This document shows positions 1-64,000 of a stretch of DNA of 64,000 bases, piece after piece. Where the stretch lies: positions 96,001-160,000 of IMG/VR virus record IMGVR_UViG_3300027969_000043; one strand, 5' to 3'. The notes under the pieces are model-generated. The model had not been told where the DNA came from. It did no database searches and saw only the letters and a program-made list of their open reading frames with translations. The DNA is from a virus. Each line of letters starts with the position of its first letter. Positions within the stretch are counted from its first letter, which is position 1. The position numbers and the translations under genes are program-made.

Positions 1-75
1 GGTAATATCCTTAAAATGGATAAGTATCATAAAGACCTTATAAATAGAGGATTTAAATTAGTAAAACATGGATAA
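1..75 (+). CDS. 3' end of an upstream gene (partial), probably part of the glycan cluster
   Basis: Frame 1 is open from base 1 (GNILKMDKYHKDLINRGFKLVKHG) to TAA at 73-75 and overlaps the next start. Confidence 0.5.
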   Translation, partial: GNILKMDKYHKDLINRGFKLVKHG

Positions 76-787
76 ATTTACATTAGATTTTGACAATTTT
101 TGGTCAATGATTGAAAATAATATAAATTTTACGTTTGCAAGATATGCCGACGGAGAGGTTATGTTGATGGGTGGCGAAGCTGTTGGCAAAATAACACAAG
201 CATTTAAAGTAGATAAATGGGAGGCACCAAATACTTTAACAAGAGCGGGTAAAGAATTACTAGAAACAATAAATCATACTGAAGATAATTACCATTATGC
301 TATCTCAGGTGTTAATGACAATATTAATGATTATAGGTTTTTAAAAAATAAAATAAAACATAAAGAAAGTAATATAACATTTGTTAATCTTTGGATTAAT
401 GCAAATTACAGGAAATCGTTTAAAAAATATGCATCTTTAAAAAGAGATGTTATTTTAATATGTAACCAAGACGCAAAAAAAGAAAACTTCCCATTTAATG
501 TGGTTGATATCCACCCATTTCCAAATGACTGCATAACTTTTTGGGAAGAAAATTCGGATAAATTTATTAATGAATTACTAGAAAAATATGGTAGTTTAAA
601 TGACCAGTTATTTTTTATTTCATGTGGTCCAATATCTGAAATAATAATACATAAACTATATCAAAATAATCCTAATAACACATATATGGATGTTGGTTCA
701 TCAATCGATGAATTTGTACATGGCGAAATAACAAGGCCATACATGGACCCATCATCAATATATTCAAAATTTAAATCTAATTTTTAA
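68..787 (+). CDS. GT-D fold (DUF1792-like) glycosyltransferase
   Basis: N-terminal FARYADGE motif; C-terminal SCGP and DVGSSID; cluster context. Confidence 0.6.
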   Translation: MDKFTLDFDNFWSMIENNINFTFARYADGEVMLMGGEAVGKITQAFKVDKWEAPNTLTRAGKELLETINHTEDNYHYAISGVNDNINDYRFLKNKIKHKESNITFVNLWINANYRKSFKKYASLKRDVILICNQDAKKENFPFNVVDIHPFPNDCITFWEENSDKFINELLEKYGSLNDQLFFISCGPISEIIIHKLYQNNPNNTYMDVGSSIDEFVHGEITRPYMDPSSIYSKFKSNF

Positions 788-1485
788 TGGTACAAGTAGC
801 TTATTCAAACTCTAACTGCATTGACTTATGGGAAGCGTTTCAAAAACAAATGTTTAAACACTCAAAATTAAAACTTTATTTAATATCAGATAAAGAACCT
901 GTCGATTTTGGTCTTGCTGGTGTTAGTATATATGATAATAGTGAACCATACTATAAAGTTTGGGTGGATGGATTAAATAAATTCAATGAAGACTATTTCA
1001 TATATTTACAAGAAGACTTTTTCCTATACGACGACATAAACGAAAGCAAGTTAAACGAATATCTTGATTTTTTAAAAAATAACCCAAAGTATTCTTTTGT
1101 CAGATTGTTTAAATGCGGACATGTAAACAATAATAAAATTACTGAAACACTTTACGAAATTGAATCAAAAAATCATGATATTTTTTCAATGCAAACCACA
1201 ATATGGCGAACATCTGATTACATCAAATTAATGGAGTATGTTAAAGATGATAAATGGTTAGAAAACGATAAATATAGAAAAGCCGCTATCGAATTAAATT
1301 TAAATGGTGTTTATCATTATGATAACGAACAGAAAAGAGGGTGGACACATTATGATTCAAGCATATATCCTTGCATTTCAACAGCGTTAAATAAAGGTCA
1401 ATGGAATCTTAGTGAATACCCAAAAGAATTAAAACCAATTTTAGACGAATATTGTATCGATATATTAAAAAGAGGTGCCGTTTAA
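787..1485 (+). CDS. putative glycosyltransferase (GT-A-like)
   Basis: YFIYLQEDFFL acidic motif; coupled TAATG start; context. Confidence 0.55.
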   Translation: MVQVAYSNSNCIDLWEAFQKQMFKHSKLKLYLISDKEPVDFGLAGVSIYDNSEPYYKVWVDGLNKFNEDYFIYLQEDFFLYDDINESKLNEYLDFLKNNPKYSFVRLFKCGHVNNNKITETLYEIESKNHDIFSMQTTIWRTSDYIKLMEYVKDDKWLENDKYRKAAIELNLNGVYHYDNEQKRGWTHYDSSIYPCISTALNKGQWNLSEYPKELKPILDEYCIDILKRGAV

Positions 1486-1512
1486 TTAAATAATAAATAT
1501 CAAATTGAAATT

Positions 1513-2187
1513 ATGAAAGTTTTTTTATGTTTTTATACAAACGAAAAATTTAGGTCGCGTGAAGATTGGTTAATTAATGAATATTCAAAATCTGGATTTT
1601 CAAACATAATATCGTATCGTTCCGAAAATGTTAAAACTGGTGTTTTTTACGAAGAAAATAAGGAAATTTTAGATTGTAAAACTGGTGACGGATACTGGTT
1701 ATGGAAACCAAAAATAATATTAGACACATTTGAAAAAATGGAATACGGTGACGTATTGGTATATGTAGATGCTGGAGATTTTGTTAATGTAAATGAGAAC
1801 GAAATATTTGATTTTGCTAAAATTAATGATTACTATTTTACAAATTGGAATGGTGTTAGGTGGCCTCAAAAAATATGTACTAAAAGGGATTGTTTTATAT
1901 TAATGGATTGTGATACAGAAATTTATCATGAGACATCACAAATGGAAGCTGGATTTTTAATCTTTAAAAAAACGGACCAAGTCATTCTATTACTTAACGA
2001 TTATTTATATTATTGTAAAAACAAAAACATTGTCGATAACGAACCTAATATACATGGAGATAATTTTCCTAATTGGCAATTCCATAGAAATGACCAAAGT
2101 ATTTTAACAAATTTAATTGTAAAACATGGTTTAACATTTAATAGTACTCTTGACAATAAAATAAAATGTAATATTTTTATACCATGA
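1513..2187 (+). CDS. putative glycosyltransferase
   Basis: GYWLWKP, YVDAG and HRNDQSIL motifs of GT-A-like phage/capsule transferases. Confidence 0.6.
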   Translation: MKVFLCFYTNEKFRSREDWLINEYSKSGFSNIISYRSENVKTGVFYEENKEILDCKTGDGYWLWKPKIILDTFEKMEYGDVLVYVDAGDFVNVNENEIFDFAKINDYYFTNWNGVRWPQKICTKRDCFILMDCDTEIYHETSQMEAGFLIFKKTDQVILLLNDYLYYCKNKNIVDNEPNIHGDNFPNWQFHRNDQSILTNLIVKHGLTFNSTLDNKIKCNIFIP

Positions 2188-2945
2188 AATTTATAGCACT
2201 TAATTATAACTACGATTTGGATAAAATGTCAGATATTGGTAGAAAATGGGCTTACGATGTCTATAAAAATAATGACTTTATTTCCGAATATTCATCTGCT
2301 TCATACGCAACATTTATTGATAAAAATCCATCACATAAACTACATCTTTATACTGATAATGTAGATTATATGAAGACAAAAATGGATAAATACAATATCG
2401 ACCAAAGTCGAATTATATATATCGATTATTCAGAAAACTTAAAACAATATGATAAAAATTTAAAATATAGTTTTACAATTTTAAATGATTTTATTAACTT
2501 TGCAAAATCTGATACAGAATATACAATTAAAATAGACAACGATTTAATATTCACAAAAGAATTAAAACTTCCAGATTTAAATAGTATATTAGTTTGGAAG
2601 TATGAAAGAATTGTTAAACACGGCGATACTAGGTGGGGTGAAATAAAAATATGTAACGAAGTATTAAACAATACCGATTTTAAAGTATACAATTTAGGTA
2701 TTTTTGGTCTACCACCAGAATATCAAACGGTAGAAGCAAAAGAAATAATGGACAGAATGATTTCAGTTGACATTTCTGATGTAACTGACGTAGATTCAAA
2801 AATTTACCATTGTTGTGAGCAGACAGCAAACAATTGGATATTTAACAAATATAATTATAATATCATAGAAGCACATACACAAGTTGACCATCTATTTGAC
2901 AATAAAGGAATGTGTATAGAAAGAGCTAAATACTTATTAAAATGA
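2184..2945 (+). CDS. putative glycosyltransferase
   Basis: LYTD and KIDND (DxD), NLGIFG, CEQ; ATGA overlap with the upstream gene. Confidence 0.5.
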   Translation: MKFIALNYNYDLDKMSDIGRKWAYDVYKNNDFISEYSSASYATFIDKNPSHKLHLYTDNVDYMKTKMDKYNIDQSRIIYIDYSENLKQYDKNLKYSFTILNDFINFAKSDTEYTIKIDNDLIFTKELKLPDLNSILVWKYERIVKHGDTRWGEIKICNEVLNNTDFKVYNLGIFGLPPEYQTVEAKEIMDRMISVDISDVTDVDSKIYHCCEQTANNWIFNKYNYNIIEAHTQVDHLFDNKGMCIERAKYLLK

Positions 2946-3709
2946 AAACTACCTGTTTATTAACAATCCATAATAAAGAATTTTTAGCTGAAAGGGTTTG
3001 TCAATCGTTAGTTAATAATCTATCAGAGAATAACGACCAAATTATTGTTGTTTTTGATGGTTGTACAGACAATAGTGAAGCATTGGCTAGAAATGTTTTA
3101 GATAGCGTAACCAATAAAAAAATTGATTATGTATATACCAACGATGTTTATGAGACAAAAGCTAATAATGCTGGTTTAAAATTAGTTCAAAACGATTACG
3201 TTGTACTTATTCAAGACGACATGGTTGTAAATGAAAATAATTTTGATACGCGAATGCTAGAACCTTTTTTAAAATTTAATGATGTGTTTGCTGTCACGTC
3301 ATTTGTTGCTCATAATAACATATACAATGAAATAACAAAACAAATAAACTATATTGATGTAGCAGCAAAAGATTCTTCGGAGAGAGATATTTTTTATGCT
3401 AGAGAATATGCTAATAGAGGACCTTTAATGTATAATTTTAATGATGTTGTTAAACTTAATTTTTTGGATGAATATTTTGCACCACAAAATTATGATGATA
3501 TGGACATCTCAATGAGAGCGTTTAAAGAACTTGGTAAAGTATCTGGATTATATTGGGTTGACTATACATCTGACCCTAGTTGGGGAACGACTAGACAAAA
3601 GAAAACATCATTATATAATGATTTAGTTTATATTAACGCCGCAAAAATACTTGAAAAACATAAAGATTTGTTATACAGTAACAAATTTGTAGAAAATAGA
3701 AAAATGTAA
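2942..3709 (+). CDS. glycosyltransferase family 2
   Basis: IIVVFDGCTDNS, NAGLK, LIQDD, DDMDISMR. Confidence 0.85.
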   Translation: MKTTCLLTIHNKEFLAERVCQSLVNNLSENNDQIIVVFDGCTDNSEALARNVLDSVTNKKIDYVYTNDVYETKANNAGLKLVQNDYVVLIQDDMVVNENNFDTRMLEPFLKFNDVFAVTSFVAHNNIYNEITKQINYIDVAAKDSSERDIFYAREYANRGPLMYNFNDVVKLNFLDEYFAPQNYDDMDISMRAFKELGKVSGLYWVDYTSDPSWGTTRQKKTSLYNDLVYINAAKILEKHKDLLYSNKFVENRKM

Positions 3710-3711
3710 TT

Positions 3712-4302
3712 ATGAAAATTAAACCATCAGACGATACACAATGGAGAGCCGAAAATGGTGATAATACTTATCGAATAAACTATAATTTAAATAATGAATC
3801 TGTTATTGTTGATTTAGGGGCTAGACATGGAGACTGGTCAGACCTAATTAAACAAAAATACAACCCAAAAATTTATTGTTTTGAAGTGGTTCCAGAGTTT
3901 TGTAATCAATTAAAACACAAAGGGTATAATACTTTTTGTTCTGCCGTTTCAAATAAAAAAGAAAAAATAAAATTAGGTGTTTTTGAATCTGAAGCTTCTA
4001 TATTCTATACTGAATCAGACTTTGAATGTGATGCTATTTCGGCTAGTGAAATTTTTAATCTTATCAAAAAAAATCATATAGATTTAATGAAAATAAATGT
4101 TGAGGGTGCTGAATATAAAATACTTAATGAATTAATTGATAACAAAAATATAGATAAAGTCGATAACATACAAGTACAATTCCATTTATTTGACAATTCT
4201 GAAAATGATGAATATGAAAAATTATCTGAAAAACTATCAAAAACACATGAGATATCTTGGAGATTTCCATTTGTCTGGGAAAATTGGACATTAAAAAAAT
4301 AA
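3712..4302 (+). CDS. FkbM-family methyltransferase
   Basis: VDLGARHG, CFEVVP, LMKINVEGAEY. Confidence 0.85.
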   Translation: MKIKPSDDTQWRAENGDNTYRINYNLNNESVIVDLGARHGDWSDLIKQKYNPKIYCFEVVPEFCNQLKHKGYNTFCSAVSNKKEKIKLGVFESEASIFYTESDFECDAISASEIFNLIKKNHIDLMKINVEGAEYKILNELIDNKNIDKVDNIQVQFHLFDNSENDEYEKLSEKLSKTHEISWRFPFVWENWTLKK

Positions 4303-4308
4303 AAAAAT

Positions 4309-4893
4309 ATGATAAAAACACCAATTAAAAAAGAAAAATGGGTTGAAGCCCAAATAGAAGAAAAAATACATCACATGCACGAAAATGTTGATGCCTCAGT
4401 AAATAGATGGGGTGAAATATATAATTTTTATTTTAGATATTTAGACATTGATACTAATCTTGAAAATAAGACTATTTTAGAAATAGGTCCAGCTAAAATT
4501 GCTGCATTAATTTATTGTAATAATTATGGTCCTTCATTTATTGTTGAACCAACTAAATATGAAGATACTGAACATTTGTATGTTGATAAACCAATTACTT
4601 TTATTAGAGATACATATGAAGATTGCGAATCACCTGTTGTTGATGAAATTTGGCTTTTTAATGTTTTACAACACATTGTAGACCCTGATTTGTTTATTGA
4701 AAAATGTAAAAAAAGTGCTAAAATAATTAAATTTTTTGAACCGATAAACACACCAATAGAAGTACATCACCCACATTCATTTACTTTTGATGAATATGTT
4801 AAATATTTTGGTGATTCTGTTAAATTATATAACGGGTCCACAGAAATTTACCATACAGCAGATTGCGTATATGGTATTTATAAATGCCAATAA
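4309..4893 (+). CDS. class I SAM-dependent methyltransferase
   Basis: ILEIGPA, IVEP, FNVLQHIVDP. Confidence 0.7.
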   Translation: MIKTPIKKEKWVEAQIEEKIHHMHENVDASVNRWGEIYNFYFRYLDIDTNLENKTILEIGPAKIAALIYCNNYGPSFIVEPTKYEDTEHLYVDKPITFIRDTYEDCESPVVDEIWLFNVLQHIVDPDLFIEKCKKSAKIIKFFEPINTPIEVHHPHSFTFDEYVKYFGDSVKLYNGSTEIYHTADCVYGIYKCQ

Positions 4894-4906
4894 AAAATAA
4901 AATAAA

Positions 4907-5545
4907 ATGAAAACATATTCACAGTGTGGGCAAGATTTATTTGTCCTAAATCTTTTAAAAATTAAAAATGGTACTTTTTTAGATTTAGGTTGCTACTTGC
5001 CTAAAAATATCAATAACACATTTTTACTAGAACAAAATGGTTGGGTTGGTATCTCATTAGATATTAACGATTATTCGAATGAATGGTCGGTTAGAAAAAA
5101 TAAATTTATTCAATGTGATTGTTTAAATCAAGATTATAATGAATTGTTAAGTAAGAATTATGATAGTAACGTAATCGATTATTTAACATTAGATATGGAG
5201 GCCTTAGGTGACAGATATGCATTATTAGATATTATTTTAAAAACTAATTATGAATTTAAAATAATCACAATTGAACACGATTCACATTTAGGTCAACAAT
5301 ATGTTAATAATGAAAAAATACCGCAAAGAGAATTACTAACAAAAATGGGTTACGACCTTGTTTGTGCCGATGTTTCACATAAGGATTACCCTAATGATTT
5401 TTACGAAGATTGGTGGGTCAATAAAAAATATTTTACAGAAAATGAATATAAGTCTTGGATTTCAAACAAAGAAAGTTTTGATAAAATCCTAAATAAAAAT
5501 AATATAAATCATGAAAGTACTACCGAATCAATGTCGTGGTATTAA
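4907..5545 (+). CDS. FkbM-like methyltransferase
   Basis: YSQCGQD, FLDLGC, NNTFLLE, IDYLTLDME, ITIEHD, EDWWV. Confidence 0.8.
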   Translation: MKTYSQCGQDLFVLNLLKIKNGTFLDLGCYLPKNINNTFLLEQNGWVGISLDINDYSNEWSVRKNKFIQCDCLNQDYNELLSKNYDSNVIDYLTLDMEALGDRYALLDIILKTNYEFKIITIEHDSHLGQQYVNNEKIPQRELLTKMGYDLVCADVSHKDYPNDFYEDWWVNKKYFTENEYKSWISNKESFDKILNKNNINHESTTESMSWY

Positions 5546-5566
5546 TTAAAATTAACAATAAATAAA

Positions 5567-6592
5567 ATGAAAAGAATATTAGTACTAGGTGGTGGAGGAT
5601 TTATTGGTGGACACTTAGCAAAAAAATTAAAAGATGCGGGTCATTGGGTTAGAGTTGTTGACATTAAAAAACATGAATACTTTAAAACTGAAGAGTTCTG
5701 TAGTGAATTTATAATAGGTGATTTAAAAGATAGGATGCTAGTGTCTAGAGTTATGCTAAGCCCAACACAAACATCGTTAAACGATGCTGAAAATGCTTTT
5801 GATGAAGTATACCAGCTTGCTGCTGATATGGGTGGTGCTGGTTATATATTCACTGGTGAAAACGACTTTAACGTTATGCATAATTCATGTATGATTAATT
5901 TAAATGTTGTTGAGCATGCGGTTAAATTTAATGTTAAAAAATTATTTTATTCTTCATCAGCATGTATGTATCCAGAACATAATCAACTAGACCCAAATAA
6001 CCCAAATTGCGAAGAAAGTTCAGCATATCCAGCAAATCCAGATTCTGAATATGGTTGGGAAAAATTATTTAGTGAAAGAATATATTTAACAGCTAATCGT
6101 AATTATAATTTAAATGTTAGAATTGCAAGATTTCATAATATATTCGGTCCTCAGGGTACTTGGAAAGGTGGTAAAGAAAAGGCACCTGCAGCTATGTGTA
6201 GAAAAGCTTGCGAAACACCTGATGGTGGTACTTTAGAAGTTTGGGGTGATGGAAGTCAAACACGCTCATTTTTATATATTGATGAATGTGTTGAGGCAGT
6301 ATTACGATTAATGGACAGCGATTTTATCGGACCTGTAAATATTGGTTCTGAAGAAAAAGTTACAATTAATGAACTAGCTGAAATGGCGATTAAACTATCT
6401 GGTAAAAATATCCATATTAAAAACATATATGGTGAAGAGTTTATTCAAAAATACGGACACAAATGTCCACTTGGTGTAAAAGGAAGAAATTCTGACAATA
6501 AATTATACAAAGAAAAAATTGGATGGTCAGTAAACGAACCGTTAATTAATGGGTTAACTAAAACATACCAATGGATAAAGACAATGAATTAA
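5567..6592 (+). CDS. NAD-dependent epimerase, GDP-mannose 3,5-epimerase-like
   Basis: GGGGFIG, AADMGGAG, SSACMYP (catalytic Cys), YGWEK (YxxxK), EKAPAAMCRK. Confidence 0.85.
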   Translation: MKRILVLGGGGFIGGHLAKKLKDAGHWVRVVDIKKHEYFKTEEFCSEFIIGDLKDRMLVSRVMLSPTQTSLNDAENAFDEVYQLAADMGGAGYIFTGENDFNVMHNSCMINLNVVEHAVKFNVKKLFYSSSACMYPEHNQLDPNNPNCEESSAYPANPDSEYGWEKLFSERIYLTANRNYNLNVRIARFHNIFGPQGTWKGGKEKAPAAMCRKACETPDGGTLEVWGDGSQTRSFLYIDECVEAVLRLMDSDFIGPVNIGSEEKVTINELAEMAIKLSGKNIHIKNIYGEEFIQKYGHKCPLGVKGRNSDNKLYKEKIGWSVNEPLINGLTKTYQWIKTMN

Positions 6593-7197
6593 AACAAAAA
6601 TTTGCAATTGTAGTACAAGGGCCATCGAATCATGTTGAAGAAATAAAAAAAGCTTGGGATGGATTTACAATTATTTGGTCAACTTGGATTGGTGAAGAAA
6701 GTAAGTATAATTTTAATGATATTGTAATTTTTAACGAATACCCACAAGACCGAGGTGTTAATAATTTAGGATTGCAAAAAATATCAACAATTGAAGGTAT
6801 TAAAAAAGCAAAAGAATTAGGCTTTAAACATGTTTTAAAATGGAGAAGTGATTTAATACCAAATAATTCTAATGAATTAATAAAATCTTTTAAAGACAAC
6901 CATTTGAATTTTTTATCTTGGCATATTGAAGGTGAATATTTTATTGATTACTTTTTAGGTGGTGGTATTGATGATGTCTATGAAGCATGGAATTTAAATA
7001 CGACATCTGGTCCATTTCCTGAAAGAGTTATAACAGATAATATTCTTGATAAGAAATTTAAAAATTTTAATTTTATTGCTAACGAATTATCTAAAGATAA
7101 TGAAGTTTTTTGGCCAAAATATAATGTGTATCTTTCTAGTTATAATGGCCTACCAGGTAGCAATGTAGATGTTGTTAAATATAAAATTTTAGAATGA
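6571..7197 (+). CDS. WavE-like polysaccharide synthesis protein
   Basis: AIVVQGP, IWSTW, Q..ST..G, KWRSD. Confidence 0.65.
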   Translation: MDKDNELKQKFAIVVQGPSNHVEEIKKAWDGFTIIWSTWIGEESKYNFNDIVIFNEYPQDRGVNNLGLQKISTIEGIKKAKELGFKHVLKWRSDLIPNNSNELIKSFKDNHLNFLSWHIEGEYFIDYFLGGGIDDVYEAWNLNTTSGPFPERVITDNILDKKFKNFNFIANELSKDNEVFWPKYNVYLSSYNGLPGSNVDVVKYKILE

Positions 7198-8552
7198 TGA
7201 TTAAATTAATTATTTTTGATTTAGATGGTGTTTTATTTGATGGTAAAGATATACATTTTGATACACTAAACGAAGCATTAGGTCCAGAATATTATATTGA
7301 TTGGGGTGAACATTTAAGTAAATATGACGGACTTAAAACAATCCAAAAGCTTGAAATGTTAACAAAAGAAAAGGGGTTACCAATAAATAAATACGATGAA
7401 ATTTGGAAAAATAAACAACGGCTCACCATTGAAAAAATAAAAAATATTAAGTCATCAACACAACTAAAAGTCTGCATCGATACTTTATCAAAAAAAGGTT
7501 ATAAATTAGTTTGTTGTAGTAATAGTATTAGAAAAACAATATTAACTGTACTATCAAAATTAGAAATTATTGAATATTTTGATTTGATTCTTTCAAACGA
7601 AGATGTTAAAAATAGCAAACCACATCCAGAAATTTATTGGAAAGCAATATCAATAATGGGTGTTATACCAGAAGAAACATTAATTATTGAAGATTCACCA
7701 TATGGTTTATTGGCGGCAAGTAGAAGCAATTCTCATGTTATGAGAGTATCATCACCAAAAGATGTAACATATGATAATATATTTAAAAACTTAAATAAAG
7801 AAAAAATGAATATAATACCAAAATGGAAAGACGAAAAATTAAATATATTAATACCTATGGCTGGAGCTGGGAGTAGATTTGAAAATGCTGGTTACACATT
7901 TCCAAAACCACTTATTGATGTCAATGGAAAACCAATGATTCAATTAGTTGTTGAAAACCTAAATTTAGACGCGAACTATATTTACATTGTTCAAAAATCA
8001 CATCGTCAAAAATACAATTTGGATACTTTATTAAATTTAATAACGCCAAATTGTAAAATAATTGATGTTGATGGGTTAACAGAAGGCGCAGCTTGCACCG
8101 CATTATTAGCTAAAGATTATATAAATAATCAAAACCCTTTATTTTTTGCTAATTCAGACCAATTTGTTGAATGGGATTCAAATGAATTTATGTATAAAAT
8201 GCAAGAGACAAATACCGATGGTGGTATTGTTACATTTAAATCAACGCATCCAAAATGGTCATTTGTTAAATTAAATACAAATACTAATTTAGTTGAAGAA
8301 GTTGCAGAAAAAAATCCAATATCTGATAATGCGACTGTTGGTTATTATTATTGGAAACATGGTAGTGATTTTGTAAATTATGCCGAAAAAATGATTCAAA
8401 AAAACATACGTGTTAATAATGAATTTTATGTTTGCCCTGTATTTAATCAAGCAATCGAAGATAATAAAAAAATAAGAATTTTTAATGCCACAAAAATGTG
8501 GGGACTAGGTACACCAGAAGATTTAAAATATTTTTTAGAAAATAATAAATAA
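7194..8552 (+). CDS. HAD phosphatase fused to a sugar-nucleotidyltransferase-like domain
   Basis: N-terminal FDLDGVL, KPHP, IEDS; C-terminal IPMAGAGSRF..PKPLI, GLGTPEDL. Confidence 0.85.
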   Translation: MMIKLIIFDLDGVLFDGKDIHFDTLNEALGPEYYIDWGEHLSKYDGLKTIQKLEMLTKEKGLPINKYDEIWKNKQRLTIEKIKNIKSSTQLKVCIDTLSKKGYKLVCCSNSIRKTILTVLSKLEIIEYFDLILSNEDVKNSKPHPEIYWKAISIMGVIPEETLIIEDSPYGLLAASRSNSHVMRVSSPKDVTYDNIFKNLNKEKMNIIPKWKDEKLNILIPMAGAGSRFENAGYTFPKPLIDVNGKPMIQLVVENLNLDANYIYIVQKSHRQKYNLDTLLNLITPNCKIIDVDGLTEGAACTALLAKDYINNQNPLFFANSDQFVEWDSNEFMYKMQETNTDGGIVTFKSTHPKWSFVKLNTNTNLVEEVAEKNPISDNATVGYYYWKHGSDFVNYAEKMIQKNIRVNNEFYVCPVFNQAIEDNKKIRIFNATKMWGLGTPEDLKYFLENNK

Positions 8553-8573
8553 AACAAAACAAAACAAAAAAAA

Positions 8574-9182
8574 ATGGAAAAAAAGATTTATGTAGAAGTT
8601 GGTTCAAATACTGGAACCGATACACAACGATTTGTTAACGATGATTCAATAGTTTATTGCTTTGAGCCATCAATGGAATTATCGTTTAATTTATGGGAGC
8701 GATATAAACATCACGATAATGTAATTGTATTACCTTTTGCTATTGATATTGAAAACAGTATTAAAAAATTTAACGTTGCTGGTACATCAAATTGGGGTTG
8801 CAGTAGTTTAAATAATTTTGATAGTAATATTGCACATAAATGGCCAGGTAGACCTGATTTTATGTTTACCCATTCATATGTGGTACCAACAATAACACTT
8901 TACGATTTTATTAATTTATATAATATTGAACACATTGATTATCTGTGGATAGATGCCCAAGGTCATGATTTTAATGTTATTAAAAGCCTTAAAGATAAAA
9001 TTAATATAGTAAAAGAAGGCAGATGCGAAGCCGCTCATAATGTTACGTTGTACGAAGGTGTTAATAACAATTATCAAGATATTATCGATTATTTAAGTAA
9101 CTTTGGATTTGAATCAGAAATTGAATTAGACCGTTCTGGATTTGGTGCTGAATGTGATGTTTCATTTAAAAAAAGAATATGA
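8574..9182 (+). CDS. FkbM-family methyltransferase
   Basis: VEVGSNTG, CFEP, GCSSL, IDYLWIDAQGHD. Confidence 0.85.
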   Translation: MEKKIYVEVGSNTGTDTQRFVNDDSIVYCFEPSMELSFNLWERYKHHDNVIVLPFAIDIENSIKKFNVAGTSNWGCSSLNNFDSNIAHKWPGRPDFMFTHSYVVPTITLYDFINLYNIEHIDYLWIDAQGHDFNVIKSLKDKINIVKEGRCEAAHNVTLYEGVNNNYQDIIDYLSNFGFESEIELDRSGFGAECDVSFKKRI

Positions 9183-9628
9183 TATTAATATCACATAGAG
9201 GAAATACCATTGGGCCAATACCTAATTTGGAAAATGAACCAAAATATATAGATAATGCAATTTCTGATGGTTTTGATGTTGAAGTTGATGTTTGGTGTAT
9301 AAAAAATAAAGAAGATAATTGGCAATTATTTTTAGGTCATGATGAACCACAATATGGTATAAATTATGATTGGCTTTCTGATAGAATTGCAAATCTTTGG
9401 GTACATTGTAAAAATATCGAAGCTATTGAATTTTTTAAAAATACAAAAATTAATTATTTTTGGCATCAATATGATACATTAACACTAACATCAAACAAAT
9501 ATATTTGGGCGTATCCTGGAAAACAACCAATAAGTGGTAGCATTGCTGTTATGCCTGAAATTAATTCTGATAACATAACTAAATGTATTGGTGTTTGCTC
9601 TGATTATATAAAAAATTATAAAAAATGA
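9179..9628 (+). CDS. small glycerophosphodiester phosphodiesterase-like protein
   Basis: ISHRGN, EN, DVEVDVW, LGHD, HCKN, GVCSD. Confidence 0.7.
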   Translation: MILISHRGNTIGPIPNLENEPKYIDNAISDGFDVEVDVWCIKNKEDNWQLFLGHDEPQYGINYDWLSDRIANLWVHCKNIEAIEFFKNTKINYFWHQYDTLTLTSNKYIWAYPGKQPISGSIAVMPEINSDNITKCIGVCSDYIKNYKK

Positions 9629-10629
9629 TATTATTAACTTACGGGACTAGACCAGAATATATAAAAATTAAACCATTAATTAACGAAATGGTGAAACAAA
9701 ATATATCATTTAAAACATTATTTACAGGTCAACATAAAGACATAGTAAATAATGATGCTGATTTTGTTTTAGATATGAAAAATTATGGTGAAAATAGATT
9801 GGATAATATTATACAAAATTGTATGAATATGCCGTCAAGCTGGTTTGATGGGATTGACTATATTTTAGTTCAAGGCGATACAACATCGGTTACTGGATTA
9901 GCGCTAGCGGCACTACATAGAAAAATAAAATTAATACATCTAGAAGCTGGCCTTAGAACATATGACACCGAAAATCCTTACCCCGAAGAAAATAATAGAC
10001 GAATCGTTTCAACAATTGCTGACATACATCTATGTCCAACAGAGCAAAATAAAATTAATTTATTAAACGAAAACATTCCTGAGAATAAAATATATGTTGT
10101 TGGTAATACTGGTTTAGATAATTTATTAAATTTAAACTATGAAATAAAATACGATAATAAAATTTTAATAACTCTTCATAGACGTGAAAATCATGAAAAA
10201 ATGGATGAGTGGTTTATTGCTTTAAACAATATTGCAAAAAGATACAAAGATTACGAATTTATATTACCAATACATCCAAACCCAAATGTTCAAAAACATA
10301 AACATTTGTTAACAGACATTAAAGTTATCAACCCATTAAATCATGAAGAACTTATAAAATATTTATTTACTATAAAATTAGTTATTACCGATAGCGGTGG
10401 TATACAAGAAGAATGTAGTTTTTTAAACAAAAAATGTTTGGTTTGTCGAAAAATAACAGAAAGACCAGAATCGGTAGGTTTAACCAGTTTTTTAGTTGAT
10501 GAACCAGAAAATTTATATGGGCTGTTTGAAGAACATATTAAATCAGCAACATCAATGGATGACCAAAAATGTCCATTCGGTGACGGAAAATCATCCGAAA
10601 GAATTTGTAATATTTTTAGATATTTATAG
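9625..10629 (+). CDS. wecB: UDP-N-acetylglucosamine 2-epimerase (non-hydrolysing)
   Basis: GTRPEYIK, TGQH, VQGDT, HLEAGLRT, PEE.NR, TLHRREN, TDSGGIQEE, FGDG. Confidence 0.92.
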   Translation: MILLTYGTRPEYIKIKPLINEMVKQNISFKTLFTGQHKDIVNNDADFVLDMKNYGENRLDNIIQNCMNMPSSWFDGIDYILVQGDTTSVTGLALAALHRKIKLIHLEAGLRTYDTENPYPEENNRRIVSTIADIHLCPTEQNKINLLNENIPENKIYVVGNTGLDNLLNLNYEIKYDNKILITLHRRENHEKMDEWFIALNNIAKRYKDYEFILPIHPNPNVQKHKHLLTDIKVINPLNHEELIKYLFTIKLVITDSGGIQEECSFLNKKCLVCRKITERPESVGLTSFLVDEPENLYGLFEEHIKSATSMDDQKCPFGDGKSSERICNIFRYL

Positions 10630-10638
10630 TAAAAATAC

Positions 10639-11487
10639 ATGAACAAAAAAAGCACAGATAGAAAACCAAAAACAAGAAGAAATGCTGATATTGAACTATC
10701 AGCATTTTCTGAATCTAACGGTGAAACAACCCCAAAAAAAGAAGTCTTATCAACAATTAGACTTGAAATAAAACATAAAAACGAGACACAAAAAAAGTTA
10801 ACACAAGCAATAAAAAAGAACGATGTTACAATATGCGCTGGACCCGCTGGTACAGGCAAAACCCTGCTTAGTGTATTTGAAGCTTTGCTATTGTTGAAAA
10901 CCTATCCAGAAAAATATAAAGAAATCAAGTTGGTTAAATCAATAACACAACTTAAAAATGAAGACCTTGGTATACTGCCTGGTGATGAGAAAGAAAAAAT
11001 GAAATTTCTCATGATGTCTTATTTAGATGCTTTTTATAAAATTATTGGCGAAGGTCTTACAAATAAACTAATTGATTCTGGGTTAATTAAAATGGAGGTT
11101 TTTGGTGCTATACGTGGAAGGTCTTTTACAAACTGCATTATATTAGTTGACGAATTTCAAAACATTACCCACGATAATGCAAAAACATTCCTAACTAGAT
11201 TTTCAGACGATACAAAGGTTATTGTTTTAGGTGATACGGGTCAAATTGATTTAAAAAATAAAAAAGATAGTTCATTAGAAAGATTAATTGAAAGGGTAAA
11301 TTTAACACCAATCGAAGGCGTTGGAGTTGTTGAATTTAATGAATCAGAAACTGTTAGACACAGACTTACTAGCTACTTTATTAACGTATTTAAAGAACCA
11401 GAACAACCCAAACAAGAACAGCAACAAAACAAAAAAAATACAAAAAAATCTATTTTTAAAAGTTTTATCGATTTATTTAAAAAATAA
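10639..11487 (+). CDS. phoH: PhoH-family ATPase
   Basis: GPAGTGKT, LGILPGD, IRGRSF, VDEFQN, LGDTGQID, VRH. Confidence 0.92.
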   Translation: MNKKSTDRKPKTRRNADIELSAFSESNGETTPKKEVLSTIRLEIKHKNETQKKLTQAIKKNDVTICAGPAGTGKTLLSVFEALLLLKTYPEKYKEIKLVKSITQLKNEDLGILPGDEKEKMKFLMMSYLDAFYKIIGEGLTNKLIDSGLIKMEVFGAIRGRSFTNCIILVDEFQNITHDNAKTFLTRFSDDTKVIVLGDTGQIDLKNKKDSSLERLIERVNLTPIEGVGVVEFNESETVRHRLTSYFINVFKEPEQPKQEQQQNKKNTKKSIFKSFIDLFKK

Positions 11488-11522
11488 CTTGACTTTATTC
11501 TTATAATTACTATCATTCTACC

Positions 11523-12125
11523 ATGAATATAGGTATATCAATAAATGAAGTTTTAAGAGATTTTTTAGGTCAGTTATTATACACATACGACAAGTATATT
11601 GAAAAAACTGATATTAAAGAAACAGAAATTACCAGTCTAAACTTAACAGAATTTTTAAAATTCGAGAGCGTAGACGAATGTAATAAGTTTTTATATTTAG
11701 AAGCACCCCTAGAAATCTTTGGCCATGCAGATTTAAAATTTGATGGCGTAATGGCTCACTTTAATAATCTTTTAATGGACATTAAAGATGAGGAAGAACA
11801 CCAAATTATTTTGGTTGGTAAAGAAATAAACAAAAGCATCCCATCAACATTTTTCTTTTTATCCAAAACTGGATGTAGAGCAGAAAAAATAAATTTTGTT
11901 CAAAACGCAATAAACGAATGGGATAATGTTGATTTATTAATTACCGCAAACCCAGATGCGCTTCAAAATAAACCGAACGGTAAAATTAGCGTAAAGGTTA
12001 AAGCACCATACAACGAAAATGTATCCGCCGATTACGAAATCGATTCTATTTTAGATTTTATTAAAGACCAAGACTTAAGAGATAAAATCATAAATTCAAA
12101 AATAACAACTTACGAAGAAATTTAA
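11523..12125 (+). CDS. HAD-like (5'-nucleotidase-type) protein with a degenerate motif I
   Basis: N-terminal IGISINEVLRD resembles IGIDIDGVLRD; C-terminal APYN. Confidence 0.5.
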   Translation: MNIGISINEVLRDFLGQLLYTYDKYIEKTDIKETEITSLNLTEFLKFESVDECNKFLYLEAPLEIFGHADLKFDGVMAHFNNLLMDIKDEEEHQIILVGKEINKSIPSTFFFLSKTGCRAEKINFVQNAINEWDNVDLLITANPDALQNKPNGKISVKVKAPYNENVSADYEIDSILDFIKDQDLRDKIINSKITTYEEI

Positions 12126-12128
12126 ACT

Positions 12129-12488
12129 ATGTTAGAATTTGGTGACTCAGTCTTTTATATAGACTTAAAAGCTTTTGACAAAGCCATTACTATTATTGAT
12201 GGTAAAAACCCAGAAGATTTAAATGTAGAAACAGAAACAAAAACAACACTAAATGAAAAAGGTGAAATTTTAATGAGTGAAGTGTTTCAAAGAACAAGCC
12301 AAAGAGGTAAAGAAATTGATGCAACAAAATATGATTTACTTAAAACATTTATTGAGTACATTATAGATTATGAAGACGAAAGCGACGACACACTAGGTGC
12401 CGACAGAGCGCTATCTCAAACACCTCTAGGATATAAAATAGTATTTAATACCTTATTAAAGGAGAATATATTAAAAGAAAAACCATAA
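12129..12488 (+). CDS. hypothetical protein
   Basis: 119-aa ORF in operon, typical codon use. Confidence 0.6.
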   Translation: MLEFGDSVFYIDLKAFDKAITIIDGKNPEDLNVETETKTTLNEKGEILMSEVFQRTSQRGKEIDATKYDLLKTFIEYIIDYEDESDDTLGADRALSQTPLGYKIVFNTLLKENILKEKP

Positions 12489-12515
12489 TAAAAAATAAAA
12501 ATAAAAAAAAAAGAA

Positions 12516-13637
12516 ATGGTAGACGAAAAAGTAAAACAAGTTAATGAGATTATTGAAAAATTAGACAAAAAAGATTTTAGTCTATATTTTTTCACACTTG
12601 ACACAAAGGGAAACCCAACAGCAGGAATTGCAAACATTTATGAGCACGTAAAAGTATTAAATGAATTGGGTTACAATGCAAAAATTTTGCATGAGAAAAA
12701 TGATTACAAATTAAGAGGTGATGAAAGTGGTATGGGTATTGCAGATTGGTTAGGTGAAGAATATGCTGCACTACCACACGCATCAATCGAAAATCAAAAT
12801 TTAAATGTTTCACCAGCTGACTTTATTGTCATCCCAGAAATATTTCCAACACTAATGGACCAAATTAAAGGATTTCCATGTAGAAAAATTGTATTATCTC
12901 AGTGTTATGATTATTTATTGGACCTTTTACCAATCGGAAAAAGATGGGAAGCCGATTATGGTTTTGGACATGTGATTACAACTAGCGATAAACAAGCTAA
13001 TTATCTAAGAAATCTTTTTCCGTCTATTAAAACACATACAATACCTGTATCAATACCAAGTTATTTCAAACCAAATGAAAAACCAAAAGTTCCAGTTATT
13101 GCAATCTTAACAAGAAATCAAGGTGATGCGGCTAAAATGGCAAAATCATTTTATTTACAATATCCAATTTACAAATGGGTTAGTTTTAAAGAATTAAGAG
13201 GTCTATCTAGACAACAATTTGCTGAGGAATTATCTAAATGTTGTTTAGCTGTATGGATTGACGATAATTCTGGATTTGGAACATTCCCAATTGAAGCTAT
13301 GGAGTGCGGAACGCCTGTTATTGGTAAAATACCAAACATGGTTCCTGAGTGGATGGAAACAATTGACGAGACTGGTAATCAAGCTATCAATAATAACGGA
13401 GTTTGGACAAACACAACACTTAATATCCCAGAATTAATTGCAACATACATGAAGGTTTGGTTTGAAGATTCAGTACCATCTGATTTAATCGAATCAATTA
13501 AAAAATCTACTGGTTTATATTCACCTGAAAAACAAAAAGAAACAATTGAACGCGTATACGGTCAACTAATTGAAGAAAGAATACAAGAATTTAATAACAT
13601 TTTAAAAGCTCAAACAGCTGTAGAAGAAAGTAAATAA
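12516..13637 (+). CDS. GT-B (GT4-like) glycosyltransferase
   Basis: AGIANIYEH, IPE, SGFGTFPIEAMECGTPVIG. Confidence 0.8.
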   Translation: MVDEKVKQVNEIIEKLDKKDFSLYFFTLDTKGNPTAGIANIYEHVKVLNELGYNAKILHEKNDYKLRGDESGMGIADWLGEEYAALPHASIENQNLNVSPADFIVIPEIFPTLMDQIKGFPCRKIVLSQCYDYLLDLLPIGKRWEADYGFGHVITTSDKQANYLRNLFPSIKTHTIPVSIPSYFKPNEKPKVPVIAILTRNQGDAAKMAKSFYLQYPIYKWVSFKELRGLSRQQFAEELSKCCLAVWIDDNSGFGTFPIEAMECGTPVIGKIPNMVPEWMETIDETGNQAINNNGVWTNTTLNIPELIATYMKVWFEDSVPSDLIESIKKSTGLYSPEKQKETIERVYGQLIEERIQEFNNILKAQTAVEESK

Positions 13638-13646
13638 TTTAAAAAT

Positions 13647-14450
13647 ATGAAAAAAAGTAACTCAAATATCTCGGTAATCTTACCTGTACACGAATTAACC
13701 GAAGAAACAAAACCAATGTTTTTAAACGCCATTAAAAGCGTTGAACAACAAACTGTAAAACCTGATGAATTAGTTATTGTAATTCCAAAAGGTAGCGGTA
13801 TTGCTAAATATATCAAAACCGTAGATTTCGGCGAAATAAAAGAAATCGTGTCGGTTGTTGAAAATGACGGTGAAACTGATTTTGCTAGCCAAATAAATTA
13901 CGGTGTATCTAAAGCAAAATCTGAATGGGTTTCATTCTTAGAATTAGATGACGAATATGCTAACATCTGGTTTAAAAATGTTTTAGAATACACAAAGGCT
14001 CATACCAATGTTGAATTGTTTATGCCACTTGTTGTTGATGTAGATGCAAATGGCTCATTTGTTGGGTTTACTAACGAAGCTGTTTGGGCAACTGGATTCT
14101 CAGACGAATTAGGTGTGTTAGATTTAAACGCATTATTAATGTATCAGAATTTTAATATTGATGGTATTGTTGTTAAAAAATCTATATTTGAATCATATGG
14201 TGGATTTAAACCTAGTATTAAATTAACATTTATATATGAATTCTTATTAAGAATGACATTTAAAGATGTTAAGGTAATGACAATTCCTAGATTTGGATAC
14301 AAACACGTAAATCAAAGACCTGGTTCTTTATTTGATAATTACAAAAATACAATTGACCCAGCTGAAGCTAGATGGTGGTTAAGTCAAGCAAAAAAAGAAT
14401 ATTATTTCGATAAAGATAGAAAAATAACGTATGAAACACAAAAAGTGTAA
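13647..14450 (+). CDS. glycosyltransferase family 2
   Basis: ISVILPVH, SVEQQT, INYGV, FLELDDE, YGGF. Confidence 0.8.
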   Translation: MKKSNSNISVILPVHELTEETKPMFLNAIKSVEQQTVKPDELVIVIPKGSGIAKYIKTVDFGEIKEIVSVVENDGETDFASQINYGVSKAKSEWVSFLELDDEYANIWFKNVLEYTKAHTNVELFMPLVVDVDANGSFVGFTNEAVWATGFSDELGVLDLNALLMYQNFNIDGIVVKKSIFESYGGFKPSIKLTFIYEFLLRMTFKDVKVMTIPRFGYKHVNQRPGSLFDNYKNTIDPAEARWWLSQAKKEYYFDKDRKITYETQKV

Positions 14451-15179
14451 ATGGTTAGCAAAAGAGGACGCAAAAGAAAGAATGAAATGTATTTTGGTCC
14501 AGACGAAGAAAATGCCGTTAACGAATACTTAGCATCAACTGATGATACCGAAAGAAACTTGATTTACAACAAATGGTTAAAAGAGCCATTGGATAAAATG
14601 ATAGAATCTATTATTAGAAAATATAAATTATATAGAAAGGGTGAAACGTTTGAAGATTTACACAGCGACACCCTTTCATTTCTAATGACAAAAGCACATA
14701 AGTTTGAACATGGTAGAGGTAAAAAAGCATATTCTTACTATGGCACGATATGTAAACATTATATTTTAGGATTATTAATCAAGGATGAAAAGTATATTAA
14801 ACAAACAGCATCCTATGAAGATATATCTTCCGACTTAGAAGAACGTAAAGAGTTAAGCTATGTTATTGATGAAGATGATTTTCAAATGGATGAGTTTTTT
14901 AAAAAACTTACAAATGGTATCAAGGATGAATTAGACGATGAGAACTTACCACCAAAAAAACGATTAACCGAAAATGAAAAAAAAGTAGGTCAATCCCTGA
15001 TTGAAATATTACAAAATTGGGAAACATCGTTTGATGCTATGAGTGGTGGTTCTAAATATAATAAAAACTCCGTACTAGAAACCATGCGAAACTACACCAA
15101 TCTATCAACCAAAGATATAAGATTGGCTATGAGAAGATTTAAAGAGTTATACGAATTTTTAAAATTCAAAACCCTGTAA
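14451..15179 (+). CDS. gp55: phage sigma factor, T4 gp55-like (late transcription)
   Basis: Region-2-like EDLHSDTLSFLMTKAHKFEHGRGKKAYSYYGTICKH; position before structural genes. Confidence 0.7.
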   Translation: MVSKRGRKRKNEMYFGPDEENAVNEYLASTDDTERNLIYNKWLKEPLDKMIESIIRKYKLYRKGETFEDLHSDTLSFLMTKAHKFEHGRGKKAYSYYGTICKHYILGLLIKDEKYIKQTASYEDISSDLEERKELSYVIDEDDFQMDEFFKKLTNGIKDELDDENLPPKKRLTENEKKVGQSLIEILQNWETSFDAMSGGSKYNKNSVLETMRNYTNLSTKDIRLAMRRFKELYEFLKFKTL

Positions 15180-15203
15180 ACGTATTTAAAAATCTTTTAC
15201 TTA

Positions 15204-15211
15204 ATATTTAT
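15204..15211 (+). promoter_or_regulatory. candidate late promoter motif ATATTTAT
   Basis: Recurrent motif, 16 nt before ATG 15228. Confidence 0.65.
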
Positions 15212-15227
15212 ATAAAAATATATTATC

Positions 15228-15611
15228 ATGCCAAGGAAAAAAAAACAAGATGTAAAAGTAAATGACGTTGAAAGCTTAGAGGGTTTAATGCAAGAAACTT
15301 ACAATGATGCGTGTCTACAAATAAATGATGCTCAACGAAGCATAAATGAATTAGCATCAAGCGCCACACCACAAGATGTAGACGATTTAACAAAAATAGC
15401 TAAAGAAAAAGGTGGTCTTTTAAAGGTAAAAGATTCTGCGATTAGAATTAAACTAGAATTAGCAAAACTACAAAGCGATATACTTAAAAATAGAGGCGAT
15501 GCCGAAACAGCAATTCAAGAAAGAACTGATGGCAAAGCGTCTTTAAATGATTTTAAATCAATTAGGGAAATGCTTAAAAACGATAAGGATATTGAGAACC
15601 AACAAGATTAA
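15228..15611 (+). CDS. hypothetical coiled-coil protein
   Basis: 127-aa ORF after the late-type motif. Confidence 0.65.
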   Translation: MPRKKKQDVKVNDVESLEGLMQETYNDACLQINDAQRSINELASSATPQDVDDLTKIAKEKGGLLKVKDSAIRIKLELAKLQSDILKNRGDAETAIQERTDGKASLNDFKSIREMLKNDKDIENQQD

Positions 15612-15613
15612 TA

Positions 15614-17128
15614 ATGTCTAATTTAGTCAAAAAAAAGCAAATATTTGGTAACATTGCGGCAGACAGGACGATTACTGAGGGTATGCCAAAATTAAAGACT
15701 ACCTCATCAATGCCATCAATTAATAACACTGGCAATGTGGTTGCTTTTTTAACAGATTTAATCAAGGCGCTTGATGGTTATGAAGAACTAGTAGATACTG
15801 TAATTGATACAATCACAAAATATCTTGGTACAATTGAAACCGAGATAAAAAATGCGCTTCAACTAGAATTAAAAGCTATCGTAAGCTGTGGTGTCAACCC
15901 TAGCCTACCCGATTATATTAAATCAACAGGTAACGGGATAAAATTTACTGTTGATAAGATAGATTTTACAAACATATTAAAAATTGACCCAAGTTCAACT
16001 GCTGGTGGACTTATTTATACCGATTTAACACCAAATCTAATTGATAGCAAAGATTTTAATACTTTTTTATACCAAGTAATACAAAATGATGGGTCTGTTA
16101 ATGGATGGGGTCATCAAACAACGGGTGCTGACATATTAACGTTTCAGTTTAAATCTGTTGACATTGCGGGTATAGACCCAAACAATACTCTAACTATTAA
16201 AGCGGCTCAATCATATGATAATAAATCATTAAGCGACATAAACAATAATTTTATAAATAGTGTGACACTATTTGATTCAGCAAAACTATTAACAAAACTA
16301 GTTGATAATATATTTGGTACTGTATCTAACCTAGCAAAAACATCAAAAAACTTTTTAGAGAGTAAATCAAAAACAAATTTTATTATTAATAAAATTACAA
16401 ATACCGAGGGTAATGATATACTTTCAGACAATTTTTTTGATTTTTCAAATAAAGATAAAAAATTTTTTGAAGACGAAGCTAATTTATGGAAACAAGGAAA
16501 AGCCATATATAAAACATCTGGCGAATTCACTTCACAAATATCAGATGTATCATTAAAAAATATGACCAAATCTGTTTCTGGTGCAACAACCGAAGCAGCA
16601 AAAAAAGATGCGATAAAAAAATCTTTAAACGACTTAACAAATCAAATTACAAAAGCGTCAAATGATGCAACCAAATTGATTAACAATAGAAACAATCAAT
16701 TAAAAAAATTAAGTAATAAACTTGATTCTTTTAGTAAAATTAAAATTGACCATAAAGCATTAAGCTTAAATTTTATTCAACAAATTATAAATGATTTTGT
16801 TAAAGTTATTGTTAATGTTTTATTATCGCCAAAGATTGTTACAATATTTCTTTTAAATTTTAAAATTATATACGGCCCAAACGAAACATTTTCAGACCCA
16901 ATTGATTTTATCAAAAAAAATAGAAATTTAGTTAAAAATGTTGTAAAAAGAGTAAGTGGTATTATAATAAAAATATTATTAAAAAAAGTAATAAAAAGAA
17001 TAACAAAGTTAATTGCAGAATCTAGACTTAAAAAAGAAATTGATAAAAACAAAGCAAAAGTAACACAATTGTTAAGTTTAGTTGGCGTTCCGCAAGATGT
17101 ACTTAGACAAATAAACGGACTTATATGA
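15614..17128 (+). CDS. hypothetical protein, probably virion/baseplate-associated
   Basis: 504-aa ORF in operon with a gp5-like gene. Confidence 0.6.
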   Translation: MSNLVKKKQIFGNIAADRTITEGMPKLKTTSSMPSINNTGNVVAFLTDLIKALDGYEELVDTVIDTITKYLGTIETEIKNALQLELKAIVSCGVNPSLPDYIKSTGNGIKFTVDKIDFTNILKIDPSSTAGGLIYTDLTPNLIDSKDFNTFLYQVIQNDGSVNGWGHQTTGADILTFQFKSVDIAGIDPNNTLTIKAAQSYDNKSLSDINNNFINSVTLFDSAKLLTKLVDNIFGTVSNLAKTSKNFLESKSKTNFIINKITNTEGNDILSDNFFDFSNKDKKFFEDEANLWKQGKAIYKTSGEFTSQISDVSLKNMTKSVSGATTEAAKKDAIKKSLNDLTNQITKASNDATKLINNRNNQLKKLSNKLDSFSKIKIDHKALSLNFIQQIINDFVKVIVNVLLSPKIVTIFLLNFKIIYGPNETFSDPIDFIKKNRNLVKNVVKRVSGIIIKILLKKVIKRITKLIAESRLKKEIDKNKAKVTQLLSLVGVPQDVLRQINGLI

Positions 17129-17574
17129 GTGATGCTAACACAGAAAAAAAATCAGAATTTTCAACTGATGATTTAAATTTTAACTCTATTGGTAGTGTAC
17201 TAGATTTAATATTATCAGCCTTTAAATTACAAAAACCTCCAATCGAGGCATTACCACCACCATTATTATTAGCTGGCGGTCAATTACGCCCAGGCGTAAC
17301 CGCAACCGAAGTAGCCGCTAGAATAATATCTAGACAATCCGAATCGGGTGCGCTTGTTGGTGATGTTTTTGCTGATGGAGATAATATTGCTCAAGCAATG
17401 GAGTTAATTAGAATTCAAGAAATAATGGACTCCCTATTAACCGAAGGCAAAATAGAAGTTATAATACCACCTGGGATACCTGTACAAACACTTGGAATTG
17501 GTAATCTCGGTGCACCAGTCGCTTCATTTGGCGCAACTACAACATTTGCATCTGGATGGGGTGTTTTACGTTAA
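17125..17574 (+). CDS. hypothetical structural protein
   Basis: ATGA overlap; Pro/Gly-rich; context. Confidence 0.6.
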   Translation: MSDANTEKKSEFSTDDLNFNSIGSVLDLILSAFKLQKPPIEALPPPLLLAGGQLRPGVTATEVAARIISRQSESGALVGDVFADGDNIAQAMELIRIQEIMDSLLTEGKIEVIIPPGIPVQTLGIGNLGAPVASFGATTTFASGWGVLR

Positions 17575-17584
17575 AAAAATTTTT

Positions 17585-17788
17585 ATGGAAAAAAATGAAA
17601 AAAAATCTTTGTTTGAAGAATTAGAAGAAAAATCTAATAATGAAATTTTATTTGAAATCAAACAAATGGAGGCTGACCACGAAGCCTTAAAATTAAAAAT
17701 GATAAAAGATTACGATAAATTAATCGAAATCGAAAAAAAATTTGAAAGAGCAAATTTAATATTACTTAAAAGATTAAAAGGGGAATAA
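17585..17788 (+). CDS. small coiled-coil hypothetical protein
   Basis: ATG at 17585 (MEKNEKK) preferred over the track's TTG at 17492, which lies inside the previous gene. Confidence 0.55.
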   Translation: MEKNEKKSLFEELEEKSNNEILFEIKQMEADHEALKLKMIKDYDKLIEIEKKFERANLILLKRLKGE

Positions 17789-17789
17789 T

Positions 17790-18755
17790 ATGGGTGCCGA
17801 AAATAAATATATTACCAACCTACCAACCGTACTATCCGAAGTAAGCAAAGTCAGAACGGTTCAACTAGGTATTGTTGCAAGTGTTGAAGACCCAAATGGG
17901 TTAGGTAGAATAAAAATTAGAATTCCAGGCCAACCAAACGTTGGCGGTGACGCTGATTCAACAATTGACGAATTACCGTGGGCAACCCCAATGGAATCAA
18001 AATTTTTTACCAGCCAACCAAAAGTTGGTGAAGGTGTTTTTGTATTAACATTTAGTAATCAAAAAGCCCATTCTGATAGATTATATTTTGGGCCGATAAT
18101 ATCACAGCTAGACAAATTAAATTTTGATTCATTAAATGTAACTGGTTTAAATTCTTTTACATTTGGTACAACAACCCCAAATGTTTCAATGAATAGAATT
18201 CCAGCAATAAAGGGTGTTTTCCCAAAACAAGATGATATCTCGGTACAGGGTAGATACAACACTGATATTATACTAAGAAAAAATGAAATATTAATACGCG
18301 CTGGTAAATTTGTTGAATCAAAAGCCGATATAAATAATCCATACCCATTTCAATTTAATAATACAACACAAGGATTTATTCAAATTAAAAATAATGTTAA
18401 TTTAGTTAGGGATGGTCAAGATTTGGGTAGCGTAACAAATATTGTTGGTAGTAAAATCAATTTAATCACACATAAAGATGGTACCCCTAGATTTAATGTT
18501 ATGAATCAAGATTCACAAGTTAGTGATGAAGAAATTCTAAACATTCTTGAAAATGCACACCCACTACCATTTGGCGATTTACTTGTTGAATATTTAAGAC
18601 TCCTAAAAAATGCGTTTTTAAACCACGTACACAATTACCATGGCATACCACCAACCGATTTAACCGTCGGAGTAACACTTCCAGTTAAAGAATTTAATGA
18701 TAAAGCTGAAGACCTAGAAAGTAGAATGTTATCGAAGAATATCCGCATAAATTAA
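17790..18755 (+). CDS. baseplate hub/spike protein (gp5 / gpV N-terminal OB-fold-like)
   Basis: GIVASVEDPNGLGRIKIRIPG...LPWA...PKVGEGV; C-terminal NHVH metal-binding tip motif. Confidence 0.75.
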   Translation: MGAENKYITNLPTVLSEVSKVRTVQLGIVASVEDPNGLGRIKIRIPGQPNVGGDADSTIDELPWATPMESKFFTSQPKVGEGVFVLTFSNQKAHSDRLYFGPIISQLDKLNFDSLNVTGLNSFTFGTTTPNVSMNRIPAIKGVFPKQDDISVQGRYNTDIILRKNEILIRAGKFVESKADINNPYPFQFNNTTQGFIQIKNNVNLVRDGQDLGSVTNIVGSKINLITHKDGTPRFNVMNQDSQVSDEEILNILENAHPLPFGDLLVEYLRLLKNAFLNHVHNYHGIPPTDLTVGVTLPVKEFNDKAEDLESRMLSKNIRIN

Positions 18756-18764
18756 TATTACCAG

Positions 18765-18772
18765 ATATTTAT
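18765..18772 (+). promoter_or_regulatory. candidate late promoter motif ATATTTAT
   Basis: 12 nt before ATG 18785. Confidence 0.65.
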
Positions 18773-18784
18773 TAATAAAAAGAA

Positions 18785-20191
18785 ATGGTAATTAGAACAT
18801 TTTTCGACAAGAATAATACCATAGTTAGAAATGAAGTTGTTAATACAGCTAGAAACCCAGTAACCGAATTATTTTACGGTGGGCCTACTGGTGAAAACAA
18901 ATATAGCCGTTACTTATTTCATTTTGATGAAACTAGATTAGTCAACATGTATGATAATGGTACATTTACTGATTTAACTAAACTAAAACACACATTAAAA
19001 CTAACTAATACAGCGTCATTTGACGAAGGGTTATTAAATGGTTCGTATCAATCAAAAGAAAGAGCGTGCTCATTCGACCTAATTGTTTTTAAAGTGGGTC
19101 AAGAGTGGGACGAAGGTGTTGGTTATGACTATTTATCCTGTAACCTGCTAACTGGCGATTGTGCTATATCAACAAAACCATCAACATGGGTTAATCCACA
19201 AACTGGTATAGTTTGGACTGGCGGTTCTGGTGTCTACTCAGGTTCACCAAGTGGGTTAACAATTGCAACACAACATTTTGATTTAGGTAATGAAAACCTA
19301 GAAGTTGATATTACAGATTACGTTAATGGTGTTATGACAGGAAACACAAATAATGGACTAGGTATAGCATACGCTCTCCCGTTTGAAATAACAAGTACAC
19401 AAAATATGCAATACGTTGGTTTTTTTACCAAATATACACAAACATTTTACGAGCCATACATTGAAACCATATATAGCAATTACATAACAGACGATAGAAA
19501 TAATTTCTTTTTGGATAAACCAAATAAACTTTATCTATACGTTAACGTAGCTGGAAACCCAACAAATTTAGATAACCTACCAACAGTATCAATACTTGAC
19601 GAAAACGGTGTAGCGTATACCTTTATTGAATCATCTGGTGTAACGCACGTAACAAAAGGTGTTTATTCAGTTGATTTAACAATTCCATCTGGGGATGGTG
19701 AAATAGGAACATTATTTAATGATGTTTGGCAGGATTTAGTAATCAACGGGGTTTCTAGACCAGATGTTAATCTCTATTTTGAATTAAAAGATAGTTTTGG
19801 TTATTATAACCTAGGCGACAGTGATTCGTTACCGAAAAAAGTAGCTGTATCGATATCTGGGGTTAGAAACCAAGAAAAAATAAAAAGGGGTGACACTAGA
19901 AAAGTAATTGTATCAACTAGAATACCATATACCATAGAACAAACACAAAACATATCAAATATAAAATATAGAATATATGTAACCGAAGGTAAAAATGAAC
20001 TAACCGTAGTTGATTTTCAACCTGTTGAACTAGCATCTAATTATAATTATTTCTTATTAGACACCCTAAGCCTAATTCCAAATGTATATTATTTAGATAT
20101 GTTAGTTGAATCTAATTTAGAGGTAACAACGTTAAAAAATGTTTTAAATTTTACTATTGTTAGCGAATCAAACTTAAGACAATCACAATGA
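18785..20191 (+). CDS. virion structural protein (beta-rich)
   Basis: SRYLFHFD, WDEGVG, DITDYV, NNGLGI, FFTKYT..P; late-type motif upstream. Confidence 0.6.
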   Translation: MVIRTFFDKNNTIVRNEVVNTARNPVTELFYGGPTGENKYSRYLFHFDETRLVNMYDNGTFTDLTKLKHTLKLTNTASFDEGLLNGSYQSKERACSFDLIVFKVGQEWDEGVGYDYLSCNLLTGDCAISTKPSTWVNPQTGIVWTGGSGVYSGSPSGLTIATQHFDLGNENLEVDITDYVNGVMTGNTNNGLGIAYALPFEITSTQNMQYVGFFTKYTQTFYEPYIETIYSNYITDDRNNFFLDKPNKLYLYVNVAGNPTNLDNLPTVSILDENGVAYTFIESSGVTHVTKGVYSVDLTIPSGDGEIGTLFNDVWQDLVINGVSRPDVNLYFELKDSFGYYNLGDSDSLPKKVAVSISGVRNQEKIKRGDTRKVIVSTRIPYTIEQTQNISNIKYRIYVTEGKNELTVVDFQPVELASNYNYFLLDTLSLIPNVYYLDMLVESNLEVTTLKNVLNFTIVSESNLRQSQ

Positions 20192-20541
20192 TGAAAGAAT
20201 TTATAAGAGAAAACTTAAGACTTAATACCCTTATTACAGAGAAAATAATTGACGGCCAAAAAATGAATCCGCAATTACAAACATTATGTAACACAATGAG
20301 TGTGAGAAGTTACCATGAAGTTTTGGGTAGACTCATTGCTGCTATTGGACACCCAGAAGAAAACCATGAATTATGGGCTAAGATAAAAAAACCCCTAGAT
20401 ATGCTTGAAAAAGCTAGCAAAGATTTAAATAAAGAAAAAAAAGAAAATGGTATGACAGGTGATTCAGAAGTAGACGAAGCAAATACTTGGTGGTCCGCAA
20501 TACAATCAACTCTTTGTGAACAAGGTCCAGAATTTCAATAA
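20188..20541 (+). CDS. hypothetical protein with an N-terminal LxE leader (candidate head cargo)
   Basis: MMKEFIRENLRLNTLITE. Confidence 0.55.
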   Translation: MMKEFIRENLRLNTLITEKIIDGQKMNPQLQTLCNTMSVRSYHEVLGRLIAAIGHPEENHELWAKIKKPLDMLEKASKDLNKEKKENGMTGDSEVDEANTWWSAIQSTLCEQGPEFQ

Positions 20542-20594
20542 TTAACTTTACATTTTTTTATTTTTTATTATATTTATTTTATACGTTAACTCAC

Positions 20595-20650
20595 GTATTG
20601 GTATCGAGCTATAAGCTTTAGAGTTGTCTAGGCAACAAAGATATTAGTAC
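20595..20650 (+). ncRNA. candidate structured cis-regulatory RNA (three-way junction) in a 5' UTR
   Basis: 11-bp P1 (GTATTGGTATC/GATATTAGTAC, 3 G-U pairs) enclosing hairpins GAGCT-ATA-AGCTT and GTTGT-CTAG-GCAAC. Confidence 0.45.
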
Positions 20651-20680
20651 ATAATAACAAAAATTAAAAGTTAAAAAAAA

Positions 20681-21523
20681 ATGAAAAGAAGAATCTCTAT
20701 CGGGGAACCGATATCTAATCCTACAGCACAAATCTGTATCAACAAATCCAGACTTAAAGTCTACAACAAAGAAACCTCACCAACTTATTATTTAGAAAAA
20801 GGACAAGAGTTTCAAATCGAATTATTCAATCCAACAAAAAACACACTTTTAGCAAAAATCCAATTAAATGGAAAAGCTATATCACAAGGTGGTTTGGTGT
20901 TAAAGCCTGGCCAACGCGTGTTTTTAGAACGCTATTTAGATGTTGCTAAAAAATTCATGTTTGACACATACGAAGTATCAAATACAGAAGAAGTTAAAAA
21001 AGCCATCGAAGACAACGGCGATTTTAAAGTTGAATTTTATAAAGAATCTAATCCAACCCTTGTATATGGTACGGTAACAACATATAATACAAACAATCGA
21101 TTTACACTAACTGATAATTTTAATACTACAGCTCCTAATAATTACCTTAATCTTACTGGTAATATTACAAATACAACTTCGACGTATAGCTCTGGTATTG
21201 TAAATTGTAGTAATAGCTTTACTAATAATGTAACCAATGATAGCTTTGAACCTATACAACAAAAACCAAGACTTAGAAAAAGCTTAACCAAAAGCATAGA
21301 AACTGGTCGTGTTGAAGCTGGAAGTAGTTCAGACCAAAAATTTGAATATGTAAACAAAAGTTTTGATTACTACGCATTTCACACCGTAGAATGTAAACTA
21401 CTACCAATATCACAAAAAATAAATACGGCAGAAGATATCAACGTAAAAAGATATTGCACAAACTGTGGGACAAAACAAAAACCAGAATTTAAATTTTGTC
21501 CTAGCTGCGGAGAAAAATGCTAA
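20681..21523 (+). CDS. zinc-ribbon-containing hypothetical protein
   Basis: C-terminal YCTNCG...FCPSCG; Asn/Thr-rich linker. Confidence 0.7.
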   Translation: MKRRISIGEPISNPTAQICINKSRLKVYNKETSPTYYLEKGQEFQIELFNPTKNTLLAKIQLNGKAISQGGLVLKPGQRVFLERYLDVAKKFMFDTYEVSNTEEVKKAIEDNGDFKVEFYKESNPTLVYGTVTTYNTNNRFTLTDNFNTTAPNNYLNLTGNITNTTSTYSSGIVNCSNSFTNNVTNDSFEPIQQKPRLRKSLTKSIETGRVEAGSSSDQKFEYVNKSFDYYAFHTVECKLLPISQKINTAEDINVKRYCTNCGTKQKPEFKFCPSCGEKC

Positions 21524-21550
21524 AATAATAACTAGAGTTAACGTATTAAA

Positions 21551-21573
21551 AAAGCCCAGATTGTCTGGGCTTT
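21551..21573. terminator. bidirectional intrinsic terminator
   Basis: AAAGCCCAGA-TTG-TCTGGGCTTT between convergent genes. Confidence 0.8.
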
Positions 21574-21958
21574 ATTTATTTGGATATCTAATCATTGTAT
21601 TTCTAAACCTGAAATCTTTATACTTACCAGTATTTGAACCAAAACCAAATCGTTTATAGAAGCGTAATAAGCCTGTTTTAGAGCTTTCTGTGTCTTCTGG
21701 GGTTAATACACATAATAAATCATATTTATCACACAGCGCTGTTATTTCCGTCATCAATGCCGTTCCTAACCCCTGTCTTCTTTGCGCCTTGTCTTTTACC
21801 TTGATTGAGGCTACTTCAATTGCATCATTACCTTTCAAATATATCCAACAAGCCATACCCAATGCATCATATTTTTGTATGATACCATCTAATTCTGCTT
21901 GAATTTTAAATCTTGCATCATCTTCAACAACCTCTTGTAATATTTGTAATATTTTCAT
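21572..21958 (-). CDS. GNAT-family acetyltransferase
   Basis: QRRQGLGTALM (motif A), LLRFYKRFGF; leader MKILQILQE. Confidence 0.8.
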   Translation of the reverse strand: MKILQILQEVVEDDARFKIQAELDGIIQKYDALGMACWIYLKGNDAIEVASIKVKDKAQRRQGLGTALMTEITALCDKYDLLCVLTPEDTESSKTGLLRFYKRFGFGSNTGKYKDFRFRNTMIRYPNK

Positions 21959-21961
21959 ATA

Positions 21962-22726
21962 TTAATTTCTCATATTTTTACCCAGCAAACCTTCTCTATG
22001 CATTCTAAGTTTTAATTCTTTACGCCATTTGGCCCTTGTTTCACCTGTAAACTTATTATTAACACTATGCAATGATGGCGATAACTCTAACATATCTTGG
22101 AATGTCATCTCATCCCACATATCTTTATGTTTATTATACACTTGTTTAACATTATGAATTTGAGCTTGAATTTCCATTCTTGTTGCGTCTACAGGTATAC
22201 CACCTAAACTTGTTGTATTACGCTCCCTTGCTTTATCAACTCTTGCCTCAATATGTTTATTATTTAAAGTATCATCAATCCAATGTGCTAATTCATGATG
22301 TATACTACCTTTGATTCTTGCCTCGGTAAACTCTTTAATCAAGCTTTTTCTTTGTTTTTCATCGCTTAATTCGTCCAATGCCTTTTCTATATTGCCTTTA
22401 GCATAATTCATAACAAAACTAATAGCGTTTTTAAATGCGCCAATACCAATTATTTTATGTTTTGGGTTATAGAAATTAAGGCCTGGGTTTATTTTTATAA
22501 CGCATGGATTTAATTCATGACACTTAATTGAATCAGGTGACATTAAAATCGAAGTATCCGTTTCAGCCTCTTCAAACATTGAGCTAGTAACAAATCCTGT
22601 TCTTTCAATAGCATCAACATCATCCTTAAAATATTTATCATACAACATATCAACATCGCTATCAACTTCTGTTAATTTTTCTGACAAAAGATTTTCACGT
22701 AATAATTTTTTAATAAATGATTTCAT
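21962..22726 (-). CDS. putative zinc metallopeptidase with an LxE leader
   Basis: IHHELAH plus downstream MEIQAQ; leader MKSFIKKLLRENLLSEKLTE. Confidence 0.6.
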   Translation of the reverse strand: MKSFIKKLLRENLLSEKLTEVDSDVDMLYDKYFKDDVDAIERTGFVTSSMFEEAETDTSILMSPDSIKCHELNPCVIKINPGLNFYNPKHKIIGIGAFKNAISFVMNYAKGNIEKALDELSDEKQRKSLIKEFTEARIKGSIHHELAHWIDDTLNNKHIEARVDKARERNTTSLGGIPVDATRMEIQAQIHNVKQVYNKHKDMWDEMTFQDMLELSPSLHSVNNKFTGETRAKWRKELKLRMHREGLLGKNMRN

Positions 22727-22727
22727 A

Positions 22728-23318
22728 TTATTTTACCAAAAATTTAGAATAGTCCATAGTCGATGGTTTATCATTTTTAAAATAATACTTTTCAACTTTA
22801 TTACCGTACTTGATTGTTTTATAATAACCATCTGGAATTGTCGCACCTGTACTTAACTTAATTGATGATTTTGAAAAAACACATTGTATCTCAACATTAA
22901 CAATTTTATTTTCATTTGCCAATAATCTTTCACGCGCTTCTAATAATCGCCATGTTGTTCTATTTAAATCTTGATTTTGAAGTGAACAGTTTAAATAACT
23001 AAATGTTTTATACAGCATCTCTTTAGTACAATTAAAATCAGCTGCTGGTGCCATATGACCCTTATCATATATATTATTCACATAATCCATGTGGTCAGAT
23101 GTTTTAACACTATCTATGGTATAAAAATCCATACCCTTTCTAGACGCGTCGCCATTAGGACACTTTACAGTATATTTAACCCACACAGGTTGTTCCAAAA
23201 CTTCAGAATATATTACCTCGTAGATATCGGTTTTAATATGAACCTTATCTCTTAATTTTTGTGAAAATATACTTAACGGTATAATACCAATTAGTATAAT
23301 TAATAACATTTTTTTCAT
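22728..23318 (-). CDS. DNA/RNA non-specific endonuclease with a signal peptide
   Basis: YDKGHMAPAAD, TFSYLN..LQ..LN..W..LE; N-terminal MKKMLLIILIGIIPLSIFSQ. Confidence 0.85.
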   Translation of the reverse strand: MKKMLLIILIGIIPLSIFSQKLRDKVHIKTDIYEVIYSEVLEQPVWVKYTVKCPNGDASRKGMDFYTIDSVKTSDHMDYVNNIYDKGHMAPAADFNCTKEMLYKTFSYLNCSLQNQDLNRTTWRLLEARERLLANENKIVNVEIQCVFSKSSIKLSTGATIPDGYYKTIKYGNKVEKYYFKNDKPSTMDYSKFLVK

Positions 23319-24010
23319 ACTAATAAATATCTTGAACCCTTAGAAAGATTTTCAGTTCCCCATAGAGGTTGAAGATTACATAAATCCCAACATTCCTTAA
23401 ACTCTGGGTCATCCAATGATGTAAAATTAAAACTAGACATTGGTCTTATATGGTCAACATGCCATTGACCATAATTATCCCATGTCATACCTTCAGTAAA
23501 TTGTTTTTCCAAATGCTGCATCAACTCTTCAATTGTATAACCAAGTAATGCAAATGTAGAGCGATACTTAGCGACATTTTTTTCTTTTAAACATGTCCAT
23601 AGCGCTGTTCGTGTATTTCTACTTAACCTATATCTAGGGTCAATAGCGCATTTATTTTTATTGTATTCTCTAGAATATGCATTTACGTGCTCTCTATTTT
23701 CTTCCCTCCATTTAGTGTGTTGTTTGCGCACATAATTCCTATTTTTTTTAGACCATTTTTTATAAAATTCACTTCTTTTTAATCTTGTACCCACTTTAGT
23801 CTCATATTTTTTTTGTGCGACGGACCTACCACCAATGTTACGTCTTCCAGATGGACCAATCACAACCCCATTTTCTTTTAATGTTCTTATTATAATTGTT
23901 TTATGTATACCCATATGTTCACTTATAGTTGTGGAGCCTAATAATTCCTTAGTATACATTCTTATACACTCATCTACTTGCTCTTTTGTTAATTCAATTT
24001 TTTTACTCAT
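23315..24010 (-). CDS. HNH (homing) endonuclease
   Basis: WHVDHIRP...NLQPLWGTENLSK; N-terminal HTH-like segment; free-standing next to the capsid gene. Confidence 0.8.
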   Translation of the reverse strand: MSKKIELTKEQVDECIRMYTKELLGSTTISEHMGIHKTIIIRTLKENGVVIGPSGRRNIGGRSVAQKKYETKVGTRLKRSEFYKKWSKKNRNYVRKQHTKWREENREHVNAYSREYNKNKCAIDPRYRLSRNTRTALWTCLKEKNVAKYRSTFALLGYTIEELMQHLEKQFTEGMTWDNYGQWHVDHIRPMSSFNFTSLDDPEFKECWDLCNLQPLWGTENLSKGSRYLLV

Positions 24011-24059
24011 AATTATAAATATACAAACAACCTATATAAAAGTCAAGTTATTAAAACAA

Positions 24060-24085
24060 AAAAGGTGGAAATTATTCCACCTTTT
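24060..24085 (-). terminator. terminator after the major capsid gene
   Basis: AAAAGGTGGAA-ATTA-TTCCACCTTTT. Confidence 0.8.
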
Positions 24086-24107
24086 AAGTTTATAGTTTTA
24101 GAAATGA

Positions 24108-25958
24108 TTATCTCAATTCAGCAACATTAAATGTTGGAATACCATCTACTCTTACATGTCCGTAAAATCTATTATTGACACTCTTCTTAGCGTAACGAGT
24201 CATGATACCTTTAACTGGAGCAAAGTTAAATGGATTGTACATGGTTGGAGTTAATTGCAACGGCACGTATGGTGCGTAGATGTAACCTGTATCCAACAAT
24301 GACTTACCTTTATGTCCAATAATTATAGAGTATGATGGAGAATACGGGTCACGATAAACTTGATATCTACCGCCTAATGTACCGATTCTTTCAATACCCA
24401 TGTTATATTGGTCTTGCTCAGGATTAGCATCACTTACGTGGAAATATTCTAAATCATCGAATACTGCAGATACTTCTGAAGATACAACGATAAAGTTAGC
24501 ACCACCACGAAGAGTTGACTTGTGGATTTGAGCAGAAATTTGGTTAACTTTAGTTATTAAAGTTTGGTTCCAATCTTTCTGTGTGTAAGGACTAGAAGAT
24601 GAAGAAGCTTTTCTCCAACCGTTATAATCCCAACGTAATTGCCATGCAGCAACTTTACGCAAATCTCTCAAGATTTCTCTATCGATTTCCGCAGCAACTT
24701 GCTCAGATAACATTGCTGTTAATTCAGCTTCAGCATCGATGTTGTGGAATGCACTAACGTCTTGCGCTAATTCTGGAGACCAAGTAGCTCTTAATTTTCT
24801 TTCTTCTACAGAAACTACAACGTCAGTTAAAGTGAAAGAAACTTCACCCATTTCAGTTTCAAGTTCCAATGTAGCGTATTCAGCCCAAGCAGCAGTAAGT
24901 GCAGAGAATGAAGCTAATGTAGTTGCAGAAGCACCAACATAACCATCAAAAGTAGCCGTACCAGCAGCAGCAGAACCAGATGCAGTTGTACCAACTGGGT
25001 GAGTTAAGTCAAGACCCAAGAAGATATAACCAGTGTTATCAGTTAAATTTGTGTAATTAACGATACCTTGACCATATACTTGAGTAATAACACGGAAAGG
25101 AATAGCTCTGTTAGCAGCAACAATAACATTACCAGCATTATCTAAAATGTTAGAGCTAGTAACAACTTGTAAAGAAGCTAAGAAAGATTCTGTATCCATT
25201 GGGTTACCATCAGGACCAGTTAATACTTGTTTGTTAGAAGCACCACCTGTAAAACCAGATACAGCAACAACTAATTGTCTTAACGAACCATCAGCAGCAA
25301 CAGGACCTACAACAGCTGTAGAAACCGCAGCAACACGTGTGTATGAACCATCGCCGTTACCAGAGAAAACTGGAACATTACTCATAGTACGGATAGTCAA
25401 TGTACCTTTTGAGTTATCAAATAAACCATCATCATAGAATAAATCATAAAGATTTTTTGCTAAGAATGGTGTAACTACGCAAGTACCAGCAGCTGGTAAT
25501 ACGCAACTAGGAATACCAGAAGATGCAAAGCTAGTATGAGCTGAGAATGTTGTACCGTAAACATCAGAACCAGGTTGGTTTTGTGTATAGTCATTACCAG
25601 CAACACCAGAACCGTCTACACGACTAGAAGTCTGAGGTACGAAATAGAACAATTTACCAATTGGCATGTTCATAGCTTGTACAGACACGATGTCATTAGC
25701 TAATAATTTAGAGAATACTCTTCTCACGATAGGGAATACAACAGTTTCGAATGAACCTGAAGAGGTTGAAGTTGTTGATTCAGTTAATAATGAAGAAGCT
25801 TGGTTCTCATATAATTGAGCGATGTTTTCTTTTACGTGTCCTTTAAGACCTTCAAGAAAACCTAAGCTTTCCCATTTTGCTTGGGTTTCTTTACGGATAG
25901 CCTTCATGTGGTTTAATCCGATGTTCCCAACTTGTCCAGATGTTAATAAATGTGACAT
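24108..25958 (-). CDS. gp23: major capsid protein, T4 gp23-like
   Basis: FPIVRRVF, VSVQAM..P.G, RKLRATWSPELAQD, AEAEL..LSE..AAEIDREI, IYAPYVPL, P..GIMTRY. Confidence 0.95.
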   Translation of the reverse strand: MSHLLTSGQVGNIGLNHMKAIRKETQAKWESLGFLEGLKGHVKENIAQLYENQASSLLTESTTSTSSGSFETVVFPIVRRVFSKLLANDIVSVQAMNMPIGKLFYFVPQTSSRVDGSGVAGNDYTQNQPGSDVYGTTFSAHTSFASSGIPSCVLPAAGTCVVTPFLAKNLYDLFYDDGLFDNSKGTLTIRTMSNVPVFSGNGDGSYTRVAAVSTAVVGPVAADGSLRQLVVAVSGFTGGASNKQVLTGPDGNPMDTESFLASLQVVTSSNILDNAGNVIVAANRAIPFRVITQVYGQGIVNYTNLTDNTGYIFLGLDLTHPVGTTASGSAAAGTATFDGYVGASATTLASFSALTAAWAEYATLELETEMGEVSFTLTDVVVSVEERKLRATWSPELAQDVSAFHNIDAEAELTAMLSEQVAAEIDREILRDLRKVAAWQLRWDYNGWRKASSSSSPYTQKDWNQTLITKVNQISAQIHKSTLRGGANFIVVSSEVSAVFDDLEYFHVSDANPEQDQYNMGIERIGTLGGRYQVYRDPYSPSYSIIIGHKGKSLLDTGYIYAPYVPLQLTPTMYNPFNFAPVKGIMTRYAKKSVNNRFYGHVRVDGIPTFNVAELR

Positions 25959-25980
25959 AATTTTTTTAGGTTTTTATTTT

Positions 25981-27270
25981 TTAATATTTATCTTTATTTT
26001 CAACTCTATTAATTAAATCTTTAATTCTTTGAGTCGAAGGGTCAACATACGCAGTAGCTTCGTTTAATTGTTTTGAGCTACCTGTTGCAACCTCTTTGAT
26101 TATTTTACTACCGATTGATTCGTTAACTGGCTTTCTGCTAGATAATTCGTTAATGATAGTTTTGTATAACTTTTTAGACTCTTTAAGGTTAGTTACTTCC
26201 TCATCAAATCTTTGAATTATTTTTTTCTTTTCTTCTTTAGTAGTAGAATGTTCCATGAATAACTTAGTTACGTAACTTAAATTCGAATTGAAAACTACAG
26301 TTTCTACCAACATGCCTCTGAATTTCTTAAGAGCTTTTCTAAAGTCTTCATTTTCGGCTTTTAATTGTGTTGCTTCGTTTAACAATTTCTTGTACTTAAC
26401 CTCAGCTTCAATGATAACATTTTTAGAAGACACGGATTCTTTTTTTACGCCTGGACCTTTTGTGTAAATGTCTGGAAGATTAGAATGACCACCAACGCTT
26501 TTACCAACACCAGATTTAATTTTTTCTTGTACAGGGTTTTCGTCAGTTTCTTCTACTTCAGCAACAACTTCGTCAGATTCGTCAGACTCTTCTAAATTAG
26601 CATCATCTTTGTCTTCATCTTCCATCATTGTTGAATCTTCACCCATAGCTATTTCATAAGTTAACTCTTCTATTCCCTCATAGCCTTCTTCCATCTCATA
26701 TCCTTCCTCTTCCATAGACTCATCGCCCATTTCAGATTGGCCGCCCATTCCAAGTGCACCTTTTTTAACGATGTACTCGCCTGGTTCTGAGATGTTAAGG
26801 TGGATTTCATCACCAACAATTTCGATTTCATCATCACCACTCAATTTCTTGTAAATAGCGATAACGTCATCATCTGATGCGTCAGTCATATCCAAATCAT
26901 CTCCTCCTAGTGCATCGTCTGCACTCGTGCCTATTTCTTGGTCGTCTTCTGGACCAACTTCTGGAGACATTTCGTCGTCGTCATCAGATTCGTCGTCTCC
27001 GATTTCAATATCAGTATCATCATCTTCAGTACCTTCAACATCATCACCTTCTGGTGAATCAGTTTCGTCTCCTTCAGAATCAGAACCTTCAATCTCATCT
27101 TCAACGGCTTCTTCTTCGTAGCCAGCTTCTTCAAGCGACTCTTTCACCATACCATCAATTTCTTCTCTCGCAACGGAGCGAAGTATTTCTTTGGTGTTGG
27201 CATTTAAAGCTTCTTGGATAACTTTGATATCCAAAAGAGCTCCTTCATAAATTGATTTTTTTTCTGCCAT
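25981..27270 (-). CDS. prohead core/scaffold protein (gp22-like position)
   Basis: Highly acidic, C-terminal coiled coil, many (L/I/V)xE sites; lies between protease and capsid genes. Confidence 0.7.
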   Translation of the reverse strand: MAEKKSIYEGALLDIKVIQEALNANTKEILRSVAREEIDGMVKESLEEAGYEEEAVEDEIEGSDSEGDETDSPEGDDVEGTEDDDTDIEIGDDESDDDDEMSPEVGPEDDQEIGTSADDALGGDDLDMTDASDDDVIAIYKKLSGDDEIEIVGDEIHLNISEPGEYIVKKGALGMGGQSEMGDESMEEEGYEMEEGYEGIEELTYEIAMGEDSTMMEDEDKDDANLEESDESDEVVAEVEETDENPVQEKIKSGVGKSVGGHSNLPDIYTKGPGVKKESVSSKNVIIEAEVKYKKLLNEATQLKAENEDFRKALKKFRGMLVETVVFNSNLSYVTKLFMEHSTTKEEKKKIIQRFDEEVTNLKESKKLYKTIINELSSRKPVNESIGSKIIKEVATGSSKQLNEATAYVDPSTQRIKDLINRVENKDKY

Positions 27271-27334
27271 TGTATTTTTTTTGTTATTTTAATTATTATT
27301 AAATAATAAATAGTGAGTACACCCCACGTACATA

Positions 27335-27342
27335 ATAAATAT
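27335..27342 (-). promoter_or_regulatory. candidate late promoter motif ATATTTAT for the scaffold-capsid operon
   Basis: ATAAATAT on + strand, followed on the minus strand by hairpin GTGGG-GTGTA-CTCAC. Confidence 0.65.
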
Positions 27343-27391
27343 GTAATTATTTATGAAAAATTCTTTTTTGCTAAAAAATTTAGAAATATAA

Positions 27392-28090
27392 TTAACCGAT
27401 TAAGAAATTATCTAAACCCTCATTAAGATTTGATTTTTGTATGATTTTGTTTTCAACAAAGGGTTTTGCTTCTTCTCTGTTTTTAAACATCCAAGAGCCT
27501 GGGGTACTAGGCGCAGTAACAACGTCCCAACATATTAATTCAAAGTCGTCTTGAACAATGAAATCACCCTTGATTTCTTTTAATGAACCTACACCTCTAG
27601 AAGACACACCAATCATGATATTATTTCTTAATAAGTTTGCAACTTCGTCACCCTTTGTTGAAACAATACCGTAATTAATATACCCCTTGGTCATTAGGAT
27701 TTCCATTTTACCCATTAGGGTTTTTCCTTCCCACCATGTTTGTATGATATTATGGGATACTCTATCACCAGCAATAACGCTAGATTCAGGGTGGTCTAAT
27801 TCTCCAATCGCCCTTCTTTCCCTGATGGCTTGTTGATAAATTTCGTTTTGTGTTTTAAGTATTTCTTCTGGATAAATCCTTCCGTTTCTATTTTTTACAC
27901 CATATTTTTGGAGCACCACATAAACAACTAGGCTATCTGAGTCATCTTGACCCATTTCTAATTTTTTAAACTCTCTTATAAGAGATTGGTTTTTAGGGTC
28001 ACTAGGTGATATGAATCCAGCGTCATTTTCAATCAAATAACCTGTACCAACTTGACCAGCCTTTATTACTTTTAAATCCATATTTATCAT
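27392..28090 (-). CDS. gp21: prohead protease, T4 gp21-like
   Basis: KNRNGRIYP, GELDHP, VSH, GVSSRGVGS, VQDDF, DVV..PS. Confidence 0.93.
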   Translation of the reverse strand: MINMDLKVIKAGQVGTGYLIENDAGFISPSDPKNQSLIREFKKLEMGQDDSDSLVVYVVLQKYGVKNRNGRIYPEEILKTQNEIYQQAIRERRAIGELDHPESSVIAGDRVSHNIIQTWWEGKTLMGKMEILMTKGYINYGIVSTKGDEVANLLRNNIMIGVSSRGVGSLKEIKGDFIVQDDFELICWDVVTAPSTPGSWMFKNREEAKPFVENKIIQKSNLNEGLDNFLIG

Positions 28091-28120
28091 TTATTACAAT
28101 AAATATGTTAAAAGAATAAA

Positions 28121-28144
28121 AAACCCCGAATTAATCGGGGCTTT
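28121..28144 (-). terminator. intrinsic terminator
   Basis: CCCCGA-ATTAA-TCGGGG with flanking A-run. Confidence 0.7.
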
Positions 28145-28146
28145 AT

Positions 28147-28305
28147 TTATCTTTTAATTTTATCATTTTTGTGAAAGGAATCAATTAACTCATTAATTGA
28201 TATTAGTTTATCTTCAGTACTTAACGATGAATTTTGTAATATTTCACTTATTGGTAAAATGCAGTTATAGTACATTTCAGTTCTTGTGTATACTAAATAG
28301 TTCAT
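28147..28305 (-). CDS. small hypothetical protein
   Basis: ATG at 28305 directly after the upstream stop; ends before the terminator. Confidence 0.4.
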   Translation of the reverse strand: MNYLVYTRTEMYYNCILPISEILQNSSLSTEDKLISINELIDSFHKNDKIKR

Positions 28306-28306
28306 A

Positions 28307-28750
28307 TTATTTTTTTCTTTTGTAAAACTTAAAATACTCGTTATTTTCAAATACCGAATTAATAGATGTTTCGATTAGGTTATATATTGTTGGCTTTAAC
28401 GCATCCGAATTTACTGGAATCTCATTTTTCATGTAAAGCGTCACTTCACAGTTTGTAAAACTTCTTTTACCATACTTAACCCCCGATTCTCTAATATCAA
28501 AATCTACGATTGTTTTATCTTTAAAAAAAGGTACTAAAGTATTCGATTCAATCGAATTATAGACCGTTTGTCTTAAATTTTTATCGGTGTCTCGTATAAC
28601 TCTATTATAATTTGATAACCCCTCTATTTTTGGTTCGGCCCACGCTGAAATATTAATATAAATTGCTTTTGGGTTTTTATTGTTTACACTACCATAAACA
28701 ACATTGTAGTTTTTAAATTCGTTGACTTTTAATTCTTTTCCTTTTTTCAT
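28307..28750 (-). CDS. hypothetical protein
   Basis: 147-aa ORF preceded by TTGACA-N17-TATACT. Confidence 0.65.
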   Translation of the reverse strand: MKKGKELKVNEFKNYNVVYGSVNNKNPKAIYINISAWAEPKIEGLSNYNRVIRDTDKNLRQTVYNSIESNTLVPFFKDKTIVDFDIRESGVKYGKRSFTNCEVTLYMKNEIPVNSDALKPTIYNLIETSINSVFENNEYFKFYKRKK

Positions 28751-28771
28751 ATACCTGGTGTTTTTTATTCA

Positions 28772-28800
28772 AGTATAGTAAAAAATAATTAACCTGTCAA
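28772..28800 (-). promoter_or_regulatory. host-sigma-type promoter TTGACA-N17-TATACT(TG)
   Basis: tgtcaa at 28795-28800 and agtata at 28772-28777 on + strand. Confidence 0.6.
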
Positions 28801-28811
28801 TACCCCTAACC

Positions 28812-29144
28812 CTATTTTTTAAGGAAAAATATAACAAATCCTAGAACAATTTGTAAAAATGTGACAATAGCAACCGTAGCTACCCATTTATTTTTTTGAC
28901 TATAAATTTCGTCTTTGGCTTCTTTCATTTGCTGCGGTGACCAAACGTCATTAACTTTTTCAATCCAAGCCTTGTGGTCAGAAACTAATCTTTCGGTATT
29001 TTTAAAATCTGATAACGTATTTTGCATTTCTTGAAAACGAGAATCTATATCTAGTCTCATTTTTTCATAGTTATCATTTAATCTTTCTAGTTCTTTAAGA
29101 ACTAATTTACTATAATCACCCCAAGTTTCGTTTTGTGTGCTCAT
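28812..29144 (-). CDS. coiled-coil protein with a C-terminal transmembrane helix
   Basis: WVATVAIVTFLQIVLGFVIFFLKK; ATG at 29144. Confidence 0.6.
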   Translation of the reverse strand: MSTQNETWGDYSKLVLKELERLNDNYEKMRLDIDSRFQEMQNTLSDFKNTERLVSDHKAWIEKVNDVWSPQQMKEAKDEIYSQKNKWVATVAIVTFLQIVLGFVIFFLKK

Positions 29145-29146
29145 CT

Positions 29147-29398
29147 TTAACAAAATTTAAATTGACTCACCATTATTTTTAAATTTTGAAACATTTTTTC
29201 GTAACATTTTACTTTCTCGTCAACATCTTTTTGGTCACTAATTTTTGACGCTTCCAAATCTATTATTTTATTGATTTCAGACGCAATAATTTTATTATTA
29301 TTGTCATCAGTTTCTTCTTCAAAACTATTTAAACAAAGTTTATCACTTAGTTCTTTAAGTTTATTTAAATTTGAACTTGTTTCAATAGAACTATTCAT
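29147..29398 (-). CDS. hypothetical protein
   Basis: 83-aa ORF in operon. Confidence 0.5.
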   Translation of the reverse strand: MNSSIETSSNLNKLKELSDKLCLNSFEEETDDNNNKIIASEINKIIDLEASKISDQKDVDEKVKCYEKMFQNLKIMVSQFKFC

Positions 29399-29420
29399 TT
29401 TAATTATGAATTAAATTGTC

Positions 29421-30200
29421 TTAATTATCAATTAAGTTATTTTTCAATTCCATAAGTTTAGAAATCTTATCAAGAAATTTATCGTTGTCAATTTCTTGGT
29501 CTTCTAATAACTTAGCTTTAACCTTTAATAATTTTTCTTTAGCTTCACCTGATTCTTCAGTTAACAACGTATCAATTATCTTAACACACTCATTAACTTC
29601 TTTTTGGTATAACTCTTTTTTCGCGTCAACATCTGGATTGATTAAAACCTTGATTACTTCTTTGTCAGCCTCGCTTAATGATGAATATTTGTCATTATAT
29701 TTCTCAACCATTAATTTTGATAACATACTTAACGGTAAATCAAAACTCTCGTTGACTTCTTTTGGTTTATTGGCTAAAATATAATCTGTTATATTTTTAA
29801 CCTCGGTCATAACGCTCTCAATATTTTGAGGTGTTTTATTAATAAACGTTAATTTTGTGATTGATTCGTGTAAATTCGATAAATTATATTTATCATCAAC
29901 ATTGTGTTTAATACCAATCAACATTGATGCCAATTTTGAATTTTCTTTCAAAATATCTTTTTGATTATACTTTTCTAATAATCTTAAGTTTTCTGAAACA
30001 AAAGAAAAAACAGATAATGAATCATCACCTATTTTATTTTCTATATTACTATAAATTAAAAATTGAGTTCTTAATATTTCACTTTCTTTAATTGTTTTAA
30101 TGTATTTTTTAAACAACTTTTTAGTGTTTTCATCTTTTTTTGCAATAGCCTCAACTAGTAAATTATTGAACGTATTTTTAATTTTACCAAAATTTTGCAT
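29421..30200 (-). CDS. hypothetical head-module protein
   Basis: 259 aa; between portal and protease; ATATTTAT at 30218-30225. Confidence 0.65.
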   Translation of the reverse strand: MQNFGKIKNTFNNLLVEAIAKKDENTKKLFKKYIKTIKESEILRTQFLIYSNIENKIGDDSLSVFSFVSENLRLLEKYNQKDILKENSKLASMLIGIKHNVDDKYNLSNLHESITKLTFINKTPQNIESVMTEVKNITDYILANKPKEVNESFDLPLSMLSKLMVEKYNDKYSSLSEADKEVIKVLINPDVDAKKELYQKEVNECVKIIDTLLTEESGEAKEKLLKVKAKLLEDQEIDNDKFLDKISKLMELKNNLIDN

Positions 30201-30250
30201 TAGTACTATTTTACTTTATAAATATCATTATTTGTATGAAAAAAAATAAA

Positions 30251-32296
30251 TTATTTGTTTAACATGTCATCAATATCGTTAATCATATTGTTAATACCCT
30301 CATTTATTTTTAAATTTTTATTGTAAATTTTGGTATTTTCTATTGGTTTAGGTTCGTTATCAACCATAGTGATTAACCTGTCAACAAATATAGATTTATA
30401 TTTTTCAGCCCTTTCGTTTAATTTATTTTGAATTTTTTTCTTTTCCTCAACTAATAAATTATCAATTCTTTTAATTTCTTCAGCGGTTGTTTCAGCTGCG
30501 GTCTCTTCAGCACCAGCAACTTCACCAGCAGCCGCTGCTTCACCACCAGCTTCAGTAGAAGCTGCCGCTTCTTCACCCTCAGCACCAGCTTCACCACCAC
30601 TAAAATCTAAATCAGTTTCAGTTGTACCACCACCACCAAATCCGCCACCTAATCCAGCTGTGCTACCACCGCCTCCACCTCCACCCGCAGGGGCTGCACC
30701 ACCATCAGCTGCCGCACCACCGCCACCTTCCATTGCAGCATTAATATCACCATAAATTCTATCAACAGTATCAAACATACCAGTATGCTTGATAACTTGT
30801 GCTGTATTTGCAATTTCTGCAGCTGCTGCTTTTTCCATTCTTTGCTCTAGAAGGTCTTGCTTGATATCGTCATCAGACCAACCAAGAATTTCTCTCTTAG
30901 CTCTTGTCATTGACATAGCACCAAAACCATTACCAGCATCAGAAACAGCATCTTTGTACAACGTAACTTTTAATTGCGTATGTTCAACCTTAAGCATTTC
31001 GGCCTGTGTTGATGGGTTATTTAATGTTAATGTAAAATTATCCAAATCATCCTCAAAACCCAATACGTATAAGTGAATGATAACAATTTTATTTAATTCT
31101 TGTAACATTGCTTGCTGTATTCTATTAACGGTTCTAGAGAATCTGATATCCTGAAGCGCTAGGTTTTTACCCTCACCAGTTGTTTCATCAAAACCTAAAA
31201 ATGGTTTAGGAACTCTTAGTGCTGTAAATAATTTTTTCTGTAAGTATTCAATATCGGCTATCTGGTCTAGATTAGCAGCACCAGGCAACGTATCAATCGG
31301 ATTTGGTGCGTCCTCGGTTCTTACTGGAATGAAGTAATCTTGGTCGTTTGATAATTGATTGTATCTTAAATCAATTTGACCTGTTGCGGGGTCAACAATA
31401 GGTGCTCTTTTAAATCTATTGGCAATTTCATTTACGTATGCTTCAACATCCTTATCATCAATATTACCAACATAAATTTTATATATCCTTCTTTCTGGTG
31501 CTCTAGTAACACGATATACCAACATAGCATCTTCAGAAAGAATTAGTTGTTTCCAAATTCTTCTAGCCTTTTCCAAAACAGATGTACCGTATGGTAATCT
31601 TCTATCATCACCTAACAATCTAAAGTGCGCCATTTGCCAAGAATTAAACTCAACGTCACGACCTCTCCAGTAAAATTTAACCTTGTCTGATATATAATTT
31701 TCATCTGTTTTTTGTGTTAGCATATCAAATAAGCCACCATCACGTCTTTCCATTTCATAGTTTGGCATTTGTTTAACACCAACAACACCATTCTCATCGT
31801 CAATGTTAAGGTACACAAAATTATCACCATATTTACAAGTATTTCTTGTCCACATTGGTAACGATGTATGTATATCAAGTCTATTAAACAATAAATCCTC
31901 AACTATACCCTTAACTCTTTTGCTTTCAGAATAAACATTAACCATTCTACCGCTAGAATTTAATGTTGTTGATTCCTCCATCATGATATCCAAAGCAGCA
32001 GCAATTTCTGGATAAAATTCCATTGCTTCAAAATCAGAATAAGAACCAATTCTAGTTGTTTCATAATTTACAGCTTGTTGAAATAACCCAGTCTCAACTT
32101 TTTTCCATACTTGTCCTAAGTATCTATTTTGTTGCGCTTGTAATTTTGCTGTTTCGTATTCTTGCTTATCTGTTGTCTTTAGTAAGACATCCTTATTAAT
32201 ATTAAACCTTTGAGGTGCAGGTTCATTAATTTTAAATCCTTCAGGTCCTAATATTTTGCCTAGTTTCTGAAATATGGTTAAATTATTTTTTGCCAT
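30251..32296 (-). CDS. gp20: portal protein, T4 gp20-like, with a C-terminal low-complexity extension
   Basis: PEIAAALD, YGTSVLE, EDAMLVYRVTRAPERRIYKIYVGN, DYFIP, IDTLPG, DIEYLQKKLFTALRVP. Confidence 0.93.
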   Translation of the reverse strand: MAKNNLTIFQKLGKILGPEGFKINEPAPQRFNINKDVLLKTTDKQEYETAKLQAQQNRYLGQVWKKVETGLFQQAVNYETTRIGSYSDFEAMEFYPEIAAALDIMMEESTTLNSSGRMVNVYSESKRVKGIVEDLLFNRLDIHTSLPMWTRNTCKYGDNFVYLNIDDENGVVGVKQMPNYEMERRDGGLFDMLTQKTDENYISDKVKFYWRGRDVEFNSWQMAHFRLLGDDRRLPYGTSVLEKARRIWKQLILSEDAMLVYRVTRAPERRIYKIYVGNIDDKDVEAYVNEIANRFKRAPIVDPATGQIDLRYNQLSNDQDYFIPVRTEDAPNPIDTLPGAANLDQIADIEYLQKKLFTALRVPKPFLGFDETTGEGKNLALQDIRFSRTVNRIQQAMLQELNKIVIIHLYVLGFEDDLDNFTLTLNNPSTQAEMLKVEHTQLKVTLYKDAVSDAGNGFGAMSMTRAKREILGWSDDDIKQDLLEQRMEKAAAAEIANTAQVIKHTGMFDTVDRIYGDINAAMEGGGGAAADGGAAPAGGGGGGGSTAGLGGGFGGGGTTETDLDFSGGEAGAEGEEAAASTEAGGEAAAAGEVAGAEETAAETTAEEIKRIDNLLVEEKKKIQNKLNERAEKYKSIFVDRLITMVDNEPKPIENTKIYNKNLKINEGINNMINDIDDMLNK

Positions 32297-32338
32297 TTTT
32301 TTTATTTAATTATAACGATTTTTTAATTTAAATCAAGT

Positions 32339-32584
32339 TTATTTTACATAATCACATTCTACATATGCCAATCTTTGTTGTTCACCATTAAATACTGATA
32401 TGTCATAAACATAAGTACAAATCCAATCTTGACCTTGTGAGCCTGGTAAAGCGTCACAATATGATTTTTTATCACCCGTATTTTTTCCTTTGCTATATGT
32501 TGGGGTTTGGGGTGTCCAAGTATATAAATAATTGCCATAAGTTTTTATGGCGTATTTACCTCTAGATTCTGGTTTAGTACTCAT
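32339..32584 (-). CDS. small hypothetical protein
   Basis: 81-aa ORF between terminase and portal. Confidence 0.55.
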   Translation of the reverse strand: MSTKPESRGKYAIKTYGNYLYTWTPQTPTYSKGKNTGDKKSYCDALPGSQGQDWICTYVYDISVFNGEQQRLAYVECDYVK

Positions 32585-32595
32585 ATTATATTTTT

Positions 32596-34377
32596 TTATT
32601 TTGAACCGCTAAATAACCACATATACTGACCTTTTGGGTCCTGCATATTTTTAGCAACAACTGGGCTAAAATTTGGTTTCGGTGCGGCTGTTTTATGTCT
32701 ATTTTCTTTCGATACAAACCCATTACCTCTCTGCGCATCAGTATCAACTTGGGTTGTACTTGCTACCCAACTATTTAACATAGCTTTAGTTTGTTTTTCT
32801 AACTTCTCAAGATTTTTAAATGAATGCTCTATAACCCATAAACACATTGCCATTGACATAATTAAATCATCATGATACCCGTCCATATGGTCAGCGCGGC
32901 CATTTTTATAAATAAACGTTTTCATTTCTGAAATCATTCTAGCCGACCTTATCTTAACAATGTTGTTTCTAATCTTTTCTTCAAAGTTTGAAACCATTTG
33001 TGTTCGGATTGAACTTACCTGAAGGCCAGGCACCTTGTTATCTTTTTTATAAGCATCCATTTGTCTTTGCTTGGTTGACAATATTTTACCGTTAGGTGTA
33101 TCATAATGCAAACGTTTGTAATCAAATTCCAATAATTTTAACACCGTTGAAACACCCATACCACCAGTTATATCGACAACCGTATATGCTTTGTATAGCT
33201 CGCCATACTCCTCAACCAATTGAGCTAATAAATCTGGCTGTATTTTACCCTGATATTCCATAACTTGCTCCATTGTTGTAAAATCCAACATAACTATTGT
33301 GGACGAATCCTCGCTATCACCTCTAGATACATCGACACCCATTATATATTGGTGCCCTTCCTCAGGTTGTTTCCAAATCCAAACTTCATTTTCAGCCCCA
33401 CTAACAAATTCTGGTTCCATAACATTTAATCTATCCTGCTCTTGAATAATGTCCTCGCTGATAACGTTACCACCAGAACCAATAAATGATACGTCCAATT
33501 CCTGCGCTATCATTCTAGAATCATTATTCATACCCCTACACATTTCTTCATACCAAGATGACGTAGGTTTAAACCCCCCATCAATCATTCTAGTATATGA
33601 ATCAAAACAAAACTCAATCTCATCAAATATCTCATCACCCTTAACCCATTTAAGGTCTTTATTATACCTTAAATCTTCATACCATTTCATTTCAATGATA
33701 TTAAAGTTGTTCTTTTTTGCTTTTGATTGGGCGTATGTTTCATAATAAAGTTTATCCATACCATTTGGTGTTGATATAAGCGTGGCCTTACCACCAGTAC
33801 CAAGCGCTGTTAACGCAGCACCAAACACAATAGCACCATTATCAATATATGCGGCCTCATCCATAACAAGATATGTCGGCGTAAAACCTCTAAGGGCATC
33901 TTTTGAAGTTGCAACCGCTTTTACACGGCTACCGTTTGGTAATTTTATTTCTTTTTTGGAATCTGTAATGAAAATACTTTTTGATTCATTTTTGTGTGAA
34001 CCATAATACTCTGGGCCCCAAACCCATCTAGGTAATTGTGAAACAAAATCTTTAATTTTGGCCAAGAATTCAAAAGCCAATTCTTGCTTATTTGCGATGA
34101 TAAGAACCGCTTCTGGATTCTCTTCATCGGCAAAACCTACCTTAATTGATAGATAAGCTGCTGTTGTTGTAGATACACCCGCCTGTCTAGGTTTAGTTAT
34201 TAAATTAAACCTATGATGCTCATAAGCGTGGCAAATTTCTTTTTGTCTTGGGAATAGTTTAAATTGAACAAAGCCTTCTTGGGTTTTATCAAATGTTTCT
34301 AAATAAGTCTCAATAGCGTATATTGGGCTAGATAAACATTTTGCATACTCCTTCATTATTTCTTGTCTTGTCAACAT
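32596..34377 (-). CDS. gp17: terminase large subunit, T4 gp17-like
   Basis: KPRQAGVST, LVMDEAA, ISTPNG, QEL..SF.GSG, GVDVSRG, HDDLIMS. Confidence 0.93.
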   Translation of the reverse strand: MLTRQEIMKEYAKCLSSPIYAIETYLETFDKTQEGFVQFKLFPRQKEICHAYEHHRFNLITKPRQAGVSTTTAAYLSIKVGFADEENPEAVLIIANKQELAFEFLAKIKDFVSQLPRWVWGPEYYGSHKNESKSIFITDSKKEIKLPNGSRVKAVATSKDALRGFTPTYLVMDEAAYIDNGAIVFGAALTALGTGGKATLISTPNGMDKLYYETYAQSKAKKNNFNIIEMKWYEDLRYNKDLKWVKGDEIFDEIEFCFDSYTRMIDGGFKPTSSWYEEMCRGMNNDSRMIAQELDVSFIGSGGNVISEDIIQEQDRLNVMEPEFVSGAENEVWIWKQPEEGHQYIMGVDVSRGDSEDSSTIVMLDFTTMEQVMEYQGKIQPDLLAQLVEEYGELYKAYTVVDITGGMGVSTVLKLLEFDYKRLHYDTPNGKILSTKQRQMDAYKKDNKVPGLQVSSIRTQMVSNFEEKIRNNIVKIRSARMISEMKTFIYKNGRADHMDGYHDDLIMSMAMCLWVIEHSFKNLEKLEKQTKAMLNSWVASTTQVDTDAQRGNGFVSKENRHKTAAPKPNFSPVVAKNMQDPKGQYMWLFSGSK

Positions 34378-34390
34378 ATTCTTTTTACTA

Positions 34391-34398
34391 ATAAATAT
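34391..34398 (-). promoter_or_regulatory. candidate late promoter motif ATATTTAT
   Basis: 13 nt before the terminase ATG. Confidence 0.65.
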
Positions 34399-34423
34399 GC
34401 TAGTAGACGATTAAAACCGTATT

Positions 34424-35449
34424 TTAATGTTTTTTGAAATATTTAACCCATGCTTTTGTTGCAACCTCACCAGTCATGATAAGCCCTAATTTATTTAATT
34501 TTTGAAAATTAAATCTTCTAAACCTGTAAGCAAATTTCATTTTTTTTACGATATCATCACTTGATGTTTGGTTAGCTTTATAAAAACAACTTAACCAATT
34601 AATCTCATTAGAACCAACAATTGGTATATTATTAGAAACAAAATCAGCGGCAACAATATTAAATGTTTCGTTTAACGATACTTGTAATCCAATGTCCATT
34701 TTACGGATAACATCATTAAAATCTTCATGGCTATACCACGGATGTTCAACTAACGTATGAACTTCTTGGTTCTCAAATAACGCTCTAATATTTCTTAAAG
34801 CGCTATCACCCTTTTCAATCCTTTCACTGTTTATATGAAAGTGAACTGGTTTGGTAATTTTATTCCCAAAATCAATAGCGGACACTGCTTGTATTAGTTG
34901 ATTTTTCATTGGTCTTATCGCACCAAAACAACCTATATCAACATGATTCTTATCTTTAAAAATATTTTTGTCAGCCCCTACCACAGGATAATAGTTTGGT
35001 AAAAAAATCATATTTTTAACACCAGCTTTTTTCAAATCACCATACATTTTTTCAGTATTTGGGGCGATATGAATTTTGTTCCTCTTACCCATTTTATCAT
35101 ATATAAAAATCCATTCCATTGCCATACCCTCATTTGCTATGAACGGCATTTCGGAGTGTAATCTAATAATCCAATTTACTTTTGGATGTAATTTATGTAA
35201 CGCATCAAATTTTTCTGGTATCACCCAAAGAGCTTCGATAATAACATGTGTTGGTTTATATTTTGAAACTTCTCTATCAATACAATTGTTATCATCAACT
35301 TGTACTAAGTTAGATTCAATGCCATTACGATTAAGCATTTCGTTTACAAACGTTGCGCTATTAAAAAGACCTGAATGCAACGTTTTTGCTGTTGGCATGT
35401 TATACAGTCTTCTCTTTTTTAAAACAAATAAAATTTTTGGGGTTGTCAT
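34424..35449 (-). CDS. GT-B (GT4-like) glycosyltransferase inside the head module
   Basis: GCFGAIRPMKNQ, QVSLNETFNIVAADFVS..IPIVGS. Confidence 0.75.
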   Translation of the reverse strand: MTTPKILFVLKKRRLYNMPTAKTLHSGLFNSATFVNEMLNRNGIESNLVQVDDNNCIDREVSKYKPTHVIIEALWVIPEKFDALHKLHPKVNWIIRLHSEMPFIANEGMAMEWIFIYDKMGKRNKIHIAPNTEKMYGDLKKAGVKNMIFLPNYYPVVGADKNIFKDKNHVDIGCFGAIRPMKNQLIQAVSAIDFGNKITKPVHFHINSERIEKGDSALRNIRALFENQEVHTLVEHPWYSHEDFNDVIRKMDIGLQVSLNETFNIVAADFVSNNIPIVGSNEINWLSCFYKANQTSSDDIVKKMKFAYRFRRFNFQKLNKLGLIMTGEVATKAWVKYFKKH

Positions 35450-35522
35450 GTGAGGCTTTTTTAATAAATATAACTTACCCCCGCATTTTATAAACTATTT
35501 TTTAAAAAAAATGTAAAAAAAA

Positions 35523-35540
35523 ACACTCATTTTTGAGTGT
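35523..35540 (-). terminator. intrinsic terminator
   Basis: ACACTCA-TTTT-TGAGTGT, followed on the minus strand by a T-run. Confidence 0.7.
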
Positions 35541-35548
35541 CTTAATTT

Positions 35549-36757
35549 TTATAAAAATTCTTCAAAACCATCGTTGTTTTCTTCCCAATCATTACCCATA
35601 TTCAGTTCATTTATTGCTTGGTTAAACTCATCTTCTTGCAACCCTCTTTTAACACCATGTAATATTTCATCTATAACTTTTTGACCTCTCTTGGTACCTG
35701 CCATAATCTCTCTCATTTGATTATGAAATTCTTTTGCTGGCAATGATGCTAGTTCAGAATATACATGATGTTTTAAACCAAAATCATCAGCAGGTATTTT
35801 GTCTGTAAATTTACCCCAAACGGCTGGACCTAATCTCATGTCCCATGGTTCTGCTGCTAAGAAATCTGCTTTATTAACAACATAGTTTGCCATGCTTTTA
35901 TCTTTTGGTAAACCATGTGCTGAAAGCAATTCCATAACCCCCTTAACAATTTCATGGATTAACACAGGGAATACCATAGCCTGTGCATGTATTTTAGCTT
36001 TAGGATTTTCAGCTGTTGGAAATTCAACTCTAACAACACCACCATTAACTTGATTTTCCATTTTAGGTATAACATAATACATATAATCGGCTGCCGACAT
36101 CATCTTGTTATACTTATTTGGTAATTTAGGGTCCATATCAGTTAATTCGTCATCAGCCATATGAAACATGTGATTACATTTTTTAGCGGCACCCTGTGTC
36201 ATAGCGTTTAAAAATCTTCTTTTATAAACTTCATCAGTCGCATTAACCATATCATCATGAGACTCAAATTCCATACCTTCAACTGGCATTGGTTTTGCGT
36301 TTTTCTTGGTTCCTTCTATATTAATATTTGGTGTTAACTCAGCAATAATTTCAACCGCATCTTCACCCATATCATACTCTTGCCTAATCATCTTTATTGC
36401 CAAATCCTCAAGCTTTTTCTTATGCTTAGATTCTAATGCAATAGTTTCATAAACCATTGGCATCATTTCCATCATAACACTTTGATTGTCTATATTATCA
36501 ACATCAAATGCTCTTTTATAACGCTTACAAACTTCATTAAAACGCTCACCCATGATTTTTTGGGTAAATGAATGCTCGTCACCTTCAGGTATAGCTGGAT
36601 GTTTACCTATGGATGTTTTATCATTAGCCAATTCCTCTTCTAAACTCGGATGCATCCTTTCGGTTAACCCTTCTGGATACATAACAGCCTCGTTTAATAC
36701 TTTTTTTTCTTTTGACTTAGCCAAAGCTTTTTCTGCTAATTTTTTAAATTCGCTCAT
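35549..36757 (-). CDS. hypothetical head-associated protein with a degenerate HExxH-like motif
   Basis: Leader ...KKVLNE; IHEIVKG; AEPWDMRLGP. Confidence 0.6.
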   Translation of the reverse strand: MSEFKKLAEKALAKSKEKKVLNEAVMYPEGLTERMHPSLEEELANDKTSIGKHPAIPEGDEHSFTQKIMGERFNEVCKRYKRAFDVDNIDNQSVMMEMMPMVYETIALESKHKKKLEDLAIKMIRQEYDMGEDAVEIIAELTPNINIEGTKKNAKPMPVEGMEFESHDDMVNATDEVYKRRFLNAMTQGAAKKCNHMFHMADDELTDMDPKLPNKYNKMMSAADYMYYVIPKMENQVNGGVVRVEFPTAENPKAKIHAQAMVFPVLIHEIVKGVMELLSAHGLPKDKSMANYVVNKADFLAAEPWDMRLGPAVWGKFTDKIPADDFGLKHHVYSELASLPAKEFHNQMREIMAGTKRGQKVIDEILHGVKRGLQEDEFNQAINELNMGNDWEENNDGFEEFL

Positions 36758-36761
36758 AGTT

Positions 36762-37814
36762 TTATTTTATATCTTTTACTTTAATTATTCTTTTTTCTGT
36801 AACGGCTGCAGGTTCTTCAGCTGGTTTTCCTTGTGTTTGTTGTTGACTCTTTGCAATATCTTTAATACCAGTAATCAACGCTGACAATCCGTTTCTAGGT
36901 ACACCTATCAATTCGGCAAAAGCCGCAATAACTTCTCTTTGCGCAACTTTATTTGTTTTAATAGTATCAATTATGGTTGTAGGTATTCTTTTACCTATCA
37001 TCTTCATTAGTTTCTGAGCCTTAGCATTCATTTCTTCATCTGTCTCTTGACCTGTTGGTGTTACTTCATTAACAACACCCATACCTCTACCACTAGCACC
37101 AAATAAAGCTTCATCAACAAACTTTTTGAATTCTCTAATACCCATATATTTTTCATCTTCACCCATTTGAGCCTTAGCTAATTCTTCAATAGACTTAAAC
37201 TTTCTAGCTTTACCAGTTTTTTCGTTTACAATAAAGTGTTTATGGCCTGCAAAACTATTTTCTTTTTTTTCTTCTAACCCCATTAACGTTGCCATTTCAG
37301 GACCATCAGGTTCTACAACACCAGTTTCTTGAATTGCTTTTTTTGCTATATTTTCTTCAAAATGCTTAACATCATGTATGATATTATTACCCTCGTCATC
37401 AACTTCATCCATGCAATACACACCCATAACCTTTTGTCTATCGGGTGTCATTGCTCTAACCATTTGATATTTTTTATCAGCTATTGTGAACGGTTTAGAT
37501 ACTTCACCAGTTTCAAAGTCTTTAATTTCGGATAGATATTCTAATTTCATAGGTGTATTCATTTCAGATTCATTAACTATTTTAACGTCCATCTTATCTT
37601 GTTTTGCTTTTTCTATCGCTTTTTTTACTTTAGTCTTATTCATCTCAGCTCCACTAAAATAAAGAGTTCCCTCAGGACTTGGTTTTGCTGAAATTGATTT
37701 GCTAGGTGAACTAGTATCAGTTGTTGAGCTAGTATCATCCGTTGATGGCGAATCCCCAGTTCCGTCACTTCCCTTGGTTACATCTTCTTCTTTTATTTTA
37801 TTTTTGTTTTTCAT
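36762..37814 (-). CDS. hypothetical head-associated modular protein
   Basis: Multiple IKE/VNE/IQE/VTE sites separating segments; ATG at 37814. Confidence 0.6.
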   Translation of the reverse strand: MKNKNKIKEEDVTKGSDGTGDSPSTDDTSSTTDTSSPSKSISAKPSPEGTLYFSGAEMNKTKVKKAIEKAKQDKMDVKIVNESEMNTPMKLEYLSEIKDFETGEVSKPFTIADKKYQMVRAMTPDRQKVMGVYCMDEVDDEGNNIIHDVKHFEENIAKKAIQETGVVEPDGPEMATLMGLEEKKENSFAGHKHFIVNEKTGKARKFKSIEELAKAQMGEDEKYMGIREFKKFVDEALFGASGRGMGVVNEVTPTGQETDEEMNAKAQKLMKMIGKRIPTTIIDTIKTNKVAQREVIAAFAELIGVPRNGLSALITGIKDIAKSQQQTQGKPAEEPAAVTEKRIIKVKDIK

Positions 37815-38208
37815 ATTTGTCAAAATTTACCAATATTAAATCTTTTTCATAAAGCTTATCTTCAACTTCTTTTACTGATTCACCAAACTTAAAACACAAT
37901 CTGTGTTCTGGATACGAATCATAAGCGTTTACATTCTCCCAAGCCAACGCAATAACTCCGTCAACCGCGTCCCAAACAGCAAATGTATCACTATTTTGAA
38001 CAACATCCAATTTTAAATTAGAATCTAGTTTACCAACGTATTTTATAAATATTTCATGCGGCGGTTCAGGTCTTCCAGATGCGGGAAATGTATCCCACTC
38101 TTCACCATCAATACCACTTGTTGTATCGGAAAAAAGGAACTCATAGATATGGTTTCCTTTATAATTTTTCCCTACATGATTTACATATATTAAATACAAA
38201 TCTTTCAT
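37798..38208 (-). CDS. hypothetical protein
   Basis: 136-aa ORF; DAVDGVIALAWE; coupled start. Confidence 0.65.
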   Translation of the reverse strand: MKDLYLIYVNHVGKNYKGNHIYEFLFSDTTSGIDGEEWDTFPASGRPEPPHEIFIKYVGKLDSNLKLDVVQNSDTFAVWDAVDGVIALAWENVNAYDSYPEHRLCFKFGESVKEVEDKLYEKDLILVNFDKYEKQK

Positions 38209-40232
38209 TATACTTTAGCCTTAGGGTCTGTTTTGATTCCTGGGGCAACTTCTGGTAAAAATGGTTTATTTTTTCTACTTGGTTGCGCAGGTTTGTTTGG
38301 TTCAGTAGTTCTTGGTTTTGTTTCAGGTACCAATGGTTTTGTTGTTGGTTGTGTCATATTTTCATTTTTAACAAAGATACGACTATTTTCATCAAAACCA
38401 AAATTTTCTCCAACTATTTTAGAAACAGGTTTTTTAGACCACATTCTACAAGACCAATACTTAGGACTTGTTCTATCTTTAGCTTGAGCACATTTATGTC
38501 TAGCCCTAAATGATTTTCTTCTTTTTGGGTTATCACGCTTGATTTCCATATTCTTATCACCAAAGTTAACCTTTACAACTTTACCCTTTGCATTTTTAAC
38601 AAATACTTTGTATTTTTTAACATCACCTCTGGTTGGCTTACCCAATTGAACTTTTCTACCCTTATATTCGGCTTCATTCATAGGTACGTTATCAACACTA
38701 CCATACTCATCTTCATAACCACCTTCTGTTTCGCCGTCATAAGAATCTGGCTCATGCTCACCTAACGTCGCGCTTAAGAAATGATAAACCTCATCAATAT
38801 CATCCGCTGATGTAGCCAAATGGTCAGTAGCCCAATTATGACCATCTGATAATAATTGGTCAACAGCATGGGCATCCATTTGAAGAATTTCGTCAATTGC
38901 ATCTTTGATTGTTTTTAAGTTATTAAAGAACATATAGTTTTGGAATTCACCATGTCCTTCTTCTACCATTTCGTGTAATTTTTGTGTAATTAAGTTTTTC
39001 ATGTTTTCTTCTTTTAAGTCTTCAGTGTTAAAATATTTTTTTAAATCTATTTTATTATTTATAGCATCTTTTACCGTAATAGTTTCTGGCATCTCACCTT
39101 CTACCCATTTGGTATTAGGAACCGCTAATACTATATCTTCTAGTTTTATTATTTCAGCTTTTATTTCTGGTATACCACCAATTTTAAAAGCCCCTAATCT
39201 ATGGTTACCATCTATAACTAAATATTTTCCATTCATTAATGGATGTTCTAAAGCTATAATTGGTGGAAATGATTCAATACCTTTTTCTTTTGCTGATTTA
39301 ATTATTTTTTCAACATAATCTTTTTTTTCTGTATTGAAATAATTTAACCCTTTGTTTGGTTCATTTCCAAAACAATCACTAACGTTTAAAATTTTATTAT
39401 CGCCAGTTATATTGTCTTCATAATCAACACCTTGAAAATCTGGATAAACTATTACTTTGTTTTCAAAATTTTCATTTTCATTTTCATTAGTGCTCTTTTT
39501 ACCCCATTTTTTACCCTTGCCTCTTGTACCACAAGAAGCTGGTGTTGGTCTACAAGCTGGGTATTTTCTTTTTTCACCATCTTGTCTACCACATGGTTTA
39601 CATTTTTTCCTACCTGTTTTAGGGTTTTTTCTACATGTGTTGCAATCTACCCAACCACTACTTCCGCCACCACCTTTTCTAGCAAACCAACCATGCAAAC
39701 CCTGTGATTTTTCTTTTGAATAATCAGTTTTTTTAGCCTCATTCATGTGCTCATTACTAAATGATAATTTAAGATTATCATTAATATAAACATCAACTTC
39801 TCCCAATGCTTTGCCTGCTTGAATTAACCTTTTTTCGTTTTCATCATCGTATGAATGGTCAAAAAATCCAGAGCCGTGACCATTTCTAGTAAACCATATA
39901 TCATGACCTAATCTTTCCAACCCTTTTGTTTCTATCGCCTCTATTACGCTATCACCAGCCAAGTCTAAAAATTTTTTTATTTCGGTATATGCTTTTATTA
40001 GTGAATCTGGCTCAATATCCTCTCTGGTAAAATTTTCAAATGATTTTTTATTTAAATTAGCTGATAATTTAACTAATTTTTCTAATTCATCATCTTCGTC
40101 ATCATCTTCGTCATCTTCATCATAACCATATTCTGATTGATAGTCATCCTTCAATCGCTCTTCTTCAGTCCAAAGAGCGGCGTCGATGTAGCCTTTTAAT
40201 ATTTGATTAATATCGTTTGGTTTTAACGTCAT
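38208..40232 (-). CDS. modular polyprotein-like head protein containing a ParB/Srx-like domain and basic Cys-rich modules
   Basis: GHDIWFTRNGHGSGFFD module; WVDCN..KPCGR..YPACRP module; PPII..VIDGNHR; KVNFGD..RRKSFRARHKC..YWSC. Confidence 0.65.
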   Translation of the reverse strand: MTLKPNDINQILKGYIDAALWTEEERLKDDYQSEYGYDEDDEDDDEDDELEKLVKLSANLNKKSFENFTREDIEPDSLIKAYTEIKKFLDLAGDSVIEAIETKGLERLGHDIWFTRNGHGSGFFDHSYDDENEKRLIQAGKALGEVDVYINDNLKLSFSNEHMNEAKKTDYSKEKSQGLHGWFARKGGGGSSGWVDCNTCRKNPKTGRKKCKPCGRQDGEKRKYPACRPTPASCGTRGKGKKWGKKSTNENENENFENKVIVYPDFQGVDYEDNITGDNKILNVSDCFGNEPNKGLNYFNTEKKDYVEKIIKSAKEKGIESFPPIIALEHPLMNGKYLVIDGNHRLGAFKIGGIPEIKAEIIKLEDIVLAVPNTKWVEGEMPETITVKDAINNKIDLKKYFNTEDLKEENMKNLITQKLHEMVEEGHGEFQNYMFFNNLKTIKDAIDEILQMDAHAVDQLLSDGHNWATDHLATSADDIDEVYHFLSATLGEHEPDSYDGETEGGYEDEYGSVDNVPMNEAEYKGRKVQLGKPTRGDVKKYKVFVKNAKGKVVKVNFGDKNMEIKRDNPKRRKSFRARHKCAQAKDRTSPKYWSCRMWSKKPVSKIVGENFGFDENSRIFVKNENMTQPTTKPLVPETKPRTTEPNKPAQPSRKNKPFLPEVAPGIKTDPKAKV

Positions 40233-40235
40233 TAC

Positions 40236-41915
40236 TTACTTTTTTCTACCTTGACAATGCGCCTTTTGGCTAAATCCCTTTGGGTTATTACAATCTATGC
40301 TTTTTTTATATTTTGCTGACCACTTTTCTTTTAGTGCTTCCATATCAACAGATTCATCTGTACTATTTCCCCAGTTGGCAGCGCCAGCTTTTCTACACTT
40401 AACCAAAGCCCCAGAAGCATAAGCCGATGGCCATACATCATATCTAGCTCTTACTTTATGGTAACAAGCATCTTTTTTTGTTTTCTTTTTTTTCTTTTTA
40501 CCCTCTTCTACTACTTCATATATTTCATATTCATCTAAGATGTCATTAGAACCTTCTTGGAACATGTTATTTTTTTTAATGTTTTTTAATATAAATGCAT
40601 TTTCAAACATTTTGTTATAATCAACTTCTTCTTCATATGATTCAACATCAACACCTAAATTTTTTAATTTATCTAAGATATAATACATTTCCTCATTATC
40701 AGAAATTTCGGACTGAACGTCTTGTATGAATTCTTCTCGATTTATTTTATCACTAAAAGAAACCAATCTAGTTAAAATATGTAAAATTTTAGTATTTTCT
40801 TGTTTAAGATTATCATCATATATTTTGATTAACATCTTAGATTTCCAATCATCCAACGACATTTCGGCTAACATTGACGATTTCTCGAATTCATCTTGGT
40901 CAATTTCTCCACTTTTATATTTTTGTGTTATATCTCCTATTTTTTTACCATGCTCACCACTCAATCTTTGAAATTCGGCTTTCCAACCAGTTTTCATTGG
41001 TGTATTATCTTTTAATTTTTCAAAAGTATTTGGGTTAGCCAATTCGTTTACTTTAACGATTTCTTTTTCGTAAATCATTGATTTGAAAATATTATCATTT
41101 AACTTACGATTTTCACTACGAGTTCTATGCCACGTTACGAAAAAAAGTATACTATTTGATTTCCAATCAACTTTAGTTACTGTATAGTTACAATCCCTAT
41201 TTTTGTCGTAATATATATCACCTTCTTGTACCCATAAATCTGCCCATGGTGCCGATTCCCCATCCTCAAATAAATTTTCTGAATCATCAGTTTCTTCAGT
41301 ATCTTTAGTTTCGGTATCAGTTGTTTCACCGTCATCAGTGGTTTCGGTATCCGTAGTTTCTGTGTCAGTTGTTTCGGTATCGGTGTCATCAGTAGTTTCG
41401 GTGTCATCCGTTGATTCTTCATCGCCGTCACCCTTTCCAGAACTTTTTACTTTCTTTATGATATCTTTTTGGTCTTCAGCATCCATCTCACCAGTATGCG
41501 TTGCTGACAATAAAGAATTTACAGCAAATTTTTCTAAATCAAAATCTGGCTGACCTTGGTCTTCATTATATTTTCTAAGAGATTGTCCTAATTTACCTGT
41601 AAGTTGTTCTATGAATTTTTTAGGGTCTGACTCTTCGTCAGCTTCAACACCAGCATCAAACGGTTCGTCGTCAAATGGTTTATCACTTGAACCGCTATCA
41701 TCAGTTGCTGTATCATCAGTTGGAGTTTCTTCAGACGATGTATCTGCTTGGTCTTCTGTACCAGCATCATCTGTACTAAAATCTAAATCATCTGTAGGTT
41801 CTTCAGCGGGCGCTGAATCGGTTGGGGGTTCAGCTGGAGCTGGGGCCGCTTTAGCCCCTAGCTTCAACTTGTATTTTACTTCTTCTAATGGAGCTTCAAA
41901 AGACTCAATTAGATT
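40236..41915 (-). CDS. acidic modular head protein, likely the -1 frameshift extension of 41909..42850
   Basis: Frame opens right at the A10 run; no ATG for about 130 codons; C-terminal DACYHKV..WPSAYASGALVKCRK and KWSAKYKKSIDC..KGFSQKAHC modules. Confidence 0.65.
   Translation of the reverse strand, partial: NLIESFEAPLEEVKYKLKLGAKAAPAPAEPPTDSAPAEEPTDDLDFSTDDAGTEDQADTSSEETPTDDTATDDSGSSDKPFDDEPFDAGVEADEESDPKKFIEQLTGKLGQSLRKYNEDQGQPDFDLEKFAVNSLLSATHTGEMDAEDQKDIIKKVKSSGKGDGDEESTDDTETTDDTDTETTDTETTDTETTDDGETTDTETKDTEETDDSENLFEDGESAPWADLWVQEGDIYYDKNRDCNYTVTKVDWKSNSILFFVTWHRTRSENRKLNDNIFKSMIYEKEIVKVNELANPNTFEKLKDNTPMKTGWKAEFQRLSGEHGKKIGDITQKYKSGEIDQDEFEKSSMLAEMSLDDWKSKMLIKIYDDNLKQENTKILHILTRLVSFSDKINREEFIQDVQSEISDNEEMYYILDKLKNLGVDVESYEEEVDYNKMFENAFILKNIKKNNMFQEGSNDILDEYEIYEVVEEGKKKKKKTKKDACYHKVRARYDVWPSAYASGALVKCRKAGAANWGNSTDESVDMEALKEKWSAKYKKSIDCNNPKGFSQKAHCQGRKK
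41330..41415 (-). repeat. imperfect tandem repeat (about 15 nt) encoding TDTET/TDDTET
   Basis: Protein segment TDDTETTDDTDTETTDTETTDTETTDDGET; boundaries approximate. Confidence 0.6.
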
Positions 41916-41923
41916 TTTTTTTT
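41884..41923 (-). other. candidate -1 frameshift site: A_AAA_AAA slippery run plus 3' stem-loop
   Basis: AGT-A10-TCTAAT-T-GAG-T-CTT-TTG-AAG-CTC-C-ATTAGA on the minus strand. Confidence 0.6.
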
Positions 41924-42850
41924 ACTTCTAGACTCTTGTAACTCATCAATCATCTCATCCATCATACCCATTGCTCTTTCGATTGATAATTTACCTTCAT
42001 TTTTTTTATTCATTTTACCAGCTCTTAAAGCAGCTAAATCATCAGCGCCAATCTCATCAGGGTCACCAGCTAATTTAGCAATCTTTTCTTGTGCTGGGCT
42101 TAAGTCTTTTTCCATCATTCCATGAACAGCAGCCATTTCTGGCATTAAATCTTCATCAACCCCATGAACATCAACCCAATCATCACTCATACCTTCATTT
42201 TTTTCAAATGTTTCTGGGTCACGGTCTTGTTTATTAGCTGTAGCGTAATAAACTTTTTCACCCTTCTCGTCACCGTATTGTTTTTTCATGCTACCCATAG
42301 CTGGTTTGTCATACTCTTCCATTCCACCACCCATACCATAGGCTGAACCACCACATTCTAAACACATGCCCTCCATTGTCTGCGCTCCGCAACATTCGCT
42401 TGTCATATGACCTTCCATATTACCCTCTGCTTTAAAACCAGAACCTGACATTGATTCAAAAGCTGCATAATCTTCAGTTAAAAGTTTATCATCCAAGAAA
42501 ACATTAACCTGTCCAGATTTACCATAAGCCTCGTTAAGGCTATGAAACTTAAGATTTAAGTGCTTTAGAGCTTTAGCATAAGAAGGATATACCTCTTGTT
42601 TCTTATTTTGAAGACCACCCATGTATTGGAAATCTTCAACAACAAGATTGTTTTGCTTTTTAGTTATTTTAATATAATATTCGTGATTTTCTCTTACGAT
42701 ACCGTAAACATTACCATCTGGTCCTTTTTTTGTTAATTCAACAACCGATGTTTTTTTGTTTTCATTAATAGGCTTAATACCCATCAACTCTTTCATGCGC
42801 TCGGTTACTTGATAACCTTTAAGCCCAACTGGATTTATTTTTTCGTTCAT
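41909..42850 (-). CDS. hypothetical prohead core protein (short product ends ...SKKKI)
   Basis: INE/LNE/LTE sites; SECCGA..CLEC; MKKQYGDEKGEKVYYATANK; ATATTTAT at 42866-42873. Confidence 0.7.
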   Translation of the reverse strand: MNEKINPVGLKGYQVTERMKELMGIKPINENKKTSVVELTKKGPDGNVYGIVRENHEYYIKITKKQNNLVVEDFQYMGGLQNKKQEVYPSYAKALKHLNLKFHSLNEAYGKSGQVNVFLDDKLLTEDYAAFESMSGSGFKAEGNMEGHMTSECCGAQTMEGMCLECGGSAYGMGGGMEEYDKPAMGSMKKQYGDEKGEKVYYATANKQDRDPETFEKNEGMSDDWVDVHGVDEDLMPEMAAVHGMMEKDLSPAQEKIAKLAGDPDEIGADDLAALRAGKMNKKNEGKLSIERAMGMMDEMIDELQESRSKKKI

Positions 42851-42880
42851 AATTTTATTTATTTAATAAATATCTTAATT

Positions 42881-43135
42881 TTATGCAAAATAGCCACCTA
42901 AATAAGGTGTGCCAAGTACGGTATTTATATTCTCACCTAAAAGGTAAGTGCCTGTTCCGTTAGAAATACTTCTAACCACAATTTTTATAGATGTTCCAGC
43001 TACCATTGACACCGAAACACCATTAATTATTGGTGTTACCGTCGTCGCAGCATATACTTCAGTATAACTGTGAGCTGAAAAATTAGGACTTCCACCTGAA
43101 ACTATAATACTATGTATATCATTTAATAATGGCAT
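42881..43135 (-). CDS. small beta-rich hypothetical (possible virion) protein
   Basis: 84 aa; ATATTTAT at 43149-43156. Confidence 0.6.
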   Translation of the reverse strand: MPLLNDIHSIIVSGGSPNFSAHSYTEVYAATTVTPIINGVSVSMVAGTSIKIVVRSISNGTGTYLLGENINTVLGTPYLGGYFA

Positions 43136-43170
43136 AATGTTTTTTATTATAAATATTCGTAAAAAATAAA

Positions 43171-43195
43171 AAAAGCACTAACTTATAGCGCTTTT
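43171..43195 (-). terminator. intrinsic terminator
   Basis: Minus strand AAAAGCGCTA-TAAGT-TAGTGCTTTT. Confidence 0.7.
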
Positions 43196-43402
43196 CTATT
43201 TTAATTTCTTTATTTTGTCTATTTTACCATCTTTCCAATGATAAACCATCCAACCGTCGCCATCTATATAAACCATAGGTAGGTCATTACCCCAAGTATC
43301 TTTCTCAATTTGCTTTCTAAACGCTTCTTTAAACTCCTTAGATTCAAAAGCTTCTTTTACACGATTATTATTTTCGATATTATCTAAACTTTCTTTTTTC
43401 AT
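43196..43402 (-). CDS. small hypothetical protein
   Basis: 68-aa ORF in operon. Confidence 0.55.
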   Translation of the reverse strand: MKKESLDNIENNNRVKEAFESKEFKEAFRKQIEKDTWGNDLPMVYIDGDGWMVYHWKDGKIDKIKKLK

Positions 43403-43407
43403 ATTTT

Positions 43408-43986
43408 TTATAATCTACCACCATTTAAGTATATTCTTTTATAAAATGAATCGTTTAAATCACTAATCATCACATTTCTACCCTTGCCTGAAGCATGTAC
43501 AAATTTATCATCACCCAAAAAAACACCAACATGCCAACCAGAACCCCTTTTGGTTCTAAAAAATATCAAGTCACCTAACTCTAAACATTCTTTTTTTACT
43601 TTCTTTACTATTTGATATTGGTAAATACAAGTTCTGGGTAATGAAACGTCATAAACAGATTTATATAATCTACGAACAAAAGCAGAACAGTCAATACCCT
43701 TTCTACTATCACCACCAAAAACATACCTAACCCCCATCCAATTGTTTATAAAATCTTTTAATTTATCTTCGGTTTCAGGAATTTCTTTTTTCGGTGCTTC
43801 TGGCTCAATAATAACCATTTTTGCTGAGCTATCAACCACTTTATTTTCAATAACAGGTTGTTTTTTAGGTTCTACCTTAGAAACACTTTGTGGTTTTGGC
43901 CTATTCCAATTTATTCTAATCTTATATTGTGAATAGCATGTATTAATTAAAAAAACAGATATAAAAAGTGATATCAATTTTTTCAT
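43408..43986 (-). CDS. NlpC/P60 (C40) peptidoglycan peptidase with a signal peptide
   Basis: GVRYVFGG..GIDCSAF, LPRT, GDLIFF, HVGVFLG..FVHAS; hydrophobic N-terminus. Confidence 0.9.
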   Translation of the reverse strand: MKKLISLFISVFLINTCYSQYKIRINWNRPKPQSVSKVEPKKQPVIENKVVDSSAKMVIIEPEAPKKEIPETEDKLKDFINNWMGVRYVFGGDSRKGIDCSAFVRRLYKSVYDVSLPRTCIYQYQIVKKVKKECLELGDLIFFRTKRGSGWHVGVFLGDDKFVHASGKGRNVMISDLNDSFYKRIYLNGGRL

Positions 43987-44015
43987 GGGTATTTTTTTAT
44001 ATAAATACTCAAAAA

Positions 44016-44492
44016 TTAAGCCGAAATAGCGTCACCATTTAATTCTTTGAAAAATTCATCAATAGTTGTTTTAAGCACAATTAAGTTTTCTAAAAATAAC
44101 GTATCCCACTCATTAGTTTTTTGTTTGGTGTCATTGATATGTGCTAAATAATTAATTTTATTTACCACTTCTAATTTTTTTGCCTCGATAAGCGCTGCCT
44201 TTTCTTGATGTTTTAAATCATCAGCCTCAATTGAAATCTTAGAAGTATCAATATCGTCTAATTTTACATATGAATACTTCTTAATATGGGTGTTAAAAAC
44301 TTTACCTTGACTTTCAGCAATCTCAAATCTCATGTAATCTGATTTGGAAACACCATTATATTTGTATTGGGTTCCAGCTTTAAAAATTAAAGTCAAATCA
44401 CCAGTATTTGAATCATACGTTGACCCTAATATATTGGATGAGTCATAAAGTGCTTTAATTTTGTTTTCTTTTTCTTTTCTTTTTAATATCAT
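44016..44492 (-). CDS. KTSC-domain protein
   Basis: SSNI..YD..LTLIFKAG.QYKY.GV..Y..F..AESQGK.FN..IK. Confidence 0.85.
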   Translation of the reverse strand: MILKRKEKENKIKALYDSSNILGSTYDSNTGDLTLIFKAGTQYKYNGVSKSDYMRFEIAESQGKVFNTHIKKYSYVKLDDIDTSKISIEADDLKHQEKAALIEAKKLEVVNKINYLAHINDTKQKTNEWDTLFLENLIVLKTTIDEFFKELNGDAISA

Positions 44493-44504
44493 AAATTTAT
44501 TTTT

Positions 44505-44741
44505 TTAAACGGCGTGTGTTTTATATGCAATAACATTGTCAAGATGAAAAATCTTGCCAGTGCTAGTCAGTGTGTTATTTAATTCATCTTTCTCGTCAAT
44601 TACTACGATAATATGGTTACCTGTTATCATCAATCCAGAATCTAAAAATTCAATTCGTTTTGATGGTTGAATATCTTTATCTCTAGTATGTGGTTGTTTT
44701 AATAATAACTCTATTTTTCCAAATTTTGGTGCTCTATTCAT
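44505..44741 (-). CDS. small hypothetical protein
   Basis: 78 aa; preceded by TTGACT-N17-TATATTTG. Confidence 0.6.
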   Translation of the reverse strand: MNRAPKFGKIELLLKQPHTRDKDIQPSKRIEFLDSGLMITGNHIIVVIDEKDELNNTLTSTGKIFHLDNVIAYKTHAV

Positions 44742-44756
44742 TATTTACATTTTACC

Positions 44757-44819
44757 CAAATATACAAATATTTATCTTAAGAGTCAAGTTGACAAGTTTC
44801 AAAATAAAATGTATATTTG
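44757..44819. promoter_or_regulatory. back-to-back divergent host-type promoters with the Bacteroidota -7 element TAnnTTTG
   Basis: + strand: TTGACA 44789-44794, N17, TATATTTG 44812-44819; minus strand: TTGACT 44787-44782, N17, TATATTTG 44764-44757. Confidence 0.75.
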
Positions 44820-44834
44820 CTAAAAGGTTATAAA

Positions 44835-47354
44835 ATGAATAGAGAGATATATCCAAAAGTTAAATTAATAATGAGGGAAGCAATGAAAGAGGCAAAAACT
44901 TTTGATGATATAAAAGTTAGGCCAGAACATATTGCTTTATCAATGATTAATGACAACGATAATGAGAGCATTACAATCTTAAATAAATTAAAGGTTGATA
45001 CCGCTGAATTACACGACAAAATAAGTGATTACCTTAGAAAAAACGACCTTAATCCTAGGATAACACAAACTAGCAGAGGTAAATTACCGTTATCCGAGGA
45101 AACAAAATTGGTTTTTAGAAACGTTGATAGTGAATCTGAAAAATTAAATGACAATATGATAGATACAACACATGTCATGTTATCAATTTTAGCCAGCAAG
45201 ACACCAACAACAAAAATAATGTCTGACATGGGAATTAATTATAAAAGTTTTAAAAAAGTAGCAATGGATATTAGAAACAACACAAAAAACATGGGCGGCC
45301 TAGATGAAGAACAATTCAATGACGACTTCAGCGAACAAGACCGCTTTAAGAAAAACAAAAAAAAGAACGACTTGTCAAAAACACCTGTTTTAGATAACTT
45401 TTGTAGAGATATCAGCAAAGCAGTTGAAAAAAATGAGATTGACCCTGTCGTTGGTAGAACAAATGAAATTAAAAGAATTTCACAAATTCTTTCTAGAAGA
45501 AAGAAAAACAATCCAGTTCTTATCGGTGAACCAGGCGTAGGTAAAACCTCAATTGTTGAAGGGTTAACACAATTAATTAAAGACGGTAATGCACCAAGAA
45601 CAATTGCAAACAAAAAGGTATACAGCCTAGACCTAGCATCAATTGTCGCTGGTACAAAATATCGCGGACAATTTGAAGAAAGAATGAAAGCAATCTTAGA
45701 AGAGTGCAAAGCAAATCCAGATATCATTCTTTTTATTGATGAATTACATACAATCATTGGTGCGGGCAACGCATCTGGTTCGTTAGATGCCTCAAACATC
45801 TTTAAACCAGCATTAGCGCGTGGAGAAATTCAAATCATTGGTGCCACAACTCTTGATGAATATCGTGAACACATTGAAAAAGATGGTGCATTAACTAGAA
45901 GGTTCCAACAAGTCCTTGTTGAAGAACCAACACTAGAGGAAACCAAAATCATCCTTACCAACATCAAAGAAAAATACGAAAAGCACCATAAAGTTCAATA
46001 TACTGACGACGCCATCGAAGAATGTGTAAAATTATCACATAGATATATAATGGATAGGTCAATGCCAGATAAAGCTATTGACGTATTGGATGAAGCTGGC
46101 GCCGCAACAAATGTTACCATCGAAAAACCACAATCAATTAAAGATTTGGAGGCTAAAAGAAACCAAATCTTAGATAAGAAAAAAGATGTTGTTAGCAAAC
46201 AAAAATATGAAGAGGCTGCTAAGCTTCGTGATGAAGAAAGAAAAATTGAAGAGCAATTAGCTAACGCTTTAACTGATTGGGCGAATAAATTAGAGAAAAA
46301 AATCACAACTGTTGGTGTTGAGCAAATTTCAGAAGTTGTATCTATGATGACTGGAATACCGCTAACAAAAATCTCAACCCAAGAAAGCAAACGCTTGATG
46401 AATCTTGATAAAGAATTGATGGGTAGGGTAATTGGTCAAGACCCAGCGGTTACAAAGGTTGTTAAAGCAATCAAAAGAAATCGTATTGGTATTAAAGATA
46501 AAAACAAACCCATTGGTTCATTTATATTCTTAGGTCCAACAGGTGTTGGTAAAACATACCTTGCTAAATTACTTGCTGAACATGTGTTTGGTGATGAAGA
46601 AGCTCTTGTTAGAATCGATATGAGTGAATATATGGAAAAACACTCTGTATCTAGATTAATCGGACCCCCACCAGGCTACGTCGGGTACGACCAAGGTGGT
46701 CAATTAACCGAAAAAGTTAGAAGAAAACCACACTGTGTTATTTTATTTGATGAAATTGAAAAAGCACACGATGACGTATTTAATTTATTGCTTCAATTAT
46801 TGGATGAAGGACAATTAACCGACGGATTAGGTAGAAAGATTAATTTTAAGAACTCTTTAATCATCATGACATCAAATATTGGTGTTAGAGAATTAAGTTC
46901 TTTCGGTAAATCAATGGGCTTTGACACTGGCGCATCAATTGCTGATGAAGAAGCTAGGGCTCGTGCTATCATCGAGAAAGCACTTAAGAAAAAATTCAAA
47001 CCTGAATTCTTAAATCGTATTGATGAATCAATTGTGTTTAATGGTCTAAAACAAGAGGACATCCATAAAATTATCTATATGGAAATTGAAAAACTTGAGT
47101 CTAGAATTTCAGAAGTTGGGTACAAACTTAAAATAAACAAATCAGCTATTGAGTATTTAGCCAAAGAGGGATACGATGAAGCATACGGCGCCAGACCACT
47201 CGCCAGAACAATCCAACGGTTCATAGAAGACCCTGTCGCAGATGAAATACTAAGTGGCAATGTTAAAGATGGTGATACAATTAAAATAACACTAGATAAA
47301 ACAACCAACCAAATAGTACTAAAATCCGATAAAACGGTAAAAATAGAAGAATAA
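44835..47354 (+). CDS. clpC: ATP-dependent Clp protease ATP-binding subunit (ClpC-type)
   Basis: Clp N-domain, GEPGVGKT/LFIDE, UVR coil (QKYEEAAKLRDEE), GPTGVGKT/LFDEIEK, GARPL; ATG at 44835. Confidence 0.93.
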   Translation: MNREIYPKVKLIMREAMKEAKTFDDIKVRPEHIALSMINDNDNESITILNKLKVDTAELHDKISDYLRKNDLNPRITQTSRGKLPLSEETKLVFRNVDSESEKLNDNMIDTTHVMLSILASKTPTTKIMSDMGINYKSFKKVAMDIRNNTKNMGGLDEEQFNDDFSEQDRFKKNKKKNDLSKTPVLDNFCRDISKAVEKNEIDPVVGRTNEIKRISQILSRRKKNNPVLIGEPGVGKTSIVEGLTQLIKDGNAPRTIANKKVYSLDLASIVAGTKYRGQFEERMKAILEECKANPDIILFIDELHTIIGAGNASGSLDASNIFKPALARGEIQIIGATTLDEYREHIEKDGALTRRFQQVLVEEPTLEETKIILTNIKEKYEKHHKVQYTDDAIEECVKLSHRYIMDRSMPDKAIDVLDEAGAATNVTIEKPQSIKDLEAKRNQILDKKKDVVSKQKYEEAAKLRDEERKIEEQLANALTDWANKLEKKITTVGVEQISEVVSMMTGIPLTKISTQESKRLMNLDKELMGRVIGQDPAVTKVVKAIKRNRIGIKDKNKPIGSFIFLGPTGVGKTYLAKLLAEHVFGDEEALVRIDMSEYMEKHSVSRLIGPPPGYVGYDQGGQLTEKVRRKPHCVILFDEIEKAHDDVFNLLLQLLDEGQLTDGLGRKINFKNSLIIMTSNIGVRELSSFGKSMGFDTGASIADEEARARAIIEKALKKKFKPEFLNRIDESIVFNGLKQEDIHKIIYMEIEKLESRISEVGYKLKINKSAIEYLAKEGYDEAYGARPLARTIQRFIEDPVADEILSGNVKDGDTIKITLDKTTNQIVLKSDKTVKIEE

Positions 47355-47358
47355 CAAT

Positions 47359-47382
47359 AAAACCCACATTTTTGTGGGTTTT
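47359..47382 (+). terminator. terminator after clpC
   Basis: AAAACCCACA-TTTT-TGTGGGTTTT. Confidence 0.8.
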
Positions 47383-47398
47383 ATAATATTTATTTGAT

Positions 47399-47791
47399 AT
47401 GAAAAAGTCATTATTAAAAGAACATCTATTTGACAGGGATTCTGAACCGCAAATAAAGCTGTTAAAATTATTCCTTAATTTTACCTGTAAGTTCTTGGGT
47501 ATTAAATGCCCAAAAATAAATCTAAGGTTTAATAGAGATGGACTGACAACAACTGCAAGTTATAGTACTAACAATGTTATCATATATGCTAAGGATAGAG
47601 CTTTGGTCGATATCATGAGGTCAATTGCTCACGAACTAGTACACCTAAAACAAGATGTTGAGGGTAGACTAGAACAAACTGAACATGACAAAAATAACGA
47701 AGCTGGCTCACCAATTGAAAACGAAGCAAATGCTGTAGCTGGACAGATAATAAGAAAATTTGGTGAAGAACACCCAGAAATATATGTATAA
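47399..47791 (+). CDS. small zinc metallopeptidase-like protein
   Basis: SIAHELVH plus ENEAN; leader MKKSLLKE; ATATTTAT at 47386-47393. Confidence 0.7.
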   Translation: MKKSLLKEHLFDRDSEPQIKLLKLFLNFTCKFLGIKCPKINLRFNRDGLTTTASYSTNNVIIYAKDRALVDIMRSIAHELVHLKQDVEGRLEQTEHDKNNEAGSPIENEANAVAGQIIRKFGEEHPEIYV

Positions 47792-48638
47792 TATTAAAAA
47801 AATATTAAACGAAGAACTCTTACTGAATAGTAGAAAAAATCTATTGTCAGAACAATCTCTTATTTTAATCAACGACCATAGTCATATAAACCACGTTCTA
47901 GGTATAAAAACACCTATCAATGAAATTTACTCATTAGCATTAAGAAAACAAATCATAGAAGAACAATTAATGTTGGAAGACCTTTTAGGTTCGATAAGCA
48001 AATTTGTTGGTTCAGCTGTTGAAAAAGGAAAAGAAAAAGTTATATCTGTTGTAGACTCAATAAAAAATGTTAAAGATATTGCTTTATTATTTAAAGACTT
48101 GATACTATCACCAGAATACATGGCAAAAGCTACAACCGTTATGGGTAAAACCTGTAATAATATTGCTGATAGATTAAAAAACAAACTAGTAACAATAGGA
48201 ACCAAACTAGGCGATGCAGCTGGAAATATGTTAGATAAATTTAATGCGTTGATTCAAAAAGCTATTGACCTTCTGATTAAACTAGCTAATGGTACTGGAT
48301 GGAAAGGATTTTTAACAATGTTAGGGTTTAGTATTTTAATGACACTACTCGAAACAAAAATACTTGATATGATTATTAATCAAGGTATTAAAATTTTAGA
48401 TAAATTCACAAATATCATTGATGGAGCAACAGACATGCTGAACGGTTTTAAAGAATTCGCAACTAGCATTATTTCAACTCTAGAAATCTCACCGATAATA
48501 TCTTGGATTACAGATAACGTAATCAAAACAACGTTGGGTAGTTTTTTTAGTGGTGTTAATATAATTAATGTTATAGGACTTATTTTGATTCCAGTAATCA
48601 AAGCAATCGATTGGTCAAAAAAATTAGTAAAAAAATAA
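47784..48638 (+). CDS. hypothetical protein with LxE leaders and hydrophobic helices
   Basis: MYNIKKILNE..LLSE..INE..MLE; hydrophobic segments FLTMLGFSILMTLL and IINVIGLILIPVI. Confidence 0.6.
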   Translation: MYNIKKILNEELLLNSRKNLLSEQSLILINDHSHINHVLGIKTPINEIYSLALRKQIIEEQLMLEDLLGSISKFVGSAVEKGKEKVISVVDSIKNVKDIALLFKDLILSPEYMAKATTVMGKTCNNIADRLKNKLVTIGTKLGDAAGNMLDKFNALIQKAIDLLIKLANGTGWKGFLTMLGFSILMTLLETKILDMIINQGIKILDKFTNIIDGATDMLNGFKEFATSIISTLEISPIISWITDNVIKTTLGSFFSGVNIINVIGLILIPVIKAIDWSKKLVKK

Positions 48639-48641
48639 AAA

Positions 48642-50084
48642 ATGAATAGAGAAGAACTTATTGCAAAAGCTAGAGATATCGTTAATCAAGACGTTGTTAA
48701 AGGATTTACAGCAGATTTTTTAAAAATGGCAGCTAATGATACCGTTAACCCAAATAGATTTGAAACATATTTAAAAAATATCTCAGAACAAGCTTGGGAC
48801 CCAGGCACTGAAGAAAATACTATCTTTACATATAGTCAAGAATTGGTTGATATTGTAAAAGAATTATTCCCCAAAAATCTAGATTATCCATATCTTCAAG
48901 AAAGCGGCGTAAATACAGTTACAACAACACATATAAAAAGTAAAAAAAAAATCGAAAAAGGTCCTAATGAGATGAAAACATTTATTAAAAGTTCATTACG
49001 CGAATCTATCGTACCCCAAGAACCATTAACACCAAAAGAAGCGGCTATAAAAGTATTAAAAATGACCAAGGCAAGAGAGTTTCCAACGAAACCGCTACAT
49101 AAGCTAATGGTAAATATGATAGAGCATATTGAAGGTTTAGAGGATGTTAAACTTATTGAAGAATACCTATTAGAAAAACTTAGAGATAAAAAAATATCAC
49201 ACGCTGTAAGAGTTTATGTTATTAATAAGGCTAGAATGGCACTTATTGATGCCAATACACCGCCACCCTCAATAAACGAAGGTAGAGAACACACCGATGA
49301 CGAAATTGTAGATTTTAATGAGATTGACCTTCAACAAGAATACAATAAATTAAATCAGCTGCTATTTAATGGTAATCTTCAGCCAGTAACAATGTTATGG
49401 AATAAAAGAAAAGGAGCACACGGCGTTGTTAAAGGTACTAGAAGCAGAGCTACAGGTAAAATAACCCTTAAATCCCTTAGCATGTCCCAATTCCTTAAAG
49501 TACCATATAGATTCTTTAAAGATGTCTTAGCACATGAAATGATTCACGTATTCTGGATGCAACAAGATGTCAATGCTAAACATGGTCCTTTGTTTGTCCA
49601 ACAAATGAACAGAATTAACTCAATGGGGTTAGGATTTAACGTTAGTGTAAGGTCTGATTCATCAGAAACATCTAAGTTTGAAATGTCTTCAGACGTTGTA
49701 AAGGAAGGTATGGAACTTGTTTTTCTATTAATGAAGACAGATAAAGATGATAATATGTTTTCGGTTATGAAATATGATGCATATAAATCACAAGGATATA
49801 GAATTATTGATATCTACAATTACTTAGTTAACAAAAAACCTAAGTATAGATTTGCCGATGGTGAATTCTTTTTATCAACAAATCCAAGACTACAAGCTTC
49901 AAAAATACAAAGAAGCTTTGGTAGCGTAAGTTATTCAAGGATAGATAATGCTGTGGCTAATGAACTTAAGCAAAACGCTAAATTTTTGTGTAAATTTGAA
50001 ATTAATAATTCAAATGACGAACCACAGTTGTCTGGCCCTGACCAACCAAATCCAGCACCACCAAAAAGCTTATTAGGATTTTAA
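48642..50084 (+). CDS. modular protein with a SprT-like metalloprotease domain
   Basis: YNKLNQLLFNG..LAHEMIH..KHGPLF; internal leader MKTFIKSSLRE. Confidence 0.7.
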   Translation: MNREELIAKARDIVNQDVVKGFTADFLKMAANDTVNPNRFETYLKNISEQAWDPGTEENTIFTYSQELVDIVKELFPKNLDYPYLQESGVNTVTTTHIKSKKKIEKGPNEMKTFIKSSLRESIVPQEPLTPKEAAIKVLKMTKAREFPTKPLHKLMVNMIEHIEGLEDVKLIEEYLLEKLRDKKISHAVRVYVINKARMALIDANTPPPSINEGREHTDDEIVDFNEIDLQQEYNKLNQLLFNGNLQPVTMLWNKRKGAHGVVKGTRSRATGKITLKSLSMSQFLKVPYRFFKDVLAHEMIHVFWMQQDVNAKHGPLFVQQMNRINSMGLGFNVSVRSDSSETSKFEMSSDVVKEGMELVFLLMKTDKDDNMFSVMKYDAYKSQGYRIIDIYNYLVNKKPKYRFADGEFFLSTNPRLQASKIQRSFGSVSYSRIDNAVANELKQNAKFLCKFEINNSNDEPQLSGPDQPNPAPPKSLLGF

Positions 50085-50094
50085 ATATAAAAAT

Positions 50095-50117
50095 AAACCC
50101 CGATTAAATCGGGGTTT
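50095..50117. terminator. bidirectional terminator
   Basis: AAACCCCGAT-TAA-ATCGGGGTTT between convergent genes. Confidence 0.8.
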
Positions 50118-50153
50118 TATATTACCAAAATCTATACCAGTACATGTCAACAA

Positions 50154-51239
50154 TTATTTAATGTAAAATTCACCATTTTTCATTAACCACTTATGAAAAT
50201 CAACATCTCCGTTCTCTAATGGGGAGATAATATATTCAGTAAATATTTCACTTTCATAGTTACCTATTATACCCTGATGAATTTTATTAATAATATCGTT
50301 ATCTTCATTTTCAACATCATTCATAGCATCTAAAAACAATTTGTTAATTTCAGATTCTTCAAATAAATCTTTATCACACAACCAAAAATTATGTATCATA
50401 TATCTATCTAAACTAATTGGCTCAACATAAACAATGTTAATTTGCTGTGCCCATAAATCAATAAAAACATTAGGAAATATGTTTAACCATGTAACAGCAT
50501 AATCATTAACACCATCATTTTTAATACTAAAACCTAAAGATTTTAATTTTTTAAAATATTCAGTAAACCTGTTGTTTTTTTTATTTTCCCAGTTAGAGCT
50601 AAATTTTAGTCTATGTGCTGAGTAATCTACCCCAAACTCCCATTCTATTGATGTTTCATCAATAACTTCATTCATTTCTGGATGAAAAAACTTAATATGA
50701 TTTGAATCGTTAAATACAATACCATATTCTTTCCAATTACCTCTTTGCTCATAACTGTTTTTTTCTAAAATTTCATATTTTGAAAAATCAAAGTCTTTTA
50801 AAAATTTTGATTTTTTTAATTCATCCGCTAAACTTTCACTACTAAATAAAAACATTTCGTATTCAAAAATTTCTTTTTTACTTTTTATAGATAAATTTTT
50901 TGATTTACAATCAAAATTACTACAAGGGGCTACTAACAATTTACCATCCAAATCATATGTCCAAAAATGTACAGGACAAATTAATTTATCTTTTTTAACA
51001 TCTTTTTCGCTTGAAATTAACTTGGCATTTTTATGAAGACAAGAATTATTTAATAAATTATATTTATCTGTTTTTGTTATAATATATCTTTCTGACAAAA
51101 AATCAACAACGTAAAAGTTCCTATCATTAACTAATTGCTTTAAACCTATAAAATTAGAAGGTGAAAAAAAATTTACAATTTCATTATAAAAAATATCATA
51201 ATTTGTAAAATTTTTTTTATTCCAGTTAATCTCAAACAT
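50154..51239 (-). CDS. Rieske non-heme iron oxygenase alpha-subunit-like protein
   Basis: CLH-x18-CPVHFWTYDLDGKL; NWK..DSNHIKFFH (D-x2-H-x4-H); NEDNDII..HQG. Confidence 0.8.
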   Translation of the reverse strand: MFEINWNKKNFTNYDIFYNEIVNFFSPSNFIGLKQLVNDRNFYVVDFLSERYIITKTDKYNLLNNSCLHKNAKLISSEKDVKKDKLICPVHFWTYDLDGKLLVAPCSNFDCKSKNLSIKSKKEIFEYEMFLFSSESLADELKKSKFLKDFDFSKYEILEKNSYEQRGNWKEYGIVFNDSNHIKFFHPEMNEVIDETSIEWEFGVDYSAHRLKFSSNWENKKNNRFTEYFKKLKSLGFSIKNDGVNDYAVTWLNIFPNVFIDLWAQQINIVYVEPISLDRYMIHNFWLCDKDLFEESEINKLFLDAMNDVENEDNDIINKIHQGIIGNYESEIFTEYIISPLENGDVDFHKWLMKNGEFYIK

Positions 51240-51259
51240 TTCTATTTTTTATATAAATA

Positions 51260-51736
51260 TCACACCTCCCCAATAAATTCATGGCTAAAACAAATTCTCC
51301 TATTGTCAAAGTAATGTTCTTTATACATGTTTTTTATGGAAACATCTTTTCTAAGTTTTTTATTTTTACTTGTTGCAACCCACAATGGCGAATTTTCTCG
51401 ATAATACCCCATCTTAGGGTGCGCGGTTCTTGAAAAGAATCTAAGACCTTGTTCCACGTGGATTTCACCTATTCCATTAGAAAATCTAACACCCATACCC
51501 ATACCTTGATAATCTGGGAGAATAACCGTCCTATGACTACGCCATGCATCCTTTAGTGTACCACTCGGCATTGCAATACTAGCACAAAACGCAACAATCT
51601 CATCTTCCCATACACCTAAATAACACCTAGCTGCTTTATTTATGTTACCATCTAAATAATGATAGTCTTTAAACATGGGCCAGATATTATGGCTTGTTCG
51701 ATATATCTCGAGATTGATTTTTGGGCGGGCAAAAAA
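51260..51736 (-). CDS. GNAT acetyltransferase domain, likely expressed by -1 frameshift from the upstream ABC ATPase
   Basis: HRTVILPDYQGMGMG; frame open from the slippery site (FARPKINLEIYRTSHNIWPMFKDYHYL); track start is 51676. Confidence 0.75.
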   Translation of the reverse strand, partial: FFARPKINLEIYRTSHNIWPMFKDYHYLDGNINKAARCYLGVWEDEIVAFCASIAMPSGTLKDAWRSHRTVILPDYQGMGMGVRFSNGIGEIHVEQGLRFFSRTAHPKMGYYRENSPLWVATSKNKKLRKDVSIKNMYKEHYFDNRRICFSHEFIGEV

Positions 51737-52329
51737 AAACCCTGATGGAATTCACCAGTATCAGTATCTATAACCCAATCAGGTTCTAACCAATCTAGTA
51801 TATCGCGGTGACATGTAGCTAAAACAATATTGTTTATATCATTATTTTTAACATATTTACTCAAAGACACGCTAGCAGCTTTTGCTACATTCCTATCTAC
51901 AACGCTTGTAAACTCATCAATGACAGCATTTGACTTTAATTTTCTAGCTAAATCAGCTCTAAACTTTTCACCGTTTGATAATACATGATATGGTTTATAC
52001 CAAGAAGGTATTGTATTTAACCCAACGGCACCTAACTTGTTTATTGATTCATCTGGAGATTCAAAATGTGATACGATTGATTTTGTACCATCCCATTCTG
52101 GTGAATCTTCAACACCAAAGTTTTTTAGTAATGTTGACTTACCAGAACCGCTGGAACCAACAATTACACCAATCTTAAATTGTTTTGGAATGTTACTTGG
52201 AAGAATCCAAGGATAAAATTTAGATGTACCGTCAAATATACAATCAAATGCTCTTTCACTGGCTTTGATAAAATCATCTCTATCTACTGTAGAGATTAAA
52301 GGGGTTGAAGTTTTAATTAATTTTTCCAT
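51652..52329 (-). CDS. soluble ABC-family ATPase
   Basis: GSSGSGKST, LSNGEK, AVIDEFTSVVDR, ATCH; no membrane partner gene nearby. Confidence 0.85.
   Translation of the reverse strand: MEKLIKTSTPLISTVDRDDFIKASERAFDCIFDGTSKFYPWILPSNIPKQFKIGVIVGSSGSGKSTLLKNFGVEDSPEWDGTKSIVSHFESPDESINKLGAVGLNTIPSWYKPYHVLSNGEKFRADLARKLKSNAVIDEFTSVVDRNVAKAASVSLSKYVKNNDINNIVLATCHRDILDWLEPDWVIDTDTGEFHQGFFLPAQKSISRYIEQAIISGPCLKTIII
51731..51742 (-). other. candidate -1 frameshift site G_GGU_UUU / U_UUU_UUU
   Basis: Minus strand CAG GGT TTT TTT TTG; the -1 frame is closed by TGA just upstream and open downstream. Confidence 0.65.
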
Positions 52330-52382
52330 CTATGATAAATATAGATATCTACCATACGATGTAAAGTATATAAAATACAATA

Positions 52383-52408
52383 GCTATTGGGTCTCTCAAC
52401 CCAATAGC
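52383..52408 (-). terminator. hairpin, probable terminator
   Basis: GCTATTGGGT-CTCTCA-ACCCAATAGC. Confidence 0.6.
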
Positions 52409-52436
52409 CTTTAATATTTTTAAAACTTAATTTAGA

Positions 52437-52643
52437 TTACTTACCTTCAGTAAGTTTGTTGATTTTAGCTTCCAAAGCAGCTAATTTTGTTTCTAAAATA
52501 GAGTTTTTGTTACCTTTAGATGCTTGTTCTGCTAACCATTCTGTTTTCTTGATTTGAACCGCTTCACTAACGATATTGTCGATTAAGTTAACTAAATCGC
52601 TTTCAGAAATTTTAACTGTTTTTGTTGTTTTAGACATATGCAT
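52437..52643 (-). CDS. small hypothetical protein made mostly of leader-like LxE segments
   Basis: VKISESDLVNLIDNIVSE..LAE..ILE..LTE; ATATTTAT at 52676-52683. Confidence 0.6.
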   Translation of the reverse strand: MHMSKTTKTVKISESDLVNLIDNIVSEAVQIKKTEWLAEQASKGNKNSILETKLAALEAKINKLTEGK

Positions 52644-52711
52644 AAGTTTTTTAAAAAGATAGATTATCTTAATATATAAATATATTAAATTTTATAAAAA
52701 GATAAAAAAAA

Positions 52712-53221
52712 TTACTTGGCATATTTATCGCCGCAATAACTTGCAGCCCACGCACTCGGCTTTACCTTAAACTCATAACCCATACCCAATATATAACCAA
52801 TGGCTTGACTTAACGATTTGCTAGATTCCCATTTTGGGTCTGGGTTTATATCAGCATGAATCTCCATGCTTATACCATACAATTCAAGCAATGGCGCAAT
52901 CTCATAAGCAACCTCAATTGATTTGCCAACTTCTGTTAACATCCTTTCATTCACGCCCTCTTTATCTTTACCAAAAACATTGATATTATATGTTGCAGAT
53001 ATAATCTTCCCACCCCTACCAACTGTTACACCACCACCAATATCTTCTCTAACGGTAATCAAGATAACTGTTGCAAACTTATAACCCCTACTATTTTTTT
53101 GTGAGTCGGTACCAACAGAAACCCTTAACTCATGTTTCAATTCTAATTCTTCCTTGATTAAAGATTCTAAATACTCTAACAATGGAACATTAATTTTTTT
53201 ACCAGCTCTTTCCCATTTCAT
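52712..53221 (-). CDS. RNase H-like YkuK/DUF458-family protein
   Basis: SVGTDSQ, RGG, RMLTEV..S, EIHADIN, VKP.AWAASY.GD. Confidence 0.8.
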   Translation of the reverse strand: MKWERAGKKINVPLLEYLESLIKEELELKHELRVSVGTDSQKNSRGYKFATVILITVREDIGGGVTVGRGGKIISATYNINVFGKDKEGVNERMLTEVGKSIEVAYEIAPLLELYGISMEIHADINPDPKWESSKSLSQAIGYILGMGYEFKVKPSAWAASYCGDKYAK

Positions 53222-53352
53222 AACTTTTAATTTTTTAAAATATTTATGTATAACATTTAGTTTTTATATGACGATAAAACAAATACAGTCTGTTAATAAT
53301 ACAATAATATGTATTATTATAAACCCTATTATCGCTATAATAGATACTAAAC

Positions 53353-53378
53353 AAAAGTCCCCATTTCTGGGGACTTTT
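53353..53378 (-). terminator. intrinsic terminator
   Basis: AAAAGTCCCCA-TTTC-TGGGGACTTTT. Confidence 0.8.
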
Positions 53379-54788
53379 TTATAATTTAACTGAAGGCAAC
53401 AACTTTTTGAGCCTTTCATAATTATTTTCCCCTATTTGTTCTTTTTTAACTGCTAAACGAAATAACGAACCACCATTTGATTTATCTAATTTAGAAATCT
53501 CATCAGGAATCTCCGTTATCGGATTACCAATTAGATTTAAAAACGTTAGATTTTTTAAATTACCTATTTCTCTTGGTAATGCTTTAATTTTATTTTCCGA
53601 CAATACCAACATCTCTAGGTTTTCAAGCGCCCCAATTGACGGATGCAATTCAACCATACCCGCGTTTGTTATTATCAACTGGTCAACATCTTTAAACTTA
53701 CTAATATCTGGCATTCTAGGAATTTCCCTAGTCATAAATCTAATAACAGGTGTTTTTTCATCCAACAACTCAAATAAACTCTCACAAAAGCCAAATTTAA
53801 TTAAGAAATCTAAGTATTTGTTATTATCTAATCCTGTTGAAACCATTTTAGCCATTTCCATCAACTCATCATGAAAAAAACTTGAAAGGTTTTCACTTTG
53901 GTTAATTACATTTTCAAAAATACTAACATTTTGTGAATTATGCCTGTCCTTTATCTGACCAGTTTCAAAATGAATTTGATAGATTTCATTTGATTCATTT
54001 TCAAAAAACTTATTGTTTATGATAATGTAAATCTTAGATTTATCACCATTTGGTTTTCTATTGTTTTCGGTATAACTCTTAAACATACCATTCTCTGGTT
54101 TAGCCGTACACCAGTTAGCAAACTTATCAAACACAACATTAGCATCCCTTACTTTTGGTATAAACAACGTAAACTTTCTATCTCTGACTGGTATCTCTGC
54201 TTGACCTAAATTAACAAACCTTTCCATCATGCTCTCAACTTCACTTGGTTTACGTTCAATAAACGGGTCAACAGCATCAAATAATTGCGCTAATGAAACA
54301 TACTGATTAATATCCGTTGGGTCTTTAATATGTTTTAATATATGAGAAGAGCTGCAAAAATCTTTAAACTTTTTCTTCCTTTTGTTCGATTCAAATAGCG
54401 TAATATATGAACTAGCCTGCGGTAAATCTTCAACAACAAATCTAATAGCTACATGGGTGTTACTACCACCAGATTTAATCAATCTAGTAAAAACATTTAA
54501 CATCCATTGAACACATGATTTGTTTGGTGTCGGGTCTGCTTCAATTATTTTGGTGAAAATATCAAAAGATATGCTGACATTTTTCTGTATACGACCTTCA
54601 TTTTTTTTATATGAAACTAAACATAGCAACACATCTGATGAAGTTATATTACTAACTTCAAACTCATCATCATTTAACTTTTTTATCTTACGCTCCACAG
54701 CTTTGGCGTCTTCTGTCTCGAAAACATCAAATTTTTCAGCTAAAAATGTTAACCTATCTTTTACTATATTTTTTTTGTCGTCAAACAT
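53379..54788 (-). CDS. leucine-rich-repeat protein with an N-terminal phage domain (ADPT, DINQY, WCTA)
   Basis: LRRs LHPSIGALENLEMLVLSENKIKALPREIGNLKNLTFLNLIGNPITEIP; ATG at 54788; TATATTTG at 54812-54805. Confidence 0.75.
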   Translation of the reverse strand: MFDDKKNIVKDRLTFLAEKFDVFETEDAKAVERKIKKLNDDEFEVSNITSSDVLLCLVSYKKNEGRIQKNVSISFDIFTKIIEADPTPNKSCVQWMLNVFTRLIKSGGSNTHVAIRFVVEDLPQASSYITLFESNKRKKKFKDFCSSSHILKHIKDPTDINQYVSLAQLFDAVDPFIERKPSEVESMMERFVNLGQAEIPVRDRKFTLFIPKVRDANVVFDKFANWCTAKPENGMFKSYTENNRKPNGDKSKIYIIINNKFFENESNEIYQIHFETGQIKDRHNSQNVSIFENVINQSENLSSFFHDELMEMAKMVSTGLDNNKYLDFLIKFGFCESLFELLDEKTPVIRFMTREIPRMPDISKFKDVDQLIITNAGMVELHPSIGALENLEMLVLSENKIKALPREIGNLKNLTFLNLIGNPITEIPDEISKLDKSNGGSLFRLAVKKEQIGENNYERLKKLLPSVKL

Positions 54789-54836
54789 ATAACCGTATTT
54801 ATTACAAATATACAAAAACTAAATTGATTATACAAA

Positions 54837-55181
54837 CTATTCAAAAAATCTTTTGTAAAAATCATCCTCAGCGTATTCTTCAAGTCTTCGTTTAAGATTC
54901 CAAACTAAATAACTTAAATCAGATTCTTTATATCTAGAAATAACATCTAATATGACATGATTTGGGTCCTCGCCATCGGTTATCCTGTATTTTATTTCTT
55001 GGAAATATTTACCCCCGTCGGTATCACATAACTCACTTATTATTAAATTGTAAGTTTCCCATCTAATCTCCTTATCTTCATCATTTGTTAAAATGACATT
55101 ATTGATTATTTTTCTGTATTCATTATCTAATGTCGTATGTTTACCCGTCCCAGCTTTTACGATAAAATTAAAAATCTCCAT
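54837..55181 (-). CDS. hypothetical protein (paralog of 55287..55610)
   Basis: W.TYN.II.EL...EIKYRITD..DPN.V. Confidence 0.65.
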   Translation of the reverse strand: MEIFNFIVKAGTGKHTTLDNEYRKIINNVILTNDEDKEIRWETYNLIISELCDTDGGKYFQEIKYRITDGEDPNHVILDVISRYKESDLSYLVWNLKRRLEEYAEDDFYKRFFE

Positions 55182-55286
55182 AGGTCTAGTTTTTAATAAA
55201 CGTTATATACATAAATATCTTTTAAATCTTCATAGGACTAACCCAAATAAAGCTAAAAGGTTAAATTTAAATTTTTTCAAAATTTT

Positions 55287-55610
55287 TTAAATGAAATTAA
55301 TTATTTTGTAATATAGTCTCTCTAATTCGGGTGAACGATGTTTAACATCTTCCATCACCTCTATACAGACCTCATTCGGGTCAAGATTGTCGGTTAGTTT
55401 ATATTGTAGTTCTTTGACTTTTAGATTATCTTTAATTGAATGCTTGAGCTCTAAAATGACTTGATTGTAGGTGAGCCAAGCTTTCTTATTTTTCATGTTA
55501 CCACCAATTAAAATATCGGTCACCTTATCTTCGTATATGTGCTCTAAATGAGTTTTAAAATCACCATATTCCGTTCTCAAAGTTTCTTTTATCTTATTCT
55601 TGATGTTCAT
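55287..55610 (-). CDS. hypothetical protein (paralog of 54837..55181)
   Basis: W.TYN.VI.EL...ELQYKLTD..DPN.V. Confidence 0.65.
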   Translation of the reverse strand: MNIKNKIKETLRTEYGDFKTHLEHIYEDKVTDILIGGNMKNKKAWLTYNQVILELKHSIKDNLKVKELQYKLTDNLDPNEVCIEVMEDVKHRSPELERLYYKIINFI

Positions 55611-55616
55611 ACCATC

Positions 55617-55955
55617 TTAATTTATAGGCACATTTTTGGTTAGCTGGTTGTTTTTAATATTACCAAACATCCAATCTTGAATTACTTGTTGGGTAAATGA
55701 ATCACCCAATTTATATTTCTTTTTAAAATATTCAAATAACTCTTTAGGTGTTATCCCCTCGCCATCAACTTTAATTTTAATCATTGGTTCTTCCTTATAT
55801 TCACCGTTCTCCCTCACCACACCAAGCATAGGCTCATAATTCATATCTAAATCAGAAACCAATTCCGCAACCAATTTTTGGTGGGTATTGCTCTCATTGA
55901 TATGATTTAGTATTTTTTTATACTGATTTTCCGTTATAATTAATTTAACACTCAT
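55617..55955 (-). CDS. hypothetical protein with an ITENQY leader
   Basis: MSVKLIITENQYKKILNHINES; ATATTTAT at 55961-55968. Confidence 0.65.
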   Translation of the reverse strand: MSVKLIITENQYKKILNHINESNTHQKLVAELVSDLDMNYEPMLGVVRENGEYKEEPMIKIKVDGEGITPKELFEYFKKKYKLGDSFTQQVIQDWMFGNIKNNQLTKNVPIN

Positions 55956-55981
55956 ATACCATAAATATCTTTATAAATAAA

Positions 55982-56004
55982 AAAGAGCTGTCAAGCAGCT
56001 CTTT
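55982..56004 (-). terminator. terminator after thioredoxin
   Basis: AAAGAGCTG-TCAAG-CAGCTCTTT. Confidence 0.75.
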
Positions 56005-56007
56005 AAT

Positions 56008-56322
56008 TTAATTTTTAAATTCGTCTATAACGCTTTGTAGAGCTGATTTAGGTACCGCACCCTTTTGTCTGTAAACCTCAGCACCATCTTTTAAAAAGAT
56101 AATTGTTGGGATGCTGGTAACACCGTATTTTGCCGATGCTTCTGGGTTGCTAGTAACATCTACCTTGCCAATAACAACGTCAGTGTTTTCATTAGCTAAT
56201 TCGTTAATGATAGGTCCTATCATTCTGCATGGGCCGCACCAAGCCGCCCAAAAATCCATAACAACAAGTTTTTCACTTGTTAAAACCTCACCAATGTTCT
56301 GGTCTGTAATCTCTAATGCCAT
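56008..56322 (-). CDS. trxA: thioredoxin
   Basis: DFWAAWCGPC, KVDV, SIPT; 104 aa. Confidence 0.95.
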   Translation of the reverse strand: MALEITDQNIGEVLTSEKLVVMDFWAAWCGPCRMIGPIINELANENTDVVIGKVDVTSNPEASAKYGVTSIPTIIFLKDGAEVYRQKGAVPKSALQSVIDEFKN

Positions 56323-56370
56323 AATTTAATTTTTGTTTAATATAATTTTATTGTTCTGAAAATAAATACC

Positions 56371-56679
56371 TCAATTTAATGAGTTTTTAAAATATTCGTT
56401 GATTAACCTTATAGGTCTTTCAAATTCTCTAAATTTTTCCTCTATAAAGTATTCCTTGATATAATCACCACTCTCGTTGTATTCCAACCCGTATATTTTT
56501 CTGATATAATCAAATATATCCATAATTCTATGACTATCCGCATAATCCATTTCTTCCAATAAAATAGAATTCTTTATACCGTTACAAAAAGCGGTATACG
56601 TCATATAGTTTGTTTTTTCAAACAATTCATATGATTTCTCACATATACTATAATAAATATAATTTTTTAAATTGTCCAT
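56371..56679 (-). CDS. hypothetical protein
   Basis: 102 aa; divergent from 56707 around a palindromic motif. Confidence 0.55.
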   Translation of the reverse strand: MDNLKNYIYYSICEKSYELFEKTNYMTYTAFCNGIKNSILLEEMDYADSHRIMDIFDYIRKIYGLEYNESGDYIKEYFIEEKFREFERPIRLINEYFKNSLN

Positions 56680-56688
56680 TTTATATTA

Positions 56689-56702
56689 GATAAATATTTA
56701 TC
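56689..56702. promoter_or_regulatory. palindromic bidirectional late-type motif GATAAATATTTATC
   Basis: Two overlapping ATATTTAT copies, one per strand, between divergent genes. Confidence 0.65.
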
Positions 56703-56706
56703 ATAT

Positions 56707-56955
56707 ATGATAGAATTGCAAGAACAAGAATTAATGCTAAAATTTCTTAAAAAGAATTTTCCTGTTTATAGGTTAAAAAATGGTCTAAGATTTAAAAGGA
56801 CAATAATACTTGAAACTGGAGAATCGTACTTATTAAGCAACAAGGATTCGGTTAATGACCTGTATTTTAAATTATACGATGTACTTAGAACCGTATTTAA
56901 TACCGATAAAAATACGAATAAATTTGTTTTAGATAAATTTTTAAACGTAAAATAA
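56707..56955 (+). CDS. hypothetical protein
   Basis: 82 aa after the palindromic motif. Confidence 0.55.
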   Translation: MIELQEQELMLKFLKKNFPVYRLKNGLRFKRTIILETGESYLLSNKDSVNDLYFKLYDVLRTVFNTDKNTNKFVLDKFLNVK

Positions 56956-57061
56956 TATTAGTTCTAATAAAACTAACTAGTGGTATTATACCTAAAAAGT
57001 ACAATATATTTGGGTGTCCATCTCCGCACAGCCCAAATGAATGCTTTAAAATTTCTATCAT
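56897..57061 (-). CDS. small membrane-associated hypothetical protein
   Basis: H..GLCGDGHP then a hydrophobic stretch; TATCTTTG at 57084-57077; 3' overlap with a convergent gene. Confidence 0.4.
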   Translation of the reverse strand: MIEILKHSFGLCGDGHPNILYFLGIIPLVSFIRTNIILRLKIYLKQIYSYFYRY

Positions 57062-57115
57062 TTTATTTTTTTGCAACAAAGATACAAATTTTTGACACAA
57101 AAAACAAATTTTTTC

Positions 57116-57541
57116 TTAAATTTCTAGCGGTTTAATATTATTAAACTGAGCCGTTATATTGAAATCTTCTTGGTAATCTTGAATCTCTTCCAATTTGTCT
57201 AATATTAATGTAAGGTTTGTAGCTTTATCCGTAACAACATCTGCCATATCATATATTGCCGATTCTATTTCGCCATCATCGTCCTGTCCGTACATGCTCA
57301 TGAACTGTTTTCTTGCTTTATACATAAAATCCTCAATACTATACACAATCTTGCCAAGATTTTTTATGTTTATGTTCATAGATAAGATATCACCAACACT
57401 CTCAAATGTAATTTTTGAATATATTTTATCCAGTTCAGCAGATTTTTCATTACACAATTGCTTAAATTTGGCTAATTGGTCTTCGCTCTCCTTTATAAGC
57501 CTAATTTTATTATACTGATTTTCAGTTACTTTTATTTTCAT
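57116..57541 (-). CDS. hypothetical protein with a VTENQY leader
   Basis: MKIKVTENQYNKIRLIKES; ATG at 57541; ATATTTAT at 57557-57564. Confidence 0.65.
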   Translation of the reverse strand: MKIKVTENQYNKIRLIKESEDQLAKFKQLCNEKSAELDKIYSKITFESVGDILSMNINIKNLGKIVYSIEDFMYKARKQFMSMYGQDDDGEIESAIYDMADVVTDKATNLTLILDKLEEIQDYQEDFNITAQFNNIKPLEI

Positions 57542-57566
57542 TTTCTTTATTTTAATATAAATATAT

Positions 57567-57595
57567 TTGACAATCACAAAAATATTTAGTATATT
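57567..57595 (+). promoter_or_regulatory. host-sigma-type promoter TTGACA-N17-TATATT
   Basis: Directly upstream of ATG 57603. Confidence 0.6.
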
Positions 57596-57602
57596 TTAGC
57601 AT

Positions 57603-58097
57603 ATGGCTAATTACAATTTTAATAAAGACCTTATACTAGGTGAAGAAGGTGAAGAAGTTATAATAAAAGACCTGCTAACGATGGGCGCTAATTATGACTC
57701 AAACAATAAAAATAACACACATGACGTTATCGTTACCTATTTAGGTAGAAAAATTAGTTATGAGTGTAAAACAGATTTCTTTGATGATACTGGTAATATG
57801 TTTATTGAAACATCTTGTCGTGGTAAAGAATCAGGTATATCGGTAACAAAAGCCGATTGGTTTGTAACATACTTTAAAGTATTAAATGAAATCTGGTACA
57901 TCAAAACGGCTAAATTAAAAGAAATCTTAAGTAGCCATGACCATAAAAAAGCTACCCAAAGCGGTGACCTTGGTAGCGATACCGAAGGTGTCCTTCTAAA
58001 TAAAAACATGTTTCGTGACGATTTTATTGTTAGACATGCGACAAAACATATTGAAATCATTAAAAAATGGCAAAAAAAGTACAAGAGCCAAAACTAA
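57603..58097 (+). CDS. PD-(D/E)xK-like nuclease
   Basis: GEEGE, HD, YECKTD, TGNMFIE, SGI..TKAD. Confidence 0.65.
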   Translation: MANYNFNKDLILGEEGEEVIIKDLLTMGANYDSNNKNNTHDVIVTYLGRKISYECKTDFFDDTGNMFIETSCRGKESGISVTKADWFVTYFKVLNEIWYIKTAKLKEILSSHDHKKATQSGDLGSDTEGVLLNKNMFRDDFIVRHATKHIEIIKKWQKKYKSQN

Positions 58098-58645
58098 TCG
58101 TAGAACTAATACCTAAAACTTGCCAATACTCAAATGTCAGAACCACACTCAAAAAAAAAGAATGGGATAAAATACGATTAATCGTATACGAAAAAGCTGG
58201 ACATAAATGTGAAATATGTCACCAAACTGGTTTAGAACAAGGTTATCGACATAAATTAGAATGTCACGAAATCTGGAAATATAACGACACAAAAAAAATA
58301 CAAAAACTTGTTGGTCTTATAGCACTATGCCCACTATGCCACCAAGTAAAACATATCGGAAGAACCTCATTCATTGGCAAACAAAAAATAGCGCTAGATA
58401 GACTATCCAATATAAACAAATGGAATCTAGAAGAAGTTACACAACACGTAGCTGAAGCCTATGAAAAAAATAAAGAAAGGTCCAATTTTGATTGGACCCT
58501 TGATATATCTTTATTGAAAAAATCACCCTATAATATTGTTATCAATTCAACAGAAACTCGTAAATACGAAAAAGTTAAATACAAAAAACGTAAATATATA
58601 AAAAAGAAAACCGCTAAAAGAAAAAGACCAAAGAAAAAAAATTAG
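58067..58645 (+). CDS. HNH endonuclease-like protein
   Basis: W..IR..VY..AG..CEIC, LECHEIW, ALCPLCHQVKH; basic tail. Confidence 0.75.
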   Translation: MAKKVQEPKLIVELIPKTCQYSNVRTTLKKKEWDKIRLIVYEKAGHKCEICHQTGLEQGYRHKLECHEIWKYNDTKKIQKLVGLIALCPLCHQVKHIGRTSFIGKQKIALDRLSNINKWNLEEVTQHVAEAYEKNKERSNFDWTLDISLLKKSPYNIVINSTETRKYEKVKYKKRKYIKKKTAKRKRPKKKN

Positions 58646-58872
58646 CCTTTATTGCTAGCAGGTATGCTCTTAAATAATATACCAAAAAGGGTATAAAGTG
58701 CAAACGATTCCCAATAGCTAATTGCTGGCAATTGGAAAATATCTACAATAACCCAATTCCATAACCACATCACTGGAAAGGCCAACAATAACGCCGCGCC
58801 AAATAATCCAATGGTAACAAGCGCTAACGCACCTAAAAAAACTCCTAAATACTGTAATAAATTTCTTTTCAT
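58642..58872 (-). CDS. small membrane protein
   Basis: Hydrophobic; PVMWLWNWV...LPAISYWES; ATG at 58872. Confidence 0.6.
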   Translation of the reverse strand: MKRNLLQYLGVFLGALALVTIGLFGAALLLAFPVMWLWNWVIVDIFQLPAISYWESFALYTLFGILFKSIPASNKG

Positions 58873-58882
58873 TTTTTTAATT

Positions 58883-59056
58883 TTATTTTTTATCATTATT
58901 AATAATTGATTTATATCTAATACTGTCTTCTTTTGTAAATTCCACAATTTTCCACACTTTTGGATTAAATGTAAAATTTATATTTTCTTTTTTAACTGTT
59001 GTCATTGATGGTTTACATGCTGTAAACAACAAAGCAATTAATAATAATTTTTTCAT
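58883..59056 (-). CDS. small lipoprotein
   Basis: MKKLLLIALLFTAC lipobox; ATG at 59056. Confidence 0.55.
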   Translation of the reverse strand: MKKLLLIALLFTACKPSMTTVKKENINFTFNPKVWKIVEFTKEDSIRYKSIINNDKK

Positions 59057-59090
59057 AATTTTTTTTATAAATGTGTAAAGCAAAACCCTA

Positions 59091-59357
59091 CTAATATGTA
59101 AACTCGTATTCAGAATTACCAGTTTTAAACTTAACGTAGCCATCCCGCTCCTCCAATATCTCAGTAACTGTTGTTGTTAGCCAATAATCTTGACCCGAAT
59201 AACTTCTAGCCGTTACAGCGCCAACCAATAAACTACACCCAATCGTTGGTCTGTTGCCAACAACCTCTTTAAATGTGCCATCTTCATTCCAAGATATTGC
59301 TTCAACCCTAGAACCAGAATCACCAGCACCATCTCGTAAACGTTTTAAATTTGCCAT
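59091..59357 (-). CDS. hypothetical protein
   Basis: 88 aa; WLTT.VTEI..FKTGNSEY. Confidence 0.6.
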   Translation of the reverse strand: MANLKRLRDGAGDSGSRVEAISWNEDGTFKEVVGNRPTIGCSLLVGAVTARSYSGQDYWLTTTVTEILEERDGYVKFKTGNSEYEFTY

Positions 59358-59421
59358 GATATAATTTTTGTGTAAATATACGCACTTTCTTTATAAAATG
59401 CAAATATTTATAATAAAAACT

Positions 59422-60276
59422 GTGATATTTTATAAAAACATATTATTAGAAGCTGACGACGTTATTAAACGCCCAATATTTCATTTTACGGAATTAACAG
59501 GTATGTATGAAACGGCTATGAAAGGGTTGGATACAGAACTAAACATTCCAAAGGATGTGTTTAAAAGTTTCCAAATAAAAGATGAACTATACCCAAAAAT
59601 GTGGGCAAATGAACAACTTAAACCAGAAATTAGAAAACAATTACTCAAAATAGCTGTAGATTTTTTTACAAAATTAGAATTACCAGATGAAATAAAACTA
59701 AAAGATGTCTTGTTGGTCGGCAGCCTAGCTAATTATAATTGGTCCGAATACTCAGATGTTGATATGCATCTTGTTGTTGATTTCTCACAATTTAAAGAAG
59801 ATGAAGAATTTATAAAAAAATTCTTTGACGCACAAAAAAATCTTTATAATATAAAACACGACATCAAAATCGCTGGCCATGACGTAGAAGTCTACGTACA
59901 AGACAAAAACGACAAGGTACACGCTGGCGGCATATACTCATTGCCTAAAGATAATTGGGTACGTATGCCTATTAAAAATAGATTTACAGTTGATAGAAAA
60001 AATGTTAAACTAAAGGTAGATAAGTTCTTTGATAAAATCAAAAGCATTGAAAACACTTACAAAAAAGAAAATTATAAAGACGTAATCACTAAAATAGACG
60101 CACTAAAAGACTCGATAAAAAAAATGAGACAGGCTGGATTAGAAAAAGGTGGGGAGTACTCAATAGAAAATATTGTCTTTAAAGTGCTAAGAAGAACCGA
60201 TTTTATGGAACTTCTAGATACATATAAAAATAAATCTTACGATAAAATGGTAAGTGTAAACGAAGAACAACCATGA
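59422..60276 (+). CDS. Pol-beta-superfamily nucleotidyltransferase
   Basis: VGSLANYNWSEYSDVDMH (GS..DxD), VEVYVQD, R..GL..GEYS.EN; GTG start at 59422 after ATATTTAT at 59404-59411. Confidence 0.8.
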   Translation: MIFYKNILLEADDVIKRPIFHFTELTGMYETAMKGLDTELNIPKDVFKSFQIKDELYPKMWANEQLKPEIRKQLLKIAVDFFTKLELPDEIKLKDVLLVGSLANYNWSEYSDVDMHLVVDFSQFKEDEEFIKKFFDAQKNLYNIKHDIKIAGHDVEVYVQDKNDKVHAGGIYSLPKDNWVRMPIKNRFTVDRKNVKLKVDKFFDKIKSIENTYKKENYKDVITKIDALKDSIKKMRQAGLEKGGEYSIENIVFKVLRRTDFMELLDTYKNKSYDKMVSVNEEQP

Positions 60277-61295
60277 AAAATCTTATTTTAGAAAAATTAC
60301 ATATATTGCTTGAAGATAAGGGCTATAGGATTGCACCCCAAGACTACGGTGCGGAATTTAGACAAACTGGCTCAGGTAAGTCTATGACTGGTATTCCAAA
60401 CAAAAATGTTATCTCTGACGAAAAACTTAATCAAGTAATGGCTCAATTAGCCCTAGCAAAAGAAATATCTCTAAAATATAAAAGAGCTTGGGATAAAGGT
60501 GAAGAAGGCATTTTCGTAAATTGGATGGGTAGAAAAATGCTTATGAGAATTCCTAAAGAACTTAGAACAGCTACAGACCCTAACGGAAGACCAGTAGACT
60601 ATTCTAACTACTTTAATATCGCAACAATTGGTGATGGCGGATTCCAATACAAATTATACCCAAACGGAAATATACTAGGTGGTGTTGTACAATCTAGACC
60701 AGATATGGCCGATAGACCAAATTTAACTGGCGCCGTAGATGCTGGATATGACAAAACATTTGACGATAGAATCAAATACTTTTTTGTTAAAGCTGGTATC
60801 ATGGGCAAATATAAAGAAGAAGCTGGCAGATTCGCTAGCGTATTGGACACACCTGCCATAGACGCATCTGTTAAAGTACGTGTAATATTCCATGACGAAA
60901 TACTAGACTTTCTTACCAAAGATAAAGGTGCAGCACAATATACCGCAGATAAAAAAGGTGCCGAAATAGCAAACAAAATGGAATTCGAAAAGAAATTAGA
61001 AAAGATTAGAAAAGACGCTGAAATCGCAATCGGTAAACCAGTTTATGGTAGCAAAACTTGGATGGACTTTAAAGATAAGCTTAAAATCATGTTTGATAAC
61101 CCAGAAGAACAAAAGGCTATGGATATCAACCAAATGACCAAAGATTTTATTAAACAATATCAAGAAACCAATACCGTTCTATATAAAGGTAAACAACAAA
61201 TAACCATGGACCCAGACGAAGAAGCAGAATGGGAAAAAGAACAAAAAGAAAAATTAGCTAGAATAACAGCTGCTAAAGCTAGAATGAAAAAATAA
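60273..61295 (+). CDS. hypothetical protein with an LxE leader
   Basis: MKNLILEKLHILLED; ATGA overlap. Confidence 0.65.
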   Translation: MKNLILEKLHILLEDKGYRIAPQDYGAEFRQTGSGKSMTGIPNKNVISDEKLNQVMAQLALAKEISLKYKRAWDKGEEGIFVNWMGRKMLMRIPKELRTATDPNGRPVDYSNYFNIATIGDGGFQYKLYPNGNILGGVVQSRPDMADRPNLTGAVDAGYDKTFDDRIKYFFVKAGIMGKYKEEAGRFASVLDTPAIDASVKVRVIFHDEILDFLTKDKGAAQYTADKKGAEIANKMEFEKKLEKIRKDAEIAIGKPVYGSKTWMDFKDKLKIMFDNPEEQKAMDINQMTKDFIKQYQETNTVLYKGKQQITMDPDEEAEWEKEQKEKLARITAAKARMKK

Positions 61296-61299
61296 ACAT

Positions 61300-61992
61300 A
61301 TGAAAAAGAAACTATTAAAACAAAAAGAAAGGGCTATCATCGAAAGCTTTGCTAAGAATTTTAATAAAATTAAAAGACTTGACGAAAATGAAATTAGTGA
61401 AGAACCATTAAACGCCACCAATCATTTACAGGTGGGCGATAGATTAGAAAAAATAAATACATCAACACCAGACACTTTAACTATTGTAAAAATAGATGGT
61501 AATAAACTTTTTATAAAATCAGATGCGGCCAACCACGAATTTCAATGGACTCTAGATAGCGTCGATGATGAAATTAAAAGAGGTAAATTAAAATGGTTTC
61601 CAAAAAATGAATCACTAGATGAAATCAACCTTAAAAAAAGTTTGGCAACCCTAGGGTTAGCAGCAACCATGATGGGTGCACCTAAAGACGCTGCAGCTCA
61701 AATGCCACAACAACCACAAGGTATAGAAAAATCGGTTGCTAGTGCTCAAGCTTTGGGCTTGCCAGAAGACAATCGCAAAGCGGGTAAAGTAGTTATTGAT
61801 TCTTACACAAGAAATCCTTTTACTGCCGATATGTGGAGCAAAAAAAGCCGTGAAAATCTAAGGTTTTTTAAAACACTTAAAAAACTTGTTGATTATTATA
61901 TGGGCGGTGGACAAGTAGACGATTCTGATATTGAAGAATTAGGCGCAATGGTAAAACAATCACCAGTTGCTATGGATTTCTTACAAAGATAA
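61300..61992 (+). CDS. hypothetical modular protein with LxE sites
   Basis: IIES, LDE, ISE; internal SLDEINLKKSLATLGLAATMMG. Confidence 0.65.
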   Translation: MKKKLLKQKERAIIESFAKNFNKIKRLDENEISEEPLNATNHLQVGDRLEKINTSTPDTLTIVKIDGNKLFIKSDAANHEFQWTLDSVDDEIKRGKLKWFPKNESLDEINLKKSLATLGLAATMMGAPKDAAAQMPQQPQGIEKSVASAQALGLPEDNRKAGKVVIDSYTRNPFTADMWSKKSRENLRFFKTLKKLVDYYMGGGQVDDSDIEELGAMVKQSPVAMDFLQR

Positions 61993-61996
61993 TAAA

Positions 61997-62017
61997 AAAG
62001 GGGCCTAAAGCCCCTTT
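61997..62017. terminator. bidirectional terminator
   Basis: AAAGGGGC-CTAAA-GCCCCTTT between convergent genes. Confidence 0.8.
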
Positions 62018-62023
62018 CTTATT

Positions 62024-63364
62024 TTAAAATGGTAATATATTATTCTCGGTAAAATCATCGACGTCCATTAAATTTAATCTATCCGCCATTGTAATTTCTC
62101 GTATCTCAAACTCTTGGACATTGTTCTCAAAATTAACATCGTACATCATAACCTTTGGCTTATTCTGAATCAACAATTGCATATCCCCGTCACACTTATG
62201 AGCATTGGCCAAAGCCTTGTTAAATGCCAATATCTTTTCTTGAACCTCAATCTGTAATTCAACAGGTGTATTACAATTATACTTGCCCCTGAATTGACCA
62301 TTTTCCAAATATTTGTTTTGAGTACTTACCGTCCTAAAATTATCACCAATACCATATGATGATAATTGACGATAGTTTAATTCTAATGTATAACCGTTAA
62401 TGTGATATATCCCAGCACCACCGTTGTCAATTTTATTGATGTAAGTGGCAACACAATGCTTTTGTGTCATACCCTCATATAGAACCTCTCTATTGGTTGT
62501 CAATAACTTATACCCAGTCACCTCAGCAAACTTACGATATATCTTGGCAACATTTAATTCACGATGCTCCTCAAATTCTAATACCGTGTTGGTAATCTCT
62601 TTGGACCAATCATTATGCATTTGAACCAATCGCTTAACACTCCAAGAACAATTAACCTTCATATCTAGTGTTCTGGCCATCTTACACGTATCAACAAACA
62701 TATGATGTGACATCAATTCTGGCTTGAGGCTCTCGATGTTTGTCAAAACCTGTTTCATCTCCTTCCAAATCTTAAATGTATCTGTGGCTTGGTATTCTTT
62801 AAAATGAGCAATTAAAACCTTGATGACTGGAGCTGGCACCTTGAACTTAAATTTTAAAGCGTCGGTTTGATTAAAAAGCTTATTTCTAACAATCGTGTTA
62901 AACGCCATGCCTTGTAAAGCTGGTGTCTCAGATATAAATCTTATCCAAGAAAACTTCTTCATAAAGGCCTTCATTATTGGATGCGTATCGATGCTGTCCC
63001 AACTAGCAATATTGCCAACATAAGCACGCAACCCAGCATATGTTAATTGAGAGAATTTACCGTGGCCACGCTTGCTAGAATACCAAAACTTACCCCCCTT
63101 ATAAATGATGCTCTCCATTTTCTTTTTTCGGATATACATCTTGTTCGTAATGCTAATACCAACGGTCTCATGAAACGTACAAATCTCAAAATCACCATTT
63201 TCTTGTGTAAACTTAACAACTCGTGTGATGTAATAACTACCTCGATTGTTGAAATACAAAATCCTAGCCTTGTACTTGTCTTTCGCGTAAACTTCAAATA
63301 GTTTGTCAACCAACGAAGATTTGGACTCCTGTATCAAGGTCCACTCTGGTTTATTTTTTTCCAT
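62024..63364 (-). CDS. PcfJ-like domain protein
   Basis: MHND..., EVLYEGMTQKHCVATY, YTLEL, QFRGKYN; TATATTTG at 63393-63386. Confidence 0.7.
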   Translation of the reverse strand: MEKNKPEWTLIQESKSSLVDKLFEVYAKDKYKARILYFNNRGSYYITRVVKFTQENGDFEICTFHETVGISITNKMYIRKKKMESIIYKGGKFWYSSKRGHGKFSQLTYAGLRAYVGNIASWDSIDTHPIMKAFMKKFSWIRFISETPALQGMAFNTIVRNKLFNQTDALKFKFKVPAPVIKVLIAHFKEYQATDTFKIWKEMKQVLTNIESLKPELMSHHMFVDTCKMARTLDMKVNCSWSVKRLVQMHNDWSKEITNTVLEFEEHRELNVAKIYRKFAEVTGYKLLTTNREVLYEGMTQKHCVATYINKIDNGGAGIYHINGYTLELNYRQLSSYGIGDNFRTVSTQNKYLENGQFRGKYNCNTPVELQIEVQEKILAFNKALANAHKCDGDMQLLIQNKPKVMMYDVNFENNVQEFEIREITMADRLNLMDVDDFTENNILPF

Positions 63365-63417
63365 ATGTAAATTGATTTATTTTGGCAAATATACCAAAAA
63401 AAATCAAATCACCAAAA

Positions 63418-63897
63418 TTATTTTTTAAGATTTGCATAATATACTATGTAACTCTTTAAACACTTAGATTTAAAATCTATCCACGTATCCATATTTATCT
63501 TAATCCCCAGCCGATTACCCAATTTCAATCCCTCATCCCAAGCAGCAAATTCTTCCTCTAGGCTCGCAACAACATAAGAATCCCTACGCATATATCTTTT
63601 ATCATTGGTTGTTAAATTAACCTCTTCAGCATACGCCGAAGTTGGAAACCGCTTGGTAAACTTCTTCCAATTCTTTCTAATTTCGTGATGACCCAACTCA
63701 TGTAACATCAAATAGGTTTTTATCTCTACACCATATTTACCCTCGATATATATTGATTTTGGCTCATTTAAGGTTTGTAGGTTCCATTTTATCATGGATA
63801 CACCCTTGTGATTAAGACTTATGTTAGCATAACCCTCATTAACAGCATATTCAGTTAAATGCCCAATTGCCCTCTTGTAACTATATCTACCTGCCAA
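63418..63897 (-). CDS. zinc metallopeptidase-like protein
   Basis: MLHELGHH plus EEFAAW; ATATTTAT at 63910-63917; TTG start. Confidence 0.65.
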   Translation of the reverse strand: MAGRYSYKRAIGHLTEYAVNEGYANISLNHKGVSMIKWNLQTLNEPKSIYIEGKYGVEIKTYLMLHELGHHEIRKNWKKFTKRFPTSAYAEEVNLTTNDKRYMRRDSYVVASLEEEFAAWDEGLKLGNRLGIKINMDTWIDFKSKCLKSYIVYYANLKK

Positions 63898-64000
63898 AAC
63901 CTTTTTTTTATAAATATCCAGTATATCTATATTAACATGTGAAGGTCAAACAAGCTCTGCAATTTACACTTCCAAAAGCAGGTACGGCGACATCGCCAGC

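Follow-up and report, generated by a model that had tools for sequence, protein, structure and literature searches.

Shared N-terminal leaders ending in [LI]xE on unrelated proteins of an uncultured giant T4-like phage: a candidate capsid-targeting and clipping signal

The head module and leader-bearing genes

We analyzed a 64,000-nucleotide stretch of DNA (the window; IMGVR_UViG_3300027969_000043:96001-160000) from an uncultured giant T4-like phage of Bacteroidota; coordinates are positions in the window unless marked as genome coordinates (Table 1). A preliminary description had listed ten N-termini and an internal peptide, MKTFIKSSLRE, that end in (L/I/V)xE, and all of these are present in the sequence. 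The protease that it put forward as the processing enzyme is of the gp21 type, matching positions 35-188 of the 198-position PF03420 profile with 80.1 bits (cut-off 27). An S77 protease is present in all four of the related contigs tested and in relatives that are 100% and 77% complete. Residues 19-21 of the protease form an LIE that is kept in relatives and is a possible self-cleavage site.

The gp23-type capsid protein has a conserved propeptide of about 60 residues when aligned with four relatives, and the LLTE reported to end at residue 60 is there. Its LL and E are kept while the residue between them varies (LL-x-E); the motif lies 14 residues ahead of a gp23-like VFPIVRRVF segment and is the likely maturation cut site; its position relative to T4 gp23 is one that we infer. 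The acidic protein encoded between the protease and capsid genes, as the scaffold is in T4, has no family match in profile searches but from this placement is a putative scaffold or core protein. Proteins of the head module have an N-terminal [LIV]xE conserved at residues 17-23, and no gp24 paralogue was found in the contig.

The gene with the best class-1 leader, 21962..22726, sits in a variable slot 3' of the capsid gene and has no Pfam or PHROG match; in its sole orthologue the leader is retained although the N-terminus differs. This slot, co-oriented with the capsid gene, contains different class-1 genes in five of five genomes. Orthologues of the M78-type zincin start MKxxIKxLL[RN]E[GR]L with E8 conserved, and a ATATTTAT of its own precedes its gene by 13 nt. 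The last module of 38208..40232 is represented in a relative by two separate genes, each beginning with a leader, and the counterpart of 60273..61295 is in some relatives fused behind the nucleotidyltransferase. The nucleotidyltransferase, probably starting with the GTG at 59422, has a family-conserved leader (orthologues start MKLFLxxNIIIEN or ..SLLVEN) that we assign to a third class. Two of the ten listed examples fared less well: the N-terminus of the GNAT acetyltransferase belongs to no recognised leader class and is absent from its GNAT orthologues, and the leader on 61300..61992 is unsupported because none of the sets examined contains an orthologue of this protein.

Table 1. Features of the window discussed in the text
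Feature	Position	Strand	Evidence or remark
Degenerate class-1 leader MMKEFIRENL	20188..20541	+	Orthologues start MKSFIKKLLREQL and MKEQIKNLLREGL
GNAT acetyltransferase, extra N-terminus of about 27 residues, MKILQILQE	21572..21958	-	Pfam
Class-1 leader gene MKSFIKKLLRENL, 254 aa	21962..22726	-	Best score, 28.5; HELAH at residue 144
gp23-type major capsid protein, 616 aa	24108..25958	-	PF07068, E 1e-72; N-terminal alignment with four relatives
LLTE, capsid residues 57-60	25779..25790	-	Likely maturation cut site
Acidic scaffold/core-like protein, 429 aa	25981..27270	-	13 [LI]xE sites
gp21-type prohead serine protease, Peptidase_S77	27392..28090	-	PF03420; conserved N-terminal site
Head-module protein, 259 aa	29421..30200	-	Nine [LI]xE sites; leader-like N-terminus ..NNLLVE, E17, conserved
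Multi-domain head-side protein: phrog_1915, weak ParB-like, internal leader, phrog_7595	38208..40232	-	Profile matches
Internal class-1 leader ..EE-NMK-NLITQKLHEMV	38964..39002	-	Score 14.7; within 38208..40232
ClpC/ClpA-type double-ring AAA+ unfoldase	44835..47354	+	Pfam Clp_N, AAA, UVR, AAA_2, ClpB_D2-small; MGF at residue 694
M78/IrrE-type zincin (HELVH), shortened class-1 leader MKKSLLKEHLF	47399..47791	+	PF06114, 23 bits, cut-off 22
Class-1 leader gene MYNIKKILNEEL	47784..48638	+	Score 19.5; conserved sites E10, E23
Two-module protein: N-domain, internal leader, SprT-like zincin	48642..50084	+	PF10263; HEMIH at residue 298
Internal class-1 leader ..NE-MK-TFIKSSLRESI	48972..49010	+	Score 18.4; module junction of 48642..50084; MKTFIKSSLRE at residues 111-121
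Class-2-like leader ..KTVKISESDLVNLIDNIVSE, conserved 68-aa family	52437..52643	-	Family conservation
Class-1-like leader MNIKNKIKETLRTEY, conserved 107-aa family	55287..55610	-	Orthologues start MDIKxKIRxxLREQY
Class-2 leader MSVKLIITENQYKKILNHINE, conserved 112-aa family	55617..55955	-	Family conservation; AlphaFold model
Class-2 leader MKIKVTENQYNKIRLIKE, 141-aa protein	57116..57541	-	E7, E18 conserved
Nucleotidyltransferase, third leader ..KNILLE	59422..60276	+	PF22600 and PF01909, weak, below curated cut-offs; phrog_36119
Degenerate class-1 leader MKNLILEKLHILLED	60273..61295	+	Orthologues start MKNFIKQKLYEAL, MNINIKRLLREAL, MKDFIRKRLHEAI
230-aa protein, ..RAIIES	61300..61992	+	No orthologues in sets examined

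The bare motif and the conserved leaders

N-terminus statistics were gathered over the whole 168,871-bp contig, which is about half a genome and has 155 ORFs of at least 60 aa, with expected counts obtained by shuffling each N-terminus. [LI]xE occurs 70 times in the first 20 residues against an expectation of 41 ± 5 (z 5-6), and 38% of the proteins have it there. No enrichment of [LIV]xD, [LIV]xK or [LIV]xxE is seen at the N-termini of these ORFs, and [LI]xE reaches a z of only about 1.3 in internal windows. The enrichment expected of an N-terminal (L/I/V)xE tag is thus present, but the bare motif is a weak criterion that does not discriminate, because a smaller excess is also seen in five of the six control phages (z 1.8-3.4; 1.1 in the remaining one) and the motif occurs in 27-29% of ordinary genes. 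The highest control value (3.4) is that of Lactococcus phage 949, which does not have an S77 protease, and in the glycan-enzyme block the motif is present in 8 of 30 genes. After removal of 21 leader genes, a set picked partly for presence of the motif, the remaining ORFs are at the control level (42 vs 29.5, z 2.5). The shared leaders underlying the excess are strongly non-random.

Class 1, of about 11 residues, has the consensus MKxxIKKLLRExL, in which the E and R columns are the most informative, and ends in ..LLRE. Class 2 has the consensus KLIITExQLxxLKxxLxE, which contains IITE and then a second LxE, and heads six proteins of the contig. With a score threshold of 12, the class-1 profile identifies N-terminal leaders on seven proteins of the contig, on four to five in each of four related contigs, and on 55 in 26 related loci, but on none in the six control phages, which are of similar GC content. 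A complete relative of 368 kb has about seven leader copies, a modest count per genome. Across the lineage, at least 25 unrelated families have class 1 and at least 15 have class 2, bearing out the proposal that one leader is placed on many unrelated proteins, although the original inventory missed class 2 (the clearest leader), leader copies at internal and C-terminal positions, and the adjoining ClpC-like unfoldase. When IMG/VR was scanned by exact DNA match for the class-1 leader, at least 119 stretches were recovered, and the 80 loci examined yielded 89 ORFs in 41 unrelated families.

These data bear on whether the leaders have any function at all, or are a by-product of AT-rich codons, N-terminal helix preferences or near-leaderless mRNA translation. 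The excess in the controls (one without S77), the frequency of the motif in ordinary genes and the two listed examples lacking orthologue support all fit such a by-product, as does the presence of ATATTTAT just 12-13 nt 5' of the ATG of many leader genes, the shared element from which alone we label these genes as putatively late-type. The silence of the class-1 profile at N-termini of the controls argues against it, as does the occurrence of an exact 11-residue string on 41 unrelated families where a rough estimate predicts about three by chance. Moreover, all synonymous codons are used in the leader DNA while the peptide is fixed, the DNA upstream of leader genes is unrelated (median identity 0.35), and the motif is also found away from start codons. 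A lack of function appears very improbable; for classes 1 and 2 it is largely ruled out, but it may apply to 61300..61992 and the GNAT protein.

Internal and terminal copies

Among 29 internal leader copies, 22 have a Glu three to four residues ahead of the leader, against a background of 7% per position, although a canonical [LIVM]xE precedes it in just 12 of the 29 junctions. Five of the 29 are at the extreme C-terminus, an arrangement for which we know of no T4 precedent. In the class-2 family of 112 residues, E21 is invariant, I6, I7, E9 and Q11 show conservation of 90% or more, and conserved residues extend beyond the first Glu. The AlphaFold model of this family has residues 9-39 as a single helix, so that a cut at either E9 or E21 would interrupt a predicted helix. 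Both this and the presence of two class-2 genes in a tail-gene region (genome coordinates 26844-30225), where a head protease is unexpected, count against a role in the capsid.

One explanation for such features is that the leader is a common docking or assembly helix unrelated to the capsid, contacting a hub protein, a membrane or DNA, with its terminal Glu binding and not being cut. The class-1 pattern I-K-K-L-L-R-E-x-L, hydrophobic at i, i+1, i+4, i+5 and i+8, far exceeds a cut site, and the modelling of class 2 as the opening part of a long helix within the fold, the C-terminal copies and the tail-module genes all agree with this. Such a helix has no candidate hub, and would predict neither the likeness to peptides that are processed by proteases, nor the placement of leader genes behind the capsid gene, nor cargo domains typical of injected effectors; we regard it as unlikely.

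The ClpC-like gene lies directly 5' of the row of M78 and leader genes, in this phage as in all related loci examined, and the leaders could be recognition tags for this unfoldase, leading either to unfolding and remodelling or to handover to host ClpP for timed destruction. Its MGF tripeptide is at what we take to be the position of the ClpP-docking loop in ClpA and ClpC. Clp-type machines can recognise tags at either protein end, in keeping with leaders that are N-terminal, internal and C-terminal, and ClpX is known to respond to N-terminal signals of the Met-basic-hydrophobic type. Against this, most leader genes are away from the Clp gene, several being directly after the capsid gene, and no ClpP gene is present in the half-genome contig. 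Clp recognition would also leave unexplained why the Glu is invariant, why the leader matches the capsid LLxE and the gp24 peptide, and why a second Glu stands ahead of internal copies, and we consider it distinctly improbable.

Comparison with T4 and a capsid-targeting interpretation

In T4, gp21 cuts after Glu in (I/L)-X-E, and internal proteins have a cleaved N-terminal capsid-targeting sequence. This sequence is removed from IPI, IPII, IPIII and Alt by the gp21 prohead protease (PMC3012670, PMC9958956). The leaders resemble it as roughly 10-residue N-terminal peptides that start MK and end [LI]-x-E on unrelated, variable proteins, in a phage that has a gp21-family protease and whose leader genes are scattered and changeable. 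They differ in having no sequence similarity to MKTYQEFIAE, the N-terminus of IPII and IPIII (class-1 score -11.8), in forming at least three classes spread over dozens of cargo families in the lineage, of which many are enzymes, and in occurring at internal junctions and C-termini; they are also known from sequence alone. The best class-1 score among T4 N-termini, 11.2 and thus just below the threshold, is that of MAKINELLRE, the 10-residue peptide cleaved off gp24 by gp21 (PMC9958956). It has the same LLRE ending and length as class 1, although gp24 is a shell vertex protein and not cargo. The phi-phi-x-E at the leader terminus likewise resembles the LLxE that is conserved in the capsid propeptide.

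We think it somewhat better than an even bet, with a probability of roughly 0.55, that the leaders are a T4-type capsid-targeting and clipping signal in an enlarged form. The short amphipathic leader would dock a protein to the scaffold core during prohead assembly, and the gp21-type protease would cut after the Glu of phi-phi-x-E, the same enzyme presumably cutting the capsid protein after LLTE and degrading the scaffold. Clipped proteins would be retained inside the head and delivered to the cell along with the DNA, and in fused modules the leader, usually with another Glu ahead, may be an excisable joint. The cargo would be interchangeable conflict enzymes that are single polyvalent proteins in other phages. 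Docking, cleavage, packaging and injection are steps that we infer from sequence, and the proposal in the preliminary description of packaging into the head and injection with the DNA is in this sense partly supported; those of its sequence-level predictions that could be examined were all borne out. More tentatively, and with rather less than even odds, the leaders may form a lineage-wide "address and clip" code of at least three classes, placed at starts, junctions and ends, that loads interchangeable anti-defence enzymes into the capsid, with the polyvalent protein split into tagged genes. In that case, injected effectors could be predicted from nothing more than the leader in thousands of genomes of uncultured phages, and the leader could be used as a packaging tag.

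The leaders are absent from immuto, which is the closest phage in culture but a distant one. The proteases of the giant phages phiKZ and SPN3US have a different cut motif, a small residue-x-Glu. In these phages too a T4-related prohead protease processes many head proteins that enter the host, cutting ejection-protein propeptides, but a short shared N-terminal tag is not reported in the available portions of the publications describing them (PMC5694885, PMC7411985, PMC10052503).

Leader carriers, among them enzymes of anti-restriction type, include ArdC-N/zincin, M78, SprT-like and HExxH proteins, an SNF2 helicase and a ParB-like multidomain protein; one, at genome coordinates 56129-57370, combines ArdC-N with a weak MPTase-PolyVal match containing HELAH. 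As had been proposed, these are domains of known or predicted injected proteins, an assignment that for domains other than the ArdC-type, zincin, ParB-like and GNAT ones is based on PHROG matches to very long profiles. Injected polyvalent proteins were described by Iyer, Burroughs, Anand, de Souza and Aravind in 2017 as having ArdC-type, zincin-peptidase, ParB-like and GNAT domains and, in the portion of that work available, as predicted to be delivered with DNA and proteolytically processed (PMC5512222). The domain set found here overlaps with theirs in ArdC-N, zincin peptidase, ParB-like and GNAT domains, and the SNF2 helicase carrier matches a DarB-like PHROG profile. Unlike polyvalent proteins, the carriers mostly have one domain each, encoded by separate genes with their own leaders or as leader-joined modules such as those of 38208..40232, and their processing is predicted to be carried out by the head protease instead of an embedded peptidase.

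The N-terminal motif and its background

A preliminary description of this DNA had proposed that unrelated enzymes share N-terminal leaders ending in (L/I/V)xE, a candidate tag for capsid cargo. The N-termini that it quoted are all present in the sequence, and across 155 open reading frames (ORFs) from the entire contig, [LI]xE is observed 70 times within the first 20 residues, compared with approximately 41 from shuffling each N-terminus (z 5-6), with residue 9 the commonest position of the glutamate. Neither [LIV]xD, [LIV]xK, nor [LIV]xxE is enriched at the N-termini of the same ORFs, and [LI]xE in internal windows has a z of approximately 1.3. The excess near gene starts is real, but it does not discriminate, because it is shared by the control phages T4 (z 2.3), P-SSM2 (2.1), immuto (2.2), and, lacking an S77 (gp21-type) prohead protease, Staphylococcus K (1.8), Listeria A511 (1.1), and Lactococcus 949 (3.4). 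Eight of the 30 genes of the glycan-enzyme block also carry the bare motif. When 21 leader genes, selected partly for carrying the motif, are removed, the remaining genome falls to the control level (42 vs 29.5, z 2.5). Conserved sites provide a weak test, since [LIVM]xE kept among orthologues has a density in the first 25 residues just 1.8 times that of the remaining sequence. With the controls providing a generic baseline, the bare-motif statistics were dropped as the main evidence.

Two of the ten examples in the preliminary description, gene 61300 and the GNAT gene at 21958, lack orthologue support. That the leaders have no function is a reading that we consider very improbable overall, and it applies mainly to these two.

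Conservation of the class 1 leader

The class 1 leader (MKxxIKKLLRExL) emerged only by comparing orthologues, from four related contigs and 26 related IMG/VR loci, and not within one genome. Orthologues of gene 20188 begin with MKSFIKKLLREQL, those of the M78 peptidase (47399) with MKxxIKxLL[RN]E[GR]L, and those of 60273 with MKNFIKQKLYEAL or MNINIKRLLREAL; an orthologue of the gene at genome 160004-160606 starts with MKNIIKKLLREQF, and the ArdC-like protein of a relative with MKSVIKKKLDELL. A profile built from these N-termini (consensus x-x-I-[KR]-[KQ]-L-L-R-E-x-L) matches seven N-termini in this phage, four or five per relative, and 55 across the 26 loci, and it matches no N-terminus of the six control phages. 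Once the first 30 residues are removed, at least 25 class 1 and at least 15 class 2 carrier families are unrelated by BLAST. The number per genome is modest: the complete 368-kb relative has five class 1 and two class 2 genes.

An exact DNA pattern for M-K-x-x-I-K-K-L-L-R-E is found in at least 119 stretches of IMG/VR, where our own rough estimate of the chance expectation is approximately three. The 80 loci examined (mean 32% G+C) contain 89 class 1 ORFs in 41 unrelated families; 83 are complete, with lengths of 57 to 652 aa, and only nine have an earlier in-frame ATG. Every synonymous codon for I, K, L, R, and E is in use, and the 40 nt upstream are only 35% identical, suggesting strongly that selection acts on the peptide and that the leader is not a mobile DNA cassette.

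Located among the small leader genes of this phage are genes for a leucine-rich-repeat protein (53379-54815, minus strand), whose orthologue in one relative starts with a class 1 leader, and an RNase H-like protein (PF04308; 52712-53221, minus strand).

Class 2 and class 3 leaders

All-against-all scoring of N-termini within this genome was weakly above shuffled sequences, and class 2 alone stood out, with the motif K-[IL]-x-[ILV]-T-E-x-Q-[YLH]-x-x-[IL]. A loose form of the pattern has six N-terminal matches here and no internal match in 52,807 residues, 0-1 N-terminal matches in the controls, and 38 N-terminal and four internal matches in the 26 related loci, where many of the N-termini read MKLIITESQLKRLKSRLTE, with two phi-x-E sites (phi, hydrophobic residue) 12 residues apart. 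One class 2 family, of 112 aa, has 67 database relatives, and an alignment of 17 of these shows at least 90% conservation of I6, I7, E9, and Q11 and no variation at E21. A search of the phage collection for cultured relatives with virion proteomes gave no match to this family; its AlphaFold model is decent (pLDDT 82), and a Foldseek search of the PDB gave no match below E 0.1. The 979-aa class 2 protein yielded no lead in Pfam, PHROG, or Atlas. A third class is found on the nucleotidyltransferase family, which keeps MK[LF]F..N[IL][IL][IV]EN.

Relationship to the head protease

The window spans bases 96,001-160,000 of a single contig of 168,871 bp (approximately 31% G+C; CheckV completeness approximately 48%). 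One related contig in IMG/VR reaches 368,549 bp and has a complete rating, so the DNA here represents part of a giant phage genome; these contigs come from freshwater samples. The window encodes a T4-type head module on the minus strand. Flavobacterium phage immuto is the nearest cultured phage, yet distant; the capsid protein matches cultured phages at no more than 45% identity over 38% of its length, with no close cultured relative that has a virion proteome. Two very acidic Ser/Thr/Asp-rich proteins (36762-37823 and 40236-41867, minus strand) flank the multidomain gene 38208..40232 in the head-side module and could be additional core or internal proteins.

The capsid propeptide is near-invariant among the five genomes, reading ..QLYENQAxxLL-x-E-[SA]TT with T, N, or S between L and E, and a gp23-like VFPIVRRVF segment follows 14 residues after LL-x-E. 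Residues 19-21 of the S77 protease are a conserved LIE, [LIV]xE is conserved at residues 17-23 in several head-module proteins, and 13 such sites occur in the scaffold-like protein. Among T4 N-termini the top class 1 score, 11.2 against a profile threshold of 12, belongs to gp24, which in the T4 record starts with MAKINELLRE. Exactly those ten residues are lost from gp24 on cleavage by the T4 prohead protease, which also removes 65 residues from gp23 and short peptides from the N-termini of IPI-III and Alt (PMC9958956). A gp24 paralogue, as a possible leader carrier, was not found in the contig. The leaders would follow the same principle as the T4 capsid-targeting sequence but are not similar to it, the T4 internal-protein tag scoring -11.8 with the class 1 profile. 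Searches of the literature with the leader strings found nothing relevant.

The most economical explanation is that the leaders are T4-type capsid-targeting propeptides, to which we give a probability of roughly 0.55. The leader would dock its protein to the scaffold core and be cut by the S77 protease, serving in fused forms as an excisable joint, and a changeable set of conflict enzymes would thus be packaged and then injected.

Head-module genes, leader carriers, and promoter-like sites (a..b, window; genome, whole contig)
Feature	Coordinates	Strand	Remarks
Portal	30251..32296	-	
Large terminase	32596..34377	-	
Peptidase_S77 (gp21-type) protease	27392..28090	-	
Scaffold-like protein	25981..27270	-	acidic, 429 aa
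gp23-type capsid protein	24108..25958	-	
Class 2 carrier	52437..52643		
Class 2 carrier	55617..55955		
Class 2 carrier	57116..57541		
Class 2 carrier	genome 26844-29783		979 aa
Class 2 carrier	genome 29818-30225		
Class 2 carrier	genome 49097-50860		SNF2 helicase
Leader carrier			ArdC-N + zincin protein, HELAH
Leader carrier	47399 (start)		M78 peptidase, HELVH
Leader carrier			SprT-like protein, HEMIH
Leader carrier	21962..22726		254 aa, HELAH
Leader carrier			multidomain protein, weak ParB-like match
Class 3 carrier	59422..60276		nucleotidyltransferase
ClpC/ClpA-type unfoldase	44835..47354	+	
ATATTTAT sites	47386-47393, 55961-55968, 56694-56701, 52335-52342, 23323-23330, 24015-24022		

Internal and C-terminal copies

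Leader copies are also present at module junctions, at residue 113 of 48642..50084 ahead of the SprT-like domain, at residue 413 of 38208..40232, whose last module corresponds to two free-standing leader-headed genes in one relative, and at the joint of GNAT-M78 fusions in relatives. These fusions are single ORFs with an in-frame Met-Lys in the joint leader (L061:13494-14225, L066:18087-18818, and L081:15749-16618, among other related loci); the GNAT and M78 genes of this phage are separate and 25 kb apart. In 22 of 29 distinct non-N-terminal copies a glutamate lies three or four residues ahead of the leader (background 7% per position), and in twelve it forms [LIVM]xE.

In relatives the leader is also seen one to three residues from the stop codon of short ORFs. 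Five of the 29 copies are C-terminal, an arrangement for which we know of no T4 precedent. These copies count against capsid targeting, as do the placement of two class 2 genes among tail genes and the continuation of class 2 beyond its first glutamate into a long predicted helix. A docking helix unrelated to capsids is the alternative that we weigh here, and we regard it as doubtful.

Leader-bearing proteins and the post-capsid slot

Several carriers have domains familiar from polyvalent proteins, which Iyer et al. assign to delivery with the invading DNA and which include ArdC-type, zincin-peptidase, ParB-like, and GNAT domains (PMC5512222). The SNF2 helicase weakly matches a DarB-like anti-restriction profile. 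The 254-aa HELAH protein was rejected as an assigned peptidase, having just the HExxH motif, a 46-residue local match to an ArdC-like zincin, and no family or PDB match.

In all five genomes a co-oriented slot separates the capsid gene from a conserved convergent gene (the 20681..21523 family) and is occupied by one to four genes that vary between genomes, the majority class 1-headed. Also in the slot of this phage (21572-24010, minus strand) are genes for an endonuclease VII-like protein (23315..24010, phrog_1035) and for a protein with a signal peptide (22728..23318).

One row of leader genes lies directly downstream of a gene for a double-ring AAA+ unfoldase (Clp_N, UVR motif, D2-small), and the leaders could instead be tags for this enzyme. 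It has MGF at residue 694, which we take to be the position of the ClpP-docking loops; no ClpP gene was found in the contig, which is approximately 48% complete. We consider this reading of the leaders as unfoldase tags unlikely. The position of the unfoldase gene is conserved in all related loci examined.

What is new here is the leader sequences themselves, their division into at least three classes, their spread over dozens of families that include many enzymes, their presence at junctions and C-termini, and their association with domains of polyvalent proteins. Injected proteins act ahead of any phage gene expression, and therefore decide whether host defences win, and they are very hard to spot from sequence. 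If the leaders are indeed capsid-targeting propeptides, a conserved, portable tag recognized by the head protease would allow lists of candidate injected effectors to be drawn from uncultured phage genomes, here the ArdC-like, zincin, SprT-like, SNF2, and nucleotidyltransferase proteins, and the T4 internal-protein trick would be an ancient, expandable system and not a T-even peculiarity. The leader is short enough for direct use in reporter fusions.

A promoter-like element

The sequence ATATTTAT precedes many leader genes as well as those for the protease, scaffold, terminase, sheath, and fibre. It also precedes a helicase-like gene, so genes could not be sorted into early and late by this element, and no second element separating the two was found. 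We regard ATATTTAT as promoter-like and only possibly late-specific. It begins 12-13 nt before the ATG of many genes, in this window and in related loci L112-L230 (43 of 99 leader genes in IMG/VR), such that transcripts would have a near-zero 5' untranslated region; in front of head genes it lies 16-72 nt away.

Leader genes at genome 160004-160606 and 160679-161431 have a common longer upstream element, TTTTTCTGGG.ATTTTTC..., followed by ATATTTAT, and a unit without an ORF further on bears the same TTTTTCTGGG element (region genome 160627-161444, just past the window end). The gene at 62024-63364 (minus strand) encodes a PcfJ-like protein (Pfam 25.7 bits, cut-off 25), of a family known from conjugative plasmids, in which LIQE is conserved near the N-terminus of this protein (residues 10-13).

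Follow-up and report, generated by a model that had tools for sequence, protein, structure and literature searches.

The locus analysed here raises two questions: whether a long adenine run, at which one reading frame ends and another continues in the -1 frame, marks a deliberate change of frame, and if so, what makes the change. It belongs to an uncultured T4-like phage of ∼350 kb, of which a 169-kb contig (∼48% of the genome, 32% GC) is at hand; the window is the whole stretch of 64,000 nt that was analysed. Direct reading gave an upstream ORF (P0001; 41909..42850, minus strand, 313 aa) with the 3′ end AGT AAA AAA AAA ATC TAA. The A10 run lies at 41914..41923 on the minus strand, and consists of three in-frame AAA Lys codons and one further A. 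On the same strand TAG (41930-41928) and TAA (41924-41922), spanning 41922..41930, shut the -1 frame right where the run starts, adjoining its 5′ side or overlapping it. Beyond them the -1 frame has no stop for 561 codons (41921 to 40239), two Lys codons of the run included (NLIESFEAPLEEVKYKLKLG...). With its stop, this extension (P0002) occupies 40236..41921 on the minus strand.

These readings agree with the preliminary description, which had reported the same ORF, run and 3′ end, and the same closure of the -1 frame by TAG and TAA just before the run, followed by 559 open codons. Its lengths of 313 aa for a short form and 871 aa for an extended form were also recovered when recomputed, the predicted fusion comprising 312 + 559 residues. 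It had further reported no ATG for about 130 codons; the long ATG-less stretch is there, and the first ATG is in fact codon 145. The sole early start codon of the -1 frame is TTG 41867 (codon 19). Standard decoding would reach a stop two codons past the run and yield the 313-aa protein. If the run gained one A, or a -1 shift took place in it, reading would instead pass through ...S-K-K-K-N-L-I-E... into the downstream frame and yield the 871-aa fusion.

Alignment of 43 homologs of the short form (alignment A1) showed a conserved N-terminal domain (∼residues 1-125), an acidic and variable middle, and a C-terminal helix leading to ...SKKKI*. In the extension, alignment A2 and an AF2 model gave the order junction peptide, Pro/Ala and acidic linkers, conserved three-helix core (∼residues 80-165), acidic TDTE repeats, helical region and basic Cys/His C-terminal module (∼469-545). 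The split gene is located upstream of a terminase-portal-protease-capsid module.

To place the split in its evolutionary setting, we compared 64 distinct junctions found on contigs of related viruses, at 40-85% protein identity. In 63 of the 64, an unbroken A9-A11 run was accompanied by the -1 relation and, immediately 5′ of it, by a -1-frame stop, so the KKK-stop break, whose conservation the preliminary description had proposed as a check, is indeed conserved. Run length was A10 in 52 junctions, A9 in 10 and A11 in 2, and the -1-frame stop was situated 0-27 nt 5′ of the run in nearly all relatives. Three different codon phases of the run occurred among relatives, while its length remained constant at 9-11. 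One assembly (L080) had a run one A shorter. Fused ORFs were found in six members of the ingroup, all of which kept the run with exactly one additional A; samples with assemblies of this longer run are SRR20069385, ERR14847233, ERZ28505417, GCA_040384245.1 and JGI 3300076144. Outgroup homologs were single ORFs of 737 and 766 aa, in which the Lys runs are interrupted. Homologs in one uninterrupted ORF, named beforehand as evidence that would speak against a frameshift, are thus limited to the outgroup and the rare variants with one extra A. The same split in 63 of 64 distinct relatives argues for a deliberate slip signal. Judged from this comparison, the frame switch is programmed and evolutionarily maintained, and its expected products are a short form of 313 aa and an N-coterminal fusion of 871 aa.

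The run itself carries the mark of selection. AAA-AAA-AAA was present at the site in 64/64 cases, as against 4/33 for KKK triplets at other positions of these genes (Fisher p 9e-21), Lys triplets elsewhere in these genes being nearly always broken by AAG. The AAG fraction elsewhere in these genes is 18%, and a conserved NKK pair contains AAG in 16 of 62 cases. Long runs elsewhere in the same genes were fewer than expected, with 8 A9 runs observed vs 21.9 expected, and a single run of A10 or longer vs 10.1 expected. Within the genome A10 runs are not rare (5 in 169 kb), and the others are read in frame. In-frame A9-A10 runs are also present in other genes; the one at 48942 has only two close relatives, both of which keep A9/A10, too few to serve as a control. 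By these codon and run counts, the A run is maintained by selection, not by composition.

Selection appears to act on the short reading as well. The 15-nt zero-frame tail encoding VYTLK* had most of its variation at third positions of the zero frame (entropy 0.63/0.45/1.31), and this wobble-position variation argues that the short form is selected too. For the fusion, the single-ORF outgroup homologs and the six fused ingroup ORFs point the same way, and both products are under selection.

What makes the ribosome change frame, or makes it unnecessary for the ribosome to do so? The best explanation, to which we give moderate confidence, is a slip occurring mainly at transcription, by which the host RNA polymerase (RNAP) would add one A. 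The host multisubunit enzyme, redirected by phage sigma factors, would realign the rA:dT hybrid on the run, so that some of the mRNAs carry an extra A. The fusion would then arise from those mRNAs by ordinary translation, and the short:long ratio would be fixed by run length. The conserved element, an unbroken 9-11 A, is longer than a slippery heptamer. In the available text of PMC5009743, the RNA-DNA hybrid of bacterial RNAP measures 9-10 bp and slippage is efficient on 9 A/T. A run held at 9-11 in three codon phases matches that hybrid, which supports a transcriptional slip.

Searches for a phage-encoded polymerase bear on which enzyme would transcribe the gene. No match to the RNAP beta-subunit (PF00562) was found in three complete relatives, each of which has two genes for sigma-70-type factors; genomes of complete relatives with terminal repeats measure 353-362 kb. 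A search for T7-type RNAP (PF00940) was uninformative, since its control matched nothing. A very divergent phage RNAP could escape Pfam searches. For transcriptional slippage, the in-frame A9-A10 runs in other genes are awkward should the polymerase slip on such runs without restraint.

Another recoding site of this genome provided a comparison. The ATPase-GNAT recoding site is a T9 run at 51731-51739, kept in 47 of 51 distinct frameshifted ATPase-GNAT junctions; two in-frame variants have T10, and distant in-frame relatives lack the run. The two sites share the clade, a homopolymer of at least nine nucleotides, the -1 relation, in-frame variants exactly one base longer, and distant relatives that are in frame and lack a run. 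They differ in that the second is poly-T and joins an enzyme pair, not a structural-type protein. Bacterial RNAP is reported to require longer A than T runs (PMC6260861), and the occurrence of T9 and A10 in one genome fits this reported requirement.

A slip of the ribosome itself is a serious alternative, although we consider it the less probable one. Two tRNA-Lys would shift by -1 on an in-phase A_AAA_AAA, or the ribosome would slide along the A tract, with the same products; RNA structure would be unneeded, and a longer run would multiply the chances to slip. At least one in-phase A_AAA_AAA exists in every junction variant, and the T9 site likewise contains an in-phase U_UUU_UUU. Sliding on iterated AAA codons is documented in the available part of PMC4363877. 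Elsewhere in these genes, in-phase A7 (A_AAA_AAA) was depleted (49 vs 65.6), as was in-phase A8 (15 vs 25.2), whereas out-of-phase A7/A8 runs were not, which points to selection against ribosomal slipperiness. Seven A's would be enough for a ribosome, but nine is the minimum among the relatives, and none of them combines a shorter run with the dnaX-type heptamer A_AAA_AAG. Nor does ribosomal slippage sit well with a run that changes its codon phase among relatives but keeps its length.

The preliminary description had presented the site as a -1 frameshift with a stem-loop directly 3′ of the run. This hairpin (41884..41913, minus strand; TCTAAT-T-GAGT...GCTC-C-ATTAGA) does exist and begins directly after the run. 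Its stem, written there as perfect, is interrupted (6+4 bp), its energy of -8.6 kcal/mol corresponds to z = -1.2, and 25 of 200 shuffles folded equally well. Moreover, it abuts the run instead of standing 5-9 nt away. In the 64 relatives we folded the 50-nt flanks 5′ and 3′ of the run, with shuffles and controls, and found no conserved downstream structure (median z -0.15 vs 0.02 in the control). Upstream folding was enriched in a subset of relatives only, in which a self-complementary coding motif, AINEMD..II, forms a hairpin that is absent from the window and not universal. The hairpin 3′ of the run was rejected as a stimulator because it folds weakly in the window and downstream structure is not conserved in relatives; it is a lineage-specific feature outside the conserved signal. 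The programmed frame switch of the preliminary description stands, and a hairpin-stimulated ribosomal shift in the style of lambda or T7 is unsupported. The lack of a conserved downstream stimulator counts against the ribosome and supports a transcriptional slip.

Slippage could also take place during replication. The run would then be a DNA contingency locus toggling between A10, which would give the short form alone, and A11, which would give the fusion alone, and virions would differ genetically. We regard this as improbable. Homopolymers this long are mutable, and six assemblies in which an additional A puts the run in frame, together with one assembly (L080) one A shorter, are what such toggling would leave; the length variants may equally be homopolymer errors in assemblies. 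The split state is the consensus in 63/64 distinct junctions from many samples, and the zero-frame tail is under protein-level selection. Furthermore, a lytic phage that requires both forms in each infected cell cannot obtain them by genetic switching.

Still harder to sustain is an arrangement of two separate genes, the second beginning at TTG 41867 or another internal codon. TTG is usable as a start, and the downstream ORF receives its own entry from gene callers, but this TTG (41865..41867, minus strand; Leu19 of the -1 frame) encodes the Leu of a conserved KYKLKL motif, and -1-frame residues 5′ of it are conserved as well. Relatives with CTG or TTA at this Leu have their next possible start more than 100 codons downstream, and their upstream residues are still conserved. 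Across the comparison set, 41 of 64 relatives showed -1-frame homology already 5′ of the first possible start codon, and in 12 of 64 the -1 frame had no ATG, GTG or TTG within 100 codons. The TTG, singled out in the preliminary description as a start that would undo the frameshift, is thus no independent start. Lastly, a sequencing or assembly indel in one 871-aa gene, or decay to a pseudogene, would suit error-prone homopolymers, in-frame versions in databases and a single-ORF outgroup, and is effectively refuted by the identical break in 63/64 independent distinct junctions, by conservation of both frames and of the stop arrangement, and by the in-frame reading of the genome's other A10 runs.

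The proteins that such a slip would generate, whole or in pieces, matched no named family in Pfam and PHROGs; the extension matched PHROG 727, 38880 and 3477, all of unknown function. Sequence searches of the PDB and feature searches of the ESM Atlas returned no match. AF2 models had pLDDT 66 for the short form and 56 for the extension, and fold searches in PDB, Atlas and BFVD retrieved only uncharacterised phage proteins or noise. The short form gave no tblastn match among 50,697 phage records. Among isolated-phage relatives only the C-terminal module had matches, in cyanomyoviruses, to genes annotated 'virion protein'; the cyanophage gene adjoins terL.

The window also encodes a Gp23 capsid protein and a T4 gp21-type prohead serine protease (27392..28090, minus strand), which matched Pfam Peptidase_S77 (PF03420) at 80 bits (cut-off 27 bits) and PHROG 207, the head maturation protease, and is the putative processing enzyme. 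The junction peptide N-L-I-E-S-F-E-A-P-L-E-E, followed by VKYKLKL (41880..41912, minus strand, -1 frame), contains two [L/I/V]-x-E motifs, LIE (41912-41904) and LEE (41888-41880), which are candidate sites for a T4-type prohead protease. In 59 of 64 junctions [LIVM]-x-E followed KKK at a distance of up to ∼12 residues, in most cases adjoining (T)KYKLK on its N-terminal side. Motifs at domain borders were conserved as well (INE30 in 42/43, LTE126 in 36/43 and LFE219 in 39/43), the motif being short and the proteins Glu-rich.

We tentatively propose that the short form, made in abundance, serves in the head as a carrier or core protein, that the fusion would bring the C-terminal modules into the prohead, and that a gp21-type protease would release the cargo. 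Cleavage would occur at [L/I/V]-x-E just past the junction and at linker sites, freeing the basic Cys/His modules. That the short:long ratio meters C-terminal cargo into the prohead is plausible, as it would fit both the T4-type prohead protease encoded in the window and the conserved [L/I/V]-x-E right behind the junction. The 'virion protein' annotation of the cyanophage gene with the C-terminal module is an indirect pointer to the head. As a separate matter, the N-terminal ...VTERMKELMGIKPINE was considered as a capsid-targeting tag common to head cargo, and was rejected: regex and short-BLAST searches found it in no other ORF of the 169-kb contig (∼48% of the genome), only on the split-gene protein.

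A broader scenario, which we hold to be rather doubtful, is that in this clade of Bacteroidota-type T4-like jumbo phages at least two ancestrally continuous genes became split genes gated by a homopolymer (A10 and T9), and that slippage of the host RNAP doses a protease-releasable capsid cargo polyprotein. If the head-cargo idea is true, fusion to an abundant core carrier would be a new route for loading injected or internal proteins into the heads of giant phages, unlike the short targeting peptides of T4. If the slip is transcriptional, the A10 and T9 sites would show a phage lineage repeatedly using slippage of the host polymerase to set protein ratios. Whatever the mechanism, gene callers split the gene in essentially every metagenomic assembly, and therefore the 871-aa product and the true architecture of the family are missing from databases. 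The 64 diverged sites, with an in-frame outgroup and variants with one extra A, form an unusually clean natural data set that could help to tell which properties turn a homopolymer into a programmed slip signal in hosts of the Bacteroidota type, where translation proceeds without a Shine-Dalgarno lead and recoding is little studied.

The principle of such a slip signal is already known; the gene family is undescribed. Lambda G/GT and T7 10A/10B use 7-nt slippery sites for ribosomal -1 frameshifting, and resemble the present gene as phage structural-module genes in which overlapping frames encode a major product that is short and a minor one that is extended at its C-terminus. The present site differs from theirs in being a 9-11 nt homopolymer without a conserved stimulator. 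In addition, its gene is not a capsid gene and does not lie between tail tube and tape measure, and the 559-aa extension exceeds the body. In T4, IPI-III, Alt, gp67, gp68 and gp22 are prohead core or internal proteins that gp21 cuts at (L/I)-x-E. The likeness to these consists of the Gp23 and S77 head module, acidic linkers, basic modules and [L/I/V]-x-E at domain borders and at the junction; in contrast, no sequence or fold homology was found, and no targeting tag is shared within the contig.

Parallels for the run itself come from bacteria. Citrobacter rodentium tssM1 and Yersinia pseudotuberculosis tssM undergo transcriptional frameshifting at a long poly-A run (A11), where A's added in the mRNA restore the frame, and both length variants and their ratio are needed, according to the available portion of Gueguen et al. 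2014 (PMC4256274). Like the phage gene, tssM is a gene for a structural machine, broken just after a long poly-A, with two length variants. It is, however, a bacterial secretion-system gene whose mechanism was shown experimentally, whereas the phage gene has A10 and a mechanism proposed from sequence; the phage feature, for its part, persists throughout a clade whose members share 40-85% identity. In Thermus thermophilus dnaX (tau/gamma), a 9-nt run generates mRNAs with one or more extra A and two N-coterminal products in a set ratio, as given in the available text of PMC5009743. There the slipped mRNAs lead to the shorter product, whereas in the phage they would lead to the longer one.

The 313-aa short-form ORF (41909..42850, minus strand) ends in AGT AAA AAA AAA ATC TAA, with the A10 run at 41923-41914. 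The -1 frame carries TAG and TAA at 41930-41922 and is then open for 561 codons down to 40239. Direct reading thus agreed with the preliminary description of a short ORF ending in A10, whose -1 frame is closed just before the run and then long open. The claim that this frame lacks ATG for about 130 codons needed correction: its first ATG is codon 145, and TTG at 41867 is the sole early start codon.

Querying viral contigs with the short form recovered 80 loci (40-78% identity). The downstream homolog lay in the -1 frame at 78 of the 79 loci holding both parts, the lone exception (L080) having A9 where sister loci have A10. Collapsing identical junctions left 64, the window among them, and all 64 possess an unbroken A-run (A10 in 52, A9 in 10, A11 in two), found in three different codon phases. 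A -1-frame stop lies 0-27 nt 5′ of the run in nearly all of them and the zero-frame stop 1-24 nt 3′ of it, confirming that the programmed frame break is kept in related phages. The site codons are AAA AAA AAA in 64/64 junctions, against 4/33 for other KKK triplets of the same genes (Fisher p 9e-21); AAG makes up 18% of Lys codons elsewhere in these genes, and AAG is used in 16/62 cases of an NKK pair that hardly varies. Compared with synonymous-codon shuffles over 150 kb of gene bodies, A9 runs were depleted (8 observed, 21.9 expected), as were runs of A10 or longer (1 against 10.1). Selection thus removes long A-runs from these genes but has fixed them at the junction.

Eight database proteins of the ingroup are fused. 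In all six with DNA read (L082, L083, L084, L175, L176 and L177), the run is unbroken and exactly one A longer than in split relatives, indicating that one added A joins the two frames; the fused junction reads KKK-(S/T/N)-L. Such versions could reflect errors in homopolymer reading, true length variants of the DNA or assemblies built from transcripts. Two of the six share one JGI sample (3300076144).

Selection acts on both products. In 21 junctions, the 15-nt zero-frame tail encodes V-Y-T-L-K-stop, and most of its variation falls on third positions of the zero frame (entropy 0.63/0.45/1.31), so the end of the short form is translated and constrained. On the other side of the junction, -1-frame homology begins 5′ of any ATG, GTG or TTG in 41/64 junctions, and the first 100 codons contain no start codon in 12/64. 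The window's TTG 41867 is the Leu codon of a conserved KYKLKL motif and hence not a true start. Single uninterrupted homologs, named in the preliminary description as evidence against frameshifting, do occur, but only in the outgroup and as rare ingroup variants with one extra A. In the outgroup proteins P0013 and P0014 (737 and 766 aa; L166:3001-5214 and L167:3001-5301), a single ORF spans the N-terminal domain and the conserved three-helix core, Lys runs are interrupted and long A runs are absent; their gene neighbourhood is that of the ingroup. These proteins imply that a continuous gene was either the ancestor or a descendant of the split state.

Recoding at the A10 site is therefore well supported. 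An RNA polymerase adding one A and a ribosome slipping by -1 would yield identical products, and we lean towards a mainly transcriptional slip. Relatives share a homopolymer of 9-11 nt in shifting phase rather than a heptamer, and folding of relatives' junctions found no conserved downstream structure; both points count for transcription and against the ribosome. Transcription is also favoured by run length, which is the same as that of the RNA-DNA hybrid (9-10 bp) in bacterial RNA polymerase; this enzyme is reported to slip efficiently on runs of nine A or nine T (PMC5009743). The hairpin at 41884-41913, proposed as a 3′ part of the signal, exists but has two interruptions (-8.6 kcal/mol, z -1.2), and it does not belong to the conserved signal. 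A different, stable hairpin (-9 to -14.5 kcal/mol), within 50 nt upstream of the run and ending 5-9 nt before it, occurs in a subset of relatives (L004, L009, L010, L017, L048 and L052); it is built by the self-complementary coding motif AINEMD..II and is absent from the window.

A T9 recoding site at 51731-51739 (minus-strand sense CAG GGT TTT TTT TTG CCC) connects the ORFs of an ABC-type ATPase (51652-52329) and a GNAT protein (51260-51676). Of 51 distinct frameshifted junctions, 47 keep T9; two in-frame variants have T10. This conservation again favours transcriptional slippage. More distant ATPase-GNAT relatives, at 57% identity or less, keep one frame and lack the run. T9 at this site and A10 at the first agree with the need of E. 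coli RNA polymerase for longer A than T runs (PMC6260861). On the side of transcription, too, the complete relatives each have two sigma-70-type genes and no match to the RNA polymerase beta-subunit family PF00562; a T7-type polymerase search of them gave no usable result, since its control failed to match anything.

A mainly ribosomal slip is the less probable reading, although every site includes an in-phase A_AAA_AAA heptamer and ribosomes are reported to slide on A tracts (PMC4363877). Gene bodies are also depleted of in-phase A7 (49 against 65.6) and A8 (15 against 25.2), out-of-phase runs not being depleted. Polymerase and ribosome slippage may act together. Sequencing error at A10 was ruled out by recurrence of the split and by two other A10 runs of the same genome that read in frame.

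Other A-runs have different settings. A8-A10 leaders immediately precede several ATG codons, and the A9-A10 runs abutting plus-strand starts (8566-8574, 12503-12512 and 20673-20681) are A-rich leaders replacing Shine-Dalgarno sequences. The junction's AGT AAA AAA AAA ATC recurs in frame inside ORF 48642-50084 (A10 at 48942-48951, plus strand); no more than two close relatives were found, one keeping A10 and the other A9. Both alternative frames meet a stop within 0-11 codons, and 7 codons further on there is an internal Met leader, MKTFIKSSLRE. Slippage there would cut the protein to ~105 aa, in a dnaX-gamma-like manner.

The window, bases 96001-160000 of a 168,871-bp IMG/VR viral contig (32% GC; ~48% complete by CheckV), encodes a T4-type head module on its minus strand: terminase large subunit (32596-34377), portal (30251-32296), gp21-type S77 prohead protease (27392-28090) and Gp23-family capsid protein (24108-25958). 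The capsid protein's closest relatives are from uncultured huge phages, Flavobacterium phage immuto and Microcystis phage Mel-JY01; complete relatives of the gene family studied here span 353-362 kb and carry terminal repeats in direct orientation. The Gp23 Pfam match spans only residues 330-601 of the 616-aa capsid protein, leaving ~330 N-terminal residues as an unexplained extension, possibly a long propeptide.

Searches for family, solved-structure and fold matches to the short form and extension found none. The predicted model of the short form shows helices and a small alpha/beta N-domain (residues 30-110) that is modelled with confidence. In the extension, alignment and modelling place a core of three helices (90-165), long linkers of acidic and Pro/Ala character and, at the C-terminus, a basic Cys/His module (DACYHKVRARYDVWPSAYASGALVKCRK..., 40236-40640, minus strand). 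This module appears to be mobile: several relatives (L038, L045, L049, L050) encode it as a downstream ORF of its own, and it is shared with cyanomyovirus genes, including P-SSM2 gp114 and an S-SCSM1 'virion protein' adjoining terL. An [L/I/V/M]-x-E motif follows the junction in 59/64 cases, typically as ...VNE/TKYKLK, and further conserved [L/I/V]-x-E motifs mark domain borders (INE30, LTE126, LFE219). T4 gp21 cleaves head-core proteins after (L/I)-x-E. As a gp21-type protease is encoded here as well, cleavage of a carrier-cargo fusion inside the prohead would be a reasonable model, close to what the preliminary description proposed. Among this contig's ORFs, a capsid-loading tag reported from another genome occurs on the short-form protein only.

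Our literature search found no paper that describes recoding at homopolymers for jumbo phages or this gene family; the A10 site adds to a known class of such sites. The closest experimentally proven parallel is Citrobacter rodentium tssM1, in which an A11 run is reported to give two length variants, both needed (PMC4256274), just as a long A-run is proposed to give two here. Thermus dnaX is the next closest.

Follow-up and report, generated by a model that had tools for sequence, protein, structure and literature searches.

The stretch of DNA analysed here, hereafter called the window, comprises 64,000 nucleotides of the IMG/VR virus record IMGVR_UViG_3300027969_000043 (positions 96,001 to 160,000). 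Three co-oriented open reading frames were located on its minus strand between positions 50154 and 52329, as noted in a preliminary description of the locus. The zero-frame ORF (ORF1, 51652–52329) codes for 225 amino acids, which comprise a full ABC-type ATPase domain and an out-of-frame tail of 26 codons. It is followed by a GNAT ORF (ORF2) of 138 amino acids when read from an internal ATG at 51676 (51260–51676). The corresponding -1 frame is open over a longer region (51260–51751, including the stop codon at 51260–51262) and encodes a linker and the full GNAT acyltransferase domain; its fusion with the ABC part has a length of approximately 356 amino acids. The third ORF (50154–51239) codes for a Rieske non-heme iron oxygenase alpha-type subunit of 361 amino acids.

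A promoter-like, gene-proximal motif, ATATTTAT, is found on the minus strand at 52335–52342, 5 nt upstream of the ABC start codon. A second copy at 51253–51260 is located 13 nt upstream of the Rieske start and shares a single base (51260) with the GNAT stop codon, so that the ATPase and Rieske genes each have their own motif at the positions reported before. In the window, the motif was observed 40 times compared to 19 ± 4.3 expected copies, which corresponds to an approximately twofold enrichment, and 18 of the 40 copies are situated 4–32 nt upstream of an ORF start on the same strand. The two terminator-like hairpins that had been described as bounding the block were also recovered. One of them (52382–52409, scored on both strands; 12-pair stem with five GC pairs, followed by a T-rich tail) closes an upstream gene of 68 amino acids and bounds the ABC-GNAT unit. 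The other (50095–50117, minus strand; 10-pair stem with five GC pairs, followed by a T-rich tail) lies 3′ of the Rieske gene, where a plus-strand SprT-like gene converges.

The ATPase and GNAT ORFs show limited similarity to general domain models. ORF1 matches Pfam ABC_tran with 27.1 bits (cut-off 25), ORF2 yields weak Pfam GNAT matches (Acetyltransf_7, E = 0.014), and an NCBIfam scan of the GNAT part assigned no family. The phage profile phrog_11143 (357 positions) matches both: positions 40–194 align with ORF1 (E = 6.5e-63) and positions 199–351 with the -1 frame ORF (E = 5.2e-39). Since this profile spans both ORFs and distant relatives are in-frame fusions, positions 51260–52329 form, by these comparisons, a single gene that belongs to phrog_11143, a widespread phage family of ABC-ATPase/GNAT fusions. 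In-frame fusions were found in 43 more distant IMG/VR relatives and in at least 3768 protein clusters (90% identity), the latter number being a lower bound for the size of the family; in-frame relatives on smaller phage contigs share 55–60% identity with the gene in the window. The family carries the JGI label ‘ABC-type ATPase with predicted acetyltransferase domain’ (PHROG 11143), and examples are found in Tenacibaculum phage pT24, Aeromonas phage PX29 and Nonlabens phage P12024S.

Compared to these family members, the gene in the window has the same two domains in the same order, with intact ATPase and acyl-CoA motifs. Walker A (G58/G61/G63/K64), the signature motif (L117-S118-x-G120), Walker B (D138-E139) and H174 are invariant in the family alignment, and the acyl-CoA motif Q82-G83-x-G85-x-G87, a Q/R-x-x-G-x-G/A loop, is conserved in the GNAT part. 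No permease gene is adjacent, and the family is a soluble, fused one rather than a transporter family, which agrees with the initial reading of ORF1 as a soluble ABC ATPase without permease. Unlike the in-frame members, however, the window gene and about 35 related jumbo-phage contigs carry the two domains in different frames (ABC in frame 0, GNAT in frame -1), so that standard decoding does not place both in one polypeptide and a -1 shift is needed.

The junction reads CAG GGT TTT TTT TTG, and a -1 shift at this position joins the ABC part to the GNAT part via the peptide ...G-F-F-F-A-R-P.... The recoding site, GG followed by nine T residues, is located at 51731–51741 on the minus strand (T9 itself at 51731–51739). 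In the zero frame it presents the heptamer U_UUU_UUU (GG[U UUU UUU]UUG), which conforms to the X_XXY_YYZ pattern of slippery sites; the run is at the same time a homopolymer suited to transcriptional slippage, in which one added nucleotide restores the frame. Counting back from the first codon after the run, the -1 frame closes at a distance of 8 codons; in the other direction it is open through the GNAT domain. Synteny is kept in all of the 37 closest IMG/VR loci. Among them, GG-T9 with the same -1 shift is present in 30 distinct sequences from approximately 30 different metagenomes, in which T9 is invariant despite strongly diverged flanks. Two further distinct sequences, each representing a lineage, have A_AAT_TTT at the same codons and require the same -1 shift, and two lineages (L012 and L028/L029) have T10 and are in frame. 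A pattern scan for additional A_AAT_TTT variants returned only the two known lineages and one unrelated match. The codon TTC was never observed in the T9 run; in the other conserved phenylalanine columns, all but one, it occurs in 2–9 of the 30 sequences. The apparent -1 frameshift described earlier between the ATPase and the GNAT is thus real and conserved across diverged relatives.

RNA folding separates the two types of site. In both A_AAT_TTT lineages, a stem of 10–12 bp is found 6 nt downstream of the heptamer (z = -3.75 and -4.09); none of 200 shuffled sequences folds as well, and the two stems differ by two compensatory pairs. Downstream of T9, the window shows no significant structure (z = -1.38; 18 of 200 shuffles were as good), and values for T9 sequences range from z = -1.38 to -0.71. 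The homologous stem register is 64% paired across the T9 lineages, which is weak support, and its covariation is not significant. RNAalifold analysis of the 30 T9 sequences yielded no consensus structure upstream or downstream of the site. A small hairpin (CTGGTG/CATCAG, 51742–51758, minus strand; -6.6 kcal/mol) is located immediately 5′ of T9 and may stimulate slippage.

Comparison of substitution rates in the T9 genomes yielded a pN/pS of 0.29 for the GNAT part in the -1 frame, compared to 1.11 in the control frame and 0.25 for the ABC part, indicating purifying selection on the GNAT part in these genomes. In the 72-nt overlap the two frames were not separated (0.58 versus 0.66). Both the 225-amino-acid ATPase and the ATPase-GNAT fusion are probably made, because the shift site is conserved, the GNAT part is under purifying selection and two lineages have no usable internal start.

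The last point bears on whether the locus instead reflects a gene fission without recoding, in which a 225-amino-acid ATPase and a 138-amino-acid GNAT translated from the internal ATG would perhaps associate non-covalently. There is an overlap of 25 nt between the two ORFs, as is common for coupled genes, and a stand-alone ABC homolog of 225 amino acids exists in Streptococcus prophages. Of 32 distinct sequences, 28 have ATG at the internal codon, a position at which methionine is not conserved in in-frame relatives. In L013 (CTG) and L030 (ATC) this codon is no start codon, and the next start, at codon 53, falls within the GNAT core. The family-invariant residues R9, P10 and W24, as well as the first strand (beta1) and first helix (alpha1) of the GNAT fold, are encoded between the T9 run and the internal methionine and would be missing from a protein that starts at the internal ATG. 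Moreover, fission leaves unexplained both the absolute conservation of T9 and its replacement at the same codons by a textbook heptamer with stem-loop. We therefore consider fission unlikely. An even less probable explanation, to which we attach very little weight, is that the T run acts as a hypermutable switch (T9 off, T10 on), or that it marks a decaying pseudogene or an error in the assembly of the homopolymer. Homopolymers of 9–10 nt are prone to replication slippage and sequencing error, the T10 variants are in frame, and the pT24 copy of the gene is interrupted by a TGA codon, so inactive copies do occur. However, the A_AAT_TTT lineages show the same frame change although they lack a homopolymer, and purifying selection acts on the GNAT part in precisely the genomes that carry T9; this selection and the conservation of T9 across metagenomes led us to reject the sequencing-error and pseudogene explanations.

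Accepting a programmed shift, the fusion could arise at T9 mainly by transcriptional slippage, with RNA polymerase adding one U, rather than by ribosomal -1 frameshifting. Runs of nine A or T residues are known slippage sites, e.g. T9 in Shigella mxiE and A9 in Thermus dnaX. The T9 sites have no significant downstream structure, and the variants without a homopolymer need a strong stem. The 5′-adjacent hairpin of the window has counterparts with different, covarying arm sequences in about a third of the relatives, as in hairpin-stimulated slippage; however, it is neither significant (z = -1.08) nor universal. In addition, U_UUU_UUU is also a perfect heptamer for tandem slippage on the ribosome, the sister lineages clearly use a ribosomal signal, and other A9/A10 runs occur inside intact ORFs of the same phage. 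Slippage by the polymerase is accordingly a serious possibility, although somewhat less likely than not. As a putative slippage site, T9 resembles those of Shigella mxiE and Thermus thermophilus dnaX in its nine-T run, the lack of strong downstream structure and the restoration of the frame by one added nucleotide; it differs from them in being equally a ribosomal slippery site.

With regard to ribosomal signals, the gene can be compared to E. coli dnaX (tau/gamma), the phage tail-assembly chaperones G/GT and OrfA/OrfAB of the IS3 family. A slippery heptamer, short and long products that share the N-terminal domain and occur in a fixed ratio (products and ratio being predicted for the present gene), and conservation of the signal across diverged relatives are common to all of them. 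In contrast to these systems, the long form is here predicted to add a catalytic acyltransferase to an ATPase, and sister lineages use two different signals, either bare T9 or A_AAT_TTT with a stem.

The AlphaFold model of the fusion has a pLDDT of 85.8. In Foldseek searches, its N-terminal half matched ABC nucleotide-binding domains and its C-terminal half matched small GNATs (1y9k, 2ae6 and 1yvk; TM about 0.63). A profile search of the Protein Data Bank yielded no solved homolog of the fusion, only generic ABC nucleotide-binding domains and one weak GNAT. The homodimer model reached an ipSAE of 0.83 compared to 0.00 for the best control; among proteins of solved structure, 20 of 30 pairs and 1 of 23 single chains reached the mark applied to this score. 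At least 97% of the contacts agreed between runs, the partner pLDDT was 92, and the signature motif was placed on the Walker A motif of the partner. The model may reflect a memory of solved ABC dimers.

The preliminary description treated the locus as a candidate undescribed modification system. The pairing of an ABC-ATPase with a GNAT was, however, predicted as a DNA-base acyl-modification system as early as 2013 (Iyer et al. 2013, as cited in PMC7824862). The ATP-coupled acylation step that had been suggested is a reasonable reading of the predicted ABC-GNAT enzyme. In small phages, the gene is located between or beside genes for primase, UvrD, DnaB, SNF2 helicases, DNA polymerase A, RusA and GMP reductase; its neighbours in the jumbo-phage clade are an RNase H-like DUF458 gene and a gene for an LRR protein, not replication genes. 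Judged from neighbourhoods and the published prediction rather than from chemistry, the acyl group would most likely be transferred to DNA bases. Phage Mu Mom, a GNAT-fold DNA adenine acyl-modifier, is similar in its superfamily fold and in the proposed target, DNA. It differs in having no ATPase domain, and the earlier comparison does not extend to the family level: Pfam at E values up to 0.1 returned only Acetyltransf_7 and Acetyltransf_1 for the GNAT ORF and no Mom match. Our literature search found no biochemical work on the ABC-ATPase/GNAT family, and nothing on a COG-style family name or on a frameshift in this gene.

The third gene encodes a protein with clear matches to Pfam Rieske (PF00355, E = 1.4e-10) and Ring_hydroxyl_A (PF00848, E = 7.2e-17). 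The ligands of the Rieske cluster (C67/H69 and C88/H91, CxH...CxxH) and those of the iron site (D178-x2-H181-x4-H186 and E312-D313) are invariant in 12 of 12 family members, in line with the earlier statement that the CxH/CxxH, D-x2-H-x4-H and C-terminal ED ligands are intact; D178, H181, H186 and D313 provide the 2-His-1-carboxylate site and the bridging aspartate. The best matches, both in sequence (E = 6e-10 to 1e-6) and in structure (Foldseek E = 1e-15 to 1e-13; TM 0.55–0.68), are the quaternary-ammonium Rieske monooxygenases stachydrine demethylase Stc2 (3vca, 4qup), carnitine monooxygenase CntA (6y8j, 6zgp) and GbcA. Like the window protein, these enzymes are alpha-only proteins of approximately 360–400 amino acids with the same ligand set. 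It shares only 12–17% identity with them, however, and no reductase partner was found on the contig; its score against the GbcA model NF058607 (47.4 bits) is below the equivalog cut-off of 670. No match to Fer2 (PF00111) or NAD_binding_1 (PF00175) was obtained in the 168,871-bp contig. Because this contig is only about 48% complete, the partner may be encoded elsewhere or supplied by the host. A search for IMG/VR relatives with the Rieske protein found none, and the literature search yielded nothing on Rieske genes as phage auxiliary genes. From these comparisons, the protein is assigned as an intact member of a small phage-restricted clade closest to Stc2 and CntA. It would probably oxidise or demethylate a small molecule with electron donors of the host; quaternary ammonium compounds are the substrates of its closest known relatives.

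The Rieske gene had been proposed to form a modification cassette with the other two genes, in which the ATPase, the GNAT and the oxygenase would act in one pathway of acylation and oxidation on DNA bases, a metabolite or parts of the virion. The three genes are adjacent, share one orientation and lie between terminators. The closest relative, L082 (ABC 83% identical), is the only one with a Rieske gene in the same island downstream of ABC-GNAT. The L082 protein has intact ligands and 65% identity to that of the window, and retention of the gene in both phages despite 35% divergence is compatible with a lineage-specific functional link; in addition, two other Rieske homologs lie near nucleotide-metabolism genes. 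However, a 43-amino-acid ORF and a SET-domain gene, two unrelated genes, separate GNAT and Rieske in L082, and none of the 80 IMG/VR ABC-GNAT loci carries a Rieske gene within 6 kb. The gene-neighbourhood check proposed with the cassette thus gave no co-conservation, the first of the two observations that had been named as speaking against it. The island next to ABC-GNAT, at the end of its transcription unit, measures between 17 bp and 4.8 kb, and its cargo in sister phages is unrelated. Four of the six Rieske contexts are without ABC-GNAT: the four other homologs with readable context are found elsewhere in phage genomes, and neighbours of Rieske homologs in phages include gp23, dUTPase/dCMP deaminase, FolE/PolB, NlpC/P60 and GH64. 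In L083, ATATTTAT follows a terminator and precedes the Rieske homolog.

Absent co-conservation thus largely refutes the cassette, which we regard as highly improbable. The Rieske gene is considered separate from ABC-GNAT because of its absence from the 80 loci, the variable island, its own copy of ATATTTAT and the unrelated contexts of its homologs. By these features it is an independent cargo gene in a hypervariable island, with its own promoter-like motif and terminator, and the caveat in the preliminary description that it might be an unrelated insertion was correct.

Taken together, these results make it likely that ABC-GNAT is one gene with programmed recoding at T9 in a clade of uncultured jumbo phages, the hosts of which are probably Bacteroidota, and that the Rieske gene is unrelated cargo. 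The 225-amino-acid ATPase-only protein would result from ordinary decoding; the fusion would be identical whether the ribosome slips by -1 on U_UUU_UUU or RNA polymerase inserts one U. If the ATPase domains form an ATP-sandwich dimer of the usual kind, the frameshift rate would set the share of dimers with zero, one or two acyltransferase heads. By ATP-driven clamping or scanning, the enzyme may transfer a group derived from acyl-CoA to nucleic acid, with phage DNA bases as the most likely target according to neighbourhoods and the published prediction. Tentatively, and with more doubt than confidence, we propose that either signal (bare T9, or A_AAT_TTT with stem-loop) sets the ratio of ATPase-only to ATPase-GNAT protein in the clade, and that the working enzyme acylates phage DNA as an asymmetric ABC dimer in which only one chain carries an acyltransferase head.

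Almost all of the very large ABC-ATPase/GNAT family is phage-borne. In the jumbo-phage clade, gene callers report its gene as two, an ‘ABC transporter’ and a small ‘acetyltransferase’, both of which are misleading labels. Separation of the Rieske gene from ABC-GNAT removes a false pathway inference and draws attention to a small, phage-only oxygenase clade as a candidate for an auxiliary metabolic function. Sister lineages with different signals allow homopolymer slippage and classical -1 frameshifting to be compared in nature. The stoichiometry of ATPase and acyltransferase is seemingly under selection, which gives a concrete hint to the architecture of the enzyme; if the proposal of an asymmetric dimer is true, the frameshift would be the first programmed one known to govern an enzyme that modifies nucleic acids.

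The source viral contig (IMG/VR) is 168,871 bp in length, with the window covering bases 96001-160000, and has a GC content of about 30%. Because the contig is about 48% complete (CheckV), the source is a jumbo phage with a genome of roughly 350 kb. Every sequence feature listed in the preliminary description (ORFs, motifs, hairpins and frame junction) was found again. The block consists of three minus-strand ORFs encoding an ATPase (51652-52329; 225 aa; Pfam ABC_tran), a GNAT (51260-51676; 138 aa; weak Pfam GNAT matches) and a Rieske protein (50154-51239; 361 aa; Pfam Rieske and Ring_hydroxyl_A), and is bounded by terminator-like hairpins at 52382-52409 and 50095-50117. Copies of the promoter-like motif ATATTTAT are located at 52335-52342 and 51253-51260. 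The window contains 40 copies compared to 19 ± 4.3 expected, a twofold enrichment; further examples are found at 24015-24022, 34391-34398, 47386-47393 and 55961-55968. Since 18 of these 40 are located 4-32 nt upstream of an ORF start on the same strand, ATATTTAT appears to be a general gene-proximal, promoter-like element, and it is probably a promoter element of the phage. Among the homopolymer runs in the window, a T10 run at 41914-41923 (A10 when read on the minus strand) is located where two head-region ORFs meet, and A9/A10 runs at 15237-15245, 48942-48951 and 58151-58159 lie within intact ORFs.

The ATPase and GNAT ORFs are a single gene (ABC-GNAT, 51260-52329, minus strand). PHROG 11143 (357 positions) matched the ATPase ORF with positions 40-194 (E = 6.5e-63) and the -1 frame with positions 199-351 (E = 5.2e-39). 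Searching IMG/VR with the ATPase portion yielded 121 relatives, the best 80 of which were kept. In 43 more distant loci among these 80, mostly on small phage contigs and with identities of 55-61%, both domains are encoded by one in-frame ORF of 346-385 aa. A fusion-profile search found at least 3768 protein clusters, with source names of the type 'ABC-type ATPase ... / GNAT superfamily N-acetyltransferase'. The AlphaFold model of L028, an in-frame member of the jumbo clade (pLDDT 85.8), places a complete GNAT fold after an ABC nucleotide-binding domain, and Foldseek returned ABC transporter ATPases and small GNATs for it, the GNATs at a TM of about 0.63. The ATPase motifs (Walker A, signature LSxGE, Walker B DE and H-loop) are all kept, as is the acyl-CoA loop Q-G-x-G-x-G of the GNAT.

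The copy of Tenacibaculum phage pT24 (LC168164.1; L087:2812-3984) lies in a single frame, has an in-frame TGA inside the GNAT domain (...WNGVPV*INVIS...) and is annotated as two 'ABC transporter' CDS. The TGA could represent a nonsense mutation or a sequencing error, or serve as a read-through site. Streptococcus prophage 315.4 (NC_004587.1 13548-15552; L085) harbours a 225-aa ATPase homolog without a GNAT, which overlaps an upstream ParB-N-domain gene and is located near an ASCH-domain gene and the terminase. Streptococcal prophages have a different partner set for the ATPase.

In the window, the ATPase and GNAT ORFs overlap, with the GNAT frame open upstream to 51751, and the frame junction CAG GGT TTT TTT TTG, with a T9 run at 51731-51739, requires a -1 shift. 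The junction was surveyed in the 37 closest IMG/VR loci (ATPase identity 64-80%; contigs of 230-368 kb among them), the closest relative L082 from Logan and the window; about 30 metagenomes are represented among the loci. All 37 loci have the gene order g112-g107-g114-LRR-RNaseH-like-g68-ABC-GNAT, after which comes a convergent block ending in clpB. The jumbo clade has conserved neighbours of the gene on both sides, namely an RNase H-like DUF458 protein on the 52712-53221 side and, on the convergent side (47399-50084), an M78/IrrE-like peptidase, a SprT-like metalloprotease and a ClpB/ClpC-type chaperone.

The proposed joining of ATPase and GNAT by a -1 frameshift was borne out: in 30 distinct sequences, the site is exactly GG-T9-G, and frame 0 encodes the ATPase and frame -1 the GNAT. 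Two distinct sequences (L012 and L028/29) have a T10 run and are in frame, and two (L033/34 and L036) are devoid of a homopolymer; there, the textbook heptamer A_AAT_TTT occupies the same codons, and the shift is again -1. A TTC codon within the run was found in none of the 30 T9 sequences. Elsewhere in these genes, TTC occurs in 2-9 of 30 sequences at each conserved Phe column except one, and it makes up 23% of Phe codons overall. The pN/pS value of the GNAT in the -1 frame is 0.29, versus 1.11 for the control frame, and that of the ATPase is 0.25. These comparisons indicate that the GNAT part is expressed and under purifying selection in the T9 genomes, and that the frameshift is conserved and not a sequencing or assembly error.

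An internal start of the GNAT was considered as an alternative. It does not account for the family-invariant residues R9, P10 and W24 or for strand beta1 and helix alpha1 of the GNAT fold, all of which are encoded 3' of the run but before the internal ATG and are reached only in the -1 frame. It also fails for L013 (CTG) and L030 (ATC), which lack a start codon at this position; their next one is at codon 53, inside the GNAT core. With recoding, a -1 ribosomal slip or the insertion of one U by RNA polymerase would result in the same protein of about 356 aa (...G-F-F-F-A-R-P...), and ordinary decoding would yield a product of 225 aa.

Both A_AAT_TTT lineages have a 10-12 bp stem starting 6 nt 3' of the heptamer, with fold z-scores of -3.75 and -4.09 (0 of 200 shuffles as good). 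Two base pairs show compensatory differences between the lineages; those in the 5' arm are silent, and the matching ones in the 3' arm alter amino acids. Heptamer and stem make up a canonical ribosomal -1 frameshift signal. For T9, ribosomal slippage on U_UUU_UUU and transcriptional slippage are about equally probable, and both may contribute. Fold z-scores revealed no significant structure downstream of T9 (window -1.38, L002 -0.91, L016 -0.71). The homologous stem register is pairable in 64% of cells in T9 lineages versus 19-42% with the partner slid, with the structure taken from one of the sequences tested, and its covariation is not significant (observed score reached by 82 of 500 shuffles). 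A small minus-strand hairpin directly 5' of T9 (51742-51758; z = -1.08, not significant) is also present in about one third of the relatives, with differing arms (GTGAA/TTCAC, GTCAA/TTGAC and GTCAT/ATGAC), and is not universal. Followed by GG and T9, it resembles an intrinsic terminator inside the gene. This hairpin, which lacks statistical support, might promote slippage of the polymerase or terminate some of the transcripts.

The grouping of ATPase, GNAT and Rieske oxygenase as one modification system is not supported, since the Rieske gene is absent from 80 loci, lies in a variable island and occurs in unrelated contexts. Within 6 kb of ABC-GNAT, it was found in 0 of 80 loci (best 80 of 121 IMG/VR relatives); only the closest relative, L082, shares it. 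The island between the GNAT stop and the convergent block ranges from 17 bp (L016) to 4.8 kb (L021) and contains unrelated ORFs (SLT-like, metallopeptidase-like and unknown genes). In L082 (ATPase 83% identical), the island Rieske gene (65% identity) comes after a 43-aa ORF and a SET-domain, methyltransferase-like gene (L082:7503-7889); the clpB homolog of this locus (L082:10409-13232) was called as two genes with a faint intein match. In L010 (7968-8222) and L011 (7793-7954), the island downstream of the full gene contains a partial second copy of the 3' end of the GNAT (65-71% identity to that of the window), which suggests past recombination or insertion.

The Rieske family comprises 12 clusters among 5.8 billion proteins and is phage-borne. 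Its members were found after a terminator and ATATTTAT, adjoining NlpC/P60 (L083); beside GTP cyclohydrolase I, dCTP deaminase and PolB (L084); near gp23 and prohead protease (L094); near GH64, PAP2 and NUDIX (L095); and near dUTPase and dCMP deaminase (L096). The Rieske gene is most likely a self-contained cargo (auxiliary) gene, and the caveat that it may be an unrelated insertion was right. Its cluster and iron ligands, described as intact, are invariant in 12 of 12 family sequences. By sequence and fold (model pLDDT 81.3), the protein is nearest to Stc2, 3n0q and CntA, which are alpha-only quaternary-ammonium monooxygenases, with NdmA/B ranking next, although identities are only 12-17%; the GbcA model scored 47 bits, below the cut-off of 670. 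The enzyme would oxidise or demethylate a small molecule with electrons from donors of the host; a search of the contig, which covers only half of the genome, detected neither a ferredoxin nor a reductase domain.

In ABC-GNAT, both catalytic domains are intact, and the route to two products is conserved. Smaller phages carry the gene within replication modules (AEP primase - ABC-GNAT - UvrD - DNA polymerase A), with DnaB, SNF2/HARP helicase, RusA and GMP reductase as other neighbours; in Nonlabens phage P12024S it is located between primase and helicase. The system is not undescribed: PMC7824862, citing Iyer et al. (2013), gives the prediction of the Aravind group that the ABC-ATPase/GNAT pairing modifies a DNA base with an uncharacterised acyl group, and notes the pairing in jumbo phages such as pT24. 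Our literature search found no experimental work on it. Based on Pfam, the protein is not a member of the Mom family. Because the basis is gene neighbourhood and a published prediction, DNA acylation by ABC-GNAT is a reasoned prediction and not a finding. New with respect to the searchable literature is the conserved recoding of ABC-GNAT in a jumbo-phage clade, by two different signals.

For the ATPase domain, modelling predicts a homodimer of the usual ATP-sandwich type in head-to-tail arrangement. The model yielded an ipSAE of 0.83 versus 0.00 for the best control. Among proteins of known structure, 20 of the 30 that were solved as pairs attain this mark, compared to 1 of the 23 solved as single chains, although the pass may reflect mere resemblance to ABC dimers of known structure. 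Contacts agree to at least 97% between the three runs (partner pLDDT 92), and signature residues 118-121 are placed on Walker A residues 60-65 of the partner. Since short and long chains would have the ATPase domain in common and could mix, the frameshift rate would set the number of acyltransferase heads per dimer.
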